Part shown: in pieces, positions 1-64,000 of the stretch | How positions within the stretch are numbered: the stretch's first letter is position 1 | How the letters are laid out: each line of letters opens with the position of its first letter | Source of the DNA: Amoebophrya sp. A120 | Lineage: Eukaryota; Protista; Dinoflagellata | Direction: 5' to 3' | Assembly (NCBI GenBank): GCA_905178155.1 | Contig: CAJINV010000004.1 | Span: forward strand, 5,992,828-6,056,827 | DNA length: 64,000 bases | Notes under the pieces: model-generated | What the model saw: the letters and a program-made list of their open reading frames with translations, nothing else | What the model was told of the DNA's origin: nothing | The model's database searches: none | Program-made: the position numbers and the translations under genes

Positions 1-35
1 GGCTATATAAGTACGTCATCTACCTATTCTTGTTC

Positions 36-3000
36 TCAATACGACCTCTTGAAACTAAGTATGAAACGGAAATCTTCCAAAAGAGGGATTGATTCTAGTA
101 GGTACGCCGCCAGCGTTTTCTCAAAGGCCTGGAAATGTTCGTTGCCCACTGCGAGTTTCGGGAAGCTGGAGGAGACCTTGTCGACCTGCCAGCTGGTGTT
201 TTGTTTCATTTTTGCGATTATGCAATGCAAAAGTATAATTGTATCGTACTAGTATGAATTGCATGACAAATCTTTCATAGAAGAAAAATGAAATTTGTCA
301 TGCAGTTTCAGGTAAGAAAGCAGATCTGTAATGCTAGACTCGCATTAATACGAGTACGATACTTTTTTATTTGCAACGCATAGCGATGTCCACACCGGTT
401 TTGTCCAGCGAAACCGCCAGAGGATCCAGAATCGCTTTCTCCAAGGACTTATCAAGTGCAAATATGTCTGAGTCTGGAAGAATCAAGGCTTGTCATGCTT
501 GTCTGGCATGACCTATGATGCTTGTAATGCATGAGCCAGCATCACAGATTTTTGGAAGGCTTCCTGATGCCATTTCCGCATGACATCAAATGCCCTCCTC
601 GCGTAGCACAAATGTGGCTCCTCTTGATGGTCATGCAATACAGATTTCTTTAGAGTCCAAAGTTAGCATCACAAGTTCCAACTTTCCAGACCCAGACATT
701 TTTGCACTTGATACGACTTCTCGAACGCGGGCAGGCCGTCGAGGTTGCTGGAGATGTCGAACATCTGTTGCCCGCCTGCACCGTTCGCTGCTTGGTTGTT
801 GTGCGAGTTCAAAAGGAGTTCCGCGGCCTGGAACCGGCAGGGGTGGTCCGGCACCTCCAAAATGCGGGTCAAATTCGCACTGATCTGCTGGAGGTTGCGC
901 ATACTCAGGTTCGCTTTCTGCAGGAGCCAGAGCCCGTATTTCGCAAACCGGGGATCGATTAAGAGGGTGGAAACCTAAATTGAAAATCCGATTTGTTTGT
1001 CGACGAACAAGGTCTTTAAGGCTGTGCGTACATCAAAACATCATCGCATACAAAACGCTCACTTCAAAGATAGAGGCCGACAAGTAAGTCAACGAGGCTT
1101 CTAATTCTATTCCCAAGCAATACATACGGATACGCTAACGCTAACGGACGCAAGAACGAAGTGGAAGTTAAATAAAGCATGAAAATGCTGAGGCTCCTCG
1201 CGTCTGTCAAAAATCACTGATTGTATAAATAGTACCCTCCCAAGGCTGGTTTGGTGCGTGCAGAGCGCCGCGGTTAACTTGAGCAAATTTGGGTCGTGGA
1301 GCTGCTCGCCGCCGGTAGTAGTACTCAAACCCGTCGCTTCGGCCCACACCTCTTCCGTCTTCGCCAGCAGTTCGATCGCGCGACTAGCCTCGCAGGCCCC
1401 GGAAATAATTGCGTTGCCCGATAGGATGCAGGCCACAATCTGCGTGTTGCGGTCCGGGGAGCTGAACAGTGCGACGACGAGCCCGAGGCCGGACTCGGAG
1501 AACAGAAACTGCTTCAAGTCGTCCTCCAACGCGAACCAGAAGAGCTTGGCCAGCAGCTCATGCACCACCGCCGGTCTCTGGGGATGGAGCAATTGCAGGA
1601 TGACCTCCCGGGCCTCGATATCCTAACCAAAAACGTCCCCACCGCAGAGTTGTCATGCAGATTTCCATCTACAGAAACATTTGTAATGCGGGTACCCATC
1701 ATGAGAGGTATTTCCATTCGTGTTTTGGAATTTGTAATGCTGGAAACAGGATGAGCAGATGGATTTGTGATGCGTTTGTCCTTACTAACCTGCACTACGC
1801 TACGCACTGCAACCTGTCATGCGTGGCCCCCAAAACGTCTAGATTTGTGTTGCTAAGTGCCCAACTTGACTATGGGGCGGGCACGTTTTTACACAGGATA
1901 CTCGATTAGCGTCGCGGTCATGATCCGGGGAAATTGGTCGCTATGCATTGCAAAAGTATCGCACTAGTATAAATCGCAACACAAATTGGCTCAGCATTAC
2001 AAAGTGAATTTGTAATGCGCATTTGCCCTAAGAAAAAGATTTGTAAATGCATGATCGCAATTAGTACGAGTACGAGGATGCTTTTGCAGTTCATAGTCGC
2101 CACTGTTCAGCAAGATCGCCGACAACAGACCGCGAATAGACCTAGCGAATGCATTGGTTGCGTGCTAGTTGTATCAGCTGTCAATGATCGCTTCACAAAT
2201 TTTTAAAATTCTAATTCTTTATATCAACGGAGAAGCATCAAAACGCAATTTTTCGTCGTGCAGGTGCATGCACTGCTAGTGCTACAGAAACAGCTGGGAA
2301 ATCGGCACTTTGTCATGCTGTATTAAGAACCGATAGTATAAATACGGAAAGTTATCTGGCACGTCCAAGGCCCGGAACAGCCTTTGCAGGAACCCGACCT
2401 TGCCTTGCAACTGCTCCACCACGCTCAATTTGCCCACCTTCACCGCCCCGGTCAGCAACTGCGCGGCCTGCGCCAAGCACTCCGGCGGGTTCCCGTTCAG
2501 AATGTGGTCGGTGCAGATCTGCAGCACCTCGGGGTGGGCCAGCCGGTACACTTCCGTGGCGTACTTTTCGTCGACACACAGCTTCGGTAAGGTTTTGAAC
2601 AGGTTGCTGCGGACAAAGTCCGGCCCGAAGACGAAGCGCGAAACGGACAGGCCGGCGTTTTCGAACTCGAGGAATTTCCAGATGTGCAGCTGCTTTTCCA
2701 GTCGGATCACCTCGCTGTTCAGACAGTACTGGAGAAAAATGCTCAGCTTCGCTTTTCGGTCTTCTACAACCACCGGGTCGGTGCTGTCCATCCCTTTCTG
2801 CGGTAAGACGGGCAGGTTTAGGTCCAGGGGCGTGAGCGCCGCGTGCAGGGTGAAGAAGTCGTTGAACCTGAAATCATGCAAATGCATCTGCAGTTTCTTG
2901 TTGTACAACAGTGTGGATTAAAAACAGAACCAACAGCCTTGAGATGAACGGGTCTAGCGGAAATTTTTCATGGCCATGGGTGTTGTCGCGGAGCACTTAA

Positions 3001-4259
3001 TACCCACACGATTGGTGTTCTTCAGTGCGACCAAATGATCTTCCATTTCCTTACCTGTGGTTCACAATGCGGTCCCGGCCGAAGTCGTGCACCTCTATCA
3101 CGTAGTCTGTGTATTCCTGCAGTAGAAAACTAAGTTTCGTTTCTGTCCGGTTGATCTTCACGTACACTGGGCGACTGGTATCTACCACGACCTCGGGTGG
3201 CTTTGCGTCCGGTAACGCGTTGTAGAGGGTGGTATTACCCGCGTTTATCTGCGAAGGGTCCTCGAACTGCAGTGTGCTGGAGAGCGCGTTTTGCATCAAA
3301 TTCGAAGCGGTGGACGAGAGCACACCCGTTGCCGCTCCAAGAGTGGATGCAGCAGAACTTGTTCCATATGCAATACAAATTTCCCGTACATGTACAAGAT
3401 GCATCACAAATTTCACCAATTTGCATTTGGAGCGTAAAACTTGTCATGCTACACTAGGATCAAAGCCAAGTTTTGTCATGCGGAGACCACATTTGTACCT
3501 GTACGGGAAATTTACTGTGGATATTCCACTTGCAAGTACACTAGCACCCGTAGCTGCAGCCCCCGACCCAGGAAGTAGACCACCTGCTCCTCCAGAGGAA
3601 CTCATCGAGGAAGATCCACCTGCTGCTGATCCTCTGTGCATCTGCTCGCTGGCACTCTGCAGCACCTGGCTAGCCCCCGCGGCTAAGAACTTCGTTGCGC
3701 CCCCCACCAGTGTGCCCGTCAGCGCGCCCGCCTTTTCGGCCATCGCGAGCGCGGCAGTGCGGTTCTGGTGCGGCCCGGCACCCGCGGCGGACCCAGGGAT
3801 TTGGCCACTGTTTGATATTGCAGCTCCTGGCATAGTCATAGGCATTCCACCAACTCCCGCAGAAGTTGTCATGCTGAACTGCCCGGTGGGTTGCAACGGT
3901 GGCGTCGCAGATGATGCTGGAAAAGAGGACAAACCACCACCCGCAGCAGATCCGAAAAAGCTAGTTGTACTGGAGCTGGGTCCTCCTGCTCCTGTCGGAG
4001 TTGGATTCGGATTTGACGCCGGCGCTCCGGCAAGCAAAGGATTAGTTGCACCGGAGGGCTGTTGCCCGGCCATGAGCGGGTTGTGCGACGTCATCAAGGG
4101 GTTGCTCGGAGGGGAGGACAAGGAACTACCTCCAGGTGGAATCCCGCCTCCGGTCAGCGGGTTATTTGAAACAGAAGCAAGCGGCGGCGCATGTTGCGGT
4201 TGTGTGCCAAGCTGGCTAACCGGCACCAAGGAAGGAATTCCGATGTCATCCAGGTCCAT
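36..4259 (-). CDS. PX (phox homology) domain protein with Gly/Ser/Pro-rich N-terminus; multi-exon
   Basis: Spliced PX motif: VYVKINRTE..EYTDYVIEV..NHR|FNDFFTLHAAL..LPVLPQK..EDRKAKLSIFLQ. GT-AG introns at 2868-3054 and 975-1235 plus 5 introners; joins such as AFEKS|LEKAILD..VDIA|KMKQ are in frame. 3' end uncertain. Confidence 0.75.
219..382. mobile_element. Introner, family A
   Basis: TATGCAATGCAA..TTGCAACGCATA; DR gcgat/gcgat; frame restored on removal. Confidence 0.9.
450..713. mobile_element. Introner, family B
   Basis: TATCAAGTGCA..GTCTGGAAG / TTCCAGACCCAGAC..TGCACTTGATA; DR ggact/cgact; frame restored. Confidence 0.9.
975..1235 (-). other. Conventional GT-AG intron
   Basis: Minus strand agg|GTACT...TTTTCAATTTAG|gtt joins LGR to VSTLLIDPRF in frame. 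Confidence 0.7.
1619..1900. mobile_element. Introner, family F
   Basis: TATCCTAACCAAAAACGTCCCCA..GCACGTTTTTACACAGGATA; DR ctcga/ctcga. Confidence 0.85.
1942..2095. mobile_element. Introner, family A
   Basis: TATGCATTGCAAAAG..CTTTTGCAGTTCATA; DR gtcgc/gtcgc. Confidence 0.9.
2868..3054 (-). other. Conventional GT-AG intron in PX domain
   Basis: cacag|GTAAGG...TTTCAG|gttcaac reconstitutes NHRFNDF. Confidence 0.8.
3367..3523. mobile_element. Introner, family E
   Basis: TATGCAATACAAATTTCCCG..CGGGAAATTTACTGTGGATA; DR ttcca/ttcca; joins ASG|TSSAA. Confidence 0.9.
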
Positions 4260-5042
4260 CTTTAATTAATCTGCTGGAATTCAAATTTTTTTTTGACCCA
4301 TGGCCATGTGATTCATCCGCGCGCTATTGTTAAAATTGATCCAGTTCTTGTACATCACTTGACGAAATTGACAAGTCATGTGAGTTTCGGTTCCGACACT
4401 GTGGTACGGCTCTTCCGCGGTCGTTGAAGAATAAGAAAGGTGGACGGCAAGCAGATCAGGATCGAACAAACTGCATGTTTGCAGATCTCCTCGCAGGTTT
4501 TCTGGCGGAAAAAGATATCAAATTCAAAACAAATTCTTGCTCACATGCGTGTACTAAAATCACGTCCACGAACTAACGAGGTGTGTAGTTTTTTTTTTTC
4601 ATATTCGTACCTTTCCATGTTTCTTTCTTCTGAAAAATTGCAGCAGAAAGACGGAACAAACGCGAAGCTAGAGCAAATTGTCTGGCGAAGCGACGAATAA
4701 CAAGCACCTAGCGGAAATCGAAAGTCATTGTGAACACCAAGCAGTCTCGTCCTGTTAGTACCTTTTGGTGCCCAGACTAGAGCGATGTCCTTCGCCACAC
4801 CGGTAACAGGCTTTTACTTTCGAAAGATGACGATCAGAGCGATCACCTATTTCCGGCGAATAAAATCCAGCCTAATCATCTTTTCTTTCGTCCCACACAG
4901 GGCTGGGCTCTTGTTCGCCTCGAAATCGAAAAATTAAAATTTTCAAAAACTCGTCTGATTGTCAACATCACGACTCGGGGTCCCGGTCCGGGTCTGCGAC
5001 AGGAATCGCGAAGCAGTAGTAGGTCGCATTGTTCCACCCCTA

Positions 5043-6748
5043 CTAGTCCTTCTTCAGTTCGAATTTTGGTTGCTGTACGACCCCGCTTTTGTCAATCGTG
5101 AAAATGTCGCAAGCATCGCCCGTGTAAATGTCGCGTTCGCCAGTCGAAGTCATCACGTCGCGGCCTGAACGAGAGAAAATTTTGGAAAAAATTAAAATTT
5201 ATATTTTTCACTTACGTGGTACTTGGGGACGAGAGGTCTTGTTTCAGGTGCAAGTGAAACTACAGCGTAGTTGTGTGTACGGGATAATCCAGACCTACTG
5301 GACTTTCAGGTGTATCTATAAGCATGGCTAGGTGGATATTGATTTCATCAAAATCCAGCACGGACGAACAATGTTGCATTGATGCAGAATCAGAAAAGCG
5401 TAGTTGTAAATCGCAAAGCGGCGTAGAAGTCGTAGTACAGAGGTCCAGCACTTCTGCGAGCTTGAGTGGCGCTTTCCTCTTCTTGTCCTCGGTGTAATTT
5501 CCCTGCTGTATGACGGCGTCGATTACTGGGTGGGCGAGTGAGCTTCCACTACCCGACGTCGTGTAGCTGGCGTGAAGAAATGATTGAAGCGGTTAAAGCG
5601 AAATACGCAATACAAATTTTCCGTAGTTGTACAACACGTACTGTACAAAATGCATGACAAATTATTCAAGCAAGTAGTTATACTCGACGCGCTCGAAGCT
5701 CCCAATGGCATCGTAGTGGTAGCACGCTCCCTTTCCCTCGCCGTCGGTTCCGGCGAGAATATTGAAGGTGTAGTAGGGAAAAAACCGCTTTCCGTAAAGC
5801 ACCGTGGAAAGCATCTGGGCGATTGCTGTGGTGGATGGCTCCTTCCGATGCTCGTGCTGGTACCTAATAGGAAAAAGACGCGCAAATTTTGGTTTTCCTT
5901 TCGCATTATTTTCTCTTCGATGGATTCGGACGGGTGGTTTTTCTGAACAGAGGACCACGCCTCCAATATGTAGATGAAATCATGCAGAGCAAAATTCATG
6001 CAATTCTGCCGAATAGCAATAGAGACACCGAAATAAACATCAAATCATCGCCCGACTTGGACTTACATTGTAATTCTGATTTTCAGCATTCGGTGCAACG
6101 TGATCGCATCTGCTTTCATTCCACAGCTCGTAATCACGCACTTCGATGTCAGTTGGGTCGTCTGTATTTTTTTTTGTTTTCGATGAAAGAAAGTTATGTT
6201 GAGAGGTGGGTCATTGTTGAGGTGATAATTGCATTCGAAACTGAAACTACACGAAGTTGTTCCACCATTTTTTGAGTACATCGTGGTCTCCTCCTCCTCG
6301 CAACATGCAACGACAACATGAGAAAATTTTGTTGAAGAAACCTTGGTATTATTTCTCGTGTGTATCGAGTATCCCTTGGAAAGTCGCTTATCGGAAATGA
6401 TGACGGCACCGTATCAAATGCAAAAGCGTCTGGGTCTGGAAGCATGTAACTTGTAATGCTAGTCCTCCACTCCTGTGAAATCTGTACTGCATGACTAAGA
6501 AAAAAAAGACGCCCTCTTTGGTCAAGCAAAAGCGCAGTTTCTCATGCGGACTGAGCAAGAGAGAGCGTTCTGAAAACTTGTCATGCTTGGTTGCATTGGC
6601 AAATATTTGAGTCATCCAGAGTTCTGCATCACAAGTTTCCAGACCCAGACATTTTTGCAGTTGATACACCGTCTTCGCACGCAATGCCAACTGCCGTCCC
6701 ACCATTGTCAGTGTATGGCGAAAACCGGTGCTCGATGGGTTGCGCCAT
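5043..6748 (-). CDS. PSMB1: Proteasome subunit beta type-1 (beta6/PRE7); multi-exon
   Basis: [86 protein letters not shown] follows the beta6 family throughout. Confidence 0.95.
6412..6666. mobile_element. Introner, family B, in proteasome gene
   Basis: TATCAAATGC..GCAGTTGATA; DR caccg/caccg; removal gives CEDG|AVIISDKR. Confidence 0.92.
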
Positions 6749-8322
6749 TTTCAGTGGAATTGTTTCTACTACGACTGCTAGTATTCTTCTATGAGAAAGA
6801 GTAAATGTTGTACACTTCTAGTACTTTGAAATTTGGGAAACTATCTCCCGCTTCGCCGCACTGAAGAAACTACAGAGCCATGAAGTTTTTGTTTTCTTTT
6901 TGTGTCGCGGAAAAATAAATTACAGCTTACATTGACATAAAAACGTAGGAGAGTTGTGTCGCTGGTGGCATCGTGGTACATGATCGTTTGTATGCAACAG
7001 AAGCAATGGAATTCAAGTGTGAGAGTGAGTACTGCTATTGCTTCTAGGACATCAATAGAAGCAACAAGAATCAATATCTTCAGTTCGTTCTTTTCCTTAG
7101 CGATGAGGCAAGAATGAATGTGCTGTCGCATCGTCCACATGGACTATCACAGCAAAATGAGTGGGATTGCCGGCAGTCGCGCCAAGTTCTACTTGCGAAA
7201 GGTTTTGATCTTGGAAGCAGGATGGATGTAACGCCAGTGGATGGGCGTATTGAAGTTGTTGAACGGTCGCGCCTCTTGCGCTGGCTTGCGACATTTCCTT
7301 TTCCTTCCTGATGTAGGGATGGAAATGGAATACTTAGCACAACTTACGACTGAGCTTGTTTCTGTTGAGCTTCAACATTGAACAGTTGGAACATCGACGC
7401 GAAAATCCTTTGACTGTGTGCTTGCTAATAGGCAAAAAATCTTTATAGTCGGAGCCTCGGTCTTCCACGTTATTATACAGTGTTTTAGTTTTTTGTTTGT
7501 ATGTTGCCGCCCCTTCTGTTGTTTAGTCGGACTTATGTACAGGCTCAGAAGGAGTCACAAAATAAATTGTTATAGCTGCTAAAGGAAGCTACTAATCATT
7601 CAGCGCAAACAAGTATGGTCGTGTAGCCGTCATTTTCGTCTTGTCTCTGCATGTGTACATTGATTTTGGCGAAACGACCGCACTTCCTGCTCTTCGTGTA
7701 CAGTTAATTCGAAAGTTTTTTTTCTAGCCAATCGTTCATGATATTACGGTGCGCAAGATATTGTCGTTCATACTGGTGGAATAAAGAAGTTTTGAGTTTT
7801 AGTATTATCTCATCAATAGCATGTTGGATTCTATTAAATTCATAGTACGATCCGCGTAGCATTCAGATGAAACAATAGAGAAACTTTATAAAGTGGACAA
7901 GCGTCGCTACATAAAGGGAAGAACGGGACAAATTATGGGGAGCGCTAAATGCTGATGAGCTTTTCAAGGTCAGCGTCGAAGCCACCGCCAGTCAAGTCAT
8001 ACATAAAAATTGCGTGGAAGGAAGTCTGAAGTTCTGTCCTGCTGTTCACTGAGTTCTATCCTGGAAAACGATGAAATCCAATACGAGTAGTTTCATAAGT
8101 CAAAAAAGTCATTGCAGCATTACTAGCTGCAGTGTCGAGTGTCACTTCGAAAGTTGTTCATATCATGTGTGATTCTTATCTATCATTCATCTTGCATATT
8201 TTTAGCGTTATTAATAGCACCAGCATGTTGTCGACACAACAAAAGTTAAGAAATGGTTTTCTGCAGTGGCGCTTCTCCTACATCACACCTCGCACCATTA
8301 CCATTTTCAACATCATGGCCTC

Positions 8323-11300
8323 CTACACCTCCACTACCTCATCCTCTCCGCTGAAAAGGGACGGCGAGGTGGAAGTACTATGTTCCGCAGTTCTACTACT
8401 CAAGCGGTCCAACTGCGATCTCCGTAGCAGGTCATTGGTCGTCGTTCCCTCCTCAGGCATCACTTCGTCGATAATATGCTCCTCGACCTCGAACTCGTAG
8501 CCCACCGCGGGAGGGACGGAAAAATTATCCTCCAAGTCGTCATCGTAGTGTCCCTGGTCGTCGCGGTCCGGAACTTCACTAAATGAAGATCCAGGACGAG
8601 GACTCGTCACAACATCCACATCGTCAACCTCAACATCTTCCGCATGATCATGAAGGTGTTGATTGCTGTTCCTCCTGTTGTTCATCGTAGCCGCCGGACC
8701 AGGACTACTTCTTCTATCATATGGCACGGAATTTTTCATCATGTAATAAGACGTGCCACCATGATCGTGTGCAGCATGTTCACTCGGATCTCCGAGTAGC
8801 AGCAAGCGGTGCATCTCTTCCTCGGCTTTTTCATCCCCATACGAGCGGAAGAATTCCCAACGGGACCTGCTCGCCTCGTCGGCTTGGTCCAGCAGTTTTT
8901 TCCGCCGCCCATACTCGGCTTCGTAGAAGTTCTGTTCTGGCTTGCGGTCTTGTTCTTCACGACTGGCGTTCTGGTTCTTGTGTCGTCCAACTGTTGTCGT
9001 CCCGTCAGCTTCGCCCCTGTCGTGGTCCTTTTCCTGCTTCTTATTTTCCTTCCTCGTGTGCGCTTCGATTTTTCCTCGAAACAGAGTCACGATGTGGGGC
9101 ATATGGAAGCGTCAGGTTTGAAATCGTCAAAGTTGAAGTAATCTGTAATGCATAAAATGCATGACCCGAGGTACGTGTGTTGCAGAGCAGGCAAGTGAGG
9201 CCGATTGTAAGCCTGTTTGGGGTTACAGCTCGAGCTGCTAAAGTAGCATGAGAAAATGACTCTTCTTTGCCTAAACAGCATGACAAACTGGATTTAGGGA
9301 CCACCGAGATTTGTCATGCGCCACTTGGAAACTGGGTTCCAACTGGCATCCATTTTATGCATGACAAATTATTTCAACTTTGTCGATTTCAACTCTGACA
9401 CATCCATAGGGCAACCAGCGCTCGTACACGTGTTTCGCGCCGAGGTGCAGCATATCAAATGCAAACATGTCTGGGTCTGGAAGAGTCATGCTGCTTTTGC
9501 ATGACACAGAAGGTCTGGGTCTGGGTCATGGAAGCTCTAGCGTCACAGGTTTCGAGAGGCTTCCGCAATGCCGAAACCGCGTGAGAAATGCGCCACTTTG
9601 GTGACAGAAACTAGTGGCAGTGGGCAGCTTTTGCCGCCTATGCATGAAAGATTTTTCTGTGTTGTGAAATGCGCAGCACAAGTTTGCATTCTTCCAGACC
9701 CAGACATATTTGCAATGTATACAGCACCGACCACCGCTCGCGCTGGTTTTGTCCCGCGGCGCTCTGGGCGCGCTGCAGTTTCGCCTTCGTGGCAGCGTCG
9801 TGGAGGTGGCGTGTGGATGCAGTGGCTTTGCCTGTGTCCTCTTTTCCGAGAAGTTATTACAGTGAAAAATGCCCCCACCCCCAAAGTTGCAATAATTTGT
9901 GATGCGAAGTCTCCAAATAAAAACTTTTATTTTGTCATGCGTGAAAGGAATATGAATCTTTGTGATGCAGAGTCTGGGCGTATATAGCATTGCTTGCATG
10001 ACAAGCGCCGATTTTGCTGGGATCTTTTGCAATACAAATTGTCGCTATTGTTCATCACGATTGGAAATCTGTGATGCTGCTAGATGCAAGAGGGCGAATG
10101 TTTCTCTTGGAAAGGTTTGCAATACAAATGCTCCCAAGTTCGGCGGTGGGGGCATTTTTCATTGTAATAGAAGTAGCTTTTTGTCTTCGCGGGAGAGCAC
10201 CCAGTCCTCTTCCTCGGGGGTCAGCGTCTTCCATGTGGAAAGAAAGTCGATAACGTCGTCCGGGCTGTCGGCCGCTGCTACGTCCACCGCCAGGGCGGCA
10301 GGGAAGTGCAGTGCGCGTTCGATCAGATGCACTAACCGCTGCTCGATGACGCGGCTGGGCAGCCCGTCGAGCGAGAATAACAGCGACGAGGCCGTCGAAC
10401 TGTGGCCAACATCTGCTTCGCTCTCGTCGCCGTAGTTGGGGGCCGAAGGGCCCGCGTTATTTCTGTAGTTTTTGTTCTTCCACAAGTTCTTTCGTAGAAA
10501 GGGTTTATTCCTGCTAGGACGATGAATTTCTTTCAGCTCTGCTTCCGCAAGCCCCCAGGTTATGTCATCGTCGGTAACCATCGGGGAGAGCCGGTGCCAG
10601 GTCCCAGAGCGCACCCGCTTCAGCGTCGCCAGCTCCTCCTGGCGCCGCTCCCACAGGCCCGTCGTCACGTGCTCCCACTGAAACGCGTTGGCTGCGGACT
10701 GCACGTAACGCAGGTAGGCCCCGAGCGGCGTGTAGTCGTGCAAAGCCACCACCGAATTGCGCAGCAGGGACAGAAGGGATATCGCCGCGAAGTCCTTGCC
10801 CGTTACGTGCGAGATGGAAGAGGAGAGCTTTGCGTATATTTCAAGTGGTCGTTTTTTATTCGTCCCGAACGTGCTCTCCTCTTGCTTCAGCAAAAAATCC
10901 AGCCGGTCATGCATCACCTTTACGTAGGCACCGATCACGGAGTGCGGGCCGGCGTCCGCGAAGTTGTGGTGCAGAAAGTTCGACAGCTCCAGTGTTTTCT
11001 TCTTCGCGGCAGCTTTGCGAGCTTCGGCTCTTGCTCTTCTTGCAGCAGCAGCATCAGCTCGGTTATCCACTACAGTAAATTTCCCGCACTTGTTGATGTA
11101 CAAAAAGCATCACAAATTTTGCCAACTTAGTAGAGCATGCCACTTGTCACGCTATCTAGGATGGAAGGCAAGCTTTGTCATGCAGAGACCGCATTTGTAT
11201 GTCTATGTCGTGTGCGGAAAATTTACTGTGGATATCTGTTCCTCCTCTTGTACTCGGTAGCGTTCCTGTTCAGCAAAATCGCTTTTGTGGATATCCTCTC

Positions 11301-14300
11301 TTCTTGCAAAAATGCTGCGTTCTTTATGCTCTTCATTTCCTCGTGCTGATGATCTTCCACATCGTTCTCGTTTTTTTTGTTCTTCTTCTTCTTGCTTCTC
11401 GCAACAATCCTGTATCGCTGTCCGTCGTCGCCAACAAACGAGGTATGGGTGTGTCAGGATCGAAATCGTCAAAGTTGAAATAATTTGCCATGCATAAAAT
11501 GGACGCCAGTTGCCACTCAGTTTCCAAATGGCGCATGACAAATTTCGGTGGTCCCTAAATCCCGTTTGTCATGCTGTTTAGGCAAAGAAGAATGGTTTTC
11601 TACATGCTACTTTAGCAGCTCGAGCTGTGAACCCAAATAGGCTTACAATCGGCCTCACTTGCCTGCTCTGCAACACACGTACCGCGGGTCATGCATTTTA
11701 TGCATTTGCAAATTATTATTATTTCAACTTTGACGATTTCAAACCTGACGCTTCCATACGAGGGCTCCTCCTCGTAGTGCTTCACTCCACCATACGCAAT
11801 GCGAAACCACGCCACCCACATCAACGCCAGTGCGACATTGTGCTTGGTGGCCCGCTATGCAATGCAAATATATCTGGGTCTGGAAGGTTGGAACTTGAAC
11901 TTGTAATGCTAGCTTTCCATACCTAGGAAATCTGTATTGTATAACCTACAACAGTCGCTGCAGCCTCTTTTGTACAATGAAAGCACGCAGTTTCTGATGC
12001 GGATTGCCTATGAGAAAGCGATCTGGAAAGTTGTCATGCTAGGTTGCATTCGGAACTGTTTCCATCATCCACATTTTAGCATCACAAGTTTCCAGACCCA
12101 GACGTATTTGCATTTGTGATACCCGCAAGATGCTGTACTTTGTCTCCACACACCCGTCGTCGCTGTGCGCCAGCGCTATGCTGTGCAAAAGTACTCGTAT
12201 TGCAATCATGTATTACAAATATCTTTCTTGAGCTAAATCCGCATCACAAATTTCATTTCTCATGCTGAGTAACTTTGTAATGCATTTCTACGAGTACGAG
12301 TACGATACTTTTGCAATGCATAAGCGCGGTGTGGTCCCGAAACGGGGCGGCCCGGCTGCAGTCCGGGACGTGAATCTGGGTGTAGGACTCCTTCCCAGCG
12401 ACGTCCAGAGTCTGAAGTGAGTGGCCCGCTCGCGCATCCATCTCCTCGGCCCGTCGTCCCGCCGCGGAGAGCTGCTGTGTTGAAGACAGATCGCGGCGGT
12501 AATTCAGGTCGAAAGGGTTCATGTGCCTTTTCATCAGAAACGAGGGGTACCTCGACGAGAATTTTCTATTGTGATGTTGCACGTCCGCTACTTTTTTCCG
12601 CACAACATACCGCACCAGGTGGTCCAACAAGTGTGCGCACCAGGGGGGCACGTGGCCGAGCGACGCTTCGTAGGGGGCCTTGCGCCACAGCAGGTGCGGA
12701 AAGTGCTCGCAGCCCAGCTTCCGTTCGATCACCCAGGAGGGAAAGCCCCGCCAGTGCGTGGCGGGGTTATGGAAGCGTCAGGTTTGAAATCGTCAAAGTT
12801 GAAATACTTTGTAATGCATAAAATGCGACACAAGAAGTGACTCTATTGCATAGGACCCACGGGAGGCAGATTATAGTCCTGTCAAGGGTCAAAAGTTGGA
12901 CTGCTAACTAGCATGACAGAAGGCAGCTCTTTTACCCTAAACCGCATGACAGACTCGCTTCCAGGACCGGGAAAATTTGTCATGCACCGACTACAAACTG
13001 TAGGTCTAACTGGTATCCGTTTTATGCATGGCAAATTATTTCAACTTTGTCGATTTCAACTCTGACACATCCATAGGGGTCCCCTTCGCGGTAAACCTGC
13101 AGCACATCGCCCTTTTTCACGTAGAGTTTGTGGCAGACTTCCCGCTGCCGGGTCGCGGCCTTCGTCCCAAGTACCTGGCGCAGGACCTTCGCGGAGGTGG
13201 AGGCACCGTCAAACAAGTAGAAGGGGTCGTGCCGGTATCCACAGAAAAAAAACCAATGCAAGCCACATCCATTTTTTGCATGGCAAACACATGACTTGAT
13301 ACGTGTTTTGCATGACAAATTGGATGTGGATGGGTTTTTTTCTGTGGATAGCCGGTTCCGGTACTCCTCTGCACCAACGGCCGCCTTCTCCGCTTCGCTG
13401 GCAAGCCAGGTGGCCTTTCTTCGGACCAAACGCCAACCGCCCTGGAAGGCGTGTTGCGTGGCTGCCCAGGACTTGTGAAGCCAATCCTCGTCTTGGTCTT
13501 TATTGTTCCCCCCGCCGGCGCCCTCCTCGGTGTTGTTCTTTCTGTCCCGCTCGGCCTTTTCCCTGCGCGCGATGCGGTCTATGCGGTGCGCGATGGCGAT
13601 GTATTTGGCCAGTTGGTGGCAGTGCTCTACCAGGTGCACCCCCTCCTGCCAGTCGCGGTATTCCAGGCTCCATCGCCCCACGACCTCGGGCCGCAGCATG
13701 GGTTCAATCATGGTCACCCAGACCTCGCGCGCCCACACCTCGGTCACACCCAAGTAGGCCAGGGTGAATTGGACCGAGCCACCGGTCCCGTCGGGAGACA
13801 GCCCCGCCTCGGGGTTCCGCACGGTGGGCAAAACGACCGTGGCGACCGCCCCCGTCCCGCTGTTTTGCGCAGCCTGCAACGACTGTGCGAGCGCGACGAG
13901 CCCGCTCGGCACTCGCTCAATCTTATTCCGCTTCTTCGCGTCGTAAGAAGCTTCTTCTTGGGAGGACTTCTGGTCCTCGGACTTGTAGTAGCGGTCGTGG
14001 TCGTGCAGGCGGCCGAAAACAGGTTGTTTTTCCAAGGGCAGGTCGTAGTCCTCCTCTTCGTCTAGCCGGAAGTCGTCGTTTTCTTTCCCGGCCGCAACCA
14101 GGCCCGGTTTGCCGCGGTCCAGGCCGTTGGTCGCGAGCCGTCCCTATCAAATGTAAAAATGTCTGGGTCTGGAAGAATGCAACTTGTCATGCTGAATCTG
14201 GAGCATGCAAAAATCTGTGTTGCATGATTACCAAAAGATGTCCACTTTTGACCAGTTCGACAGGGAGTTTCTCATGCAGGATAGGCACGATAGACACCTC

Positions 14301-17300
14301 ACAGCGTTTGTCATGCTAGGTGCTGCATTCCAGGCCTCATGGGTCATGGAAAAACTGCATCACAAATCTTGCATTCTTCCAGACCCAGACACTTTTGCAT
14401 TTGATAGTCCCGAGGGCGTGGGGTGCACGAAGTAGCCGGCGACTATCCAGGAAAAAACACCCATCCCCATCCATTTTTTGCATGGCAAATAGTTGACTTT
14501 ATGCATGTTTTGCATGACAAATTGGATGGGGATGAGTGTTTTTTTCCTGGATAGCGATGTCTTGCAGGAAAACGTCCTCCGAGGCCGTGCCCCACATCGC
14601 GCAGTCCCGGTAAAACTCTTCCGTTTGCGCATCGTGTTCGCGTTCCCCGGGCTCGCCAGATGTTGAACCGCTTGTCTGCGGCCCGCCACCGGGTGCTGTT
14701 GCATCCTGGCTGTAGTCCTGCCAATTCAGTGTGGGAAAGTCCTTTTCCATGGAGCACGACTGAGGGAGTAGACCTATGGACTGCAAAAGTATCGTACTCG
14801 TATAAATGCATTACAAATTTCATCAGCATGAGAAATAGAATTTGTAGTGCAGATTTACCTTAAGAGAAAAATTTGTAATGCATGATTGCAATACAAGTAC
14901 GATACTTTTGCACAGGATAAGACCCGCGGCGCGCCAAATCCAGTCGCCCAGGTCCATTGTGAAGCGGGGAACCGTATCAAATGTAAAAATGTCTGGGTCT
15001 GGAAGAATGCAACTTGTGATGCTGCATTTGGATTCCAAAAAAATCTGTATTGCATGAGTACCAAAGGGAATGCAATTTTTGCTCCGCTGAGAAGGCATTT
15101 TTCATGCGGAAAAGGCATCAGGAAACCCTCAGTAGAAAATCTGTATTGCTAGGATATGCATCACAGACATCATGGCTCATGCAAAACGTGCATGACAAGT
15201 GTCAGAATCTTCCAGACCCAGACACTTTTACATTTGATAAACCGCAAACGCCAAAATTCGCGGCAGCCCGCGCCGCATCAGGGGGTACAAACCAAGGTAA
15301 TCGACGTGCTCCGCCGAGTAGACGCGATTCCAGAGGGGCTGCAGCTCTTTGCGCAGGGGCTCCGTCTCCTGCCCCGCCAGAACGTCCTGCTCCAAAAGGC
15401 GGCCCAGCGAACCGTGCGTGAGCGGAAGCTTGGCCCCGACCGCGGGGCTGGACCGTACCTGGTAGGAAGAAAATCTATTACTTTCGCCGTCAATGTTGTT
15501 CTGTTCCGGACTAACCTCTTGCTCTTGATCTTCACTATCGGAAATAACGTCATCGTCGTGGTCTTTCTCTTTGCCCTGCTTGTCCTGCTTCATTTTTTTC
15601 GAGTCGAGTCGTGGCACCGCTTTTCCTGCGTGCGTGGTCAGCTGCTCGTACACATTTGATTTGGTCCATACGGGTTCTCCGCTTTGCAACCCGGGAACGA
15701 CATCCGTGCCTTCGAGCAGACCCCGCACGTACGTTTCTTTGCGGGTCGGGGCATAGTCGTGATGTGCTGGAGGACCTCTTCCCATTGATGTAGGTTCAAG
15801 CGCAACCACGACTATCCACAGTAAATCTAATTTCCCGCTGCACACGGGCAAATTCTGTGGCTTCCACATGTTGACAAGCACAAGCTCTTCCTTGAACCTC
15901 TCCAGCATGACCAATTGCTTTTTCTAAGTTGTTGAAATTTCAATTTGCATTTTTGTACATGTGCGGGAAATTTGTATTGCATATGATCTGTCATCGACGT
16001 CACCTCCTGCTGCAATTGCGCGCCAAAATTGGTGCGCTCGTGTTCGCTTTCCACGAGGGAGTCGACTCCGCGGCGAAAGGCGTCGAAGTAGCCCCCGCTG
16101 TACGCGGCTGTCGGCTTATGGTCCACATCCGCAACTTTGCTGAAGTAGAACCACCCGTCCTTGGCGCGGTCTTCTGGCCCCAGCATGCGCTCCCGGCGGA
16201 GACTCGCGCGGGCCATGACCTGCGCGATAGAAAGCCCCTTTTCCCACGGGGCAAATTCGTCGACATCTTCGCCGTAAAAAGTCTCGGGGTCCAGCATACC
16301 CTTCACTTTGTAAATATGGTCTGTCATTCCAAGAAGGGTTGCTCGGTCCTCGTAGTTGTGATCGACTGGTGATGAACCAAAATTTGCCTTCGTTCTAGTA
16401 CTAGTACTCACCTTCGCAGTACTTCTTCTAGTTGCACTTGATGTTGCAGCTGCCCTTACGACCCTGCTGCTGCTCTCGCTCTCCATAAAGGACGTCGAGC
16501 TGCTCGCCTCACTTGTACTTCTAGAGGTCGAAGTTGTGCTAGCCGTGGGCGCAGCGCCGTTCTGGTCATAAAGCTGTTGCAGTGGTCTCTGGAATTCCGC
16601 GTCGGCCTTTCGGTACCGAGCTACGCTCGCGTCGACATCGACCACATGGCTGCCCGGGGTACTGACCGGCGTGCCGTAATACAGGGGCGTAAACTCCAGC
16701 TCCTCGGCCCGATCGGGGATGCGGTCCGAACGCCCCAGTCGGTGCAGCTGGTGCGCGCCCCGGGCCGCGTCGGTGTATGCATTGCAAAAGCATCGCAGTC
16801 GCACTACTCGCATGAATTGCATCACAAATTTTGTCTTCAAACAATTTGTCATGCTAGTTTAGGTAGAAGGTTGGATTTGTCATGCACGAATGCATTTACT
16901 TTTGCAGAGGATACGGTGCGCGCAGCGACGATGGGGAAGGGCAGCCCCCCGGCGGGAAAGCGGACGCCGAACATGCCAGTGTCCCGGGTCCGGTCCACCG
17001 CACTCGGGTATCGTACGAAAAAAGTGTTTCACTGTGATTGATTTGCAAGATCTGCATCACAAGTTTGTTACATGACACAGAAAATTTGCCATGCGCGCTT
17101 CCCAAGGGAAAACACGGCTGAAGCTCCAACGTCTTGCAGGTGTAGCAAGACAAATAGTTCTGTGTTCCATTTTCTGCATCACAAGTTCACAGGAAACAGT
17201 TTTTTCGTGCNNNNNNNNNNNNNNNNNNNNNNNNNNNNNNNNNNNNNNNNNNNNNNNNNNNNNNNNNNNNNNNNNNNNNNNNNNNNNNNNNNNNNNNNNN

Positions 17301-20300
17301 NNNNNNNNNNGATATCGGCGGCAGCTTCAACAAAGCGCGGTGCCCGGATACCGACTCGTAGGCGTAATTGGTCTGGATATCCGCCGCCAGCCGTATGGGG
17401 TTCTCAAATGTGGTGTTCTCAGCTGGTGTCGCATGCATTTGATGTCATGCAGATGAACTACCTTAAGCTTAAGCCGCCAGGTAATCAAGCCGCTTCGCAT
17501 GACAAATTTACGAAGGGCTAATCAGCACCTAAAAAAATATGTCCCAAATCTGTGATGCGAAAGCAGCAACATCTGCAGCAAGCTTGTCCCTTTGACTGTT
17601 GCTGTGCTTGAATTACAAATTCATGTAACAATTGAGAATGTAACATTTGAGAGTCGCTGCATAAGGCGCACCAGCGGCGTCGAGCGATTGAGCCCCTCCG
17701 TTTCCTCTTCGAACCACGCGTTGGCGGACGCGGCCGACCCCTCCTTGCCGGCGGCCCCCTCCAGGGCATCCCACATGGCACGGCGCTCCTCCTGCTTGCG
17801 CTCCTTCTCTTCCTGTTCCGCGAAGATTTTCTCGATTTCGCGGGAGGCGAGCTGGCCGCGCGCGGTCCTGTCCATCGGGTTCTGCCGCGGCGCCGCGTAT
17901 GCATTGCAAAAGTATCGTACTCGAACTCGTATAAATGCATTACAAATTTCCTCAGCATGAGAAATAAAATTCGTAATGCAGATTTGCCTTGGAGACAAGA
18001 TTTGTAATGCAAGACTTGCATTTGAATTTGTACAAGTACGAGTACGATACTTTTGCACAGGATACCGCGCTGCGCATCCCGAACCGGTCCGCAAACAGGG
18101 CGGCGACCGTATCGCGAGGAAAATTGCCCCCACCCCCAAAGTTGCAAAAATTTGTGATGCGAAGTTTCCAAATGAAAACTTTTGAGACGGGTACGTGCTG
18201 AGGCCCAGACTTTTAATCGCGATGGCACGCTGAAGGTTACTATTTTTGCGTCGAGCATACCGTCGGGGAAAACAGGGGGCCCCCGCCTCCCGCCCTTTCG
18301 CCCGCTGGGTATCCTCCCCACAGGGGGGCCCCCGTCCCCGGCTCCCGCCCTCCCGCCCGCTGGGTAGCCTCCCCACCGGGGGGCCCCCGCCTCCCGGCCC
18401 GCCCGCAGGGGGGCCCCCGCCGGCCTCTCTCTTTCACTGGCCACGCGCAGGGGGCCCCCGCCTNNNNNNNNNNNNNNNNNNNNNNNNNNNNNNNNNNNNN
18501 NNNNNNNNNNNNNNNNNNNNNNNNNNNNNNNNNNNNNNNNNNNNNNNNNNNNNNNNNNNNNNNNNNNNNNNNNNNNNNNNNNNNNNNNNNNNNNNNNNNN
18601 NNNNNNNNNNNNNNNNNNNNNNNNNNNNNNNNNNNNNNNNNNNNNNNNNNNNNNNNNNNNNNNNNNNNNNNNNNNNNNNNNNNNNNNNNNNNNNNNNNNN
18701 NNNNNNNNNNNNNNNNNNNNNNNNNNNNNNNNNNNNNNNNNNNNNNNNNNNNNNNNNNNNNNNNNNNNNNNNNNNNNNNNNNNNNNNNNNNNNNNNNNNN
18801 NNNNNNNNNNNNNNNNNNNNNNNNNNNNNNNNNNNNNNNNNNNNNNNNNNNNNNNNNNNNNNNNNNNNNNNNNNNNNNNNNNNNNNNNNNNNNNNNNNNN
18901 NNNNNNNNNNNNNNNNNNNNNNNNNNNNNNNNNNNNNNNNNNNNNNNNNNNNNNNNNNNNNNNNNNNNNNNNNNNNNNNNNNNNNNNNNNNNNNNNNNNN
19001 NNNNNNNNNNNNNNNNNNNNNNNNNNNNNNNNNNNNNNNNNNNNNNNNNNNNNNNNNNNNNNNNNNNNNNNNNNNNNNNNNNNNNNNNNNNNNNNTGCCC
19101 GCGGGCCTCAGCACGGACCTAACCAATGCGGGGCTTTTGTTGAACACAGCTATTGCGCCCGCGGGCCTCACCACCGACCTAACCATTGCGCCGCTTGCTT
19201 CTGTTGAGCGCCTGGCCGGTCCCCTCGTTGGTGACTGTTCTGGGGGTGGTCCGCTCGTCCGCCCGAGGGGCCGCAACCGCAGGGCCCGAACCGTAAGGCA
19301 GAGTGGCGGGGAACAAGGCCCACCACACTGGGGCGCCCGCGCGCGGCGGCGGCGAACGGGCCCCAAAGCGTCCCCATCAATAGTGTTGTGGCGCGGGCCG
19401 AAGGGAAAGAGAGGCGCAGCGGCAATACTGCCCGCGCGCGCCATCACATTGACACCCGGAAGCGGAGCCGTGATACTCGGGCGGGCGTGCCGAGGAAGTT
19501 CGCGACGGCGGTGGTGGTTGTGGGTTGGTTGTCAAGTTGTCTCGTTGGCAATGCGTCAGTTTTCAAGTTGGTTGCCCATACGCCAGAACGACAACACAAC
19601 TGACAACCAACAACAACCAACCGAAGAGGAGACACAGCCGACATGCGCATGTCCATTCTCAGCGCGACACAGTGGACACATCCCCCACATGCGCAGCAGC
19701 CAGCGCGCGCGCGCTGGAAATACTGCCCACATGCGCCAGCGCAGTCCCGCGTGGAAGTTGGGCAACCGGGCGCGCCGTGGTTCGCACAACAAAACTGCCG
19801 AAGTTGAGCGATTAGCACAAGTGGAATCGAAACGCGGCCCATACCGCCCTGGTTCGGCGCAAAATGTAGGGATGGTTGCACGGCGAGTTGCGCCGTGCAA
19901 CTTGCCGTGCAACTCGGGCCATACCATCGCGATTCGCAACGCAAAACGTGCAAAAGATGCACGAGTTGCACAAGTTTCCGGGAAATCTCGGAAGGGCCAT
20001 ACCATCCTGGTTCTGCGCGAAATGTTGCGATAGTTGCACGGCGAGTTGCACCGTGCAACTCGCCGTGCAACTCGGCCGTACCGTGGTGATTTGCAACAAA
20101 AACGTGCAAAAGTTGCACGAGTTGCACAAGTTCCCGGGAAATCTCGGAAGGCGAAAATTCCGGGACCCCGGAAAGAGATGAAGAACAGCAAAGAGAGCGG
20201 ATTGGAAATCCGTGCTGCCACGAATTCCCAATCCGCATGGTATGGTGGGCTTTGGCCAGTAGAATTGCTATGTTTCCATAGCCTAAAAAAAGGCGCTCCA

Positions 20301-23300
20301 CGAGGGCACCACGCCCGGGTATATACGCAAGGTTTGACCCCAATCAGGGTGCTGCGATGGATTTTTCTGGGCCTCAGCGCGTACCGTTCTGGAACTTTTT
20401 GTCATGCATGAAAGGAGTATGAATCTTTCTGATGCAGATTCTAGGCGTGTTTCGCATCGCTTGCATGACAGACGCCGCTCTTGCTGGGATCTTTTGCAAT
20501 GCAAATTTTTGCTATTCACGATCGGAAATCTGTGATGCTGGTAGATGCAAGAGGGCGAATGTTTCATTGATTTGAAAAGGTCTGCAATACAAATGCTTTC
20601 AAGTTCGGGGGTGGGGGCATTTTTCATTGTAATAGACCGTCTGACTCCACAGCAACCGGTGAATCCCCTGGTCCACCGAGGTCGGGTTGACCCCGGCGTA
20701 CAGAAAGTACTCACTCCCGCCCGTTCGCGCCAAATAGGCCCGCTCGGAAACAAGCAACTTCTCCGCCTCGATGCTACTCGCGTCACGACCCGAAACTACT
20801 CCGTTCTGGTCCTCCTGCTGCGCCAGCTCTTCTTCACGGCTCATCTTTACGTTGGCAAACTTGCTGGAGGCACCTCCGCCCCCGGTCGGGCTGTCCGCAA
20901 ACTCGGGGTGATACACCTGCAGGAGCGGTCGCACGATGGTGCCGCCCTCCTCGAGAACCGTGGTGGTGGAACCCGCGAAGGTGGGGTCAGTCGCGACGGC
21001 TTGGTTCAACTCCCGCGCAATCTCCTTCCAATTGGTGTTCACACGATAGTATCCTGTGCAAAAGTATCGTACTCGTACTAATTGCTTTTATGCATTACAA
21101 ATCTTTTTCTGAAGGCAAATCCGCATTACAAATTTTTTTTTGTAATGCTGAGCTAATTTGTGTTGCAATTTATACTAGCACGGTGCTTTTGCACAGGATA
21201 GATAGCGCACGTGATACTCGCCGCCACGGGAGGAGGCTCCAGCCTGCGCCGCAAAAAGCTTCAGTAGGGATCCGGCCTCCTTTTGCGCTAGGTCGGCGTC
21301 GGCCTGCAGTCGCCTGGCCGTCTTCAGCCACGCCGCGCGCTCCTGCTCCACGTTGCGGCCCCCTAGCAGCTCCTGCGATTCGGTATCTTCCTCCACATCA
21401 AAGTCGCTTACCTGGTAGTAGTACCTCTTTGATGTATCGCTTGATGAAGGTGATGTACTTTCGTCTAGCCCTAGCAATTCCTGCTCTTGGTCTGATGTTT
21501 CAGAAGAAGTTCCGTCACCAGGATTTGATAATGATGATCTCGTCGCTGTTGTGCCCATGCCCTTTCGTCTACTACTAGAAGTCTCTTTCACAAGGGAGTA
21601 GTCCAGCTCTGCGGCATCGCGGTGCCACCGCTCTCGGATCTTGAAGCCCAGATACAGCACGTTGTGCAAGTAGAGCCTTTCCCCGCTGGTCGAGATCGTG
21701 TCTAATTCGATCGCAAATGGATCTTCGTCCCCGTCTTCATCAAACAAGGTCGTGGTCCCGTCTTCTTGCGCTTGATATCCGAAATTGGTGGCCTCATCTT
21801 CATCTTCGATCGGTCGTACGGCTCCACTGCGGGGGCCCTTGCTTGAAGATGTTGTTGCGAAGGGGCCGGAGTCGTCGGATTTCTTATTCGTTCCCATTTT
21901 TCCGTACAACACGGGCAGCAAAGTCCACGCTGAGGCGCCCGCGGAACTTATGTACTCGGGCCACTTCACGGCGGTGCACCATTCGTTACTGCGACCGCGA
22001 CACGACGTGATGTCCTCGTCCGGAAGGTTTTTAAAGGCTTTTTGCAGCTCTTCATCGCGTTCGTCTACTTCGGCCCCCTGGTTCTTGTGGATGTCATAAT
22101 TCTGCAGCTCGGCGACCAGTTCTTGCAGCTCAAGGTTTATCCGCTGCTGCTCTTCGCTGAAATACCTGGCCTCGCCCTTGGTAAACCAGTTCCAATTTTT
22201 CGTCCTGGAATTATACAAGGGACGGCCAGGCCCAGAATAAACCTTCTCCTTGCCGTCCCGCATGGCTTGGAGCTTCCTTCGGGTTTCCGCCTCCTCCCGT
22301 TTTTGCGCTTCGTTTGTAACTGCGGTCCACGCGCGCAGAAACCCCAGGCTGCTGATCGACGCTCGGAGGCCGCCCCCGGCCAACGCGATACCCGCCGGAA
22401 GCTGGTGCCACGGCTCGGTAAACCGCCCGGCGTAGTTTTCCAGCGCCTCGGGAAACTTGCGCCAATTCACGGCAAGAAACTTGCGCGCAGGAGCAGTTCG
22501 TGCTGGCGCTGGGGGTTCTTTGCTTGATATTCTTGTAGTTGCCTCTCCTTTTTTCGTTGCTTTCGTCGTCCCAACTTTACTTTCTGTCGTGGTCGTCGCG
22601 CTTGAAGATGAAGTTGAAGACGCAAGCGTCGCTTTCGTTGTTTCAGATTTTTTGGCGTAGAAGTTGCGGTTGCTCTCGTGTCGGTCAGCACCCCCTACTA
22701 TTCCGGCCTTTATTTCATTTTCAACGCGATCGCGAGCGGTGATTTCATCAGCCTTTTATAGAGACGAAAAAGGTGATCTTCAGCAGTGTTCTTATCCCTA
22801 AAGGAATTCGCAGCATACCGTCGGGATTTGCCCTGTTTTTGGCGCCAACGCAGGCGCTGCAGCTTTTATGGTCGCGCCTGCGTAGGAGTGCTGTTGCCTT
22901 CCCTGGTGGGTTTGTTTTTTCACGCGGCCCAGGCGTCTTTCTAGAGGAACCAACAGGCACGCTAGCACCCCGGCGAGCCTAGACATAGACTAAAGAGGCC
23001 CCCCCCACTGCGCAGATCGACGCGCCCCGCGGGCACTCACAACACACCCACCCGGCTCAGGCGGGCATCTTTTCCGCGGCCCCGAGCCCGACGCACTCGC
23101 GACCCAAAAAAGGCCGCAAGCCGGCTCGCGCAGACTTGGTGCGCAGGCCCCTCGAGACCTCTTGGAACTCTTCAAGCGCGCCCCCATCTCTCACCCGCCG
23201 CCCCAATCACTCACCGTTGGCACCGGACCGCTTTCGCGGCCGTGGTGAACGCACTGGCAGAAGACCCGAAAAGCTTCCCGCCTGATGTTCGTTTAAACGC

Positions 23301-26300
23301 TCAAAAAAGATAGATAAGAACGCCTACTGCAACGACCTGTGATTGATGTTCCCGCTCTCGAAGACTGCTGCTCTTATCCTCCACGCCGTGCATAGATAAG
23401 AGCACGTTTGTAACGACCAGAAATTGGTGGCTGGCACGAAGCAGAATGACATCTTCTGCGCCAGATGTTCCCGCTCTCGCAAAAATGCTGTTCTTATCCT
23501 CCAAATGGGGCATCAGCTCGCGCCCAGGCGCGCGAACTTGGACGCAGTGGCCGGCGGTTATTCTGTCAGCGCGCAGCGCGTTCCCTGGCGCATGCGCTGG
23601 GGCTGCGCTAAGCACGAAAGCGCGACCCTCTGGAGGATGCGCGGCGAAGGCTTTGGATAGCCCTGGGCGGTCTCGCTTTTGTTGGCCTCAGACACGCCAG
23701 GCCTCGCCTAGAATGAAAAAAACTCACGAATCGCGACGGTATGGCGCGATTTCTCTTAGGGATAAGAACACGCGGGAAGATCACCTTTTTCATCTCTATA
23801 CCTTTATTTCATTTTCAACGCGATCGCGAGCGGTGATTTCATCAGCATTATCACCAACAACTCGTCCGTTGTAGTTGTGGTAGTTGCGGCGGTACCAGGG
23901 CGTACTCAGTACGGCAGGAATGGAGTGGTACATGCGGTACTGCAACTGAGGATTGTAGCAGTAGTGCAAGGCCGAGGCCTGAAAACGCACGTGCGCGGGC
24001 GGGTGGTCGGGGATCGCGCTCGAACCCAGCTTGGAGGTCACCAAATCCGCATACGCCAAAGCAGCCTCGCTGTCTTGCCGGGACACCGAGACATACTTCC
24101 CGGTGGTGGACATATCAAATGTAAAAATGTCCGGGTCTGGAAGAATCCGAAATTTGTTATGCTGTTTTTGCATGACACAGAATGTCTGTCATGGAAGCCC
24201 TAGCATCACAGATTTTCAGAGGCCTTCATGATGCCTATTTCGCATGACAAATGCCCTCGACGCGTAGCACAAACCGGACTCCCCTTGCTGGTCATGCAAT
24301 ACAGAATTTTTTAGAGTCCAAAGTTAGCATCACAAGTTCCAACCTTCCAGACCCAGACATTTTTACATTTGATAGGACATGGGATCCCGCAAAAATTGCG
24401 TCAGGTGGTGGTCACTGTTCGGAATGTCCTCCACGTCATACTTCATTGGGCCAGTCTTGCTGGTCGCAGTCGGGTCGTAAGGATAAAAGCCACTTCTAGT
24501 TCTACCTCGTTCTAGCTTAGGCTCACTATCTCTACTCTGAAGCACGACATCATCGTCCGGCACAGATGAGGAAGTTGACGGGGTCGTCGTGTGGTCTTCC
24601 TCTACTAGCGCACGTCGTTCTTCTCCCACGAGGCCCCGCCCAACAAGCTGCGACGACAGGCTCTGGCGGGCAACCTCGTGCTCTTCCAGGTCCTCGACGG
24701 TGTCTGGGTACCGCACCGCGTACACCTCGTTGAACCGGTTTTCCATCGCGGACCGGGCGATCGTCTTGCAGTAACACTGCATCATGTCAGCCCCGTCGCT
24801 CTCGTCGGATCCCGGCGGCCAGGCGGCCATCAGCGTCCCCACCCAGGCGGCACTCATGCTGTACACCGTTCCGTGGTGGCAGGGGTTCTGGCCCTCTTCC
24901 TCGTGCTGCTCCAGGTAGTCAAACGGCTCCCCGATGGCCGCCGGCGTTCCCAGGCTGTGTGCGGCTTGCCGCTTCTCCAGGATCTTCGCAATGCTCAGCC
25001 GCTCCTGTACAACATCTTCGGGTACTTCGGATGCTACTCTTGATGACTTCTGGCCGTTTGGACCTTGTATTTCATCGACTTGGTCTTGTTCTGTAGACCA
25101 CGGCATTAGCCACACCTTTCCCGGCAATCGCAGTTCGCCCGGGCGCGTCAGAAACAGCCCAGCAGGGTCGTTCATTTTTCTCGTTGTACTCGTCGCAGCT
25201 CCTCGACCGGGGTCCACCACAAAGATTTCGCCGAATAGCGTGCTTAGACTAGGCATCGCTTTCAGCATCTGGTGGTTGGACGCAGGAGCGGGGCCGTTCC
25301 ATCCTGTGCGCTGAATGGCCTCTTGCGCGTTCGGCGTGGTTTTTGTGTCTTTCCAGCCTCGGGGCGCGACGAAGTAGGCGAGCTCGCGCCCGTAGGTCTG
25401 GATGACGAACCCCCCATAGGGCTCTGCGTCGGACCGCAGCTCGTGGCCGGGCGTCAGCGTGTCATACACGGTCTTGTCGAGCAACTTCGCGCGGCAGTCG
25501 TGATACAGCTCGCACCACCCGGTGTGGTCCCAAAAATTTAAAAAGTTGCAACCCTTCCGCAATCTCTTCGCGTATTTCATCTTGCTGGTCTTCCCTTCGA
25601 CGATATTGTTCTCGGTGTTCTTCATCTTCTCGTCAGTCTCCGTGGCAGCCACTGTACTAGGAACGTACACGTCCACGTCGGATGCGGTGACGGCCTCGAG
25701 GGTCGTGAACTTTTGTGTCCGATCTAAATCCGTCACGTAGTTCTCCACCAGTTCATTTGCTGAGGTCGACGTAGAGGCACTAAATCCATCAAGACCTTCG
25801 TGAACATCTTCATGTGCTGCAGCTGGAGGATCAGCCTTACGTAGTTGACCGACGTCAATATCATCTTCCCTGCTGCTCCGGTTTGTTTTCATCCTTTTCC
25901 CCCCCGCCCCCTTCGCCAGCAGTGCAGCGGGTTCCAAATAGTCCGCCTCGTCGCCGGCCTGCAGACAACGCCGCTTGCATTCTTCCAGGTCTTTCGCGGT
26001 GGAGGCAGCTGCGGTTTCAATGGTGCCCCACGCGGTGCTTCCCGTCACCGAATGCACCACCCCCTGGGACCAGCGCTTGACCCCGTCCCACATGTCTCCC
26101 TCGGGCACGTACATGTCCACTTTGTCGCACCGCGCGGGCCCCTCGGACAGAAAGGCCATGACAGGGTGCACCACCACCTCGTACCTCTCCGCAAGCTCGG
26201 GGTCGTTCTCGGTCGGATAAGGAGATGAAGGGGGTTTATGATCTTGCCGATCCTCTTCATTCTTGTCCACATCTTGTTTTCTTTTGGTGTCCTCTCCTGT

Positions 26301-27194
26301 GGCATTTTTTTCATCCGTCTCATCGCTCTCTTCTTCACCACCGCCACCTCCACCGAAAGGATTCCACCACTGACCTGTTTCAGCTCTCCTCGCCTCAACT
26401 GCCTCGGCCATCACTACTGCAGGTGTGCTGGTCGTCAGCGTCGTCGTGACCAACGCTGCAAGAAGCATCGCGCAGGACGACGTGGTCGAGGAGAGTAGAG
26501 CTGTGATGCCCGAGATCATGATCGCCAGGACGAGTACAAAGAAATTTCTTTTTCGGGGCCTTTTTTGTGTGGCGAGGGCAGTACTATGTGTATGATCTTC
26601 AGACCGCATCCACAGGAGCACGTGGTTTGTCCGTTCTATTTTCTCGCACGAATAGACGGCTTTCTTGTGCACGACGGGGACTGGCACTAGGTCTTTGCCT
26701 TTATCTGCGTCGACGTGAAGAGAATGCGTGGAGGATGGGCGATTTACATTTATGAAAAAAAGCAGATGTCCCCGCACTACCATCCCATTCCGTGGTTTTT
26801 CTGTGGACAATGCTGGAAATCTTCGTTTTCTTTTTGTCGTGGACGCTTCGCCGCAGCGGTGGTGTTCAAGGTCATCTTCACGCCCACAAGCACCACGACG
26901 GTCACGGCTGAAGAAAATCTTGCGGAGCCTCATCTTCGTCATGCTTCTGGTTCTGGTTCTCTTCTGCCACGACGAGGGCGTCTCATCTTCTAAGAAAGAA
27001 CTTCGACGACGTGTGCATCTCCACGTCGTGACGCCGGTTGTGGACCACATGAAGTTGTACGCGCGGCGTCGAGTTCTTAAAGCAACGTGAAAGCAAGAAG
27101 ATGAAGTTGTGCCACAAGAATCAGGTCCGCATGCGCTTTGTTCATCTACCACGTTCTTACTACTTAACATCATCCCAGCACCATCATTTGTCAT
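8323..27194 (-). CDS. Very large (~3,500 aa) lysophospholipase/cPLA2-like protein with a PAN/apple-like motif, split by 22 introners; start codon uncertain
   Basis: Motifs GIALAGGGLRAS..LGFLRA, EYISSAGASAW, LEFTPLYYG, YLFDGA; hydrophobic leader near 26400-26545; CKRRC..CNFLNF..WCELY. Span minus all elements (+5 bp each) is 10,734 nt, a multiple of 3; junctions spot-checked are open. Confidence 0.7.
9102..9408. mobile_element. Introner, family C
   Basis: TATGGAAGCGTCAGGTTTGAAATCG..CGATTTCAACTCTGACACATCCATA; DR gggca/gggca. Confidence 0.92.
9453..9721. mobile_element. Introner, family B
   Basis: Family B TIR; DR cagca/cagca; frame restored. Confidence 0.9.
9855..10169. mobile_element. Introner, family D
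   Basis: TATTACAGTGAAAAATGCCCCCACC..GGTGGGGGCATTTTTCATTGTAATA; DR gaagt/gaagt. Confidence 0.92.
11064..11234. mobile_element. Introner, family E
   Basis: TATCCAC..AAATTTCCCG / GGAAAATTTACTGTGGATA; DR tcggt/tctgt; frame restored. Confidence 0.88.
11444..11758. mobile_element. Introner, family C (opposite orientation to 9102)
   Basis: Reverse complement of the 9102 copy; DR cgagg/cgagg. Confidence 0.92.
11856..12121. mobile_element. Introner, family B
   Basis: TCTGGGTCTGGAAG / TTCCAGACCCAGAC TIR; DR cccgc/cccgc. Confidence 0.88.
12177..12322. mobile_element. Introner, family A
   Basis: TGCAAAAGTA / TACTTTTGCA TIR; DR agcgc/agcgc. Confidence 0.9.
12768..13075. mobile_element. Introner, family C
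   Basis: Family C TIR; DR ggggt/ggggt. Confidence 0.92.
13236..13350. mobile_element. Introner, family H (short)
   Basis: TATCCACAGAAAAAAAACC..GGTTTTTTTCTGTGGATA; DR gccgg/gccgg. Confidence 0.9.
14145..14406. mobile_element. Introner, family B
   Basis: Family B TIR; DR gtccc/gtccc. Confidence 0.92.
14444..14553. mobile_element. Introner, family H
   Basis: TATCCAGGAAAAAACAC..GTGTTTTTTTCCTGGATA; DR gcgac/gcgat. Confidence 0.9.
14775..14919. mobile_element. Introner, family A
   Basis: Family A TIR; DR agacc/agacc. Confidence 0.9.
14975..15239. mobile_element. Introner, family B
   Basis: Family B TIR; DR aaccg/aaccg. Confidence 0.92.
15813..15983. mobile_element. Introner, family E (DR diverged)
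   Basis: Family E termini; flanks acgac/tgatc no longer match, but removing element+5 restores frame. Confidence 0.8.
16776..16913. mobile_element. Introner, family A
   Basis: Family A TIR; DR cggtg/cggtg. Confidence 0.9.
17009..17314. mobile_element. Introner, family I, spanning a 100-N gap
   Basis: TATCGTACGAAAAAAGTGTTTC..GAAACAGTTTTTTCGTGC[N]GATA; DR tcggg/tcggc. Confidence 0.75.
17394..17663. mobile_element. Introner, family J
   Basis: TATGGGGTTCTCAAATGT..ACATTTGAGAGTCGCTGCATA; DR agccg/aggcg. Confidence 0.75.
17898..18064. mobile_element. Introner, family A
   Basis: Family A TIR; DR ccgcg/ccgcg. Confidence 0.92.
18184..20391. mobile_element. Non-autonomous DNA transposon (MULE/hAT-like) nested in introner; contains N gap 18464-19095
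   Basis: ~26-bp TIR GAGACGGGTACGTGCTGAGGCCCAGA / TCTGGGCCTCAGCGCGTACCGTTCTG; 8-bp TSD aaactttt/gaactttt; internal GC-rich repeats. Confidence 0.8.
19839..20150. repeat. Two ~157-bp tandem copies rich in GTTGCAC/GTGCAAC
   Basis: ccatacc..tggttc..gttgcacggcgagttgc..cgggaaatctcggaagg occurs twice. Confidence 0.8.
21050..21200. mobile_element. Introner, family A
   Basis: TATCCTGTGCAAAAG / CTTTTGCACAGGATA; DR gatag/gatag. Confidence 0.92.
22757..23800. mobile_element. 1-kb TAT..ATA element acting as an intron
   Basis: TIR TATAGAGAYGAAAAAGGTGATCTTC..GTGTTCTTATCCCTAA (~55 bp); DR ccttt/ccttt; ORF continuous after removal. Confidence 0.88.
24113..24374. mobile_element. Introner, family B
   Basis: Family B TIR; DR ggaca/ggaca. 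Confidence 0.92.
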
Positions 27195-28509
27195 TCTTGC
27201 TCTTCAATAGCTCCTCGTCCGTGCAGACGCATTTTTTTCTGGCTCGTGCTCGTTCTCGTTGCGATATAATCTTCACACCCATGAAGATTTTGTCGATTCG
27301 TAGCAGCGACTTCGACATACCGACCATCAAAATCAGAATGATTAGCTTAGTAAAGGGTGCACTTACATCAACATCAACAGTTCGTGACCTAACATGAAAA
27401 GAGGTGCAGGTAGTTAGAGACAGAAACAGAATGAATGTGCACGAAAAGTAAAAGTGTGCTCCTACTAGCACAGCTTGCTTTGTTTTGTGCAGATTTGCTT
27501 TATTTCGTCCAAGATCTATTCCTACACGGATGGAATAGAATCAGAAACTTTAACTTTAAGAAAAAAACACAACTACACATTCGTCGTACTTCTCAGAAAA
27601 TTGGACGATTATTCGGAAGCGCATTCACGTGCTGCTGGGAGACGAAGGCGGAAAGCACCTGTGACTGACAACTTTATTGGTCGGTGATCGTGATAAAATT
27701 GTGGTCTACATCGTCTGGATCTTTCACACATAACGATGAAGCAGAAGCGATACGAGAACGAGTACGACATGCTACCACTACCATACTTTGCTGGTCCCGA
27801 GAACTTAGAATTCGGAATCGAGTGTCGAGTGTTTCAGGTGAAACACGATGACGATGCGTTTGCGTAATTCCACCCCTCCTATCAAAAATAGATACGATGG
27901 ATGCCCGACAAGAACTCTTTAGTTTTGGAATCTTCAACATGTACTACGATGAAGAGATACGGAAGCCCCATTTTCGCGACCCAAATAGAGAAATCGACGA
28001 AAAGATAAAGAAAGCAGCGAAACGATTTATCAAAGTCTTGGACCTATCACGACGTCTAACCAGCCGCCAAAATTTAATCGGCTACAAGTACAATTCATAT
28101 TTACGGGAGAAGCGATGTACAGGAACAAAAAGAAATAATGGCTTCGTCTACCCGAGATGACGGGAGAAATTCTCCTGAAAATTTCGCGAATCAAGTGAAA
28201 ATTTACAGCTGCGCTCATCAACCTCTAAAAGAAGTTTAATATTTCTCTTGCGTGGTTGTATCTTTATTATCATTTTGATTCATTGTCTGATGGAACTTAC
28301 ATTTTCTGTCGCGAGGACGCTCCTTGCATTCTACATATTAACTACCCGACTCTGATGTGCGGCGTTGTTTTTCCAATGCAATTTTTTTTTGTTTGAGCTA
28401 CAAAATCTGCGTCCATCGTCATTGACGTTGCGCACCATCTCGAATCGTGCTCGTTTCTCCCGAGAAGAGACCGCCTGCTGAGTCGTAGTTCGTATCAAAA
28501 TAACGTCAG

Positions 28510-31364
28510 CTACGCGATAGTATCGGGGTCGACTCCCTTCCAGGTCAGGCGCTGCGTGCCGCTCTTCCCGATGCTGTCGAGTTTGGCCATCTCGGCTGCT
28601 GTCAGCGTCCACTGGAACAGGTCGGCGTTCTCCCGCATGCGCTCCGGGTTCTGGCTCTTGGGCAGCACCATGCAGTCCTTCTGCAGTGCCCAGCGAAACA
28701 GCACCTGCGCCGGCGTTTTCTTGGCGGACTTTGCGACTTCCTTAACCGTCGCGTGCAGGGTCAAGCTGTTCTGCGCATCCTTAGAGACACGGTCGCTGCC
28801 CCCAAGGGAGGCGAAAGCCTGGACAAGGATGCCCTGCTCGCGGCAAAAGGCGCGGAGCTTGTCCTGGGGGAGCAGGGGGTGGCATTCGAACTGGTTCACC
28901 ATGGGCGGGATCAGGGCCCCCTCTGTAATCTCCTGCAGTTGCCGCTCGCTAAAGTTGCACACGCCAATCACCTTGATGATATTTTTTTTTTGGATCTTCA
29001 TTTACATTTCTACATATTCAGGCTCACAAGGCGCTAAGAACTCAAGTGACACCAGAAAGAAAAAGATGCCCCGTGCGTCTCCTACAATAAAGGTCGAATA
29101 AGTACATCATCTTCGCGATCAAAGCCATCTCCAAGCGTGCGAGAAAGAAAAACTATGTAACACCCGCACCCAGGGACAGCAAATGCGATGATAGCTACTT
29201 TATGCATTCTACTTTGTTATTGTTTCAAGTTCATAGGCTGACTAATCAATTATATTACCTCCACGCGGCCGTCGATCCACAGGTCTTCCATGGCCCGCCA
29301 CGTTTCCCGCCGTGTGAGCGTCCCCTGCCAATCTTTGGGCAGAGTTTCGCCGCGCTTCAAAGGCCAGCCGGACTTGCAACCCGGATGGTGGATCAGGTAG
29401 CAGCCGAGGGGGGCGCGCTGCACCCACTGCCCTTTGCCCGCCTTCTCCAAAAGCCCCAGACTCTTGCAGCTTTCGTTCAAATATGCACTGGGCAAAAGTA
29501 TTGCATCGCGTTTGTCCTCTTTGTACTACACTAGAAATAGCACAAGTAGCATGCACCTTTATTGTTTGAGTTTATTTCATGCTGCGGATTCACGTAAAGC
29601 AACTCGAATTATCTTGTCAGGAGCCTGCAATTTATTGATACGATAAGCACGCGGGCCATGAGTAGCATACTTTTGCAATGCGTACGAAGCTGTCCATGGT
29701 GCCCTTGTAGCCGTGCTTGCTCTGCCACTGTTTTGTCTGCAGGAAGAGATGCTCCATTGGCTTCCGGTAGACCTTCACGGTGTGCTCCCTCTTTGAAGCG
29801 TCAGTCTCGGCGCGATTGTACGGCGCGACCTTTGTGAGTCGTGGGAAGATGTTCTTTATGTGAAAAGCAAAATCATGATTCGCGCCACACACATCAACAT
29901 TGCAGAAGATGAAGATCTACCATAGATGAGTTGCGATTCCAATTCCACTGACCCATGCCAGAAGTTTTCATTTCCTAGGTTTTCTTCGTAACACATGTAA
30001 GACGGGTAAGTACCTTGAATCCCTCTTGCTCCCGTCCCTTGCTCCTCCCCTCTTCCACGTCCTGCATAGCTTTTGCGGATGCCGCTGCCTATTCCGTGCA
30101 AAAACGTCCCCACCCCAGATGAGTCAACACGATGAAAATAAATCACTGCTAGACAAGTCAACAAGCTTTGGTTGATTGCTGTGCGCGACAAGATTGGGCT
30201 CGCAGTGTTGTTTTGCAAGTAATTATAGGTTTTTTTAGCTAGAGCAGACCATCACAAATTTCAAAACATCACTTCTCATGGGATTCCGCATGAGAAGCAG
30301 AAGCTTTAGTTTTCGTTTCATTTCATTTCTCCACATTCGACCTTGCATCACAACTCTGCGAAGATGGACGCGTTTTTACACGGGATACTGCGCCGACAGC
30401 CTTCAGCGCCTTCTCGTTGCCGTAGATGACAGCGGTGTCCACACCCTGAAAAATGCCTCCACTTGACGATATGCATCGCAAAAGAATTTCGTATCGGTAT
30501 GCAATACAGATTGACATTGATGTATTTAATACAAGTTGAAGTTTTATCTTCCAAGAGAGAAAATCGAATTTGTCATGCAGTTACAAGTAAAGGAGTAGAT
30601 CTATCATGCAAGATCGGCACTTATACGCGAGCGATACAACTGTTGCACAGGATAGACGAAGACGCAACCGCGTTCGTCTTCTTCTTCGCCGGCTCGACGT
30701 CGCTGGTCACTAGCGGCGCCAGCTGTTCCGGAGACAGTTTGTAGGTCCCGAAAAACGACACAGGAAAGTCGACTCCGGCAATAGTTGACGTGCCGCAACT
30801 ATCTCCCGTGCCTTTTCTGCAGGTCTGGGCAGCTGCATCAAACATCGCTGACCCGATCCGGATACGCGCTGTTTTCGGACACAGTGGTGGCTCCTGCGGG
30901 TTCTTTATTCGCCTTTCGTTCTCGGAGTCGAGATATTTGGTCAAAAAACCCTCTGGCAGGGCGGAGCGGAGATAAATTGAGTCGCGGGCGGAGCCGAGAT
31001 TTTTATTATCCGACTTCTTGGACTGTCCGCGAAGTAGTAGTTCCTGGCGCTCGCGTTCCGTCGTCAAAAATGCGGCCGCATCGTCCTCGCCGAGGACGGG
31101 CTTCTTGTTGCTTGTCGTGTTTTTCTTATCGTTTTTCTTGTTCTTCTTAACGTTCTTCGATGAAGAAGACGCCGCTGCTGTCGTGCCAGTCGTGGCTGCA
31201 GGGAGAGTGGACTGCTTTGATTTATTTCCAGCTTGTTTTGCCACGCTTTTCTCCTTGGCATCTGCTGCGGGCTTTTTCACTCCGGGCGGAGGTGCCGCAG
31301 AGTTTGTCGTCGCTTTTGGCGCTGGCATCTTCTTGGTCAACAAGTTGTTTATCTTTATTCTCAT
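28510..31364 (-). CDS. Aldo-keto reductase family protein with Lys-rich N-terminal extension; multi-exon
   Basis: FFGTYKL, VDTAVIYGNE, YLIHHP, IGVCNF, VNQFECHP, TPAQVLFRWALQ, LPKSQNPERMREN. Confidence 0.9.
29482..29684. mobile_element. Decayed family A introner
   Basis: TATGCACTGGGCAAAAGTA..TACTTTTGCAATGCGTA; DR diverged; removal+5 gives MDSF|DESCKSLG. Confidence 0.75.
30090..30387. mobile_element. Introner, family F
   Basis: TATTCCGTGCAAAAACGTCC..CGTTTTTACACGGGATA; DR ctgcc/ctgcg. Confidence 0.85.
30470..30654. mobile_element. Introner, family A
   Basis: Degenerate family A TIR; DR gacga/gacga. Confidence 0.85.
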
Positions 31365-32490
31365 GCAAGGTTACTTCTTAAACTCAAGCCGACTTTCGAA
31401 GAATTTCTCTAGATCTACTGTACTAGTACTATTTCTATTCCGAAATAGAAGTCCTCATAAGGTCGCTTTTCTTGGCTCACCTACACTTTGCTGCCACTTT
31501 CTGTCACGTTTAATTTCGCTCATTACCGTTGTGTGAAACTTACATACTAGAATTACTTTTGAACCCACCTAACACTCTATTCTCGTCGTCGAAGTATGTG
31601 TAGTGGTCGAAGATGTAGATGACGAAACACGGTCGACCACAGACACGATTATATATTACATCCATATGCTGGGTTGGTTGAGAACTACCTTAGGTCGCTG
31701 GTTCAAATACGAAGACATACCTCTACCTAGGAGGTACTTCTACTTACTCCTGTTGTTTTCAACAGCAGTCATCAAATTATCGTCGTCAACATCGAAAAAC
31801 GATCCACTTCTCCGACAAATAAACATAAAGCTAGTATAGGTTTGACCTTTTTTTTTTGCTTCGTGTGTGCAATGTTGAAAAATACGAGCTATCAGGCTGG
31901 CTAGCGAAAAACTTAAACTTCTACAGGATGCAACATCTGCATGCCGTAGTTTATCTTCGTGGTCGAAATGCTGTTGTGCGCCCGTTGAGAACACACGACA
32001 CAACTTCTTGAGGGACCACGTCATCGTGCGTCTGTGTGTCCTCTGTTGCAGTACTACTATCGCGGTGAAGAAGAGCGCATAGATGAAGCTTGATGCAAGC
32101 GAAAGGAGAAATCTGTTCGTTCTTCGAAGCAAGCAAAATCGTCTTGTTACGATTCGCTATTGTACTCCCGTTCCAGACGACCGTGACCCGACCGTCAGGT
32201 GGAGGTTCATTCAACAAGAACAAATATATCAAACTCGGCCGTAATAGTAGATCTTTGAAACGTAGAAGTTTTACTTCTACAGCTCCTACTGCCAAGTGCA
32301 AGCTTTATTTCCACCGCTCGAGGACGTTGCTGTAATATTGGATACTAAAAAACAGATCTTCATCCAACACGGTCCTCCTCGTGCATCGAATCGTACAGAA
32401 CAGCGGGAGAAAAAAGGCATGACTAGAAGTTGAGCTACAACAGAAGTATACTACTCTGTCGTTGAAGTAGACAATGTGTTGGTGGCATTA

Positions 32491-33336
32491 TCAAGTCTCC
32501 ATTTCTGTCAAGTGCGTAAGCAAATCCGACGCCGTTTCCCGCGTCGAGGATAGCAGTTCCTGCCCGGTGTCCGACGCGTTGGCTTTGGTCTGCAGCGGGT
32601 CGCACCGGTTGGCGACCACGTTTTCCGAGCCCACCGGCTTGCTGAACCGGTGGTCTTTAGGCACGTTCATGTGCGTGAACAACTTGTCCAACTTGGTCCA
32701 AAAACCGGCGCGCCGGCCCGCTGCGGCGACCAGCGCGTCGGCGTCGCGTTGGGCTTGTTCCGTCGCCAGCAGCGCCTTTCGGCTGATCGCCTCAAACTGT
32801 TTGGTCAGGTGCTCCAGCTTCTTTGGTCCCACGGCGAGCGCCTGTTGCCGCGACACAAAGCTGGTTCTTCTATCGTTGTTGTTCATCCATGTGGAAGCTT
32901 GGTTCGGTCCCCGGTCAAGGTCAACATCGTGGTTGATGTCATTCTCATTCGTGGCCTGATTTGACCTTGTTATTGTTTTCATCCACGCCCAGCTTCGGCG
33001 TTTGTCCCTAGTACCGGAATATGTATGATCGAAAAACGCCGTCCAAGAAGCTGATGAAGATGGGGAGGATGGTACTGCGCCTTTCTGATGTTTTGTGCGC
33101 AACACCAGTTTTCCACCGCTAGTACCCACACGATCTGACGACAGCAAAACGCTAGCTCTATCTCGTCCGGACCAGTTGCCAAAGACCTCCTGGAAAGTAC
33201 CAGGGTTGTTCGCCTTGTTGGTGCCAGAGAACGTACCATCTTCCAGAAAGCTGGTAACAGCTCCGACACTGTTTGCGGCTGCATGATGATGGCTCCCGTC
33301 AGTCGTTAGTCTCATGATTGAGGATGCTGCTGGCAT
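32491..33336 (-). CDS. Hypothetical protein
   Basis: 281-aa ORF on the same strand as all other genes, GC-richer than its flanks; no motif recognised. Confidence 0.45.
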   Translation of the reverse strand: MPAASSIMRLTTDGSHHHAAANSVGAVTSFLEDGTFSGTNKANNPGTFQEVFGNWSGRDRASVLLSSDRVGTSGGKLVLRTKHQKGAVPSSPSSSASWTAFFDHTYSGTRDKRRSWAWMKTITRSNQATNENDINHDVDLDRGPNQASTWMNNNDRRTSFVSRQQALAVGPKKLEHLTKQFEAISRKALLATEQAQRDADALVAAAGRRAGFWTKLDKLFTHMNVPKDHRFSKPVGSENVVANRCDPLQTKANASDTGQELLSSTRETASDLLTHLTEMET

Positions 33337-34466
33337 TTCTTTTTCTTATACAACTCAAATCAAAATCTGACCGGATCGTATAAATTTTGTTGATGCCCTG
33401 GTCGTGTTAAATTCTAGCTATTATTCAACCCAAATTTGTTTTACTTGAACGCACGGTGTCGTCCTGAAGGCAGGACATGCATATCATGATCGCGGAGCGA
33501 AGACGTCACTGAAGACGAACTCGATTACTGCTCATTGATCTCTCTGGTGGTTTCTGCATCTTTCCAGCAACCCTCCCGCTCACCACGACTCGCCGGGCGG
33601 GGCCAACTACATCAAGCGACACTGTACTTCCCTCTTCGGTCGTCCTCGTGTGTCTCAAGTTTCAACACAACCGACGAAGAAGTAGTCACTCATGATCAGA
33701 TTTCTGAAGCGAAATGTAAATATTGTACATAAACATATGACCGAGAGACTGACACGACGGGCACGGGTTCCGGGCAAGAATAATTTCGACGAGGCAGTAC
33801 CTAGTGGGGTCGCGGTGGCAGAGAAGACACAGAAAAATCAAACGCAAAGTTCGTCGGCCAACGGATCAAGTACGCCGTCCATCAATCATGTTGGAAAGAA
33901 ACTGTAACAATTTCAAGTGCAATAGATACAGTACATTCGCATGATGGGCAACAAACCTTCTGCGGTCACTCACATGTGTGTGTTCGATTTTCCCGAGAAG
34001 TAGAGCATCAAAATGGTATACAAGTACTAGAGAAGTACCCAGATCTACAACTACATTTATGCTAGGACTTTTATATGCTTATGGGTACTTCACTTTGCTT
34101 GTTCAAAAACGTCATGATGCAATATGCGTTTATGAATATTTTTTACGAAGACGATAATGCGTAGCTGTCCGTCCTCACACTTAACTCATTGTCAGTATGG
34201 GGAAAATAAGAAAGGTATCGCGCTTCGTTTTTTGCCTCGAGAAAAAACGTTCGTCGACAAAGAAAATGGTATACAACATGGGTACTGCACTACTACACTT
34301 AGTACGACTACGGATACACGGGAAACTTTTTTATCGAAAACCATTCAAGGGAAACTGTCCGAAATTCCTCTGTAGAATGCTGCGTGCAATCATCAGAGTA
34401 CAACAATGCTAGCAACCTTGAAACTAAATCAATGAAAACATTGAAATCAAAAACAAATACAAAGAA

Positions 34467-37400
34467 TTAAACTGCTGAAGAAGACGTTGCGCAGGTGCAT
34501 CGACACGTAGCTACTGCCACGCTGTTCATCATGCCCTGGTCATCGTCAAGGTCCTGCTCGTTGTTCCCCGGCGGAAGATACAACGAACCACTGCGGCGGC
34601 ACCACGGGTGACTGCACGCCGGCCATGACCTTCGCGTAATTGGCCTATTACAGTGAAAAATGCCCCCCACCCCTGAAATTGCAAAAATTTGTGATGCGAG
34701 GTTTCCAAGTGAAAACTTTTTGTCATGCATGAAAGGAGTATGAATCTTTCTGATGCAGAGTATAGACGTGTATCGCATCGCTTGCATGACAAGCGCCGCT
34801 CTTGCTGGGGTCTTTTGCAATACAAATTTTTGCTATTGTTCACGATTGGAAACCTGTGATGCTGATAGATGCAAGAGGGCGAGCGTTTCATTTGGAAAGG
34901 TTTGCAATACAAATGCTCCCAAGTTCGAGGGTGGGCGCATTTTTCATTGTAATATGGCCTGGATGTCGTTTAACCCGGCTTCAAACCGGTTTGCCACGTT
35001 CGTCTGCATGAGTTTACTCCTTCCGCTCGCGTGGCCGCCGCGAAGGGTCGTGAGCCCGTGGAACGAATCCCCGCCGTCGCCGTCGCGAAAGAGCAGCGAC
35101 TCCTGTCGGGCGTGATTCTTGTTGTACAATGTTGTCAATGGCGCCTCTCTACTATTTTGATGCGCGGGGGCCATCACCGGAGAGCAGCCCGGGGAAGGAC
35201 TAGTTGCAGCTGCTACGGTGGTGCTCACGCGCGGGGGCTGGATCGTGTTGGTCAGGTTCGGCATATTACAACTACTGGCGCGGTTAATATTAAAACTCAT
35301 CATAGAAGTTCCGGAGGATGATGTCATCGAAAGCAAATTCGCGTTCAAAGTCGTGCCAAAATTCAATTTCGCCGTGGGAAGGACGTGGAAGGACTCTGTG
35401 CGGGGGAACGAGTTCGAATGCGCCGGCAGGTTAATATTCATCCTCCCGCGGGTTGCGGAAGCCGAACGGAGACCACGTTGCTGCTCGTCCTCGGGAATGG
35501 AAGTCGTGTTTTGAAGTTCAGCGTCGTGTTGTTCACGATTTTCATCACTGGAAGGAGCAATGAGCCCTGCACTCGATGTGGTCACCTTCGCAGGCGAGAG
35601 GCTGCGGGCCTGTTATGCGTCGATTGATCTTTATGTATTGGTTTAGTGAATCTGCAATATCTAAAAAGAACAACAATCCACCAGTTGAAGAAAAAAAAGA
35701 ATCGAAATAGAAAATGAAAATGACATCAAACAGAAACAAACATAAACATTACTATAGCAGGTACGTTCAAAAAACTTCTCCCCGAAGGAGCTGCTCCTCC
35801 TCCCGCCGAGGGCATGACCCGTAATTCGAACCCATGCGTGCCCACCAGGGGCCGCGTGAACCCGCCCGGTGCGGGGTTCCACCGATTGATATGCATTGCA
35901 AAAGTATCCTACTACGTAGAAATAGCACGACAAATTTTATCGCGAAGGAGAAAACGTAGAATTTGTAATGCTGATTTACCTAAAATAGGAGATTTGTCAT
36001 GGTGCATCGCCGCAATTACTACGAGTACGACACTTGTGCACAGGATACGTGATGTTGCTTTGCGAATCCGTTTCTACCTGCGGCACCACCCGCCGCCGAT
36101 CCCGCGGGGAGTCTAACGTACGCGGCGACATTAGAGACAGTGATGCTCCGTTCGTAGTAGAATCATCGGTAGTTGGTCGTGTCGGTGCTCCTCTAGCCTG
36201 TCGAGATGAAGACGACGAGTAATTATCATCCTGCTCCGCACGACCGGGTAGCAACTGTCGCGCAGCTAGTACACCAGCCGAAGTGGACGTCGGTGCGCCC
36301 CCGCGGAGGCTACGCACGCTCTCGCTGCGAAGGAAAGCGGGTGGGGGAGGGATTACAGGTGGTCCACCTGCTGCAGGGTTGAAATTATTCTGGCTATTGT
36401 TGAATACCCCCGTGCTGGTCGTCGTGACCACCGCTGGGATCTTCGCTGGTACCCCCAAGGTCACCGGCGTGTTCACTGCAGTGAGCGGGTTGGCGAACAC
36501 CGGAACGTTGAGTCTACGGGTCGTACTTGCTTGCGTCGCGGTCGTTGTTGCTGTGCCCATGATCAGCGGTGCTGTCGTGGTCTTGTTCAACATGTTGCCC
36601 GCGTAGCTTGCAGACGCGGAGATGAACTGTGGCTGCAAAATCTGGATCTCGATCTGGTTCGGTAACGCATTTTGTCGGGCTCCTACTTCTAAGCTCGTCG
36701 ACACGTTGCTATTATTTTCAACAATCTTGCCAGAAGTACTATTTTTCGACGAGTCCGGGGTTCGATTTGGTCCTGCTGTGTTCTTCGACGCTGCCGGGCT
36801 GCGCAGTTGCTGCATGTGTTCGCTGGTGGTAAAGTTAATATGCGTTTGTTTCGACAAGCTACCGCCACCAGCATTTGCAGCACCTCCACTGACCGCACTA
36901 TGAACATCTTCTTGCGGAGTCTCTCGCCCATCAACAAGCGGCAGTACTTCTTCCCCGGCCGCCCTCGCCGCGGCTTCATCACCTCCACGACCGCCCACCA
37001 CGCCCCCCGGGGGCGCAGAGAGCAGCACCGGCTCCGGGCTTCTGCCCTTCCGTTTCACCGCTTCGTAGTCCACGGCGAGGGTTCTGCCCCGCGGCGTGAC
37101 CTGGACGATGAAGTCTTCGAAATTTGACCGGTACTTCTCCAGCATACTCGGTTCCGTTTCTATCTCGCTCGCCCTGCGGTTCAGGAATTTCTTGGATTAT
37201 CAAAATGAACAATCCCCCCTCCCCATATTGAAACGGAAATTTCTGCTGCTGGATTTGTATACACAAATCAGCTCTGTCGCGCACTAGAGGACTGCAGGCC
37301 CATGTCGCGCCAATGAATGCAAAGAGGTTTTGGCCTAGTCGCTTAGCATGAGGAACGTCTATGCTGTAGGCCCAACAGCATTACAAACGACTTGCATAGT

Positions 37401-40400
37401 GGCTCGGAGCCGATGCCGTCGCTTTCTTGCAAGACAGACACGATTTGTGGTCACAAATCCGCATCACAAATTCTCTGAGGCGTGCCATTTCGATATGGGG
37501 AGGGGGGATTTTTCCTCACAATATGGATTCCACGCAGTTCTCGCGCTCCACCTTCAGTTCGAACTCCTTCCGTTGCTTCTCCAGCTTCTCGCACTCCTGC
37601 TGTTTCAACTTTTCCATGAATTTCCGTGTGTATTTCACGTTGTCCGCGTTGGTGTACAACGTCGTCTGCCGGTGCAACTTGACGCGCTGCAGCATCTTGG
37701 CCGCCTTGTGGAACAAATCTTTCTTGAAGGCGTCGGACGTAAAAAACGCCACGTGGTTTTTCGCGTGCAGCTTGCAGCTCTGATGGACACTCGTGTTATA
37801 ATTCCCCGTGGTGCTGTTCATGGTCGTCGTGGCCGCGTTAGTACTCACACTGCTCTCCATGTGCGCCACCACCACCTCCTGCTCCAGCGCCAACGCGTCG
37901 CCGGCGGAGGTGCGGGACAGCAGCTATCGCGAGGAAAAATGCCCCCACTCCCAAAGTTGCAAAAGATTGTGATGCGAAATTTCCAAATGAAAACTTCTTG
38001 TCATGCATGAACGGAGTATAATGAATCTTTCTGATGCAAATTCTAGGCGTGTTTCGCATCGCTTGCATGACAAGCGCCGCTCTTGCTGGGATCTTTTGCA
38101 ATACAAATTTTTGCTATTCACGATCGGAAATCTGTGATGCTGATAGATGCAAGTAGAGGGCGAGTGTTTCATTTGGACAGGTTTGCAACACAAATGCTTT
38201 AAAGTTCGCGGGTGGGGGCGTTTTTCATGGGAATAGCAGCTGGTAGGAATTCTTGTCGCTGTTGGAGGGGTACTTATCCTGTGCAAAAGTTTCGTACGCG
38301 TACTAATTGCAAATATGCATGACAAATTTTCTTCTTAAGGCGAAACAGCATTACATATCTTCATTCTCATGCTGAGCTAATTTGTAATGCAATTCATACT
38401 AGTACGATACTTTTGCAATGCATAGTACTTCCGGTCCAACAACTCTTGCACGAGGGAAGAAGTTGTCACCGGAGATGAACCAGAAGTGCTCATAACTTGT
38501 TCATCTCGTTGTACTAGTCCGCTTGATTTAATACTTTTCCGCTCGTCGACGTTGGCACTTCCACCTTCTTGCAGAGAAATCGTCGAGACGAAACGGCTGT
38601 TCTCTGGGCTGGGGTCGCGAGATAAAATCTGGTCGCTGCTGGTGCTGCTGTGCCGGAGCAGCTCCTTCTTGACCGTCGTCGTGTACTCGTCGGCGGTCAT
38701 GGTGATCCCGCCGATATTCACCGTCGGTTCCTCGTCACTGTCGTGGATTAGCAGAGAGTTCTGATCTATTTTTCCGGCACCAGCTTCAACAGGCGACATG
38801 GTAGCTACAGAGTGGTTCTTGTCCTCCGCATGTTTCATTTCCCCCGCGCCGCGGCCGGTGTTAATATTATTAGCTTGTTCCACCCCGTGGTCCTCGCCGA
38901 GGTTTGTAATTCTGGTCACCTGTACGGGCGACTTGGAGATTTCCTTTACCCGTTCGGCGATCAATTTTTCGTGGAGCTCGTGCTGGAGCAGGGTTTCCTG
39001 CTGAAAATCCTGCAAAAAGTGCTTGTTTTCCTCCACAATGCGCCGCCACTCCTCCTTCTGCTCCTCCGACACGCCGGGCATGTAGAAGGGGCTGTCGCAC
39101 TTCCGGAAATCGATTCCACCGTTGGAATCGTGCTGCTCCAGGTTTTTCGCCTTCTCCACATCGATCCCGACGGGGGGCACCAAAATCCCGCGCGACTGCA
39201 AATACGCCCGCTCGTTGATCAGGCCCGCGCGGGCGTGGTGGCCCTGCGAGATCTATGAACTGCAAATAAAGTATCGTACTAGTAGAAATCGCATCACAAA
39301 TTTTGTCAGCATGACCACAAATCGATCTTGTAATGCAGATTTTTTGCCTAAAGGTTAATAATGCATGGTTGCAATTACTACGAGTACGACATCACTTTTG
39401 CAGTTCATAAGATCACGGGCCGGTCGATTCTCGTAGTGGTCCGGGTGCTGGGCGACATGCTACGGGATGAAGGACCACCGATGTTGGTATAATTTGCGCC
39501 ACTTCTACCTTTCCCTGTGGTGTAATCCGGCTGGTCGCGCAGCAAAGTGAGCGCGAACGCCGGCGATTGCCGGAACAGATCTTGCTCGCGTCGCTTCTGT
39601 TCGGCGAGTTTCTGCTCCTCCGCCCTCTTGCGCGCGGTCGCGTCGTCAAAGAACAGTGCGTGTTCCATCGTGTGCTCGTACCAATTCTTGTGGTTGCCGT
39701 GGTGCAGGCCGGTGTGCTCTACTACTACTTTGTGGTGATGACGGTGAGGATGATGGCTAGCAGTCGTTGTACTGTCAGTTGCTGCCCCGCCACGACCAGC
39801 CCCGGATCGTGGTACAACTGCTCCGTCCACTCCGTGTATCTGCTGCAGCTCTTTCGAGTTCTTTCTCATCTGCTTCTCACCCGATATCGACAGCCCTTGT
39901 CCCACTGCCTCATCTCCCCTGCTGCACGAGGAGTGGTCCAACCTGCCCCTGGTTCCTTTCGAGATCAGCTGTTTCAATTTTTCGTCCTCTGGGCTCCGCT
40001 CCCGGGATCGGGAAGGGCCAAGCGACAAGGTTTGCTTGGAACCAAGTACAACACTGGGTGAAAATCCTGTGCCGTCGATCGTTTGTTTTGACAGTTGGAT
40101 GATGTTGTCCTGCTGCATACTATGTTCCCGAGTAGAAGTACTTTCAAGACCCTCCTCGGGTTTCGCCTGCACCAGCTGAAGACCTCCACCACGCACGGCT
40201 TCTTCGGCCGCCTTTTTGTCCGCGAAGGCCTTGTCCGCCGCCTCCTGCCGTTCGCGGACTAGCCGGTCGCACTCCTGCTTGATCAGAAGACCTTGGGCTT
40301 GCACCTGAAGATTGAACAATATCCGTATATTCAACTTTCAATTGTCGTTTTGGCTGCATACAGACGCAAAACTTTTCAATTTCATTTGTATGCAGTATAC

Positions 40401-41883
40401 GACGAAAGTGAAGAAACAGGAACTACGGCGCACTGTGTGTATCTCAAGAACCGTCATCCAGCAAGAGGACCGAAAACAATCATCAGTAGTACGACCAGTT
40501 CGTCCTCTTGCTAGATCTAGATGGAGATGGAATAAAAAGAAAAACAAATTTACAACAAATATATTCAAATTTATTTTTTTAGTGAAGCAGCTGTAGCAAA
40601 TAGCAGTACCTTCCTCCAAACTTGCTGCTTTTGCGTCGCCGCCTGGTCGTCGACGGCCTTCAATTTTTCCCCCAATTTTAGATCCAGCTGCCGCATTTTC
40701 TCCATCTTCGCACGAAAACTTTTCTGTTTCAGGTCCATTTGCTTCTTCGCGATATCGTTTGCGCAAACCTGGATTGCGTGAGAGAGTTTCTTGTCCAGTT
40801 CTTCGCACTTTTGCCGCACCTGCTGCAAGTACCGCGTGGCGATGTGGTCCTTTTCCTCGAGGGTCAACTCTGTCATTTCGTTCAGAAGCAGGTCCGAAGC
40901 TTTCGACAGCAAGTCCGTGTCTTCATCTACTTCGTCTTCGTGGTGAGTATGATGATGATGGTGATGGTGATGATGAGCGTACTGTGACTGGCGTGGAGGT
41001 TCTCTATAATTATTCTTTACTGCGCCAGCACCTCCTCCAGAAAAAACGGACTCCTCGCTGCTCTCATCCAAATAGAAGGACAGAGACTCGCTGTCAGTGA
41101 CCATTGGGGCCGGGATATTCTGGGCGTCTACCGCCAGTTTCGCTGCGGGCGACACCCCGGTCAGCAGAGTCGGGCGTAGTATGCAATTAAAAAAGAAAAG
41201 TGTTACACACTTTACACATTTTATTTAAGTACACACGTTGTTGCGGGCGAGTGAGATGACAAAACTACAGACAAGTTCTCTCATGTTGCCGAGTACGCTT
41301 CAGGAGCCTACTTCCCTACTAGAACTTACACGTGTTTTGCAAAGTAGGAGTCTCATCTGCGTGAATGCATAGCATAGCTTTCTATATTTATCACGCAGAG
41401 AAAGTTTGTGTTGCTGAAGGTACATACAAATTATGCGTATACAATAACATCTTTTTTCTTTCGGGGGATACGTGCTTGTGGATCACTTTCGTGGTTCTTC
41501 CGGTCCGTGGTGATGTTGTGTGCGAGGTTTCGCGCTTCGCCTTCCGGCAAAGACTGGATGTGGAGCTTGTTCATCGCCCCCAAGAAATAAGGTCTTTGAA
41601 GAGGAGGTTGTACCACTGCTGGGTAGTTCTTGCCGTTGTCGTGGGCGGAAGTAGAGGACTGTGAGGGCGGCTCCGGATTTGCGTGGGTCCCCTCTAGTAC
41701 GGTTCTTTCTTGAGACTTCTCCTGCTCGTCTTGCGTATTTACTTCTGTCGAAGTACTAGTTCGTGTGGTGGTTGTGACTGGATCCGCCGCACCTGGGTTC
41801 GCAGCTGTCGTACTGGTACTAGTAGCTCCACCCTTGATTCGATCGGAAACTCGGACGCTGGATGAAACGCAACAGGATTGCAT
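34467..41883 (-). CDS. Large hypothetical low-complexity/coiled-coil protein; multi-exon, ends approximate
   Basis: Chain of minus-strand ORFs separated by 6 introners and AT-rich putative conventional introns; poly-His tracts. Confidence 0.55.
34646..34954. mobile_element. Introner, family D
   Basis: Family D TIR; DR tggcc/tggcc. Confidence 0.92.
35890..36047. mobile_element. Introner, family A
   Basis: Family A TIR; DR attga/cgtga (partial). Confidence 0.85.
37198..37523. mobile_element. Introner, family G
   Basis: TATCAAAA..ATCCCCCTCCCCATAT / ATATGGGGAGGGGGGAT..ACAATA; DR tggat/tggat. Confidence 0.88.
37925..38235. mobile_element. Introner, family D
   Basis: Family D body; DR gcagc/gcagc. 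Confidence 0.9.
38275..38424. mobile_element. Introner, family A
   Basis: Family A TIR; DR gtact/gtact. Confidence 0.9.
39254..39409. mobile_element. Introner, family A
   Basis: TATGAACTGCAAA / TTTGCAGTTCATA; DR agatc/agatc. Confidence 0.9.
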
Positions 41884-44329
41884 GCTTGTTGGTCCTCTAG
41901 CTCCTGAGCCTCATGGCGTTTTCGAATCTTTTATGCACTTGAACTTGAAGTTACGACGAACGGCTTCGGCCGCGCGTTCTGCTTTTAAGATTATGTGTAG
42001 TTCTTCTAGTTGGGGCAAAACTCATAGTGTTGTCGAGCAAGCGAGTAGGTTAGGGTTATTTCCAGATGACGCGGCTGGTGTGGTCTCACTAATCGCGAAG
42101 GGACGCTATTCTTCAATCCGTCAAACGAATAAAAATTAAGGATAACACTTACGCTGTGTCAAGGCATAATCATGGGGGCGCATCTATCATTCGGAGGGTG
42201 TAGTTCTACACCGCCTGAAGAAATATATCAATAGTTGGGTGAAACTTGTTAGTACATAAACAAAAGTAGAGGTACAGGACAACAACTCCAACATCATGAA
42301 TGAATGACAGAACAAGCATTGTGCTGGACACAGGAAAAGAAAAAAGACGCAGACAACAAACACAAAGAAAAAATAAAAACGAATTAGGATTAGCACGACA
42401 AAAAACGCACGATAATAAATCAACTGACGTTCTTGCTGCACGACGCCACCTCGGCTTCTGATTGCACGAAAAAACGAAGGCAGAAAAAAGCACGACGATC
42501 ACGGTCAACAGGTTGTACGACTTGTTTTCAGTTACAATCATGCTCATGGTGCATTCACAAATTGCGGTTTTCATGGTGCAGCTGGGCAAATTTTTATTCA
42601 TTGATGTAAAAAAAATTAAAAAATACGATGACAACTAGAAGGATAGAGGGTTTCCAGGTTTTTATTTTGTCGACAGCTGGTACGAAGATTGTTCAACTTT
42701 GATCAGACGAGCGAGAAAGAGAGAGAGAGACCGACTGCGCATTCGTACAAAAAAACGGCTCTTCATCCGGAAAAAAATGGAACCTCCGAATCGTTTTTAA
42801 TACAGGTGCAGATCAACAAAGAAATACAAATTGAAATTCTTCCCACCGGACGAACATATGCTTTTGTCATACACGATCTCCTCGCCCTCCTGCAGCAGGG
42901 CCGGAAGAACAAACAGCAGGCTCCTGAAACAAGTGCCCGTCGTGCTTCGTGCAGCTCCGTGACTTTACAGCGAACTCGTAATGAAATACTGTTATTTTTT
43001 CGCAAAGGAGGGGGAAGGAGTGTTTTTAATGCAACTACGGGTTTGTGCATTTTTCAAGAAATTGCTGTCTGGCAACCTTTATTATTTTTCCGCTGTTGAC
43101 CACAGAAGCTTGATAAGATTTATGTATCATTCGACGCATGGTAATAGTAACCCAGCTCCACCTGGTTCGCGTCCCTCAGCGGAACTGCCCCAGCAGAAGG
43201 AAAAGGCGCGCCCAGGCGGTGCTCAGAACTACATACACTGCAACTGCAGGGTCAAATTTGCGGGCTTCAATAAGTGCGTGGGTTTAGCTTGAAGAAACCT
43301 GTGCATGCGCGCACGGTAATCTCGTTATCACCCCTCACATGACGAGCAGCCCCGCTCGGAACTATTTTTGCGCTGTGTACCTGGTTGGCTACTACCTTGT
43401 AAACGGCACTGCTACCGGTACGTCTGACACGCCGATATGAAAAGATTGCCATAGCAAAATGATGATCATGGGGCACGGTGGGTACAGCTAATTGGTATTG
43501 TCTTTTTGGGACATCAACTACTGGGTCGTTCGCTGCAGCTATTATAGAAATAGATTGGGGAAAAAAAAACTTTTAGCGTGCACGTGCTTGTAGTTTGATA
43601 TTAAACTTAGTTTCAGTTTGCTCATGTTGGATTGTCATTGTGAAAAGAAAAACAAAAATTTGAAAAAATAAAAATGTGAATGCGAAAAAATTTGTAGATG
43701 CAACTACCGGATGATACAATCTTTTATCGTGTGGCTTTTGACGTATGAGAGAGTTGGACCTGAATCTGCTCTACTACTTATCTCAGGGAGTATACTTCCT
43801 CTTCCTTCCCGAAAGGAGGCAAAGGAAGCACGACTCCCATTTTTGAATATGTTTTTCAAGCAGGAGGATGCTGATGTTGCCGCTCCCTGTAGTAGTGCAA
43901 ATAAGTGACGCTGAAGACTGAAACAGTAGAAGAAAACTGAAATTTAAAAAAAAAATGCTGGCGCGTTCGCGTGATTTTCTGCAGATGATTTGAAAGAAAG
44001 CGCTCCTGAAAGTCGTGAAAGTGCAAGTAGAAGAACAATAATTTGAATTTATGAAGAAGAAGAAGATGCTAAAAGTGGAACGAAACCGAAAGTGCGAAAA
44101 ATTGAAAAAAATAAAAAACGTAAAAAACATGTAGGGTTCAGACAAGATGAGGACACATGCTCGCACAATATCCAACTCCAACAACCCTGTGCACAACTAC
44201 TTACAACTACTTTTGAAATATGGGCACAGAGAAGATCATGGTAAGTACTAGAGTGAGATATTTATATATTGATGCATATGAAGTTCTTTTATTGTCCTCC
44301 TGTTGCTGCTACCAATGGTTGGTGTAACT

Positions 44330-47300
44330 TTACGGAGAGCCGCCGCTCCATTTCCCGTCCTTTGCACTGGCGTGGTACGACGCACTGGGGCCCCCCTTCC
44401 CTTTCGGCCCACGGCCTCGTCCCGGGCTAGAAGCGCTCTTCCCCCACGCGGTCGACGCCCCCGGGTGCGAGGTCGAGCCCACCTGCCACGGGCTTGGTGG
44501 CGCAGCCCCCTTGTTCCAGTGGCCATAGGAGCCCCCGCCCTTTCGCGGGCCCGCCCACGAGGAGCCTCGTCCCGCCTGCGACCAGGACGACTGCGCCCAG
44601 CCTCCGCCGGTTCCAGATTTCACGTACGATCCCCCGAAGAAGGCAAGCACGACCGCGACGACCACGAGCACAGCCACCCACCACGCGTTGTCCTCGTCCA
44701 CATAGACTGTTCCGTCGTCATTGGGTGCTGCCACTACTGCCGGTTTTTCGGTGGTACTGCTCGTCGTGGATGAAGAAGAAGATGCCGTGCTCGTGCTTTC
44801 TACTTCCCGCTGCGGGGCCACCCGAGTTGGCAGGCCGGTCACGCTCGCCGCCGTGACCTCGGTATTGTGAAAGGTGTTACTGCTGTCCGCGGCAAACGCG
44901 GCACTGAACGCCTCCGCCACGCCGGCAGCAGTTAGCTGAGTCTGGAAGCGCTCCAAGGCCGCTTCCAATTCTGCCGTCGAGGAAACTACTCCGTCCTCCA
45001 GGTACAGGCCGTACGACAAAATGTGCACTGCGTAGGACGACGCACTGGCCGCAGAAAGCCCGCGATCTGCATGGAGCAGGTTCCTCGATCGGCTGCGCGT
45101 CCGCGACGAATCGGACGCCGGAAATGTTGCAACCACCTCGGACTGGCTGCCCGTGATCTTGACCAAGTTGGCTTGCTGCATCAGGAACGCCGTTGGAACG
45201 CCGGCGTCGGTCAGCCACGGCACCACGACCTCCGGCTGTTTGTGCAGTGTGCGAACCCCGTTTTCGACGAGCCGGAAAAACGTTGCTGCGGTTGCCTCGT
45301 TGGTGCCGACTTCGTCCATGAGGGTCGCGAATTCCGGCGCTGAACTCAAAGTTATCCATGGCAAAAGTATCACAGTTCTCGTAGGTAGAAATTGCAAACT
45401 TGCGATGACCGATCTTTTTTTAACCCGCCCATTCTGCATCTTGCACATTCCATTTTTCGCTCTTGAATAAGTTTACCATGCACCATCCAATTGCAATTCC
45501 TAGGTACTTACGTACGATACTTTTTCTTTTGCAATGCATAGGAGTAGATGTTGACAGGGTGACGCGCAAGTTCTGCATCCTTGCGCGCAGATCTTCACTG
45601 GTTCCTTCTTCGGCCGTCACGCAGCAATACTCGGCGGAGTTGCAGGCACTGCCGTCCGCGGGACACAACTTCCACTGCGCGAACCCCCGGACGCCGGCTC
45701 CCGCACTCTCTGCTGCCCGGCAAGATTCCCGGACGGATGAGTCTGCGTCTGCCTCGGCGCACGTTGGCTGGCAGCACTCTGCAGCGGTGCACGCTTCGGC
45801 ATTGGCACACATTTGTAAGCTGAGAAGAGCTGCCTGCGTCGGGCAACCGTCACGGAATCCGCTACCGCAGCTGCCGATGATCTGGCAGCAAGTGGCCGCG
45901 TCATTTGCAACTGTGCAACCCTGACCGCGGCAGCGTGCGGAGGCATCCGGTGTCAAGACCTTGCCAACGGGACAACTGAGCGGTCCGCTGGCGCCGCCAA
46001 ATGCCGCAGCGCACAGCTGTTTTTCACGACAATCCGCGCCGAACGGGACGAAGTTTAGATGGCACCTCTTGCACCCAAGACGGCCGTGTTCCTTGCAAAC
46101 CTCGCCACTTGACGCGCTAGTGACGAGCGGAACTCCATTCGGGCAGTCGCACACATTAGGATAGCACTTCTTTTGCTGGCCTGCCAAAGAGTACTCCCTC
46201 TCCCCAGTGGCACACTGAACCGCCGGGGCGTACACTTCGATTTCGTCAACAGTGGAGATCGCGCGAAGGTTACGAGGCTCGGGCGACGTGATAGGCCAGG
46301 AATCCACGCCTGTGAAGTCTACCCCTCCATTTACGCACGTTTTGTCCAGCCAATTGGATTGATATGCTGCCGGATTCCCACCGTAATTGACAGAGGCATA
46401 ATTTCCGTTTTCTACGTACCAAGGAAAACCCGCGTCGTTCCAAGCAGTGAAGTCAGCTGTCCACGTATCTCCACCTCCCGCAGCGCCGTCCTGCTCGAGA
46501 AACTTCTTTTGCAACTTCTTACAATCGAACTCACGTTGGGCTTCCGCTTCGGGATCCTTAACACCGGGAAACTCCACGATTACGTAGTTTGCTTCCTTTC
46601 CCAGGCAGTCGACGTCGACGTAAAACATCTCCCGACTACACCGGTCCCAGCTGCTACCTCCAGCATCCCTAGAAACGAAAGATGCGGAGAGAACAGGGTG
46701 AATCGGTTCGAACAAAGAGACCGTTTCGGCCTCGGTCGAGCCGGGGGGAGTTGCTTTCATTACCTTTAGGCCCGTTAGGTCGTCGGCGCCGTCTACGCTT
46801 TCATACGGAAAAAGCTCACTCATCGTTTTAGAAGAGATTGAGCCTGCATCTGCTAGCGTTGGGGGAGGGGTTACAGTGTCGCAGATCACTTCATCTTCAG
46901 GTCGTAGAATTGCCTCGCAGATGTCATAGCTTCGGTCGTTCTTGTTTTTCACTTCTGACATGCTTACCCGCGGAGTTTTTCCGACTTTAACTCGAAGCCC
47001 GTCCTTCTGGAACAAAGACTTCAAGCGATCCAGGTTGTCGCCGGTCAAAGTTGCGGTAGTGCCAACATCACCACTCGCAATCGGACTCCAGTTACCACCC
47101 GTGAACCAGATCCGCACTGTCCCAACTGCCACACCAGGTGTGTCTTCAGAGGGCGTCGGGGTGCTGGGCACTAGCTGCATTTGGTACCAGGGACACGCCG
47201 AGGTCGTGTGGTCCAGACCATTGAACGGAGTCTCAACGCTGGTGCCACCATAAGTGTTGGTGTTCGTCCCGTCCCAGCGCCCTACCAGACCGTCGTAAAG

Positions 47301-47681
47301 CTGTGGGTAGTCGGGTTCCGGTATTGTGTACTGCACAGCGTGCGCAGTTGCTCCGTACACCTGCAGCTTTGCCGCACCCGGAGCGCTCGTGGAGAGTCGC
47401 GTTTCCGTAGATGGCGGGCCTGCGAAGGCAAAGGGCGGGACTCCATCTTCTCCCGCTTCTTCTACTCGCGGTTCCTGCATGTTCAGGTCGTACGCACCGT
47501 AAAAGTCGAAGGCCTCATTTCGGTCAGCCACTGATATGTCAGTTGCGCCACCCGCTTTTTTGCGGTCTTGTTTTCTGTACCATTTTGGACAATTACTTGT
47601 AGTTGCTGCTACTGATATTACAGCTTTTCCCAGACACAATAACCGAAGCCTATTCATCTCGTCGGAATTCTTGTAAAACAA
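44330..47681 (-). CDS. Cys-rich type I membrane/surface protein with Gly/Trp/Ser-rich cytoplasmic tail
   Basis: Two long ORFs joined in frame across one introner; repeated C..C..CC modules; TM segment NAWWVAVLVVVAVVLAFFGG. Confidence 0.7.
45353..45540. mobile_element. Introner, family A
   Basis: TATCCATGGCAAAAGTATC..TTTTGCAATGCATA; DR aaagt/ggagt; frame restored. Confidence 0.85.
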
Positions 47682-49127
47682 AGTGAAAGTAGTTTATTCG
47701 TCGGTGTTCTTCTTTGAGGAACTACAGTTACAACGGACAACAAGAAACTCAAACAACTCGTTCACCGTGATTTATCATTTCCACAGATCAGATAGAAGAT
47801 TGTATGTTCAGCTTACGTTTAGTGTCAGAGAAACTGTGGATGAGATCGATGTAAGTAAAAAAGAAGAAGAACATCGTATAAAGACACTACTGCTTGCCGC
47901 AAAATTGGAAGATGATGTTGACGGAGTAGATGAAGATGCTGGGGGTGATAACTTAATCTTAAACTTTACTTATTTATAGGTTCTGAGGGGTTTTCAAATC
48001 GAACGTCGCAACGGAGTTCAATTTTCGCAGGCAATGTTGCGACGGCGGGTCACTGCAGTTTATCTTTTGTCGAAAGAAATAACAACAAGGTCGTGTCGAA
48101 GTGGACTTATCGACGGTGTGTGTTTCCACCCGTGTTTATTACTCCCCCGCGCGGCTGCCAGCGAGCTCAAGCCTGTGGCCTAGACGAGGGGCAGGGGCCC
48201 GGCGGGTTAGAAGGACCACGACAGGGCCACCCAGGGCCAGGGGCATGCGTCAATACAAAAAAAGACACTTGCTTATTCAATTTTGGACGAAAACGAAACA
48301 AACCGCAAGAAGAAGAACGACGTCGACAGGGCCAGGGCGCACGATAAGGTATGTTGTACTACTCATCTGTTTTTCGAAATAAAAAGACGAAGTCGCGGAC
48401 GATAAAATTGCTGTTCCAAATGATGAAGAAACAACAAATAAAGACGATACCGAGTTACGAAGATGAAGGACGAAGTTTTTGCTTTGCCTCACGATTCGTG
48501 CACGAAACGTAATCTTCATCAACCGAGAAACTATCTTGTTCTGATCTCTGATCAACATCGTGTCCAACTCGACGAAGGATCGCGCGCTAAAAATCTGTTG
48601 GCTCCGAGCTGCAAGTGAACGATGAAAACCTGCTAGTTGTGCAGCTCTGCGCTAGAAGTGTAAAGTACTTGACCACACGGAGCTATACGATCATCGAACG
48701 GAGAGCTGCAATAAGAATATCAATATCTTTTTCTTTATATAGCATCTTTAGCGGGGCGAACGCCTTCGACGATAGCGATCAGCAGATCGCGAGAAAGAAC
48801 TGCGAAGCAAAATCAGCATCCAAGATTTTGATTCAGATACAGCAAGAGTCACCACTTATTTTTTGAGAAAGTGACGCTGTGAGACCCAGAAATCAATGGA
48901 TTCCGCTCGGGCAAGGTCGTTTAAGGTTTCCCGGGAAACCTTCGGCTTAGCTCGTGCTAAAGTGTGTTGCAATGCAACCGAAAACGCGGCGCGCGCAAGG
49001 ACTCCGCTGCTGTTTGTTTGCACAACCGCGCCGCGTCTGCGTTGCAGTCTCGTGCGCCCAGATCGCCACAGTCGGCTGCGGATTGCGAGCAACCTGGCGG
49101 CCCCGGCAAACCGGCGCACATTTTCGC

Positions 49128-49990
49128 AGAGGATCCCGCAGAGGATTCCGCAGAGGATTCCAAAATCCTCTCAGGAATCCTCTGGCCCAAGTTGAGCCGT
49201 CCCCCGCGCCCTTTCCCCGACGGCAGTGCCTCGATTTCGGGGGAGGATTCCGCAGAGGATTCCTGAGAGGATTCCAAAATCCTCTCAGGAATCCTCTGGC
49301 CCAAGTTGCGCCGTCTCTCGCGCCCTTTCGCCGACGGCAGTGCCTCGATTTCGCGGGAGGATTCCACAGAGGATTCCTCAGAGGATTCCAAAATCCTCTC
49401 AGGAATCCTCTGGCCCAAGTTGCGCCGTCTTCCGCGCCCTTTCCCCGGCGGCAGTGCCTTGATTTCGGGGGAGGATTCCGCAGAGGATTCCACAGAGGAT
49501 TCCAAAATCCTCTCAGGAATCCTCTGGCCCAAGTTGAGCCGTCTTCCGCGCCCTTTCCCCGGCGGCAGTGCCTCGATTTCGGGGGAGGATTCCACAGAGG
49601 ATTCCGCAGAGGATTCCGCCGAGGATTCCAAAATCCTCTCAGGAATCCCGTGGCCCAAGTTGAGCCGTCTTCCGCGCCCTTACCCCGGCGGCACTACCTC
49701 GATTTCGCGAGAGGATTCCGCAGAGGATTCTGCAGAGGATTCCAAAATCCCCACCCTCAGGAATCCTCTGGCCCAAGTTGGCCCGTCCCTCGCGCCCTTT
49801 CCCCGACGGCACTGCCTCGATTCCGGGCGCGGATTCCACAGAGGATTCCGCAGAGGATTCCGAAATCCTCTCGGGAACCCTCTGGCCCAAGTTGAGCCGT
49901 CTTCCGCGCCCTTCCCCCGGCGGTATTGCCTCGATTTCGGAAGAGGATTCCTGAGAGGATTCCAAAATCCTCTCCGGAATCCTCCGGCCG
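49128..49990. repeat. Tandem array of ~7 units of ~114-126 bp with GAGGATTCC subrepeats
   Basis: gaggattccaaaatcctctcaggaatcctctggcccaagttg recurs every ~114-126 bp. Confidence 0.92.
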
Positions 49991-50452
49991 GATTCGCGCC
50001 GTCCTTCGCGGTCTTTCCCCGCCGGCACAGCGTCGATTTCGGGCACCGCGGCAAACCGGCGCACATTTTGGAAGATTTTGGAACGCACTCGAGTGCAGGG
50101 CATCGCGGCAAACCGGCGCGCATTCTCTCGATTCTCAAGGCCTCGGGTGGTTGTGCGGACGCCTCCTGTTTCTGTGTGGTTGTCGCATCTCGATCCTGCT
50201 GCTGGTTGTCAACGCGCCGCTTTGACAACCAGCAACACGCTGACAACTTGGAAGAACCAAGCCGAAACAAGAAATGTGCGCCGGTTTGCCGGTGCCGGTG
50301 CCCGTGCCCACCGCCAACGCGGCAAGGGCAAGGACCCCTAAGGCGGGAGCCTCTGGCGCAAGGGCGCACCCGCCCCGGGCTGGCCGGGTGTCCGTCGGGG
50401 AGGGAGTGAAACCCCGCGACGCCGGCGCAGTCCGAGGGGCAAGCACGAATAT

Positions 50453-51205
50453 CGGATCCCTCCTGGCAAGGGGAGATCCCCGGAGGCTGGGGCGAACGCA
50501 CCGGGGCGAGGGCGGATCCCCCGAGCTGAGGAGGATCCCCCCAAAGAAAGTTCGTAGGCTGGACCCCCCGAGGGCGCGCGGATCCGCGGGAGGCGGGCCG
50601 GCCCTCCGGGGCGAGGGCGGATCCCCCGAAGAACCGGCGGACCCCCCGGGGCGCGGGCGGATCCCCCGCAGAACAGGCGGATCCCCGGGGAGCGGGCGGA
50701 TCCCCCGGAGAACCGGTGGGCCCCCCGGGCGAAGGCGGATCCCCCGGGGTGCGGGCGGAGCCCCCGGGGAACGGGCGCATCCCCCGGGAACGGGCGGATG
50801 CCCGAGGAACAAGCGGATCCCCTGGGCGAAGGCGGATCCCCGGGGAACGGGCGGACGGGACCCCCTGGGCGAAGGCGGATCCCCGGGGTGCGGGCGGACC
50901 CCCGGGAGCGGGCGGATCCCCTGAGCGAAGGCGGATCCCCGGGAGCGGGCGGATCCCCTGCGCGAAGGCGGATCCCCGGCGGGCGGATCCCCTGAGCGAA
51001 GGCGGTTCCCCGGGGAAGGGGCGGATCCCCTGGGCGAACGAAGGCGGATCCCCGGGGAACGGGCGGATCCCCTGGGCGAAGGCGGATCCCCGGGGAACGG
51101 GCGGATCCCCTGGGCGAAGGCGGATCCCCGGGGAGCGGGCGGATCCCCGAGTAACAGGCGGATCCCCGGGGAGCGGGCGGATCCCCGTGGAGAGGCGGAT
51201 CCCCC
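50453..51205. repeat. GC-rich minisatellite, ~20-bp units with GGCGGATCCCC core
   Basis: Dozens of ggcggatcccc copies. Confidence 0.92.
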
Positions 51206-51469
51206 AAAAAACAAGAGAAATCGAAATCACGATGCTATGAGTATTTATTTTTCGTCATTCTAAACACAAGAAAACCACGCTGCCGTCGTGTTTCGCTGGT
51301 TTGGGTCTCAGAGCGTCAGGGTCTCTATTTTTTTCCGCTTGCCAATGTGGTTTAGTCGCAAGGACAGTGGACCAATAACGAAACTCACAGCCAATGCTTG
51401 ATCTGTAGTTCTCGCTCGGCTCGCAGAGCGGACAAGAGGAAAAGGAATAAAGCTCTTGCATGTACTTGT

Positions 51470-53700
51470 ACTTCTTCATCGCACGACACTGTTTTTCAAC
51501 AATGACGGTTCGTGTATCAACGAGAGCGTGGATTATTTTCTGCGCCAGCGCAGGAGGAGACAGTGCAACAACTCCTACTCGAGCAGCGTTCTACTCCGTT
51601 ATGATATGTCTCAAAGCCAGTACCACGGCAATATCTTGACCCAATTCCAGGGGTACAAATACTCGTAGTAGTCGGCTTGCTATCCAAGAAAAAAAGAGTG
51701 TATAGTGTAACTCTGACTGCTTTCGTTTTGATTTTGGTTTTGGAGGAACAGCATTACAAAGCTGTCCGGCATGACAGCAAAGAATCTTGTATCATGCGCA
51801 AGTAGCACGTCCGAGAAAAGCACTTCAATGCTTGGTATCTTCTCATCATGGGGCCTGCCAGTCATGCATGACCAGCATGACAGAGCCAGCCGCTTTATTG
51901 GTTTTGCATCTTGCACATCTTGACAAGGTTACACTAAACAATCTTTTCTTCTTGCATATCTGCCGCTCCTTCTCCGCGGAAGAGGCACAGTTATCTTCGT
52001 ATAACCTGCTCAGGTGCTGCAATCTCAAACGATAGCAACAAATTCCTGACTTTCTATTGCATCATCAGTATCATGAGAAACACACAGAGCAGCGTCCTTC
52101 CCCTTGCCCTTCCGCTTTTTGCAATGCAAATTTTGCCGCACCATTCTCATGCGGTTTGGGACAACTCCAGCTCTAGATCCAGACGAAATTGTCATGTGCA
52201 TTCATTCCTGTGAGAGCAGGCCAGATCACAACTGTGCACTTCTTGCATCACAAACACAAATCGAAATCTGCGTTTCTATTTTGATATACAGGTGAGATTA
52301 CAAACCTGGGCGGGCCATATTTCGCTCGAACTTTTCAAGTACTGAACGCGCTGCGGATACTTCTTTTCCAGCCACTTCAGGTGCAGCCAGTGCTGGCTTT
52401 CCGGCGTCTATCCATTTTTGCAGAAGTATCTATCGTGCCCGTACGGTAGTAATCACGACCAGGACAAAAATTATGCATGACGACTACAAATGCAAATCGA
52501 CCTAACGTTAAGTGCGTCAGCATATACAAATTCCAATTTCCCTGCGAGGAAAGTTTGCAATACTACTTACTAGAACGATACTTTTGCAATGCATAGTGTC
52601 GCACTGCGGTCGATTTGCACCGAGCCGCCGCCCTGGCTGACCATCTCCCGGATGGTTACACCGCACATGCACTGCCAGTCGTCTCGGAGCCCAACATATG
52701 CATTGCAAATAGATTCTTTTACTTCGTCAGTGAGCATATAATCTGATTTTTCTCGGTGAGTGCAGATGTTTCTAGTGTAGTTTTCCATGCAGATTTTCCA
52801 TGCCCCACGAAAGCTGGAATCCGGCAGGAGCGTCAGCATCACAGATTCACCTGGACGGTCTTTGTAATCCCGAATTATCTGCACGAGAAATCAATCTCTT
52901 GTTCTACTCAGCAGGTCCAAAATAACGGACCGCTGCTTTTGCTCCTGCTCCGCTACTGCAAGTACAAAATAGTGATAGGAGATGTTTCTGTTTGCGTGAT
53001 CATCCGCGGAAAGCATCTTCACGAGCTTGTAAATGAATGTCGTGGACATCGACCTATTTGCAGTGGATACAAAACCGTCGGTGCACTTGCCCTTGTACAG
53101 CTTCGCTTCTTGCTTGAGAAACGCGCTGTTCGGCTTTGCGCAGATCGCCCGCTTGCACAGGTCGCCGCTATCCGAGTGCACAACGCGGCCTCCTCACCTT
53201 CATTTGTCCTCTTCACACAGAATGTCAATGTTGAGAATACCAAATCCACATCTTAATCTTTTCTTTGGGTTTAAGCACCAGTGTCTGCATGACAACTTTC
53301 GGAACAACCTCAAACAATAACTACGGTCCGTGTGCAAGAGCACGCGCAGCTGCGGAACAAGATAGATTTAGAACTTCATGCGAATATTAAACGCAACAGC
53401 GTTGATCTTGATTTGCGACCTTGCTTCTTTCCGTTGCTGCTCGTGCCTTTCAAACGATGGGGTTGGGGTCGTGAGAAGCAGCTGTGTGCACTCTGATAGT
53501 CGTCAGATTCGGTGCAGAATCCATCGCCGAGAAAGGAGCCGTTGCTCGCTGTGCCCGTTCCGCACTTTTGCAATGCGTCGCCCAGGACGGAAAGCGGTTT
53601 CATTTTTGATACGGGGCCCGGGGTGTCGTCCTCGTGAAGATACGGTGGCTGAGTGGCGCAGCTTTCTTCACGGTCCACACGTCGACGCGCTGGCTTTCAC
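51470..53700 (-). CDS. Hypothetical multi-exon gene with decayed introners; boundaries uncertain
   Basis: Short Cys-containing minus-strand exon-like ORFs alternate with motif-bearing TAT..ATA inserts. Confidence 0.35.
51681..51958. mobile_element. Diverged introner, family K
   Basis: TATCCAAGAAAAAAAGA..TCTTTTCTTCTTGCATA; DR cttgc/tctgc; GCATNACA motifs. Confidence 0.65.
52409..52595. mobile_element. Diverged family A introner
   Basis: Right TIR GATACTTTTGCAATGCATA; DR gcgtc/gtgtc. Confidence 0.75.
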
Positions 53701-54161
53701 TTTGTCTTTGAAGGGCCGTAGCACGACGGCTTCGACTGTGACCCGCAGAAGAAAAAAACAACTACATGTAGTAGACACAGGTGAAGTATGGCGTCAACCC
53801 GCTGCGTTACAGTGGTCACGTCCGCGTTGAGTAGTACTTACTACAAGTAGTAAAACTCTCGGCAACTACACGACCAGCCCGAGGTAGAGTTTTCCTCGCT
53901 TGTTCTGGTCATCTACCGGAGACAGCAGGACACGACCTGCCACGAACGACGAAACGAACCGGCCGCTCCACCTCACGAGCATCTCACGGGCATCGTCCCT
54001 GTAGTCCATCATCTCAGCGCTTCACTTCTTGTCGACGACGTTCTCCGATGTAAACAACGAGCAGGTCTGAAACCGAGTGCTTCTTCATTTATTTGCTCAG
54101 CACAACGAATCAAAAGTCGCTTCAGTGCAGTTTCTTGCGGCCCGAAGAGTTTCTGATGTAT

Positions 54162-57100
54162 TTACCGCGGATCACCCCCCGGGGCACGCTGTCGCTGTGC
54201 CGGACGAATTCTCACTCCGTAATTATTTTTGCTTTCGATCTTCACGACGCTAGCGAAGGTCTCGTTTCTAGCACTCGTCGGGGTAGTTGTACTTGATGTT
54301 CTAGTACGCTCGTCCTGGTGCGTGATGTTGATGTCTTCATCTACCGGTAAATCATTATCATCTGCATCTCGACCTCCTCCACGTGCTCCTGGGTCGACGA
54401 GCGACGTGAAGAGACTCTCGACGAGAAGCAGGCTGTTTTCTAGAAGTTCCGGAGGTCTTGAAGTCATCATCGCGAAAAATTCCTCCATCCCGTCTGCCAG
54501 CTTGGCTGCGTCCACCAGGACGTCACGCCGGATCCAGTGATTTAGCTCCGTCCCGAGCGACGCCTCCTTTTCCTTCTCCGTCCTCGGGTTGCCGAGAAGG
54601 CACAAGTGCGGCACGTCGAATACCAGGCCCATCCCGCCGTAGGCATACATCGGCGTGTTGTTCCAGCCCTTGCGGCACAGTTCCGTAGCCAGCTGCGCCA
54701 TAAACGGCATCAGTTCGATGACCCCCTTGGAGAACGGCAACCAGGAGAGCGCCTGTCCGTGCGGACCGATCAGCAGGCTGTTCTGAACGATTCGGTGCTG
54801 CATCCGGATCGAGAAAAGGCTCAGGTCCACCGCGAAAAATTCTATCGTTGGGGAAGCAGAAACAGCATCTTCCTCTGCTCGTCCGTCCGCAGAGGACCAC
54901 GATGGTGGATCCCTTGTTTCTTCATCCCGTCTCGACGTTGAAGTGGTCCCAGAATTATACGAGAAGCGAAGACACACGGCTTTCAGCACTGCCGCCAAAT
55001 TCTCGACGCGGCGCGAATCACCGAACCGCAGCGCGAAGACGACGCGCAAGACGCGACTTGGAGCCGCGCCTCCACCGGTGTTCTTGAAAGAGGTTCTTGC
55101 TGTACTTCTACTAGCATCTCGTGCTGTTGTACAACTATACAAAAAAAAAGACCCCATCCATTTTTTGCATGACACACAACGGATTTTAGCTTTAGGCATG
55201 TTTTGCCGCATGAAAATTTGCAAGGGGAAGATGGGTCTTTTTTTGTGGATATGTTGTTCCACTCGTAGTCGAGAGAACCCCGCCTCTCATCTTTACAGTC
55301 ATGACCACGCCGCCGACCAGATGATTCAGCGAGCACGGGAAAGGCGAAGTAGCTTCTTCTTCTTCACCTCCACTGGCACCGGCGATGACTTGTTCCTGCA
55401 GGGTGCTACGTGTCGTGCTCCCGTCCTCCGAGGCGGCGGGGGCTGTGGTTCTAATACCTCCGGGTGGTCGTGCTGTGCTGAGAGGTGCCACCACATCTCT
55501 GTCGAGCTGGTTGGCCTGGTCTCGCAACCGCTCCTCGTCCATTATTTCCTCCGAGAAAGGTCCTGATCCACCAGAACGCCAGGCTGCGTTGACTTGGTTC
55601 ACAAAGGCCGACTTGATACCGCGCCATGTGCTATCCAAATGAGGAAAAACAGGACCTACCCACGAGATGAACGCCATACCTGTATATGCAAATCCGGTTC
55701 CGGATGCCCGGAATTATCAAATGATGTGTCTCATGCGCAGGAGCCGCATGTTGAGAAGATGCATTGATGCGGTTTTGCTCTACACCTATAGAAATTTGTC
55801 ATGCTCGAGCAATCAGAATGAGAAAGTGGGCTAGCGCTAGTCCTAATCCGGCTATAATATACCTCAATAAACGAGACTAAATCCACAAAAAATCGCACTG
55901 TCTTGCAGATCGCTCAAATCTTCGTGATTTACCATCTGTATCTTAAGGATGGCGAGCGCGCAGTGGGCAATTCTTCGGGTAGGAACGTTCAATTATTTGC
56001 AGAGGATATGAGCCCTTATCGCGGCCGAACAGGGTGACGTGCTCCACACCCCATTGCGAGCCAGCGGCGTAGCACTGAGTAGAGGGCCATGAGGGAGAAA
56101 AGGCGTCGGATTCCGCGTTGCTGGATGACGACGACGCCGACGACGACGCCGCCGCCTCCGCGGGTGTCCTGAGCCAGACTATTGAAAGGAAAAACTCCCC
56201 CTCCCCATATTGAGCAGGTATGTTTCCGAAAATTTGCGTTGCTGAATTGAGGTCACAAATCGCATTTGTCTTGCAAGAAGGCAAGTCCACAGGTTCCGCC
56301 GCATTTTGCAGGCGGTTCGTCATGCTGTTGGGCCTACAGCACAGACACTTTTCATGCTAAACGCCTTGGCCAAAGCCTCTCTACTCAAACTTGATATGGG
56401 CGCGGAGTCCTCTCCAGCAAGACAAATCTGATTTTTGTACACAAATCCAGCATCAGAAATTCCGTTTTGATATGGGGACGGGGGATTTTCCTTTTGATAC
56501 AGACCAGTTCTGTCCTTCTACGTGTTCTTCCAGCAGGACGAGCTTGCTCCAGCAAAACCGGAAGAAACGCCTGCATCAACGGGGCGGAAGGGTTACACGG
56601 CCGCTCGACGGTCCTCGCAGCATCACCAGGCCCCCCGGCTAAGCTGCTGGTTAAGCAATCCAGCACGAGAAAGTCAAAGTGGCCCTGTCGGAGCTCCACT
56701 GCGAGGGGTGCCAGCAGGTGCACGGCGTGCCACATGTTCTCCGTCGCGGGTTGCGTCACACGCACCAGCAGGGCTCGGCGGTGGTCGGTCTTCATCTGCG
56801 AAAACGTCCTCGAGGAGCGGGGGCCTGAGCCAGAGGACAGAAGTACTTCTGCATTTTCTATTTCATCTCGCGCAAAACCAGGAAGAACCCTCTGATCGCC
56901 CGTGACCTGCCTCGCATTCACTCGACGGTACTCGCCGTAGCTGTCGGCGCAGTGCGCGAGCCACATTGGGTAGGACGATGAGGTTGTTGATGATTGCGGT
57001 TGTTCACCATGTTGATCTTGTCCAGTTGTAGTTGTACTAATACGCAGGTCCTGCTCTGCGGAAAAATACTTTTGATTTTGAAAATTCAGTGTGATTTCGC

Positions 57101-58864
57101 CCGTGCTTTCATCCACACAAACCTCGGGCAAGGAGCGCACCACGCACTCGGAACGTGCAAAGCTTTTCCGCCGCGCAGGAAGGTGCGTCCAGGCCTTTCC
57201 GCCACTCTGTATGGCTCGCCGAAATTCCGCGACGCCCGGGCCCTGCACGCCCGTAAACGGGGTGTGGTCGAAACAGTCGCCGGAGGTCTGCAAAAGCCTG
57301 GCGACTTGACGCTGCAACGATAGCCTCCCCTGGCGGTGGTGCTCGTCCTGGTCGTCCGACGGGGTTGAGGATGGCGGGTTGAGCGCGTTGGCGTTTCCAT
57401 TTTCTATGCATTGCAAACATGTCAATAGTTGGGTCTGGAAATCTTGTGTGTTGCAGTGCCGGCACGTCATCAATTGAAGAGAAATATTAACAACGGCTTG
57501 GGCTTGTGCAACGGCATGACATCAACAGCATCAGAAGTTTTTTGTTTCCTCAGCTTCTACTTTCGGGTTCATTCGTAAATAGCAAGAAAAAATACCTGCT
57601 TCCAGCAGCGCGGCAGAGAAACTCGACACTCGTACCGAGTTTTCCATGGATACTCGACACACACTCAATTTCAAACCCTCCAGACACTACATTTGCAATG
57701 CATATTCTCGCGCAGTACTTCATCATCATGATTCTCTCCGCCGACAGCGAGGACGCACGCAGTTTTCTGCAACACCTCGAAGACTTCGCACGTGGTCATG
57801 GTCGGCGCCTTTTTTGCAGCAGGACCCTGCGCAAAACTGCGCTCTTCGTCAATCGCTTCCCGTAAAAACTCGCCGCACTGGATATCACAATGAAAAGTGC
57901 CCCGCTCATGGTCATGATGACAGTTAGAATAAGTGTGTCTGATCCAAGAAAGTCACTTCCGAAGGGAACGAAGGCTTTGCTCTTCCTTGTATGAGAAGAC
58001 CACTATGAGTTTGTCTGATCATCTGCATCTTCCAGCAGAGTCTGGCTAGGGTTCTTGCATAGGCATAGCGTCTTATCATGCTATTGCATGAAAAGGGCGT
58101 TAGTTTTCAATTATATCATACTGGAAGAACTCATAGGCAGCAGCCCGGGACTGGTCACTTGGCGGCACCGGAGTAGTACCATCACTCGTAGTTCCTCCTC
58201 CCGACTTTCGGAAGAAAGAATCGAAAGCATTGGTGAAGAAGCTGATGGTCTCGGGCATGTCGCGACAGGCACAGTGTGTGTGTGCAGAAATAGAAATCGT
58301 CGAGAGCGTCGCCCTCGGCGCCTGGTGGTCCTGTGGAGGTTCTCCATGACCCCCTCGTCCTCCCGGTCGCAGGTCGGTTTCTTGGCTTTGCTCGAGGAGG
58401 AGCTCGTAGCGGTTCCTGCGTCCCGCAAAAATCTCCCGGTGGAAGTAGTCGTAACCATGACGGTGGATATCATCGTCATCCTGGAGTAGAGCAGATCCGT
58501 CGTGGGCCTCTCCTTCGCTATCCAAGTGGAAAACAGTGGTCGACGTCGTGTTCTCTGCGTCGTGGTCTTCATCTGTAACTGTATGTTCATCGTCGACCCT
58601 CCTTATAATCTCCTTCTGGTCGTAGTTGTAGTACTCGTAAGTATTGTATCGCACCCCGCCCTCGCGCAGCATGTACTCAGTCATGTTTTGGTGTTGCGGC
58701 AAGAGCCACGCTCCGAGGATCCGGCTCATGCGCTCCACTTTGCGAAACATCCACGGGGACGACGAGGTAGTTGCCAGGAGAGTATCTCCACCGCCCTGGG
58801 CCGCGGGAGGATGAACCGCTGCGGCTGTCGCGGCCCCTTCTGCGAAGAACAACATCTTGATCAT
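54162..58864 (-). CDS. Glycosyltransferase family 61 (DUF563)-like protein; multi-exon
   Basis: ENMWHAVH and SIRMQHRIVQNSLLIGPHGQALSWLPF..VIELMP resemble the GT61 N..H and G.HGA.L..VIEL.P motifs. Confidence 0.65.
55136..55251. mobile_element. Introner, family H (DR diverged)
   Basis: TATACAAAAAAAAAGACCC..GGGTCTTTTTTTGTGGATA; element+5 removal is in frame. Confidence 0.8.
56180..56499. mobile_element. Introner, family G (opposite orientation to 37198)
   Basis: CCCCCTCCCCATAT TIR; DR cagac/cagac. Confidence 0.88.
57405..57704. mobile_element. Diverged family B-like introner
   Basis: TATGCATTGCAAA / TTTGCAATGCATA; DR ttttc/ttctc. Confidence 0.75.
57883..58120. mobile_element. Diverged family D-like introner
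   Basis: TATCACAATGAAAAGTGCCC..TTTTCAATTATATCATA; DR ctgga/ctgga. Confidence 0.72.
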
Positions 58865-59553
58865 TTAGTTTTATTTCTAATTGCTTGAAACAACAAGTGC
58901 AAGTCAGAAACAGAATCAAAAGTCATGCGCGAGGCCGCCTGGGGCTGGGCGCTACTTTCCAACGAAATAAAGGTAAACCCACTTCAGTGGATCTCGATCT
59001 TGATCTTCGCACGGTCAGCGCACCACCAGCACGATCTGTCAATGATCCGAAAGCAGGCAGCAGGAGACGAGAGACAGCGGGGGGAGGCTGCATCAACCGA
59101 ATTCACGATGAAAAACCGATAATGTTGCCAGAAGGATATTCTGAGTCTGTAGAACTTTCTGCTTGCGAACACCAACGCCGATAATGTCAAAGTCAACTTG
59201 AGCATTCTTGTACGGCGAGAAATAATATCGCTCTCCTCGAAAGGTGCAGCTGCCTGTAGTTGCCGCGCTGGGCATCTTTATGGTGATCGACATGATTTTC
59301 ACAGATTGTCATTTGAAGATGACTGCTTTACAAACTAGGACACAAGGATCGATCCATTTGCGCTTACAACGTGGGAGGGCAAACATGAAGAAAAATAAAG
59401 CGCCAAATCATCCTACAATACAGAGCTCAACTGCAGCTGCACGTGTCTAAGTCTAGCGCAATGTGTAGGAGTAAGTCAGTGTAAGTCGTCGCGGTCGTGG
59501 CAAATGCAACTTGAACCCTTGTTAGTCACGTACAATTTCAATTGAAAAACAAC

Positions 59554-61289
59554 TTATCGCCCCCAGTCGTACCGACGATACCGCGTGATCACATCCAGCA
59601 GCCACGGTGGACAATCTGGATGGTTTGCCCAAAATTCGTTGAAAAAGTGAATTCTTCCGTGGTCAATACCCGGAATGACGCGCGACGTCGCCTTGATTGT
59701 ATTAAGATTCTGCCCTCCTGGAAGAGTTTTTCCTCCTGGTGGAAGTGGCACGGCCTTCTCTTGCAATTCGGCAATTAGCTCCAACACCGTGCGCCAGTTC
59801 TGGATCCGTATTTGCTGTTCCTCCGGTAAGTCGCCCGCGGCGTTCTGAATCAGTGGGTGTTCCCCGCAAAGTATCCTGGCTGTCTCTTCTGTCACGCGGG
59901 TCGGGGCACCGGGTTCCGCATTCCCCTCTTTGTCGGTCGGCCAAATATCGTGTGCAAAAGTATTATCGCGGTCGTGGCTACGAAGTTGCCCGAGCCCGTG
60001 CGTGGTCGTAGTAAAAGGAAAAGAAAACTAATTGCTTTTGCTGCCATGTATAACAAATCTCCTCGCTGACCTGATTCTGCATGGCAAATTCCATTTTTAG
60101 TAATCATCATGCAATACAGTACAACTACTACTCGTGCGATACTCCTGATTTTGCAATTTGCATACCACGCCCACCAGGCCCAGTGTGAGCGTTTCGCGCC
60201 GTGCTCCTGTAGCTCGGCGAGAATGCGTGGCAGGTGCTGGAACTGACGCTGCACCAGCTGCTGAACCTGAAAAAAATAAAATTAATATGTTGAACATGTC
60301 CTAGCACAAAATTAAGAACCCATCGTGAGTACTAAGTAAGAATAAGAAAATGTATTGTAGTATCATATGAACAAAAAGAGAGCCCTAAAAGCACTGCGCA
60401 TGTCGACGTCGAGCTGTTTGTTCTTTGTGCTGCAGATAAAACACGTGGATCGTTGTAGCCAATTCTCAACACAAAAAAAAACTACCGCCTCGAGGTCGTC
60501 TGGCGGAATCTTCTTGTTGTCGCGACTTTGGTTGTTATTTGTCGTGCCCATCTGGCGCGTGCCGTTTTTCACAGCACCAAGCGACGATGTTGAAGGCTCA
60601 ACAGACCGCGGGGAAGGGGATTGCGCGCCGCTCGCTCCTGTTGCCGGTCCTCGTCGTGGGGGCTCCCGACGAGTATGGTCGTGTGCTGATGGTGCCAACG
60701 CGGCCGCTACCGCAGACGAGGAACCGGAGGCTGACGACAGGGGACTATTGCTCATCTGATTTTGTACGGGCGCATCATTTTTAGGGCTTGTTTGATATGC
60801 ATCAACAACCGGGGCAGACAACTCAGAACAAGTCGTCGTAGTCGTACAGATGATACTGGTCGTCCTTACAAAGCTGGGCCCTCGCTTCAAACAGCAGGCT
60901 AGCGAATTTTTCAACAGTGGAGGCTTTATTTGCGCCGCCGGAAGATCGTCAGCGACCACCATGAAGGTGGAAGACGATGCCCTCAGCACTCCGCTAGCTG
61001 CTCTCCTCATTAAGAACGGCCTCATTTTATTTATCGCTCGGAGAGTTCGTTTTCGCACCGGTCGTGCTTTTTTACTATTCATTTTCTTTTTCACGGATGA
61101 AGTTTTATTTTGAATACGGGGAAAATAACGCCTACAATGCCGTCTTTTGCGCAGGAAAAAAAATAGCTTCCGTGTAGTGTAATATCCGGTCGAGTTCATC
61201 TTGGAGCCGCAGGTCGCTCCAGAAACCTTCTTTTTATGCGCCGGCTTTCGCTTACGCTTTGTTTTCTTCACCATCACTTTGGCGGCCAT
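59554..61289 (-). CDS. DUF1810 (Rv1873-like) domain protein; N-terminal exon assignment uncertain
   Basis: ILAELQEHGAKRSHWAWWAW|PT resembles the EL..G.K.SHWMW..FP motif. Confidence 0.55.
59946..60164. mobile_element. Diverged family A introner
   Basis: TATCGTGTGCAAAAGTA..TTTTGCAATTTGCATA; DR ccaaa/ccacg; frame restored. Confidence 0.78.
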
Positions 61290-62000
61290 GCATCTGAGTG
61301 ACAGTAGGAGAACCAGGAAACGATCGCTGTCGTGAGATAAGTAATACCTCGTCCTAGAATATCAAAACCAGAGGAAGAGCTGTTTCAGCAACATCACAGG
61401 CTCTTCATCATCTAAAATTGTTGTCGCTCGAGACAACTCTACCATTCCACTGATGTGACAATTAGACCGGAGGGTAGTAAAGAACACGGTTAACGAACCA
61501 CGTGACAAGGCAACTCATAGGAGCGGACTAGAAATCAACATCTGTAATCTGTCGCCGCTCAAGCGCGTTTTCTTGAGCTATAGTTTTCTCTTCTTCAAAT
61601 TATGCGCGTCGTCGTGGAAGAGGTCGACATTGACATTCTCTTTCATTGGTTAGTAGTAGTATTGATTTGAATTTCGTAATCATCTTCCCCACAGTGAGAT
61701 TATGTTTGTCGTCAGTCGCGGTCACGATTCGATTGGCTTATGGTTATGAGGAAATAAGCGGGAGCGCGTTTATGTTTCGCATGCGCAGTACTTTTTTTGA
61801 TGAACGTCACGAAGCCGAGGACAACAAGCGGTTTATCAAGTACGAGTTCTGCTTGTACTGTGGATTTATTTTCTTACAACATCATCATCATCAGTAAAAG
61901 ATGAGCGCACCAAGCATGCCAATCATGAAGGTGGAAGTGGATCTTGTTCTTTTAGTATGTCATCTACTTCGTACTGTCTGCCGTGTAGATCCTCTTCACC

Positions 62001-63000
62001 TTATTTTCCCGCTTGCTGCTGCTGCTCCTGCTGCTCTCGTTGACTGCGTTTTCTGACGTGTTTTGCGCCTGGTTGGTACACCTTCAGCTCCGGCGCGGCG
62101 CCAGTGGGGGAAACTTGAAACGGCGGCATCTTTTCCAGGGTGTATTTTTTCACGTACGCGCGGAACTCATCCTTGTCAACGTAACCGGAGTCGTCGGTGT
62201 CAAACGCCTTCCAAACCATCTCCCATTCGTCTGTTTGTTTGATGTGTTGTATGAATGGAAAAAAAAAAAAATTTAATTGCAGTTGGATAAGTACTAAGAA
62301 ATGAACGCGCATGAGCAACAGGACAAAGCCCCAACGCAGGTTTCATGCGTGACGAGAAGCGCGTCCTACCCCTGATGCACGATGCGGCTTTTCGGAGTAA
62401 CAATAAGACTAAAAGCAACATCGCCTCACGAACTACTGCTGCATCAGTTGTTGCAGCGAGAACAGACGGAAGCGAACATAGAAGTGCTGTTGAATTTTTA
62501 CCAAGCGTCTCAGCCTTTTTTTTTCCAAATTCAGGCTGTAGAAAGAAGTTTGGTGGCGTAGTACTAATACCTGTGTTCATGTATTCCTTGTGTCCGAGGA
62601 AGGCACGGATCTCGCGGAGCACGATTACCATCTCGTCGCGGTCCAGTTCGCCAGACAAGTCGTCGTTATGGATGGCAAATATGTCTAGGTCTGGAAGATT
62701 GGAACTTGTGATGCTGTCTCTGGATTGTAGAAAAATCTGTGCTGCATGACCAGCAAGAGGAGTCCAGTTTGTGCTACGCGGGGAGGGCATTTGTCATGCG
62801 AGATAGCCATTAGGAAGCCCTGTCAATATCTGTGATGCTAGCTCATGCATTACCGGCATCATGGGTCATGCAAAATATGCATGACAAACCTTGCGTTCTT
62901 CCAGACCCAGATACTTGCAGTGGATAGTCGTCAAACCGCTGCCATATCTCGTCGATTTCCTCGTCTGTGTACTTCTTCAGGTCGTACTGGTGCTGTTATC
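62001..63000 (-). CDS. EF-hand calcium-binding protein; 5' end approximate
   Basis: EF loops FD|DDLSGELDRDE (formed across an introner) and FDTDDSGYVDKDE. Confidence 0.8.
62667..62926. mobile_element. Introner, family B, inside an EF-hand loop
   Basis: Family B TIR; DR gtcgt/gtcgt. Confidence 0.9.
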
Positions 63001-63289
63001 GGTGTATTGTGAATTCTTGAAGATGATTAATAATTCAAAGTACTTGGTTTGCATTCGACGAGATACATACTCTGGCTCTTCTATTCGAAGAGGCAGAGGA
63101 GGTGGGAGGGAGAAGTGCTTTTATATCCTACTCATTTAAATGATCACCTCATCACTTCTCCGCGCAAAAGCGGCAAGGAAGCCGAGGGACGACCACGGAA
63201 AAAAATTATCATTAATATTGCAGCTTGTGTTAAAAATCGTGCTATCGCATTCGCAACTTCTGTTACCGTCTCTGTCAAACAGATAACTA

Positions 63290-64000
63290 TCATACCCAAA
63301 ACTGCTCGAGCGGGAGTTCCCTGGACCTTTCGCGCAAGTACTCCTGGGACGACATTTCCGTGAGCCTGGAAACCGTCCGGTCCCACGCGAAGATTTCGTC
63401 CTGAATCGCCGTCTTTTTATCGATCGACGGATCCACGGTGAAAATCTCGTGCGCTTTCTTCTCCTATGGATTCCAAATTTCTCAATCTGGGTCTGCGTCT
63501 AGAGAGCTGAGACGTGTGTTCGTGTTGCTGACTTTACCTGAACCTGCATATATTTGGCAGGGTGGCCTCTGGTCTGGTATGGCAACATACCAGCATGACA
63601 AGTTTTCCTCAAGCTCTCGTCGTGCATTGGAATTCATGCGTATTTAGCATGACAAAGCTCCATGCAGCACGACAAAAAAGCTCGCCACTCCACCTGCACC
63701 TCTCCGTGCATCACAGATTTTGTCGCTGGTCCTCTCTTTCAGATACAAATCTGGCGTTACACACTGAGACCCAGACACAAGAAGATTTGCGTTCGATATC
63801 TCCGAGAGGAGGACAAATTTTGTCCTTTGTTCGTACAAGTTGTCGATCAATGTGATGAACCTCCTCACTTGGCTATCCTGAGGAAAAACGTCCCCACCAG
63901 ATTAGTCAAGTTGGGATCTCTGCAACACAAATCGAGAAGTTTTGGGAGTCACGCACACGAATGACAAGCAGGAGCTTCTCGCTGTTTATTTGTAGTGCCG
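63290..64000 (-). CDS. AFG1: AFG1/ZapE (LACE1)-like ATPase, 3' part; continues beyond window
   Basis: RRFITLIDNLYEQRTKFVLLSE|KKAHEIF..DEIFAWDRTVSRLTEMSSQEYL matches the AFG1 C-terminus. Confidence 0.85.
63465..63798. mobile_element. Diverged family B-like introner
   Basis: TAT..TCTGGGTCT / AGACCCAGA..ATA; DR tctcc/tctcc; frame restored. Confidence 0.82.
63874..64000. mobile_element. Family F introner, truncated by window end
   Basis: TATCCTGAGGAAAAACGTCCCCACC left end. Confidence 0.7.

Follow-up and report, generated by a model that had tools for sequence, protein, structure and literature searches.

In the account of Farhat et al. published in 2021 (PMC7789003), the introners of Amoebophrya strains A120 and A25 are repeated families without transposase and with non-canonical borders, carrying inverted repeats of the form TAT plus 7 nt plus at least three A, and direct repeats of 3–5 nt. 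The Fig. 3 legend there terms the border unknown and splice positions relative to the hairpin variable, the legend of Fig. S23 gives 1–5 nt for the splice position relative to the hairpin, and Table S4 lists NT-NN as the predominant motif in 9/9 cases for A120 and TT-NN in 9/9 for A25. Elsewhere, the class 12 introner-like elements of Polarella glacialis are described as producing a 5-nt target duplication, the donor in their NNAGG form consisting of the last duplication base and the first element base (10.1101/2020.10.14.339549). Introners of Fritillaria borealis are reported to derive from transposons with terminal inverted repeats (TIRs), to be mostly non-GT-AG and to be removed by the U2 spliceosome (10.1101/2025.08.15.670264), and the non-conventional introns of Euglena are described with short paired motifs at fixed spacers from free intron ends, a MITE origin having been proposed (PMC12501133).

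The window analysed here, a 64,000-nt stretch of Amoebophrya sp. A120 DNA, is matched letter for letter by five public A120 proteins (P0001, P0004, P0005, P0006 and P0007), and its elements are the A120 introners described in 2021, in agreement with an earlier note on this sequence. Four details are absent from the text of PMC7789003, although its figures may show part of them: a single splice register, as opposed to the variable positions reported there, a dispensable direct repeat, a polarity between the 5' and 3' ends, and an internal motif. Our preferred reading, to which we assign a probability of roughly 0.55, is that these introners are probably cut in the -1/+4 register (intron from one base before TAT to four bases past ATA), and probably by a spliceosome with relaxed rules for G at +1 and for the terminal AG. 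With a probably fixed register and a likely loosened spliceosome, an open question of introner splicing becomes testable.

Architecture and inventory of the elements

A scan requiring a 5-bp direct repeat and a TIR, with terminal letters left unspecified, returned 45 matches in the window, of which 25 begin with TAT, against 4–8 matches and none beginning with TAT in each of five shuffled windows. The window holds 51 elements, 49 of them complete (47 curated, plus 55136–55251 and 29482–29684) and two truncated (17009–17314, by an internal assembly gap of N, and 63874 onward, by the window end). The earlier count of about 49 inserts on a common TAT..ATA, TIR and 5-bp-repeat plan stands. Eight clustered families have window members, and at least eight further elements are singletons. 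Measured without a preset length, the repeat was exactly 5 bp long in 24 of 36 elements of the window and in 281 of 400 locus elements; among the 36, each remaining length between 2 and 9 bp occurred at most 4 times, and a repeat of exactly 4 bp was present in 1/400 locus elements (0/36 in the window). A occupies positions 11–13 in 38–43 of the 47 curated elements, for which TAT was itself a selection criterion (it also dominates the free-termini scan). Both orientations are present in 13 of the 14 families having at least five copies. Like MITEs, the elements have TIRs and a fixed target duplication, are short and multi-copy, and occur in both orientations.

All features given here lie on the minus strand. 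Direct repeats are intact (5/5) in the ~150-bp-family members 219–382, 1942–2095, 12177–12322, 16776–16913, 17898–18064, 21050–21200, 38275–38424 and 39254–39409 and in the similar element 30470–30654, and match at 3/5 in 35890–36047. The ~262-bp family includes 450–713 (4/5) and, all at 5/5, 6412–6666, 9453–9721, 11856–12121, 14145–14406, 14975–15239, 24113–24374 and 62667–62926. Repeats of 5/5 also flank 9102–9408, 11444–11758 (inverted relative to 9102 at 90% identity) and 12768–13075 of the ~308-bp family, and 9855–10169, 34646–34954 and 37925–38235 of the ~310-bp family, whose further member 18110–20634 is interrupted by a nested insertion (18184–20392). The ~324-bp family is represented by 37198–37523 (5/5) and, inverted relative to it, 56180–56499; the ~282-bp family by 1619–1900 (5/5), the similar element 30090–30387 (4/5) and the truncated start at 63874–64000; and the ~157-bp family by 3367–3523 (5/5) and 11064–11234 (4/5). 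In the proteasome gene, what looks like a canonical intron contains an end relic of the 3367 family (5604–5682, limits by eye). Repeats of 4/5 flank 17394–17663, 57405–57704 and the gapped 17009–17314. Aged introners are found at 45353–45540 (3/5), 52409–52595 (4/5), 59946–60164 (3/5) and 29482–29684, the last with TAC at its 5' end and a 2/5 repeat.

Removal from host genes and the splice register

The public gene models of P0001, P0004, P0005, P0006 and P0007 lack exactly the element plus 5 nt at all 28 junctions they cover, all junction evidence being transcript-based gene models or codon statistics. The earlier note had held that taking out the element and one repeat copy restores the protein, and these junctions agree; retention of the inserts in transcripts, which it had named as the contrary outcome, is not seen in the models. 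P0001 omits 219–382 and 450–713 with five extra bases each, and it uses both ordinary GT-AG introns that had been pointed out, 975–1235 (in a PX-domain gene) and 2868–3054. Pfam recognises proteasome, AKR, EF-hand, AFG1 and PX pieces, every one on the minus strand, which bears out the earlier claim that conserved genes are interrupted: the proteasome beta-6 gene by 6412–6666, an EF-hand loop by 62667–62926, an AFG1-like ATPase gene by 63465–63798 (repeat 5/5) and an aldo-keto reductase gene by 29482–29684. At the proteasome junction the protein is contiguous on chain 1iru_M (residues 1–19 and 22–46, two residues between), and at the AFG1 and EF-hand junctions the frame is kept, the Pfam matches there falling on exon fragments that do not place the junctions exactly.

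Template switching by reverse transcriptase classically occurs where a hairpin is combined with a direct repeat, so the junctions could in principle be artefacts of this kind, or the loci pseudogenes, and the reliance of the junction evidence on gene models and codon statistics leans the same way. Retention, however, shifts the frame for 34 of 47 elements, and removal of element plus 5 nt opens frames of 1775 aa (15 elements), ~1815 aa (6) and 1161 aa (5); the 1775-aa frame requires all 15 removals, and among 2000 random frame choices a single one reached it. At the junctions inspected, no indel is present in orthologues from A25, AT5 and a Logan contig, and the loss extends to junctions whose repeat has decayed to 0/5 or 1/5. 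Artefact or pseudogene status is thus barely credible. Even 13236–13350 (~115-bp family), which is stop-free and in frame, is absent from the gene model.

The -1/+4 register is allowed at 28/28 junctions and is the sole register common to the eight that are informative. Informative elements include 14444–14553 (~115-bp family, repeat 4/5), 51681–51958 (3/5), 52000–52319 (4/5), 52697–53069 (4/5) and 55632–56008 (4/5). P0004 is obtained only by a -1/+4 cut at 15813–15983 (3367-like, 1/5), and 53169–53498 (3/5) and 55136–55251 (~115-bp family, 0/5) fit only -1/+4 or 0/+5. In the gene models, element plus 5 nt is removed for both element orientations. It is still lost at 15813 and 55136, so that at gene-model level the direct repeat is dispensable. 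A codon model applied to loci L001–L146 of a second assembly (118 imperfect repeats) also peaked at -1/+4 (sign-flip p = 0.008), a modest result given p = 0.048 when any of six registers is allowed, 0.125 on the 91 one-mismatch repeats, and a near tie of registers 4 and 5 among plus-strand loci. Cutting in one fixed register, -1/+4, is likely. The intron would then read N-TAT..ATA-NNNN, a form the junctions support, with a 5' end N-U-A that resembles canonical G-U-A with its first base free. The predominance of NT-NN among the A120 motifs of Table S4 points the same way.

Sliding the border within the repeat yields GT-AG for 2/47 elements, the same two named earlier (14775 and 22757), against ~1.8 expected by hand estimate; it also yields GC-AG twice and GA-AG and AT-AC once each. 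GT-AG at introner borders occurs at the chance rate. Perfect repeats show no trace of a G preference at +1 (92/292), AG at the intron end is no commoner than expected (23 against 25.9), decayed repeats show no drift toward either, and the U2-type rule of a GT or GC 5' end with an AG 3' end does not describe these introners. They share with class 12 of Polarella glacialis the 5-nt duplication and a donor straddling it, but the latter, as described, requires NNAGG, and hence canonical G and AG, whereas A120 targets are unconstrained, with GT-AG in the -1/+4 register at 6/292 perfect repeats (10.1101/2020.10.14.339549). The NAGGH/NNAGG target of that class does not characterise the window elements, the canonical form occurring at 22757 only. 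The ordinary spliceosome might instead use GT/GC-AG sites nearby, which the earlier note had listed as a contrary outcome, and frame-preserving GT-AG pairs do lie within 12 nt of 14/49 elements, or 25/49 with GC donors. Controls give 16/49 and 28/49, the gene models permit element plus 5 offsets only, and GT-AG is available at just 1/28 junctions (14775–14919, ~150-bp family, in another register only). Use of nearby sites is contradicted at gene-model level, and we regard it as highly implausible.

Terminal constraint and the excising machinery

Across 418 oriented copies, the 5' arm shows 0, 2 and 14 changes at positions 1, 2 and 3 of TAT, and the 3' arm 8, 7 and 4 (Fisher p = 3e-4). Almost no variation is thus seen at intron +2 U and +3 A (0 and 2 changes, against 8 and 7 in the mirror arm). 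The constraint is polar and follows the transcript strand, the TA that ends the 3' arm being held more loosely. The polarity appears for either family arm when acting as 5', and a general strand bias in substitutions does not explain it. It is based on 32 variant copies with strands assigned by the codon model; window copies were taken as minus, the model calling 3/47 plus. The three canonical donors of P0001 all start GTA.

TA termini with inverted repeats resemble ciliate IESs, and an IES-like excision from DNA in some life stage, rather than from RNA, would suit an alveolate host and a 31-nt motif spacing that looks like a DNA feature. Against it, register and terminal constraint track the transcript strand whichever family arm lies upstream, and five extra bases are lost even where no repeat remains, so that we judge it very improbable.

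The earlier note had proposed a dedicated structure-guided pathway. This is not the best reading, since the constraint is polar, just 42–65% of copies pair at stem positions 4–7 (250 oriented copies), and on the sense strand there is no excess of G-U pairs over A-C mismatches (249 against 232). On that view a separate non-spliceosomal machine would work beside the ordinary spliceosome, cutting one base before the stem and four bases after it; it could be a hairpin- or motif-guided endonuclease with a ligase, or a pathway that forms circles as in Euglena. Removal in both orientations and the unconstrained final four intron bases are in its favour, as are long stems (z -7.9 for 6412, z -4.3 for 55136) and a post hoc preference for U-G over C-A at one stem position (21 against 4 of 53), a hint that pairing matters. 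Yet 15813 fixes the register despite a weak fold (z -1.8), and the terminal constraint is polar rather than symmetric, although an asymmetric nuclease could still produce the polarity. Such a machine would also leave unexplained that U1 is present in a relative whose introns are canonical but escapes detection in A25 and A120. We regard a separate machine as unlikely, if still a serious contender. tRNA-type (bulge-helix-bulge) and IRE1 introns are characterised by an exon–intron stem or by paired stem-loops at the two cut sites; the window gave no Rfam matches. The non-conventional introns of Euglena are argued to use distinct factors, a point for a separate machine, and A120 introners resemble them in having short paired motifs at a fixed distance from free intron ends. 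The Euglena signature as described, N3-CDG / CH'G-N5-6|R, requires pairing, whereas the A120 form, N1-TAT / ATA-N4, is polar with weak terminal pairing (PMC12501133), and intron +4 is T in 404/418 copies, contrary to that signature.

Fixed register, repeat independence, polarity and a shared motif favour the relaxed spliceosome over a parallel structure-guided pathway. PMC7789003 lists for A120 U2, U4, U5, U6, one PRP8, nearly all spliceosomal proteins, one U2AF65 and one U2AF35, with U1 undetected in both A120 and A25. Fritillaria borealis, on its published description, sets a precedent in that its spliceosome removes non-canonical introns derived from TIR elements, and A120 resembles it in having such mostly non-GT-AG introns. 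Its splice sites are the inverted-repeat ends, whereas A120 cuts fall within the target duplication, and its U1 is conserved and U2AF duplicated, unlike the A120 listing (10.1101/2025.08.15.670264). Under the relaxed-spliceosome reading, both cuts would be set by the element's own ends, the 5' cut being recognised from its sequence (+2 U, +3 A) and the 3' cut lying at a fixed distance from the element end, perhaps aided by the long-range hairpin. A at intron -7, changed in 4/418 copies against 14 for the mirror position, is a speculative branch candidate. Several results count against this reading, among them the lack of any preference for G at +1 or for a terminal AG. Family scans gave no strand-specific branch column, none beyond the -7 A surviving multiple testing, and conservation of the U-run at the 3' end does not exceed that of the A-run at the 5' end. 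Nor do we know of a spliceosome that leaves positions -1 and -2 entirely free.

Internal motif and transposition

The families share an internal motif, TGTVATGC, frequently as a pair 31 nt apart. It is absent only from 22757–23800, a distinct 1044-bp TIR element with GT-AG in the -1/+4 register. The earlier note had grouped this element with the rest; its GT-AG holds, its membership does not (no internal motif, longer repeats). That the sole element lacking the motif has GT-AG in the common register, as do 6/292 of the others, counts toward a separate machine. No transposase family was recognised in 44 ORFs of long elements or in 300 window ORFs. Section 6 of PMC12130899 reports integrase-like ORFs flanked by TIRs in one A120 family, which could not be connected with the window families.

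MITEs with subterminal transposase-binding repeats exist, for example of the En/Spm and Ac/Ds types. The introners resemble these in their TIRs, fixed-length target duplication and short internal motif in both orientations, and differ in having no cognate transposase among the ORFs searched. A transposase acting in trans may insert the non-autonomous copies in either orientation, duplicating 5 bp, with the TGTVATGC repeats as its likely DNA binding site. The GT-AG intron at 2142–2345, which begins G-TAT and carries two motif matches, is possibly an aged introner.

Introners of the window and their removal from gene models

A scan for 5-bp direct repeats (DRs) around terminal inverted repeats (TIRs), with the terminal bases left free, returned 45 matches in the window, 25 of them with a TAT start, compared with 4–8 matches and no TAT start in each of five shuffled windows. 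Relaxed scans, BLAST and inspection by eye, with five overlapping or chance pairs discarded, provided 47 curated elements; two decayed later additions bring the total to 49 complete elements, plus one gapped by the assembly and one that runs off the end of the window. An earlier note had counted about 49 TAT..ATA inserts with a 5-bp repeat and found GT-AG by sliding the boundary within the DR in two cases, and both figures hold (2 of 47 curated elements for the latter). When no DR length was assumed, an exact 5-bp repeat was present in 24 of 36 window elements. Rfam gave no match, and viral contigs gave none to two TIR patterns.

The element system is real and already known. Five proteins retrieved by protein searches (P0001 and P0004–P0007), all named Amoebophrya sp. 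A120, are identical letter for letter to exons of the window, and A120 is the organism in which Farhat et al. described introners whose inverted repeat starts with TAT, followed by a variable stretch of seven bases and three or more A, with a DR of 3–5 nt (available text of PMC7789003). Our observation is therefore a rediscovery, and the earlier statement that such non-canonical introners had been reported from Amoebophrya is borne out in A120 itself. For A120, the same text puts non-canonical introns at >60%, describes a nearly complete spliceosome and derives its gene models from assembled transcripts. What appears to be new is the splice register, the independence from the repeat, the polarity of the ends and an internal motif. 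The register may already be visible in the figures of that paper; the words 'lariat', 'strand' and 'subterminal' are absent from its available text in a term search, and a search mostly outside subscription journals found no publication that fixes the splice register in Amoebophrya or mentions the motif TGT[CAG]ATGC.

Pfam searches of 150 + 150 long open reading frames found PX, proteasome, aldo-keto reductase, EF-hand and AFG1 domains, with every convincing match on the minus strand. The claim that elements interrupt conserved coding sequence stands as far as the last four domains are concerned; the exact EF-hand and AFG1 junctions were not fixed by Pfam on short exon fragments. Element length + 5, modulo 3, was 0, 1 and 2 in 13, 18 and 16 of the 47 elements, and deletion of element + 5 nt opened frames of 1775 aa (15 elements), ~1815 aa (6) and 1161 aa (5), which random frame choices equalled in 1, 79 and 51 of 2000 trials, respectively. 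Frame length and permutation were used here in place of a per-junction metric, which did not tell removal lengths apart (30–36 of 47 for all).

The two longest frames join at the gapped element 17009–17314, and the region 8326–27203 may be one very large gene, of which P0004 covers only the final 1478 aa. At 54165–57952 the public annotation has two genes (P0006 and P0007); a single gene is suggested by the open frame and by P0008, the AT5 orthologue. The stretch 48950–51250 holds two tandem repeat arrays, both GC-rich, in which long frames are open on either strand.

At the gene-model level, exactly element + 5 nt is absent at all 28 junctions spanned by the five proteins, which, with the long frames, upholds the proposal that the element leaves with one repeat copy. 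Element 13236 is in frame and stop-free, yet absent from its gene model, and one family is removed in both orientations within a single model (9102 and 11444, 90% identical). Orthologues from A25, AT5 and a Logan contig have no indel at the junctions inspected in alignable regions, and on a solved chain the proteasome exons map contiguously; none of the listed metagenome loci holds an orthologue of a window gene. Element + 5 is still gone from 15813 and 55136, whose DRs have decayed to 1/5 and 0/5, which argues against removal being an artefact of template switching and, in these models, marks the DR as an insertion scar that excision does not need.

Splice register and polarity of the element ends

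Since the cut slides within a perfect repeat, the register is pinned by imperfect ones. Measured against TAT, the 5′ cut implied by the public proteins lies at −1 only in 15813, at −1 or 0 in 53169 and 55136, from −5 to −1 in 51681 and 52000, from −3 to 0 in 52697, from −2 to +1 in 55632 and from −4 to +1 in 14444, with all six offsets allowed at the remaining 20 of 28 junctions. The sole offset common to all 28 is −1, with the 3′ cut then at +4, so that the intron runs from one base before TAT to four bases past ATA; by hand calculation, the chance of random cuts all fitting −1 is 0.0036, or ~0.02 for any register.

Metagenome contigs, scanned for the element pattern, provided at least 149 stretches, of which 146 loci (L001–L146) were used, nearly all from one contig series; L083 and L126, from other record series with the same TIR pattern, were pooled with the rest. 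Among the matches listed, these loci share the window families at 70–93% identity and hold at least 400 distinct elements, with an exact 5-bp repeat in 281 of 400. A codon model applied to 118 oriented imperfect repeats among these matches scored the six registers at 0, 0.4, 1.0, 4.6, 15.2 and −1.6, the peak being −1/+4 (p = 0.008 a priori, 0.048 as best of six); in the listed one-mismatch subset (n = 91) the values were 0.027 and 0.125. Stop codons, with 3 events only, were uninformative as a register filter. The predominant motifs in Table S4 of PMC7789003, as far as available, are NT-NN in 9/9 cases for A120 and TT-NN in 9/9 for A25, as expected from the −1/+4 register. An AN ending, shared by eight of these A120 motifs, is unmatched in the targets, where A occupies that position in 78 of 292 listed perfect repeats, a discrepancy for which we have no explanation. 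The 5′ cut falls in the three phases in 118, 87 and 87 of these 292 repeats. Repeat position 5 is unlike the complement of position 1 in the listed loci (p = 0.004), possibly owing to coding-strand composition.

Family profiles recovered 520 full-length copies among the matches listed, whatever their ends, 418 of them orientable with a DR of at least 4/5; under an earlier strand call, neighbouring listed elements were concordant in 125 of 130 pairs. In the 418 copies, TAT positions 1, 2 and 3 had 0, 2 and 14 changes in the 5′ arm against 8, 7 and 4 in its 3′ counterpart (Fisher p = 3e-4; listed perfect repeats alone, p = 0.0015). This polarity tracks the transcript for both family arms, with no general strand bias in substitutions (A to G 35.9 and T to C 37.9 per 1000), and indicates constraint on U at intron +2 and on A at +3, freedom at +4 and a more permissive terminal TA in the 3′ arm. 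The canonical donors of P0001 start GTA. What weighs against this is that there was no preference for G at +1 or for AG at the intron end, and decayed repeats showed no drift to either. One family is skewed in orientation among the listed matches (13 vs 23).

Internal motif, stem pairing and mode of excision

There are 97 copies of TGT[CAG]ATGC in 10.3 kb of element DNA and 16 in the 53 kb outside, most of the latter being inside elements recognised later, with no strand bias relative to the transcript (76 vs 80). Among the matches listed, 277 of 446 elements contain a same-orientation pair 30–33 nt apart, where 49 would be expected, the copies not being independent. In 12 of 17 families at least half of the members have such a pair, and families may share motif modules by descent. 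This spacing equals three helical turns and suggests, from sequence, that the motif is bound by a DNA-binding protein such as a transposase. The only bona fide element without the motif, 22757, is a single case and has GT-AG in the −1/+4 register, found in 6 of 292 other listed elements. Motif-less hairpins make up 8 of 400 listed locus elements; as they mostly lack a DR, they leave this hint untouched. Element 22757 is flanked on either side by a copy of the same 45-bp exon stretch (22707–23845), and a 15-residue tandem duplication remains once it is removed.

Strong stems were predicted in two of three folded elements (z −7.9 for 6412, −4.3 for 55136 and −1.8 for 15813). Among the matches listed, just 105–162 of the 250 copies are paired at stem positions 4–7, and G-U pairs are not in excess over A-C mismatches (249 vs 232); at one position of the largest family, chosen post hoc, listed copies favour U-G over C-A (21 vs 4 of 53). 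Folding energy did not distinguish sense from antisense, sense being lower in 30/45 and 133/250. Pairing may draw the ends together and does not appear to determine excision alone.

Our preferred reading, to which we give a probability of roughly 0.55 on these sequence patterns, is that the spliceosome excises the elements, still reading U at +2 and A at +3, with the requirements for G at +1 and for AG lost. The 5′ cut would be recognised through +2 U and +3 A, and the 3′ cut positioned by distance from the element end. Spliceosomal reading would explain the polarity of the terminal constraint, the geometry identical to that of the canonical class 12 elements of Polarella (10.1101/2020.10.14.339549) and the failure to detect U1 in A25 and A120 (PMC7789003) when a canonical relative has it (PMC12005148); Fritillaria provides a precedent (10.1101/2025.08.15.670264; all four sources as available in part). 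The dedicated structure-guided pathway apart from the spliceosome, proposed in the earlier note, has an analogue in Euglena introns (available part of PMC12501133) and is a serious contender, though less likely than the spliceosome given the polar constraint and the incomplete pairing of the stems.

If the spliceosome is responsible, its catalytic core can lose both terminal G contacts genome-wide, and a near-costless transposon invasion of exons would be explained. A single register, with N-U-A as donor and an acceptor set by measured distance, makes the splicing mechanism of this published system sharply testable, as to lariat location, the bases to mutate and the snRNA/Prp8 contacts that differ from canonical Amoebophrya strains, and the register rule would allow correct annotation of these genomes. 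A more speculative combination, which we hold improbable, is a U1-less splicing mode blind to G at +1 and to AG at the intron end, in which a protein bound to TGT[CAG]ATGC would flag any transposon copy as an intron, with the 5′ cut at N-U-A and the 3′ cut four bases beyond the element; motif-less elements such as 22757 would persist in exons only where the target is canonical. On this view the transposon would bring along a portable licence to be spliced.

Long, nested and aged elements

Pfam found no transposase in the long or nested elements; an integrase-like family, 38, is described in PMC12130899. The long or nested elements include long TAT..ATA elements at L006 505–1608, which appears to contain a nested insertion, and L026 6184–6998, neither with a transposase family; a 4208-bp pair in L045 proved to be two distinct elements with a repeat in common by chance. 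Within introner 18110–20634, a 2.2-kb insertion (18184–20392) crosses an assembly gap, has no Pfam match and has its own inverted ends, which start with G, between imperfect direct repeats of ~9 bp; these features are Mutator-like. Two GT-AG introns, at 2142–2345 and ~5566–5682 (the second found by eye), have a G-TAT start with motif hits or a TIR relic and may be aged introners turned canonical.

Follow-up and report, generated by a model that had tools for sequence, protein, structure and literature searches.

Introners of the dinoflagellate Amoebophrya sp. A120 were described by Farhat et al. (2021; PMC7789003) as elements that start with TAT, continue with variable bases and a run of A, and are flanked by direct repeats of 3-5 bp, given as 5 bp in the legend to Fig. 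S19. That work also described hairpin ends, non-canonical splicing and lengths near 240 nt; its text reports no transposase in A120 and argues against mobilisation by one. Gozashti et al. (2025; PMC12130899) tabulate A120 families as DNA elements with terminal inverted repeats (TIRs), and list family 38 (~808 bp) as Ginger-like, with a 5-bp target-site duplication, TA/TA termini and integrase-like homology. In hAT elements (Hermes, Ac, Tol2 and Tag1), short subterminal repeats in both orientations lie inside the TIRs, extend 100-200 bp inward and are bound by a separate DNA-binding domain (PMC10368747). Tn7 TnsB, an integrase-type enzyme, acts on arrays of weakly conserved sites whose spacing is relevant to transposition (PMC9308760). 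Ginger1 and Ginger2/Tdd elements are likewise integrase-related and have TIRs; TDD-4 and TDD-5 make 5-bp duplications (PMC2836005).

We analyzed a 64,000-bp stretch of A120 DNA (the window), and found that its elements match the introners of PMC7789003 in ends, duplications and sizes. Family lengths in the window and in the metagenome loci described below (L001-L147), near 110, 150, 210, 260, 280 and 310-320 bp, form a rough 50-bp ladder; the A120 table of PMC12130899, with lengths near 106, 149, 209, 255, 278 and 305-320 bp, resembles them and shows the same ladder. In contrast to family 38, for which the table gives no internal motif, the short elements here are noncoding. The hAT repeats are 4-mers without fixed three-turn spacing (PMC10368747), whereas an 8-12-bp site fills the present intron-elements. 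Tn7 is bacterial, with 22-bp sites in one direction per end (PMC9308760), and Ginger elements have TGTNR termini and mostly 4-bp duplications with target preference (PMC2836005), whereas the present ends are TAT and their duplications show no preference; by termini, assignment to Ginger was rejected. The text and supplement text of PMC7789003 define A120 introners by terminal inverted-repeat and direct-repeat motifs only and mention no internal motif or spacing. Rows 1-41 of the 58 A120 rows in PMC12130899 do not describe an internal module either, and a literature search with the literal motif returned unrelated matches only. The introners are already known; the internal module is new relative to the literature searched, as far as these sources extend.

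The sequence-only reading had named five 8-mer sites in the introner at 450..713 (Table 1). All five are present, TGTCATGC at 491, TGTAATGC at 523, GCATCACA at 539 and 666, and GCATGACA at 578, and a profile scan adds a sixth, degenerate site at 635. The motif is TGTVATGC, with T at the middle position in 1 of 109 matches within elements, and its extended consensus is AAA(T/C)(T/C)TGT(C/G/A)ATGC(A/T). Its resemblance to the animal Sox-Oct composite site was set aside as coincidence. A minus-strand frame of 166 codons appears once 450..713 is excised together with 5 bp and is absent when the element is retained, as would fit splicing of this copy.

Table 1. Coordinates of features in the window.
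Feature	Position	Strand	Remarks
264-bp TAT...ATA introner, family 0	450..713		recognized by ends and duplication; within minus-strand exon
5-bp target duplication, left copy	445..449		one mismatch to right copy
5-bp target duplication, right copy	714..718
Left TIR	450..480	+	TAT followed by five free bases, a GCAAA-type block and an inner part specific to the family; from per-position rates
Right TIR	683..713	-	pairs with left TIR in predicted RNA fold
Two-site same-direction module	491..530	+	sites at 491 (42 bp from left tip) and 523, spaced 32 bp
Inverted motif site	539..546	-	16 bp beyond site 523
Inverted strict match, weak flanks	578..585	-	profile score <7
Mirror module, right end	635..673	-	sites at 635 and 666, 31 bp apart
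Family 4 copy	1619..1900		missing from transcript-like contig (gap arithmetic)
Family 7 copy	3367..3523		left tip is a motif site; next site 31 bp away
Nine elements, six families, both orientations	9102..13350	-	missing from one transcript-like contig, each together with exactly 5 further bases
1,044-bp TAT...ATA element	22757..23800		perfect 5-bp duplication, no motif site; removal gives 1,697-codon frame
Old element, decayed TIR	57883..58120		no strong motif site; in restorable 1,108-codon frame

The 64-kb window contains 115 motif matches, against 8.39 +/- 2.75 in 100 shuffles (shuffle maximum 15). We called an initial set of elements (n = 36; 8,642 bp) from TAT...ATA ends, an inverted repeat and a 5-bp duplication only, and 92 of the 115 matches fall within it. 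A further 11 full and 4 partial elements were added by hand from end scores, a step not fully blind because the list of 23 outside matches was already known; this set holds 109 matches in 11,689 bp (9.33/kb), compared with 6 in the remaining 48,967 bp (0.12/kb) and none in two large inserts. The claim that the motif is rare outside elements is thereby confirmed, and a motif-blind k-mer count independently ranks identical words at the top. A strict match is present in 40 of the 47 full elements; 30 of the 47 have a perfect 5-bp duplication and 17 have at least one mismatch. Three of the six strict outside matches lie in probable relics judged by eye, at 2142-2345, 5600-5680 and 53169-53610 (a canonical intron, a family-7-end-like stretch and a decayed element).

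Additional copies came from one metagenome scan that yielded at least 147 loci, all from a single assembly, and the statistics below rest on these and the window. Among the loci listed we identified 292 distinct elements; the same caller found none in 388,664 bp of shuffled sequence. Together with the 47 from the window they make 339 elements, which group into 10 multi-copy families and 28 singletons. Their end profile (72 ends) is TAT, variable bases and then an A run, and it is the duplications of the 292 listed elements that lack any base preference. Since family 0 was ascertained by the search pattern, contrasts with the TIR are limited to families 1-6; tip positions 1-15 were ascertained by the element caller, less so in copies retrieved by their interiors.

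Elements in the window are almost exclusively exonic, which suggests targeting or strong selection. Long ORF-poor stretches carry no called elements (for example 6750-8300, 27200-28500, 41900-44300 and 47700-51250), and the region 48900-51250 holds two satellite arrays, with 114-bp and ~19-bp units and no motif. Genes in the window are nearly all on the minus strand, like the co-oriented blocks described for Amoebophrya. Two clear family members, at 15813-15983 and 55136-55251, have mismatched flanking 5-mers (4 and 5 mismatches), and the flanks of the second appear inverted rather than direct. At 18110-20634, a family 6 copy is split by a 2.2-kb insert (~18187-20386, containing an assembly gap) that has inverted ends of its own and no strict motif; excising the whole unit gives a frame of 1,811 codons.

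We examined motif spacing in 38 units, the 10 family consensuses and 28 singletons, with 5,000 permutations. Same-direction pairs 31-33 bp apart occur 25 times, compared with a null mean of 3.0 (maximum 11), and the best 3-bp spacing window in any permutation reached 13. At profile scores >10 such a pair is found in 16 of the 38 units and 8 of the 10 families, and at >9 in all 10 families; within families the spacing is maintained. Two sites in the same direction, set 31-33 bp or three helical turns apart, make up the basic unit, a ~40-bp module. Inverted pairs are modestly enriched at 15-16 bp (5 vs 1.1, p 0.006) and also at 47-48 bp, pointing to an alternating 16-bp lattice. Sites that point inward cluster 33-35, 43-44 and ~54 bp from the tips with a period of 10.7 bp (Z 8.9; 99% null 7.9), a phasing that follows in part from the 31-33-bp pairing; outward-pointing sites show none (Z 3.7). 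The element tip itself forms the second module site in families 1 and 7. Tip and motif coincide as sites only in part, since tip positions 4-6, the counterparts of the best-conserved motif letters, vary freely in most families.

Spacers between sites are also somewhat alike between families (0.358 vs 0.271), and short cross-family blastn matches center on the modules. Modules may therefore share descent or pass between families as blocks, which makes the 38 units less than fully independent. Such likeness, together with the TG/CA-rich composition of the motif, would also be expected if it were a functionless relic of shared ancestry or of a mutation bias such as CpG decay, an explanation we consider highly improbable. 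In trees of families 0-6, the seven core letters changed at 0.039 per cell on terminal branches, compared with 0.088 for other interior columns and 0.083 for the middle letter, so that conserved letters flank a free one. Core letters of each base type are 2.4-3 times slower than their neighbors, and the difference persists after correction for context: in families 1-6, relative core rates are 0.42 on terminal and 0.33 on internal branches, and those of the middle letter 0.93 and 1.17. Hypermutability is not seen at CpG positions (relative rate 0.95-1.15). The branch rates contradict the relic explanation, and the possibility raised at the outset, that motif positions diverge as fast as neighboring bases, did not hold.

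The sequence-only reading had offered two readings of the motif, a cis-code bound by a common trans factor and a supply of internal stems for the RNA fold. That the motif and its complement form RNA or ssDNA stems, or that RNA-level readers take it as a splicing-factor or branch site, is very unlikely in our view. Predicted folds do pair cores with cores at 0.6-0.9 in most of the 10 family consensuses, the element at 450..713 folds far better than its shuffles (z -8.77), and the inverted pairs at 15-16 bp would suit stems. Against this, we detected no compensatory change at paired positions in the 14 inverted site pairs tested, where complementarity of the middle base is not above expectation (e.g. 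45 vs 43.5, 42 vs 76.5). The prevailing spacing is same-direction, and in family 4, whose consensus has three modules and six strong sites all in one direction, predicted core-core pairing falls to 0.24/0.00. Family 4 is also the exception to the earlier statement that the motif runs in both orientations throughout the families. Outside families 0 and 3, left and right TIRs covary little or not at all, which does not decide for or against selection on the hairpin. We read the predicted motif-motif pairing as a by-product of inverted sites.

Orientation relative to the host frame was assigned by an ORF-length rule that left 170 of the 339 elements without assignment. Sense and antisense insertions number 42 and 33 in family 0 (75 of 168 assignable), 17 and 11 in family 1, and 5 and 7 in family 2; in family 4 they number 4 and 4 (8 of 14 assignable). 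Copies missing from transcript-like contigs (below) bear the motif on either strand, which also counts against a signal read in RNA. The branch-site reading was rejected on this ground and because, measured against the branch-site consensus, the base that would make the best branch site is the one that the motif excludes. These findings largely refute an RNA-level role. Three-turn spacing, a free central letter and indifference to orientation point to a protein on double-stranded DNA. On this sequence evidence, and taking mobilization and host or dual roles together, the motif is quite probably a double-stranded-DNA protein-binding module; the proposed common trans factor is supported by the constrained core with its free middle and narrows to a putative DNA-binding one.

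Evidence on splicing comes from two transcript-like contigs of run X3, which we classed as RNA by guess. The two contigs skip five stretches that correspond to 12 elements, each missing as the element plus 5 bp. Three gaps (906, 918 and 433 bases) equal the exact element-plus-5 sums for nine elements; in the other two, 204 and 187 bases are left over, and each remainder fits one CT..AC interval, as if introns were also missing. With the elements excised, 7516-17008 carries a 1,768-codon frame, compared with 373 codons unspliced. If run X3 is RNA, these 12 elements are removed from mRNA without GT-AG ends. Of the runs listed as containing the stretch none is recorded as RNA, and two 2026 RNA runs contribute 3 and 2 reads on it.

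The motif had also been proposed as the real recognition signal, one that persists in copies whose TIRs and direct repeats have decayed. Sites do remain in old copies, and their density falls from 24/kb in 32 family copies to 7.1/kb in 15 singletons (0.24-0.41/kb outside elements, by profile), with 3 of the 15 old singletons in the window lacking a strong internal site. The 1,044-bp element at 22757..23800 carries a TIR of 72 bp and a 9-mer of its own, which occurs six times in the element and nowhere else in the window; in this single case the copies begin ~33 bp from each tip. The host exon around its insertion site contains a 45-nt tandem duplication. We infer from the restored frame that it is spliced. 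This element and the three singletons without a strong site lie in restorable frames of 1,697, 1,108, 152 and 134 codons, from which their splicing is likewise deduced, and as a recognition signal for splicing the motif is correspondingly weakened. Decay in old copies and the motif-less 1,044-bp element indicate that the motif is probably not required for splicing.

We judge it somewhat likely, by analogy with known transposons, that the motif is the double-stranded-DNA site of the complex that mobilizes TAT...ATA introners, and the best reading is that it would work like hAT and Tn7 subterminal sites. hAT elements generate 8-bp duplications; Tn7 generates 5-bp duplications and has TGT termini, where the present elements have TAT. 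A transposase or dedicated partner would load onto the modules along one helix face, with about 33-35, 43-44 or 54 bp between the tip and the first bound site. The loaded complex would pair and cut the TAT ends, much as hAT transposases employ subterminal repeats and Tn7 TnsB employs spaced end sites. One enzyme common to the families would explain a shared motif despite differing inner TIRs, and intron removal would depend chiefly on the TAT/ATA ends and the hairpin that the termini form. Core and inner TIR are equally constrained (0.33 vs 0.31, families 1-6) on internal branches, which represent lineages with continued transposition. Insertion in both orientations, the module-tip link in families 1 and 7, the loss of sites in old copies, the alternative 9-mer of the motif-less element, and the 5-bp duplication, TA termini and integrase-like homology published for family 38 are also consistent with mobilization. 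Sites that span the whole element, beyond its end regions, count against it, as do the merely partial match of tip and motif, the lack of tip phasing among outward-pointing sites and the possible shared descent of modules.

Terminal branches give a different picture. Here the core is more constrained than the inner TIR (0.42 vs 0.65; bootstrap 0.35-0.49 vs 0.59-0.79), and columns without internal change give 0.037 for the core, 0.072 for the inner TIR and 0.088 for other columns. If terminal branches mainly record the time after insertion, a role in transposition alone would not predict this pattern. This leaves room for a host DNA-binding or chromatin protein that binds the modules and marks elements co-transcriptionally for an unusual splicing machinery; code-bearing elements would be tolerated in exons and hence spread, and the same protein could aid transposition. 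We hold this alternative to be doubtful. In its favor, the motif is common to families with unrelated inner TIRs, orientation-free splicing demands an orientation-free signal, and PMC7789003 reports neither U1 snRNA nor transposase in A120. A set of 215 copies was retrieved through element interiors; the core is better kept in 113 of them and the inner TIR in 79, with 23 ties. The gap is clear in families 1, 4, 5 and 6, but it is small (0.065 vs 0.079), and family 2 shows the opposite, as does the most diverged third (0.115 vs 0.094). Restorable frames around elements without a strong site also weigh against a host signal. Because terminal branches contain unsampled rounds of transposition, the rates cannot decide between a transposition and a host role. 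It is rather unlikely that a host protein recognizes a code with three-turn phasing in the DNA of thousands of unrelated introners and thereby permits their removal from RNA without GT-AG ends or U1, with the code also recruiting the mobilizing enzyme.

No transposase turned up in the sources that we searched, which weighs against mobilization. Among 25 window ORFs compared with Pfam, one scored above the cut-off, an aldo-keto reductase, and none is a transposase. The two long candidates in the metagenome loci (L018:505-1608 and L068:10001-11031) yielded no coding long element; the first, which was inspected more closely, consists of a family-9-like end and GC repeats, with no transposase-like ORF by eye. 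Four viral scans and one prokaryote-genome scan returned no transposase or coding parent, and TIR patterns had no matches in viral contigs, prokaryote genomes or fetched loci. A paired-motif pattern retrieved 109 viral loci, of which the 12 with at least 4 motif matches showed no TAT...ATA elements; inspection, for two of them by positions only, revealed coding repeats and unrelated arrays. In viral contigs L176 (1187-1535) and L236 (94-335), direct TGTGATGC repeats flank an apparent tRNA-end attachment core; these may be integrase arm sites and resemble the present motif without being related to it. A parent of the Ginger-like family 38 type would be the most likely.

For introners that move and are spliced without GT-AG ends, PMC7789003 found neither a transposase nor a U1 snRNA in A120, and the families were previously said to have only short ends in common. 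A shared, phased and conserved module would imply that these families answer to one protein, and the 40-bp module would provide both bait for that protein and a signature for the autonomous parent. Should that protein prove to be a host factor, the module would represent a new mode of intron definition, written in double-stranded DNA.

Follow-up and report, generated by a model that had tools for sequence, protein, structure and literature searches.

Host genes and inserted elements

The window, by which we mean the whole stretch of 64,000 nucleotides that was analysed, holds genes interrupted by repeated elements with terminal inverted repeats (TIRs) and target-site duplications (TSDs). The first-pass annotation had placed all host genes on the minus strand. 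This is supported by long minus-strand frames (1513, 1161, 1056, 1046, 666, 476, and 459 codons), by two annotated proteins that map to this strand, and by GT-AG introns that read on it. At the element at 450, the frame length is ambiguous (+179 versus −166 codons). Neither this element nor the one at 6412 has an RNA joint among the matches listed. The main features are as follows.

8326-15485, minus strand: host gene with 13 elements; 1,367-codon spliced open frame; a transcript contig reaches 7516
34549-41883, minus strand: P0002 gene (Amoebophrya sp. A120, 1,713 aa); 7 introners and 2 GT-AG introns
51620-53603, minus strand: P0003 gene (Amoebophrya sp. A120, 159 aa); 5 introners; 3′ end approximate
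56180-56499, no strand assigned: family G copy in the opposite orientation to 37198, within a minus frame of 459 codons (frame evidence only)

The three family C copies had been claimed to lie in one gene, and they do. The best unspliced frame of this gene has 373 codons; removal of the 13 elements at the RNA joints yields a single minus-strand frame of 1,367 codons, within 7516-15486. The gene probably extends to about 17001 (1,766 codons). Four exons of it were scanned against Pfam with no match, and overall none of 13 exons reached the cut-off. The P0002 gene includes the family G copy at 37198-37523, and its family A copies face both ways (38275 versus 35890 and 39254). The five introners of the P0003 gene (53169, 52697, 52409, 52000, and 51681) all have imperfect TSDs. 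The length of P0003, 159 aa, was predicted from the window before the database match. For a further gene at 44333-47693, the best protein matches are a 52% paralogue and weaker ones.

Identity and anatomy of the elements

The elements are the published introner elements of the marine parasite Amoebophrya sp. A120 (Farhat et al. 2021, PMC7789003), because P0002 and P0003, two window genes other than the 13-element gene, match Amoebophrya sp. A120 proteins at 100% identity. Family C has the properties by which A120 introners are defined. The joints in its gene are RNA-like with non-GT-AG borders (13/13), and the three C copies can be read as GT-AG in no register. In each copy, 12 of the first 16 end positions are complementary and the TIR spans about 58 nt; the definition asks for an inverted repeat of 8-20 nt or more. 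All copies have a perfect 5-nt TSD, the definition being a 3-5-nt direct repeat over the exon/intron boundary. With three copies in the window, the family is repeated. In sequencing run X5, the summed depth of the element bins is hundreds- to thousands-fold over background, a figure that is not a copy number. Family C starts with TATGG and lacks the A-run at positions 11-13, and so departs from the inverted-repeat consensus given for A120 in PMC7789003 (TAT, 7 variable nt, at least 3 A). Most other elements carry the run, with an A at each of these positions in 35-38 of 41. Family C is an atypical family that nevertheless falls within the A120 introner definition.

The TSD is perfect in 29 of the 43 catalogued elements and matches at 3 or more of 5 positions in 42, the TSD having been among the selection criteria. 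Lengths of 110-373 nt, TIRs, a 5-nt TSD, and no coding capacity are the traits of a non-autonomous, MITE-like TIR DNA transposon. No transposase was found in the window, no long frame lies within the 1,044-nt element, and PMC7789003 reports no putative transposase found in A120. A search of Rfam gave no match.

Canonical U2 intron ends (GT or GC with AG) can be read in only 3 of 41 elements, in any register. Within the last 60 nt, the branch-point consensus YTRAY is present on the sense strand in 11 of 43 elements and on the other strand in 12 of 43. The CTGAC in the family C TIR was considered as a branch site and rejected; it is not common to other families.

Removal from transcripts

Assembled contigs of one sample, from runs X1-X4 (marked ‘RNA?’ only), pass over every one of the gene's 13 elements, and each skip takes exactly one 5-nt TSD with it. 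Removal of the element plus exactly 5 nt restores the reading frame in all 13 cases. The elements and their joints are given below, with no strand assigned.

9102-9408: family C, orientation 1, 307 nt, perfect 5-nt TSD; joint 9096→9409 (312 nt), 4/4 runs
9453-9721: family B, flipped relative to 11856 and 14975; joint 9447→9722, 4/4 runs
9855-10169: family F; joint 9848→10169, 4/4 runs
11064-11234: family D, TSD mismatch at position 3; joint 11058→11235, both=2, 4/4 runs
11444-11758: family C, orientation 2 (flipped), 315 nt, perfect TSD; joint 11437→11758 (320 nt), 4/4 runs
11856-12121: family B; joint 11850→12122, 4/4 runs
12177-12322: family A, flipped relative to 14775; joint 12171→12323, 4/4 runs
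12768-13075: family C, orientation 1, 308 nt, perfect TSD; joint 12762→13076 (313 nt), 1/4 runs (X1)
13236-13350: family E, internal motif in one direction only; joint 13230→13351, 2/4 runs
14145-14406: family B; joint 14139→14407, 4/4 runs
14444-14553: family E, TSD mismatch at position 1, internal motif in one direction only; joint 14438→14554, both=4, 4/4 runs
14775-14919: family A; joint 14769→14920, 1/4 runs
14975-15239: family B; joint 14969→15240, 1/4 runs

The three runs without the joint at 12768 have little depth there. The rebuilt segment 7516-14734 measures 4,580 nt, which is the length of the X1 contig. Two GT-AG introns (204 and 187 nt) are likewise missing from the X1 contigs by exact arithmetic, and the depth of these contigs is uneven. 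The 15 joints listed comprise those of the 13 elements and two that were discounted because their contigs were taken to come from elsewhere; these two (9408→14443 in X4 and 13075→14443 in X2) run from a family C end to a family E start, side 30-31. The raw RNA runs X8 and X9 gave 15 and 3 reads, all of them partial matches within repeats. The DNA-like run X5 has a flat depth of about 43-53 outside the elements, and its long contigs enter the elements by 24-30 nt or more at background depth, so the elements are not absent from genomic DNA in the manner of internal eliminated sequences (IESs). This holds for the 15 of about 2,010 X5 joint rows that were listed; contigs drop rare forms, so rare empty sites could escape.

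Both orientations are removed

The first-pass annotation described family C as inserted both ways, and the alignments bear this out. The copy at 11444-11758 is the reverse complement of those at 9102-9408 (90%) and 12768-13075 (74%); in the same orientation, 9102-9408 and 11444-11758 share 65% identity only, and the 9102 and 12768 copies share 78%. After 60 nt of TIR had been cut from both ends, the flipped alignments score z = 32.3 and 12.5 against shuffles, and the same-orientation ones −0.2 and 1.5. The flip is therefore a property of the unique interior and not an artefact of the TIRs. The family G pair (37198 versus 56180) is likewise flipped (z = 23.8, versus 6.9 in the same orientation). 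The proposed family B pair (450 versus 6412; z = 7.4 versus 2.1) is real and is the weakest example; 450 versus 62667 is clearer (z = 21.7). Families A and B also lie both ways in the 13-element gene: 12177 and 14775 are 83% identical when flipped versus 69% in the same orientation, and 9453 aligns flipped with 11856 and 14975 (z = 4.6 and 6.4). The orientation tallies in the window (C 2:1; B 5:3; A 6:3 with 4 uncalled; G 1:1; D 2:1; F 3:0; E 2:0 with 1 uncalled) are too small for a test of bias.

Within this one gene, elements of families A, B, and C leave at the same boundaries (element plus 5 nt) whichever way they face, and no cryptic sites appear among the joints listed.

A cut probably polarised along the transcript

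The same first reading took removal to be strand-symmetric. The junctions speak against this: on the 5′ side the cut appears to lie 1 nt outside the TIR, and on the 3′ side 4 nt outside it. An imperfect TSD can show the register of a junction. Eight junctions with imperfect TSDs, two from RNA contigs and six from annotation, have only register 4 in common, in which the intron runs from 1 nt before the TIR (N-UAU) to 4 nt past it (AUA-NNNN). The sets of permitted registers are as follows.

Contigs: 11064 {3,4,5}; 14444 {1-5}
P0002: 35890 {4,5}; 41180 {2-5}
P0003: 53169 {4,5}; 52697 {2-5}; 52000 {0-4}; 51681 {0-4}

At 11064, the transcript retains at least 3 nt of the upstream TSD copy. All five junctions that tell register 4 from its mirror, register 1, exclude the latter (chance 1/32 if polarity tracked element orientation 50:50). 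A constant slide of the aligner to the left or right is ruled out, because the sets exclude a uniform 0 or 5. Register 4 is pinned from above by two junctions and from below by two, on the assumption of one register and not a mixture; six of the eight junctions come from annotated proteins, not reads, and that annotation used transcript alignments. The junction at 450 is silent in the likely frame, and the one at 52409 is uninformative on register.

At register 4, none of the 43 elements is GT-AG, and there are 30 different boundary pairs. Any base occurs at +1 (C17, G13, A9, T4). The element at 14775 is the sole one of the 13 that can be read as GT-AG, in register 1 only. In Table S4 of PMC7789003, all nine predominant non-canonical A120 pairs have T at +2 and any base at +1, a table that may carry aligner bias. 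In strain A25, the repeats begin with TTA and the listed boundaries with TT. The legend to Figure 3 of the same paper terms the splice positions variable. From these eight junctions, and with one register assumed, we infer that the fixed offset of 1 nt before and 4 nt after is the cut rule. We found no published account, for the A120 elements, of either the two-way behaviour or the offset.

Mechanism

Folding predicts that the TIR ends pair on either strand, as had been proposed: 9-16 of the 16 end positions are predicted paired in all 13 elements. The ends of all 13 would thus be held by base pairing of the euglenid type on both strands, which is expected of any TIR. For the first TIR bases of three elements (9453, 11856, and 14775), folding predicts no in-register pairing and a stem that forms further in, which weakens a strict ruler placed at the base of the stem.

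Our preferred reading, to which we give a probability of roughly 0.6, is that these are either-orientation introners whose hairpin ends are read as a ruler by a modified, probably U1-less spliceosome with the fixed 1/4 offset. A non-autonomous DNA transposon would insert and duplicate 5 nt, a presumed event that matches the anatomy observed. The same TIR at both ends would give a pre-mRNA that runs from UAU to AUA in either orientation, as the sequences have it. The ends would pair, and the element plus exactly 5 nt would leave with the frame restored, as at the 13 joints. The cut would be N/UAU...AUA-NNNN/, in which U+2 and A+3 come from the TIR, like a GUA donor minus its G; the acceptor would be fixed by distance and not by sequence, if the single register of the eight junctions holds. 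Catalysis may fall to U2, U5, and U6. The branch nucleophile could be the last A of the 3′ TIR (−5) or A−7, which is a guess; A−5 would pair with U+2 and hence adjoin the 5′ cut. The branch A proposed about 6 nt from the 3′ end in Stentor introns counts in favour of this, and the unwinding or fraying that a branch A at −5 within a stable stem would need counts against it.

A hairpin model and the loss of U1 were already proposed for A120 introners in PMC7789003, which reports nearly all spliceosomal proteins and U2, U4, U5, and U6, with U1 not detected. That the cutter itself is a hairpin-guided, U1-less spliceosome is our best guess, at about even odds. Only tentatively would we extend this to a general rule, by which any TAT...ATA insertion, in either orientation and at any target, becomes a silent intron: the TIR stem would replace both U1 and the AG acceptor, cuts would fall 1 nt before and 4 nt after the stem, and an A of the element's 3′ TIR would be the branch point.

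The same elements and offset could also be served by a structure-guided endonuclease, independent of the spliceosome and staggered at the hairpin base, together with an RNA ligase. Such a route is modelled on tRNA splicing, or on what is suspected for euglenid nonconventional introns. We consider it unlikely, though a serious alternative. It would suit elements that have no G+1, no AG, and no branch consensus, a ruler-like staggered cut around a stem, and a genome in which U1 was not detected (PMC7789003); euglenid TIR/TSD introns are moreover reported to be released as full-length circles without lariats (PMC11282704). Against it, U+2 and A+3 fit a spliceosomal donor, GT-AG introns coexist in the same genes, and the TIR-derived non-canonical introns of Fritillaria are reported to be removed by an adapted spliceosome (PMC11282704).

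The first-pass annotation had proposed fully symmetric recognition that needs the hairpin and a bidirectional internal motif (TGTNATGC/GCATNACA), a version that we find quite improbable. The density of the motif in elements is about 30- to 45-fold that outside (5.0 and 5.2 versus 0.17 and 0.11 per kb), and the two strands carry it equally often (48 versus 50). However, the elements at 13236 and 14444 carry one direction only and are removed, and the one at 1619, with only the opposite direction, is removed by contig arithmetic. Removal of the motif-free 1,044-nt element restores a frame, the place of the motif relative to the 3′ end varies between families, and the cut is asymmetric. As a branch point (GCATNACA resembles UnAy), the motif was rejected, as it is not on the sense strand of the removed elements at 13236 and 14444. 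A strict 42-bp motif lattice was not upheld; the spacings cluster at 31-35 and 47-49. Most likely, the motif is a DNA-level site, for a transposase or for chromatin, and not a splicing signal. The argument that directional spliceosomal signals imply non-directional recognition is also not supported, since introners of Polarella and Aureococcus splice both ways. With a TIR of about 58 nt in family C, a directional machine would meet near-identical 5′ and 3′ ends either way. The symmetry comes from the identical ends and does not exclude such a machine.

That the elements are cut from DNA like ciliate IESs, or are absent from an expressed allele so that the contigs copy an element-free template, is scarcely credible: the TIR and TSD anatomy would suit a transposase and X1-X4 are marked ‘RNA?’ only, but the X1 contigs also lack the two GT-AG introns and have the uneven depth of RNA, X5 contigs enter the elements at single-copy depth, and the cut follows transcript polarity at all five informative junctions.

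Significance

The introner system is already known; the cut rule is testable and was not found in print. More than 60% of A120 introns are reported to be removed without GT-AG or a detectable U1 (PMC7789003, PMC11282704). A fixed, transcript-polarised cut, if true, would mean that one rule lies behind splice sites that look varied. Its indifference to orientation and target would explain how the elements flood exons at little cost. Two-way insertion is less surprising, because it follows from identical ends and has precedents. If the general rule were true, a single invariant geometry would underlie the tens of thousands of ‘variable’ splice sites, and the spliceosome would read RNA structure, not sequence, at both ends. 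The offset rule names the exact nucleotides (U+2, A−5, and A−7) at which lariat and endonuclease chemistry could be told apart, and with imperfect TSDs the register could be read across the whole genome in data that already exist.

Comparison with known systems

The introner-like elements of Polarella glacialis and Aureococcus anophagefferens are likewise TIR/TSD introns inserted both ways with the mRNA unchanged, and one Polarella class has a 5-nt TSD, as here (bioRxiv 10.1101/2020.10.14.339549; Huff et al. 2016 as cited there). The window shares the two-way trait: in one gene, families A, B, and C each occur facing both ways. Splice sites in Polarella and Aureococcus are GT, GC, or GA with AG, borne by the element or drawn from a constrained TSD (same preprint); in contrast, the window elements lack near-canonical splice sites, need neither dinucleotide, and have an unconstrained TSD.

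Euglenid nonconventional introns resemble the window elements in their non-canonical borders, TSD-like repeats, and TIR pairing that joins the ends (PMC11282704). Their pairing is reported to start near +4/−6 with a purine/pyrimidine border consensus, whereas here the stem lies at +2/−5 and +1 is any base. Fritillaria borealis has MITE-derived introns with TIR borders, for which an adapted spliceosome is reported (PMC11282704; bioRxiv 10.1101/2025.08.15.670264). It prefers AG-AC and AG-AT, in contrast to the 30 different pairs in 43 elements found here, and reports describe its U1 and U2AF as altered, whereas U1 of A120 is reported as undetected (PMC7789003).

The closest system is that of the A120 introners described in PMC7789003, which are, as here, repeated non-canonical introns with inverted repeats that start with TAT and 3-5-nt direct repeats. 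A term search of its main text and supplement returned no statement on element orientation. The splice position is given there as variable or unknown, whereas one register fits all eight informative junctions here.

Elements and their orientation

At least 43 short elements that begin with TAT, end with ATA and are flanked by 5-nt direct repeats were catalogued in the window. The repeat was itself one of the selection criteria, and a few further elements stand outside this count; it is perfect in 29 of the 43 elements and matches in three or more of five positions in 42. Element lengths group near 110-116, 138-188, 255-291 and 298-334 nt. One minus-strand gene (the focal gene, 8326-15485) hosts 13 elements, among them three copies of family C.

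Family C elements in the focal gene, with their joints in RNA-like contigs
9102-9408, family C; joint 9096 to 9409, four of four runs
11444-11758, family C, opposite orientation; joint 11437 to 11758, four of four runs
12768-13075, family C; joint 12762 to 13076, one of four runs

The copy at 11444 is reverse-complemented relative to those at 9102 and 12768 (identity 90% and 74% flipped, 65-66% unflipped). With 60 nt trimmed from each end, the interiors give z scores of 32.3 and 12.5 flipped versus -0.2 and 1.5 unflipped, which bears out the orientation assigned in the first-pass annotation. The flips it had listed in family G (37198 versus 56180; z 23.8 flipped, 6.9 unflipped) and family B (450 versus 6412; 7.4 and 2.1) also hold.

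The exon at 36048-37190 is 100% identical to P0002, an Amoebophrya sp. A120 protein (gene 34549-41883, minus strand), and that at 53499-53603 is 100% identical to P0003, a 159-residue A120 protein (gene 51620-53603, minus strand). P0002 is spread over 10 exons, and its annotated introns are seven elements and two GT-AG introns. Farhat et al. 2021 (PMC7789003) describe A120 introner elements as repeated non-canonical introns with inverted repeats starting in TAT and direct repeats of 3-5 nt. Family C fits this definition and differs from most elements here in lacking the A-run at positions 11-13, whose bases are present in 35-38 of 41 elements. The element at 52000-52319, annotated as an intron in P0003, also lacks the A-run; one end reads TATGG as in family C, and its interior is unrelated (z 1.8 both ways).

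Several other features were seen. A 1,044-nt element at 22757-23800 has a 72-nt terminal inverted repeat (TIR) and a perfect 5-nt target-site duplication (TSD), with neither the internal motif nor a long frame inside. We class it with the other elements as a long form; when it is taken out with 5 nt, a frame of 1,046 codons lengthens to 1,570 and further to 1,710, which is frame evidence only. The repeats that flank a family E-like element at 55136-55251 are inverted, not direct (TSD 0/5), yet a frame of 476 codons results when the element is taken out with 5 nt. More element ends, at 17009, 18110 and 20393-20634, lie beside assembly gaps or belong to truncated family F copies. GC-rich tandem arrays with units of 114 and about 19 nt occupy 49122-51205. 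A minus-strand frame of 1,056 codons at 44333-47693 holds a single element (45353); the closest match of its product is an A120 paralogue, 52% identical, with internal repeats.

Assembly gaps (N runs)
17211-17310
18464-19095

Removal from transcripts

Contigs of four putatively RNA runs from one sample (X1-X4) were placed on 8400-15500 at 98% likeness. Of the 15 joints listed, 13 each leave out a single element together with exactly 5 nt, and every one of the 13 elements in this interval has such a joint; nine recur in all four runs, one in two and three in a single run. The remaining two joints, with 30-31 letters on a side, connect an end of one element to an end of another; we attributed them to other loci and did not count them. 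Joining at the 13 points shortens 7516-14734 to 4,580 nt, which equals the X1 contig in length, and opens a minus-strand frame of 1,367 codons. X1 behaves as RNA: two GT-AG introns, of 204 and 187 nt, are missing from it as well, with an exact match in gap length. A fifth run, X5, behaves as DNA: its depth is flat (about 43-53 between elements) and its contigs enter element ends. The raw RNA runs X8 and X9 have no coverage of this locus.

Removal in both orientations, as first proposed for family C, is thus seen in these RNA-like contigs for three families within one gene, each time as element plus 5 nt: in family A, 12177 is opposite to 14775, and in family B, 9453 is opposite to 11856 and 14975. 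Removal from RNA is very probably independent of element orientation. A family D copy with a poor TSD (15813-15983) is flipped relative to 3367 and 11064; taking out 176 nt there extends the focal frame to 1,766 codons from 17001, and 173 or 179 nt also keep the frame.

A probable fixed and polarised cut

We define the register k as the number of TSD bases retained from the upstream exon. A perfect TSD hides the cut among six equivalent registers; imperfect TSDs reveal it. The contigs allow k = 3-5 at 11064 and 1-5 at 14444; P0002 allows 4-5 at 35890 and 2-5 at 41180. For the five elements of 51620-53603, a product of 159 residues and the residues for each register were predicted before the search, which returned the 159-residue P0003; it allows 4-5 at 53169, 2-5 at 52697, 0-4 at 52000, 0-4 at 51681 and any register at 52409. 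Only k = 4 is compatible with every one of the eight informative junctions, six of which rest on annotation itself built from transcript alignments. The imperfect junctions 45353, 30090, 55136 and 57405 lie outside the eight, and 450 is silent. We assume a single fixed register and hold it to be likely (probability about 0.75); the intron would then begin 1 nt upstream of the 5′ TIR and end 4 nt downstream of the 3′ TIR.

The mirror register, k = 1, is excluded at all five junctions able to separate it from k = 4; therefore polarity follows the transcript, in a window whose genes all lie on one strand. Removal had been described as strand-symmetric; the cut is asymmetric. All nine predominant A120 boundary pairs in Table S4 of Farhat et al. 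have T in second place and any base first (PMC7789003), as k = 4 predicts, though bias of the aligner may play a part. Read in this register, the 43 elements show 30 different boundary pairs, none of them GT-AG. The GT-AG intron at 35610-35764 ends in ATA followed by 4 nt ending in AG, the same geometry; it may be an old element turned canonical, or chance.

Recognition and catalysis

Within the 9,567 element bases there are 48 copies of the motif TGTNATGC and 50 of its complement, versus 9 and 6 outside them. The motif centre always lies more than 31 nt from the element ends, with a peak at 35-50 nt. The motif is present in a single direction in elements 13236 and 14444 and in just the opposite one in 1619, and all three are removed. 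Recognition had been ascribed to a TIR hairpin together with a bidirectional motif. The hairpin part agrees with folding, which predicts paired ends for all 13 elements whichever strand is folded (in three of them the first bases are out of register); the motif is not required in both directions, and removal of the motif-free 1,044-nt element restores a frame (frame evidence only). A transposase-binding site is expected to look like sub-terminal repeats in both directions. Because the motif resembles this, we read it as a putative DNA-level signal, and its spacing from the ends, with the length clusters, suggests a DNA-packing or transposase constraint.

The ends of an element are near-copies of each other (about 58 nt in family C), and therefore a directional machine meets UAU first and AUA last whichever way the element faces. 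A symmetric enzyme is unnecessary. Farhat et al. 2021 already propose a hairpin and find U1 snRNA undetectable in A120 (PMC7789003). We give roughly even odds to a modified spliceosome guided by the TIR stem. At k = 4, U+2 and A+3 would come from the TIR and resemble a GUA donor minus its G; the stem would pair U+2 with A-5 and so bring A-5 beside the 5′ cut, while distance would set the acceptor position. For the 15-nt introns of Stentor, a branch A near the 3′ end has been proposed (PMC9505925). Counting against the spliceosome, no branch consensus was found in the 43 elements (YTRAY within the last 60 nt: 11/43 on the sense strand versus 12/43 on the other), and no lariat is seen in these data. 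Its principal competitor is removal by an endonuclease and a ligase, as is suspected for euglenid introns (PMC11282704).

Relation to known introners

A term search of the accessible text and supplement of Farhat et al. 2021 found no statement on element orientation in A120, and the Fig. 3 legend gives the border position as variable or unknown (PMC7789003). No later account of the A120 register was found in the literature searched, which included available parts of PMC11453091 and bioRxiv 10.1101/2025.08.15.670264, with most subscription journals outside its scope. A 2022 introner survey permitted opposite-orientation insertions (PMC9860276); a 2025 survey demanded same-orientation ends and lists A120 as introner-rich (PMC12130899). 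Both datasets may hold A120 orientation counts. In several Polarella classes and in Aureococcus, introners make introns in either orientation (bioRxiv 10.1101/2020.10.14.339549); those use near-canonical sites, whereas the A120 elements are GT-AG in 0/43 cases at k = 4. The A120 introner system is already known; insertion in both directions is to be expected and has precedents, and is here shown inside one gene. The part worth pursuing is the fixed, polarised cut.

Follow-up and report, generated by a model that had tools for sequence, protein, structure and literature searches.

The introners of the marine parasite Amoebophrya sp. A120 have been described as elements with terminal inverted repeats of 8-20 nt, which begin with TAT followed after about 7 nt by AAA, and with direct repeats of 3-5 nt at their flanks (Farhat 2021, PMC7789003). 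A single gene can owe tens of its introns to them, and diverse TIR DNA transposons are among these elements (Gozashti et al. 2025, PMC12130899). Their splice sites are called variable in Farhat 2021, where the legends of Fig. 3 and Fig. S23 give positions 1-5; in Table S4 of that paper 9 of 9 predominant A120 motifs begin N-T, and 9 of 9 A25 motifs begin TT with repeats starting TTA (PMC7789003). Two systems from other organisms resemble the locus described here. The non-conventional introns of Euglena share with it paired ends, slidable direct repeats and fixed spacers between motif and cut, the 5' side being the shorter (PMC12501133). SOS splicing of animal DNA transposons likewise takes inverted-repeat elements out of the mRNA without GU-AG ends (PMC12779559); Amoebophrya is absent from the main text of that paper.

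We analysed a window of 64,000 nt of A120 DNA. On its minus strand a coding span at 8323..27194 (start ATG at 27194, stop TAG at 8323) contains 22 delimited elements and can be read as 23 exons with 10,734 nt in total, or 3,577 aa counted from the first ATG. The host DNA was assigned to A120, whose annotated 1,478-aa protein is 100% identical to residues 2100-3577 of the frame. Judged by sequence, the elements fit the A120 introners of Farhat 2021: same organism, inverted repeats starting with TAT, short direct repeats, many families, non-GT-AG ends, and genes that have such introns only and are fast-evolving and unannotatable (PMC7789003). Our main reading, to which we give a probability of about 0.78, is a single long A120 gene with 22 introners, 12 of them cut out together with one 5-nt repeat and the rest likely so, the cut probably always lying 1 nt before TAT and 4 nt after ATA.

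The sequence-only reading had proposed that the fragmented ORFs form one frame of 10,734 nt, divisible by 3, and had named in-silico removal and translation as the check. We ran this check. When the 22 elements with one 5-nt repeat each (8,138 nt) were taken out of the 18,872-nt span, the remaining 3,578 codons contained a single stop, at the last codon, and neither an internal stop nor a frameshift was met. Taking out element+0, 1, 3, 4, 6 or 7 nt gave 62-67 stops. Element+2 and +8, which fall in the same frame as +5, likewise left the frame open, so the removed length is known only modulo 3 from the DNA alone. A frame open by chance is ruled out by random trials, in which +4, +5 or +6 was drawn for each element and none of 3,000 joined frames was open; a 1-nt shift at any one element also produced an early stop (44 of 44 tests). 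Two assembly gaps (100 N and 632 N) are located inside elements 16 and 19 and drop out of the length sum; an artefact of the gaps is ruled out, as they sit within removed DNA. A codon model scores codons 1-100 as non-coding, and the true start may therefore be a later ATG.

All 22 elements start with TAT and end with ATA (element coordinates below are given without strand). Most carry an A-stretch, which is absent from elements 1, 5, 8 and 17, for example. The flanking 5-nt direct repeats are perfect in 17 elements, differ by one mismatch in four, and show four mismatches in element 14. Alignments of at least 80 nt at 70-90% identity connect 18 pairs among the 22, and 15 further candidate elements were found elsewhere in the window. 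All 21 testable elements are predicted to pair at their two ends, with energies of -12 to -38 kcal/mol computed without a shuffled control.

Among the contig matches listed, exact element+5 joins were observed for 12 of the 22 elements in contigs that we guess to be RNA. These contigs (X1 and X8) come from the same sample and are possibly the data behind the public model. A single X1 contig of 4,580 nt skips exactly element+5 at elements 1-11, and its listed pieces show no differing letters. Element 1 (9102..9408, 307 nt, repeat GGGCA, joint skipping 312 nt) belongs to the same family as element 8 (12768..13075, 308 nt, joint 313) and element 5 (11444..11758, 315 nt); element 5 has the opposite orientation to the other two, and elements 1 and 5 are both removed. 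Also skipped are element 2 (9453..9721, 269 nt, repeat CAGCA, joint 274), element 3 (9855..10169, 315 nt, repeat GAAGT, same family as element 19, joint 320), element 6 (11856..12121, 266 nt, joint 271), element 7 (12177..12322, 146 nt, same family as 12, 15, 18 and 20) and element 9 (13236..13350, 115 nt), the sole element that leaves the frame open if retained. The joint of element 10 (14145..14406, 262 nt, same family as 13 and 22, joint 267) is repeated in X8, as is that of element 11. A second X1 contig joins 15808 to 15985 across element 14, and one X8 piece begins at 15985. X2 contigs, by comparison, pass from exon into element and have a depth of 0 at joints 10 and 11; no exon joint was seen in X9, and the raw RNA runs X5-X7 yielded 17, 3 and 0 reads, all partial fits and mostly on element copies.

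The remaining elements have other kinds of evidence. Element 12 (14775..14919, 145 nt) and element 13 (14975..15239, 265 nt) are spliced in the public model; for element 12 there is no joint among the contig matches listed, and for element 13 an X1 piece ends at the boundary 15240. Elements 15-22 have no joint among the listed contig matches or in the public model. Excision of element 15 (16776..16913, 138 nt) is suggested by the frame only, and splicing is likewise presumed for element 16 (17009..17314), in which the 100-N gap interrupts the right inverted repeat and the flanks of the gap abut to a near-complete repeat, element 17 (17394..17663, 270 nt, repeats AGCCG/AGGCG), element 18 (17898..18064, 167 nt), element 20 (21050..21200, 151 nt) and element 22 (24113..24374, 262 nt). 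Element 19 (18110..20634, 2,525 nt including 632 N), of the element-3 family and presumably spliced too, contains a nested insertion of ~2.2 kb that lies at about 18185-20390 and has inverted ends of its own. Element 21 (22757..23800, 1,044 nt) has 72-nt inverted arms and would read GT…AG in the register deduced below; because a 45-nt exon duplication flanks it, the frame survives removal of element+5 as well as of element+50. The Farhat 2021 analysis covered only introns of 40-1,000 nt and thus did not take in elements 19 and 21 (PMC7789003).

Where exactly is the cut made? We describe each joint by a register (a,b), the nt removed before TAT and after ATA, with six possibilities per joint. 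Nine of the 12 joints are fully slidable and hence uninformative. Element 4 (11064..11234, 171 nt, repeats TCGGT/TCTGT) narrows the cut to three of six registers, and element 11 (14444..14553, 110 nt, repeats GCGAC/GCGAT, joint 115 in X1 and X8) rules out one of six. Element 14 (15813..15983, 171 nt) is the decisive junction because its repeats have decayed (ACGAC/TGATC): the intron runs from 15809 to 15984 and the cut lies 1 nt before TAT and 4 nt after ATA. Only (1,4) fits every one of the 12 joints. The public protein shows 0 differences under (1,4) only and 1-3 differences under the other five registers; since X1 and X8 may underlie the public model, this match and the contig joints are not independent. 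The 1/4 cut likely holds for all elements, a generalization from one decisive junction. No paper fixing the A120 cut position was found by title or by the start of the abstract, and Figs 3, S19 and S23 of Farhat 2021 may show part of it. In the sections of the two A120 papers considered here, Farhat 2021 treats the position of the borders as unknown or variable (PMC7789003) and Gozashti et al. 2025 give no cut register (PMC12130899), whereas one junction fixes the position here.

With the (1,4) register, UA falls at donor +2/+3 and no sequence is imposed on the acceptor. In this register G is found at donor +1 in 6 of 22 elements and an AG acceptor in one (element 21), so that the GT/GC donor plus AG acceptor of U2-type introns occurs in 1 of 22 and the set does not conform to that type; none of the 12 observed joints is GT-AG in the minus-strand gene sense. 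The earlier claim that the gene has no conventional intron stands by origin of the introns; by end letters it is not quite exact, as element 21 is GT…AG in this register and sliding can bring element 12 to GT…AG as well. By sequence comparison UA at +2/+3 would be common to A120 and A25, to which aligner effects may contribute.

The proposed course of events is as follows. The elements would have arrived as MITE-like DNA transposons of several families and in both orientations, with 5 nt of exon duplicated at each insertion; their anatomy is directly visible, and their transposition is presumed. Both ends would pair in the pre-mRNA, and removal of element+5 would restore the exon exactly, as seen for 12 of 22 elements and in the public model for 14 of 22. 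The distance from the stem, and not the repeats or an AG, would set the position; this is observed at element 14, compatible with the other 11 joints, and extrapolated to the rest. As catalyst, a relaxed spliceosome would be more probable than a distinct nuclease-ligase, since (1,4) gives every donor N-U-A with the canonical +2/+3 letters; the scarcity of donor G and acceptor AG, together with U1 snRNA not being found in A120, weighs against an ordinary spliceosome. In its widest form, which we hold tentatively and at somewhat less than even odds, tens of thousands of transposon-born introns of A120 would be cut by a ruler, 1 nt before and 4 nt after the TAT/ATA stem, in either orientation, whatever the acceptor sequence and whether or not the repeats are intact, by a U1-less spliceosome reading only UA at +2/+3. 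The total of 5 nt would equal the target duplication, and each new insertion would therefore be born silent.

The same gene and elements could instead be processed by a spliceosome-independent, hairpin-triggered cut-and-ligate activity, similar to SOS splicing or to the Euglena system and now precise, which we regard as possible though the less favoured. The elements have no donor G or acceptor AG in common and leave in either orientation, U1 is undetected in A120 (PMC7789003), in SOS splicing paired transposon ends are the trigger and RTCB does the sealing (PMC12779559), and in Euglena the cuts keep constant distances of 3 nt and 5 nt from a paired motif (PMC12501133). However, SOS splicing is imprecise, cutting at several sites and leaving indels, and needs AKAP17A, CAAP1 and RTCB (PMC12779559), whereas the displayed joints here are exact in 12 of 12 cases, a count that says little on the mis-cut rate as contigs lose rare variants. 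The Euglena introns differ by CAG/CTG motifs, 3/5-nt spacers shown by mutagenesis and a purine preference, in an unrelated lineage, against TAT/ATA and a 1/4 cut seen at one junction here (PMC12501133). The U and A at donor +2/+3, and the presence in A120 of nearly all spliceosomal proteins plus U2, U4, U5 and U6 (PMC7789003), also argue for the relaxed spliceosome. A cut that slides within the repeats, as in Farhat 2021, with element 14 a special case, seems rather unlikely: the fully slidable joints and the positions 1-5 of the published legends (PMC7789003) would agree with it, but elements 4, 11 and 14 all allow (1,4) with a single joined form at each, and slidable repeats give an aligner apparent variability, as was shown for Euglena (PMC12501133).

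It is improbable that the span holds two or more genes or transcripts, namely the annotated and expressed 1,478-aa gene on the 3' side and a 5' part that is either separate from it or silent. The public model begins at M2100, elements 15-22 lack a joint among the matches listed, and the 5' exons carry only short X1 pieces (16322-16606, 21542-21835 and 25909-26077). Yet neither a stop nor intergenic space separates the halves, all eight 5' junctions stay in one frame under the same rule, and X1 record 3 passes the annotated start to reach 16156, with the X1 pieces just mentioned still further 5'. The 5' exons also show coding bias: a codon model built from residues 2100-3577 gives each of the nine a positive score in the predicted frame and a negative score in both alternative frames. 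Low or absent contig cover of the 5' exons was left out of the evidence. No single record spans the whole gene. Programmed excision from the DNA, or joined contigs from a strain with empty sites, is very improbable; X1 is not recorded as RNA, but the listed exon pieces carry no differing letters, X2 reads through exon-element borders without the two comparable joined forms, and the Farhat introns are supported by RNA-seq (PMC7789003).

The product, about 3,300-3,600 aa long, is likely secreted or anchored in a membrane, and no family was identified for it. Exon 1 (24375..27194, minus strand) is 2.8 kb free of elements and encodes one hydrophobic segment (residues 215-239) and a weak PAN/apple lead (Atlas 0.76-0.78) with no Pfam match. 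Exon 3 (21201..22751, minus strand) contains a GGGLRA motif at residue 1168 and gives a weak lysophospholipase/cPLA2/patatin lead (Atlas 0.85) that does not reach the profile cut-off. GxSxG is the catalytic serine motif of these enzymes, and it has no match in exon 3 or anywhere in the 3,577 aa. Pfam returned no family at cut-off for 15 exon pieces and the 1,478-aa model. No homologue was detected for exon 3 among proteins of 904-2,580 aa, for residues 330-940 of exon 1 among proteins of 1,646-4,700 aa, or among PDB sequences, and a search of 1.84 billion representatives with exon 3 gave only one match, an unnamed 205-aa fragment of this same sequence. A single-sequence AlphaFold2 model of about residues 1135-1450 is uninformative (pLDDT 41.5).

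The gene is thus an ordinary, somewhat dense case of a published phenomenon, plus a fix to the annotation. Its 2.05 elements per kb compare with a genome mean of 1.42 (Poisson P=0.06), and an unusual intron density was rejected. Earlier publications already report genes with tens of introners and note that standard predictors fail. The expectation that standard gene predictors would miss this gene was borne out, a point also published, in that even the RNA-guided model of Farhat 2021 (CAD7946117.1 / GSA120T00000993001, 8323..15994 with the upper coordinate approximate, minus strand) splices 14 of 22 elements and has only 1,478 of 3,577 aa, starting at M2100 (PMC7789003). New relative to the literature is that the public model covers just 41% of the frame, with 2,099 residues missing; the cut position fixed by element 14 is likewise new. 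The useful part is the cut register: a fixed 1/4 rule, if true, gives a simple gene-finding rule for A120 and would discriminate between a relaxed spliceosome and a system of the SOS or Euglena type. It had also been argued that even modest failure per intron would abolish expression. Retention does give an early stop for 21 of 22 elements, and the claim is overstated in degree: per-element success of 99, 95 or 90% is computed to leave 81, 34 or 11% full-length mRNA, arithmetic that is the same for any gene with 22 introns.

Between window positions 8323 and 27194, 22 introner elements of 110-2,525 nt, each with a TAT start and an ATA end, interrupt what is probably one minus-strand gene (numbered 1-22 upward in coordinate, element 1 nearest the 3' end of the gene). 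The flanking 5-nt direct repeats are perfect at 17 elements, carry one mismatch at four and are decayed at element 14. The sequence-only reading had proposed a single frame behind 22 inserts, and in silico removal and translation bore this out, including its count: with element+5 nt taken out at all 22 sites 10,734 nt remain, encoding 3,577 residues from ATG 27194 to TAG 8323 with zero internal stops. Removal of +0, 1, 3, 4, 6 or 7 nt per element left 62-67 stops; +2 and +8 nt likewise leave the frame open, thus the DNA alone gives the removed length only modulo 3. When +4, +5 or +6 was picked at random per element, the frame was open in 0 of 3,000 trials, and a 1-nt shift at single elements caused an early stop in 44 of 44 tests. 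Both assembly N-gaps lie inside elements (16 and 19), and the gap in element 16 probably conceals almost nothing, since the sequences on either side abut into a near-complete inverted repeat. The annotated part served to train a codon model, which scored the predicted frame positive and the other two negative in 9/9 5' exons. The true start codon may lie downstream of the first ATG because the first 100 codons score negative.

Joints were found in contigs of sequencing run X1, which is guessed to be RNA. One contig of 4,580 nt skips exactly element+5 at elements 1-11 (312, 274, 320, 176, 320, 271, 151, 313, 120, 267 and 115 nt, in order), its listed pieces having no differing letters, and a second joins 15808 to 15985 across element 14. 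The joints at elements 10 and 11 were seen again in run X8 (same sample as X1); contigs of run X2 continue from exon into element, with depth 0 at these two joints. Among the joints listed, at least 12 of 22 elements are thus exactly removed (X1; elements 1-11 and 14). Elements 15-22 would be spliced likewise, judging from the open frame; the short X1 pieces on 5' exons (16322-16606, 21542-21835 and 25909-26077) cannot prove one transcript. The long contig continues for ~800 nt beyond the stop, likely a 3' untranslated region (window about 7516-8322, the lower coordinate assuming colinearity).

Where the repeats are perfect the cut can slide and six registers are equivalent. Element 11 rules out one register, element 4 allows three and element 14 allows a single one, which puts the intron start (RNA sense) 1 nt ahead of TAT and the intron end 4 nt past ATA. 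That (1,4) register is the sole one compatible with all 12 joints and is testable, with element 14 as the one decisive junction; both flanks of that element are covered by X2 contigs with no differing letters. The public protein matches without difference in this register only, and may derive from the same RNA as the X1/X8 joints. Donors in this register are CT (9), GT (6), TT (4) and AT (3; n=22), the next letter always being A; acceptors are varied, with AG only at element 21. Figure legends in Farhat 2021 (PMC7789003) call the intron border variable or unknown. Another 15 candidates that run from TAT to ATA between 5-nt repeats lie in neighboring DNA (window 219-6666 and 30090-63798); four of them have one repeat mismatch (450, 30090, 52697 and 57405) and could test the register.

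A protein search with exon 20 gave one match, 100% identical, to CAD7946117.1 (GSA120T00000993001, Amoebophrya sp. A120, 1,478 aa). It corresponds to residues 2100-3577 of the reconstructed frame, meaning that elements 1-14 are spliced in the public model, which is missing the first 2,099 residues. The observation is real and the gene belongs to a class already described: sections of Farhat 2021 (PMC7789003) report A120 introners with inverted repeats from TAT plus an A-stretch, 3-5-nt direct repeats and many families, as well as genes with non-canonical introns only, and part of Gozashti 2025 (PMC12130899) reports single A120 genes with tens of introner introns. We agree with the earlier claim that standard predictors would miss such a gene, a point already in print, as the same sections of Farhat 2021 call these predictors unfit. 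Introner density is 2.05 per kb vs a genome mean of 1.42 (Farhat 2021, in part), and the 22 elements are unremarkable because 15.2 were expected (P=0.06). The analysis adds a longer version of the gene and a cut register open to testing, the latter from one decisive junction. A single retained element cuts the protein short in 21 of 22 cases, with element 9 as the exception, and the calculated share of complete transcripts is 81, 34 or 11% at 99, 95 or 90% success per element. The suggestion that modest per-intron failure would abolish expression therefore names a real constraint but an ordinary one, 95% each still leaving 34%.

Element+5 is cut out exactly at 12 sites, with the register fixed at one. 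Excision took place for elements 1 and 5, which belong to the same family and point in opposite directions, and for element 14, whose repeats are decayed and whose ends have the weakest predicted pairing (-12.0 kcal/mol). A MITE-like insertion would have duplicated a 5-nt target, the element ends would pair with each other, and the cut would be measured off this stem as a ruler. The catalyst would more likely be a relaxed spliceosome, favored over a nuclease-ligase route because the register places U and A at donor +2/+3, as in the canonical donor consensus. It is also favored because the predominant A120 motifs in Table S4 of Farhat 2021 (PMC7789003) start N-T (9/9) and those of the second strain A25 start TT (9/9; repeats start TTA), and because most of the spliceosome is reported present in A120 in that part of the paper, though U1 was not found. 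Hairpin-triggered removal by nuclease and ligase, like SOS splicing or the Euglena non-conventional introns, would be the less likely alternative. SOS splicing is described as imprecise in part of PMC12779559, whereas the 12 joints listed here are exact in contigs, which drop rare variants. The Euglena introns have fixed 3/5-nt spacers according to part of PMC12501133.

The protein gave no Pfam family at cut-off, no match in a PDB sequence search and no homologue outside A120 in searches with exons 1, 3 and 20; fold prediction yielded nothing usable. A single hydrophobic segment (residues 215-239) suggests a putative signal or anchor. Atlas leads were lysophospholipase/patatin for exon 3 (window 21201-22751; 0.85) and PAN for exon 1 (0.78), both below the reliable range. 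A GGGLRA motif is present and GxSxG is absent from the protein. As a weak guess, this parasite protein would sit on the surface or be secreted, and part of it would be a degenerate region resembling a phospholipase.

Exon 1 (24375-27194) has 2.8 kb without an element vs 22 elements in the other 7.9 kb (largest-gap P about 0.03). Element 21 has an identical 45-nt stretch of exon (15 codons) on either side (22707-22751 and 23801-23845), a duplication that may be tied to its insertion; the frame is kept by removal of element+5 (3,577 aa) or element+50 (3,562 aa). Element 19 holds a nested insertion of ~2.2 kb (18185-20390) with its own ~20-nt inverted ends, which is another mobile element sheltered inside the introner; in X1, a contig derived from a different copy of this family jumps from 18176 to 20393. 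GC-rich tandem arrays with 114-nt and 19-20-nt units occupy window 49129-51219.

Follow-up and report, generated by a model that had tools for sequence, protein, structure and literature searches.

A 1-kb TAT..ATA element lacking the common internal motif, precisely removed from a transcript of Amoebophrya sp. A120

The element and its host gene

The window analysed here is a 64,000-nucleotide stretch of the Amoebophrya sp. A120 genome (GCA_905178155.1, contig CAJINV010000004.1, positions 5,992,828 to 6,056,827), in which a minus-strand gene is interrupted by a long TAT..ATA element (hereafter the 1-kb element). The features of the locus, in window coordinates, are as follows.

20599..27203, minus strand: host gene, a 1710-codon stop-free frame after removal of the elements at 21050, 22757 and 24113
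22757..23800, minus strand: TAT..ATA inverted-repeat element (introner), non-autonomous, 1044 bp
23717..23800, minus strand: 5' terminal inverted repeat, with a core of 72 nt (85%) and matches extending to 84 nt; provides the T of the GT donor
22757..22840, minus strand: 3' terminal inverted repeat, with a pyrimidine-rich tract (16/20) right before the acceptor
23801..23805, minus strand: target-site copy AAAGG on the 5' side, the final G of which becomes the first base of the GT donor
22752..22756, minus strand: 3' copy of the target duplication AAAGG, source of the AG acceptor
22753..23801, minus strand: intron in the GT-AG register, 1049 nt, one of six equivalent registers
23345..23507, no strand assigned: direct repeats within the element, spaced by about 120 nt; longer relatives carry a further repeat piece and 503 nt at the same point
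22788..23769, no strand assigned: six copies of GATAAGARC (starts 22788, 23313, 23370, 23395, 23490 and 23761), the own motif of the 1-kb family
23802..23846, minus strand: exon segment of 45 nt (15 codons) that is perfectly duplicated, first copy
22708..22752, minus strand: second copy of this duplication, ending in a second in-frame AG

The element has a GC content of 58%, against 32–48% in the other 33 elements of the window. Its inverted ends match over 72 nt at 85%, with ungapped matches reaching position 84, and both read TATAGAGAYG followed by five A; the pattern of A120-type introners (TAT, seven variable nucleotides and at least three A) is thus present at each end. It is flanked by a perfect 5-mer (CCTTT on the plus strand, AAAGG on the minus strand), within the 3–5 nt expected of the direct repeats. 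A predicted RNA fold has a closing stem formed with the 5' terminal inverted repeat. The three frames inside the element contain 8, 11 and 13 stops, and an Rfam search gave a single weak match, scoring 18 bits where the cut-off is 58. The earlier note had given the span as 22752-23805; the element is real, but this span includes both 5-bp target copies, the element proper being 22757-23800. Re-reading of the minus strand gave the same letters as before (aag/GTATAGAG...CTATAAAAG/gct).

A Pfam search of the host gene returned nothing at the cut-off, and a homolog search with its middle exon gave 113 candidates, none of them significant. The element sits at the junction of the 45-nt exon duplication, a feature overlooked in the earlier note. 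The product of a 1094-nt intron ending at the second in-frame AG of the duplication was not seen in RNA. The duplication may well have arisen by template-switch repair at the element end, with AAnG microhomology, and would add 15 residues to the protein. An origin from a 50-bp staggered cut is less likely, as two substitutions would be needed beside the element. A duplication at the element edge suggests that host proteins can gain codons through insertions of this kind.

Copies and a longer relative

The 1-kb element is repeated in the genome, as diverged contigs and other flanks were found among the pieces listed; depth in run X1, again among the pieces listed, is 449–1659 on the element and 39–43 on its flanks, corresponding to about 11–40 copies. 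Runs X6 and X7 contain a 1380-nt relative with extra sequence, the full length of which works out at 1620. The flanks of other copies among the pieces listed (TGACA, a mixed consensus of two contigs; AGTAG; CACAG) are not NNAGG in either direction; as these copies may be neither exonic nor whole elements, they were not used as evidence.

This longer relative is likely to be A120 family 86 (Gozashti et al., 2025; PMC12130899, Dataset S2), an assignment based on length (1619 bp, against the estimate of 1620), end-repeat size (84 nt) and internal repeats rather than on sequence. Family 86 is listed there as TIR DNA of unknown family, with no transposase called and with splice sites that "co-opt both". 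Its copies are annotated with GT in 3/4, AG in 2/4 and AC in 1/4, at most 2/4 being GT-AG, and at least one donor and one acceptor are annotated as non-canonical; with GT in 3/4, against 27%, the family leans canonical (P 0.06). The copy studied here is about 576 bp shorter, and the automated duplication call for family 86 is 4 bp, against 5 here. Four end motifs of the element had no match in 14 supplementary files (cells up to 400 characters). A metagenome scan gave 0 matches to a 25-nt end pattern and 120 loci for a 17-nt pattern, none of which matched the element beyond 24 nt, and these are therefore attributed to chance.

The 1-kb element might be the autonomous parent from which the short, motif-bearing introners derive, or stand close to it, since it is 3–9 times longer and has TAT..ATA ends and a 5-bp duplication in common with them. 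This is highly improbable: no transposase or integrase ORF is present in the 22757-23800 copy, where the longest ATG frame is 118 aa; the six internal frames gave no Pfam match; and similarity to other elements ends at the termini, the common motif being missing. The supposition that the element is a relative of this parent and a probe for the autonomous element was not supported, as only the terminal pattern is common to it and the motif-bearing families (best match 15/25 nt), no transposase-like ORF was found and the longer form measures only some 1.62 kb. A search for longer copies with a transposase ORF had also been suggested; a relative estimated at 1620 bp does exist, but such an ORF is absent from the 1044-bp copy and none is called for the likely family 86. 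The copy at 22757-23800 is, rather, likely to be a deletion derivative, and the view that this intron derives from a transposon, one whose family is distinct and lacks the motif, is supported.

Removal from the transcript and splice registers

The junction left by exact removal of 1049 nt is found in one 75-nt contig of run X5 (depth 4.2), in which 45/45 31-mers agree with removal of 22753-23801 and 24/45 are missing from the window DNA. Run X5 skips nearby GT-AG introns and therefore behaves as RNA; it was taken as RNA on this behaviour, no listed run being on record as such. The junction occurs in one of six RNA or RNA-like runs, X6–X10 covering the gene little or not at all (in the raw-read RNA runs X9 and X10, a single bin, in a neighbouring repeat, is covered). 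With a single short contig from a run only guessed to be RNA, the element could be unspliced, the joined contig being an element-free allele or the 45-nt repeat an assembly error. This is very unlikely, given the RNA-like behaviour of X5, the contigs of X1, which among the pieces listed break at 22736 and 23817, exactly as predicted for a real 46-nt repeat, and the two stops within 8 codons that retention would introduce.

Neighbouring elements at non-canonical targets are also removed together with 5 nt, at 4/4 element junctions between exons (156, 208, 303 and 190 nt). The only register-unambiguous junction, 29478-29685, begins 1 nt before and stops 4 nt after a decayed element, and this offset is the register that yields GT-AG at the 1-kb element. 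The decayed element is spliced GT..TG, and AG is therefore not needed.

The six cut registers of the 1049-nt intron give one and the same mRNA, so canonical and non-canonical removal are not distinguished by the junction. A single register is GT-AG, and in it the U2-type features (GT and AG ends, pyrimidine tract of 16/20) are found together. That the AAAGG target and the TA terminus create a GT donor and an AG acceptor, as previously proposed, was borne out on the minus strand; the sites are "perfect" in their dinucleotides, but the donor has no G at +5 and the acceptor reads AAG, two traits also found in both of the nearby GT-AG introns that have RNA support. Splice-site counts in the literature show an NT and AN bias; as this might be an effect of aligner scoring, it was given no weight in choosing the register. 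The intron is likely to be cut at the GT-AG register.

Some GT-AG register results from 3.7% of exonic 5-mers (1.7% for NNAGG), and one is available in 2/34 window elements, as by chance (P for at least two, 0.36); the second is 14775-14919, in which the common motif is present. Of the motif-less elements just one is young and intact, and it is among these two (chance 1.7–3.7%), which counts against the reading preferred below. This chance-level frequency and the identity of the mRNA from six registers are what would be expected if GT-AG were pure coincidence with no fitness effect, removal depending on the paired ends only; we consider this improbable, since the register occurs in the very element that combines intact structure with lack of the motif, and family 86 leans to GT.

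The common motif, and comparison with known systems

The TGTNATGC motif named in the earlier note was counted anew. As stated there, it is absent from both strands of 22757-23800, where the nearest site is a single one with one mismatch and the best score with a profile for the motif is 8.6 (cut 9). At least one copy is found in 32/33 other window elements, and 11.5 copies would be expected in the 1-kb element at their rate; the latter is the sole window element without a trace of the motif yet with intact ends and target copies. Its own repeat, GATAAGARC, has 6/6 window matches within it, compared with 0.008 expected from shuffled sequence, the outer two mirrored within the inverted ends, and these copies are likely to be transposase-binding sites.

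The common motif occurs in both orientations (42 sense, 45 antisense), and 43/100 same-strand neighbours are 31–33 nt apart, about three helical turns. With this strand neutrality and spacing, the sequence distribution of the motif suggests a site of DNA binding more than a signal for splicing. Elements with the motif on one strand only number 8 sense and 2 antisense (P 0.055), or 9 and 2 (P 0.033) if 55138-55252, with its wrong coordinates, is counted as well, a tilt that counts against this reading; apart from this tally and the analysis that gave the neighbour spacing, the row was left out, together with 9370-10124 (which spans two real elements) and 17551-17617 (weak). Literature searches gave no study of the motif among the papers listed and no paper naming both Amoebophrya and TGTCATGC, and the main text of PMC7789003, figures apart, contains no ATGC, GCAT, "internal motif" or "subterminal".

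TGTVATGC could, alternatively, be a cis signal for non-canonical splicing, such that an element lacking it is retained in exons only if a GT donor (ideally GT-AG) is on offer, and the 1-kb element would then be a plain spliceosomal intron by target luck. A GT donor is available in 5/5 motif-less and 10/37 other elements (42 elements; P 0.0035, with the test defined post hoc), and still in 4/4 motif-less elements when the 1-kb element is left out (P 0.01); sense GTRAGW occurs in 2/4 other motif-less elements and 0/37 motif-bearing ones; and the motif is absent from the GT-AG introns seen in RNA. U1 snRNA was reported as not detected in Amoebophrya genomes (PMC7789003), and the annotated ends of family 86 would be canonical in 3/4 if the AC copy is a strand-flipped CT-AC. 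This possibility is nevertheless doubtful: three of the five motif-less elements are decayed, so lost end pairing explains the trend equally well, and G at -1 alone is found in 3/5 (P 0.16). The absence of overall strand bias and the 31–33-nt spacing also argue against it, as do the dispensable AG of 29478-29685 and the non-canonical donor and acceptor in family 86. In element 1619-1900 all six motifs are antisense and there is no in-frame GT-AG alternative, yet on sequence it lies in a 203-codon frame (G at -1 is present, though). Three further candidate counterexamples, 56180-56499, 45353-45540 and 52409-52595, were set aside, because their motifs are degenerate or GT-AG removal in frame is open to them.

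The observation made in the earlier note is thus confirmed and its interpretation partly supported. The role assigned to the motif in splicing is favoured by the GT tendency of motif-less elements but opposed by strand neutrality and spacing. Tolerance only at NNAGG, taken strictly, goes beyond the data, with GT and AG incomplete in the annotations of family 86 and the junction blind to register; a weaker form, in which a GT donor is available to motif-less elements, survives, post hoc. It is conceivable, though we would not favour it, that there are two removal routes, the TGTVATGC repeat (in all probability once bound by a transposase) licensing splicing at any sequence without U1 and motif-less elements surviving in exons only with a GT donor, with the 1-kb family as a natural control.

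We prefer, with a probability of about 0.55, to see the 1-kb element as a transposase-less, long-ended element, likely a shortened form of an Amoebophrya introner of about 1.62 kb, lying in an exon between AAAGG copies and excised with one copy, likely as GT-AG. It may have been moved in trans by a transposase other than that of its motif-bearing neighbours, which would account for its different internal repeat. Its paired ends would bring the splice sites together, as in other TAT..ATA introns, and the GT and AG supplied by the target are likely to have favoured survival of the 1-kb insert under selection, though they need not be essential. The mechanism by which tens of thousands of arbitrary-ended Amoebophrya introns are removed is stated as open in PMC7789003. 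The value of the 1-kb element lies in the contrast that it offers, with intact paired ends and target copies and the common motif missing, and what marks an intron as non-canonical, the pairing of its ends alone or the motif, could be read from the targets of the family's exonic copies.

The introners reported in A120 have a TAT + 7 nt + at least three A inverted repeat and short direct repeats at the exon-intron border, a layout also present in 15% of canonical A120 introns (Farhat et al., 2021; PMC7789003). The element fits an A120-type introner because end pattern, direct repeat, removal, repetition and lack of a transposase are all found in it; the reported study window was, however, 40–1000 nt, just below the 1049-nt intron, and motifs of 8–20 nt were scored there, against ends of 72–84 nt here. 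The Ginger-like A120 family 38, the published lead for an integrase-like mobiliser, resembles it in its 5-bp duplication and TA/TA termini (PMC12130899) but differs in length (about 808 bp), in its 49–53-nt ends and in its reported Copia/Gypsy homology, no such ORF being found in the 1-kb element. Other long A120 families are reported as largely non-canonical; in family 103, of about 1.19 kb, this applies to 24/27 donors. In introners such as those of Florenciella (Gozashti et al., 2022; PMC9860276), both splice sites likewise come wholly or partly from the duplicated target and the insert leaves mRNA length unchanged; unlike there, canonical co-option is rare here, most such introns being removed with non-canonical ends. 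The element is of a known kind, and its family has probably already been catalogued.

The focal element and its removal from RNA

The focal element, an inverted-repeat introner of the TAT..ATA type placed in a minus-strand exon of its host gene, is a real, spliced intron. It occupies positions 22757–23800 (1044 bp), where the splice-junction sequences quoted in the earlier note are read as given on the minus strand; its inverted ends are 72 nt long with 85% identity (matching extends to position 84) and it is flanked by a perfect 5-bp target duplication. No listed joint spans it in the sequencing runs compared with the window. Its removal is recorded by a 75-nt contig (record 9, depth 4.2) from run X5, which maps to 22723–22750 and then to 22706–22752, and the joined sequence of which is absent from the window DNA. 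All 45 of the 31-mers of this contig are consistent with the removal of 1049 nt, whereas 21 occur in the window DNA and 17 are consistent with an alternative removal of 1094 nt. X5 behaves as RNA, because nearby GT-AG introns are skipped in it.

Six cut positions (registers) yield an identical product for this element, only one of them being GT-AG, and removal of the element plus 5 nt was also found at four neighbouring elements without a GT-AG register. The sole junction free of register ambiguity (29478–29685; GT..TG; two runs of one sample) runs from 1 nt ahead of a decayed TAT..ATA element to 4 nt past it; in this single case, the offsets (−1/+4) are those of the GT-AG register at the focal element. 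The aldo/keto reductase exon at 28510–29001, minus strand (PF00248, E 4e-23), belongs to a transcript mixing canonical and element-derived introns.

A perfect 45-nt exon repeat, overlooked in the earlier note, lies on both sides of the focal element, which sits at the repeat junction; flank repeats of at least 10 nt were found at none of the 33 other elements. Contigs of X1, the run used for genomic copy depth, break at 22736 and 23817, matching the prediction for a true repeat. The odds of landing by chance on such a junction are only about 0.1–0.4%, and duplication and insertion are therefore likely to be linked; template switching at AAnG microhomology may have generated the duplication. 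Both copies are kept in the mRNA, giving 15 extra residues.

The shared motif and a possible demand for canonical splice sites

The motif named previously (TGTNATGC or TGTCATGC) is genuine: 87 of its 115 exact matches in the window fall within 34 TAT..ATA elements (35 candidates minus one spanning pair; 8,921 bp in total), and 32 of the 33 non-focal elements contain it. A longer form, AAATTTGTVATGC, recurs at spacings of 31–33 nt on either strand in the window's 34–43 TAT..ATA elements. The long reading frames of the window run on the minus strand. Once each element is taken out together with 5 nt, stop-free minus-strand frames of 150 codons or more enclose 30 of the 34 elements. The focal element has TGTNATGC on neither strand, as had been claimed, and its terminal bases match those of other window elements at 15 of 25 positions at most. 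Its own repeat, GATAAGARC, is present six times, with zero further copies across the window, and the outermost two copies mirror each other inside the inverted ends.

Other elements and repeats in the window
1619–1900 and 30090–30387: related elements in opposite orientations, in minus-strand frames; motif one-stranded in each
12039–15923: single 832-codon frame split by seven elements
19881–20065: short palindromic block, internally repeated, near the assembly gap 18464–19095
45353–45540 and 52409–52595: decayed, motif-less elements, each with a sense GTAAGT 26–30 nt inside and in-frame AG options; possible conversions to ordinary introns, with element sequence left in the exon
49107–50288: tandem array of ~114-nt units with internal palindromes
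50338–51254: GC-rich repeat stretch after this array
56180–56499: element whose target, GTCTG, would permit an in-frame GT..AG intron (element plus 2 nt), adding one codon

It had been proposed that the focal element is tolerated only where its target makes it spliceosomal. A relaxed rule, by which motif-less elements need an available GT donor, is possible but less likely than not. The focal element, the sole intact one without a trace of the motif, does have a 1.7–3.7% target. In a set of 42 elements (the 34 plus eight looser ones, six of seven from a later search and two by eye), a GT donor is available in all five without the exact motif versus 10 of the 37 others (P 0.0035), but this test was picked after the data had been seen and three of the five are decayed; G at −1 alone is found in three of the five (P 0.16). 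Elements with the motif on one strand only are sense in eight cases and antisense in two (P 0.055), and the donors of family 86, an A120 introner family, lean towards GT (GT in three of four intronic copies, other in one; P 0.06; PMC12130899). However, the motif has no strand preference overall (42 sense, 45 antisense), and 43 of 100 same-strand neighbours are spaced at 31–33 nt, which would suit a protein on double-stranded DNA. The family of the focal element carries a different repeat at comparable positions, and the element at 1619–1900, with antisense copies only, appears from its sequence to offer no GT-AG option. The strict NNAGG target rule is unsupported: GT-AG registers occur in 2 of the 34 elements, the chance rate, and, as annotated, in at most two of the four family 86 copies (acceptors AG in two, AC in one, other in one), and the other long A120 families, which may or may not carry the motif, are mostly non-canonical (PMC12130899).

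Longer relatives and known introner families

Depth in X1 is 449–1659 over the focal element versus 39–43 on its flanks, or roughly 11–40 copies, a rough guide derived from summed contig depth. The RNA-like runs X6 and X7 contain a 1380-nt relative with 581 additional bases, the edge of this insert is present in X1 (depth 449), and the calculated full length is 1620. The focal copy had been taken for a longer relative of the parent transposon, with a transposase ORF to be sought in longer copies; longer copies do exist, but the focal one has no coding frame of note and is likely to be a deletion derivative, because the relative of ~1620 matches family 86 in size. A longer member lacking the left 270 bp (window 23026–23800 region) has a depth of 223–237 in X6/X7 and is scarce in X5. 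Its contigs form a loop closed via a 35-nt end piece used twice, which would fit a locus flanked by direct repeats, a circle or a tandem array alike.

TAT..ATA introners of Amoebophrya A120, with the end pattern found here, have been described, together with inverted and direct repeats in 15% of canonical introns, in a study that detected no U1 snRNA (PMC7789003); the match in end pattern points to Amoebophrya as the source of the window. Introners that take donor and acceptor alike from the target site are known too (PMC9860276). The main text of PMC7789003 makes no mention of the motif, and no paper joining Amoebophrya with the spelling TGTCATGC was found among those outside subscription. 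The focal element is useful as a test case, and it probably belongs to a catalogued A120 family. Family 86 is listed at 1619 bp, with an 84-nt end repeat, internal repeats and no transposase call (PMC12130899, Dataset S2); the supplements yielded no sequence of it for comparison, and its likeness to the long relative is one of size only (1619 versus 1620). The Ginger-like family 38, with a 5-bp duplication and TA termini, provides a published lead for the mobiliser (PMC12130899).
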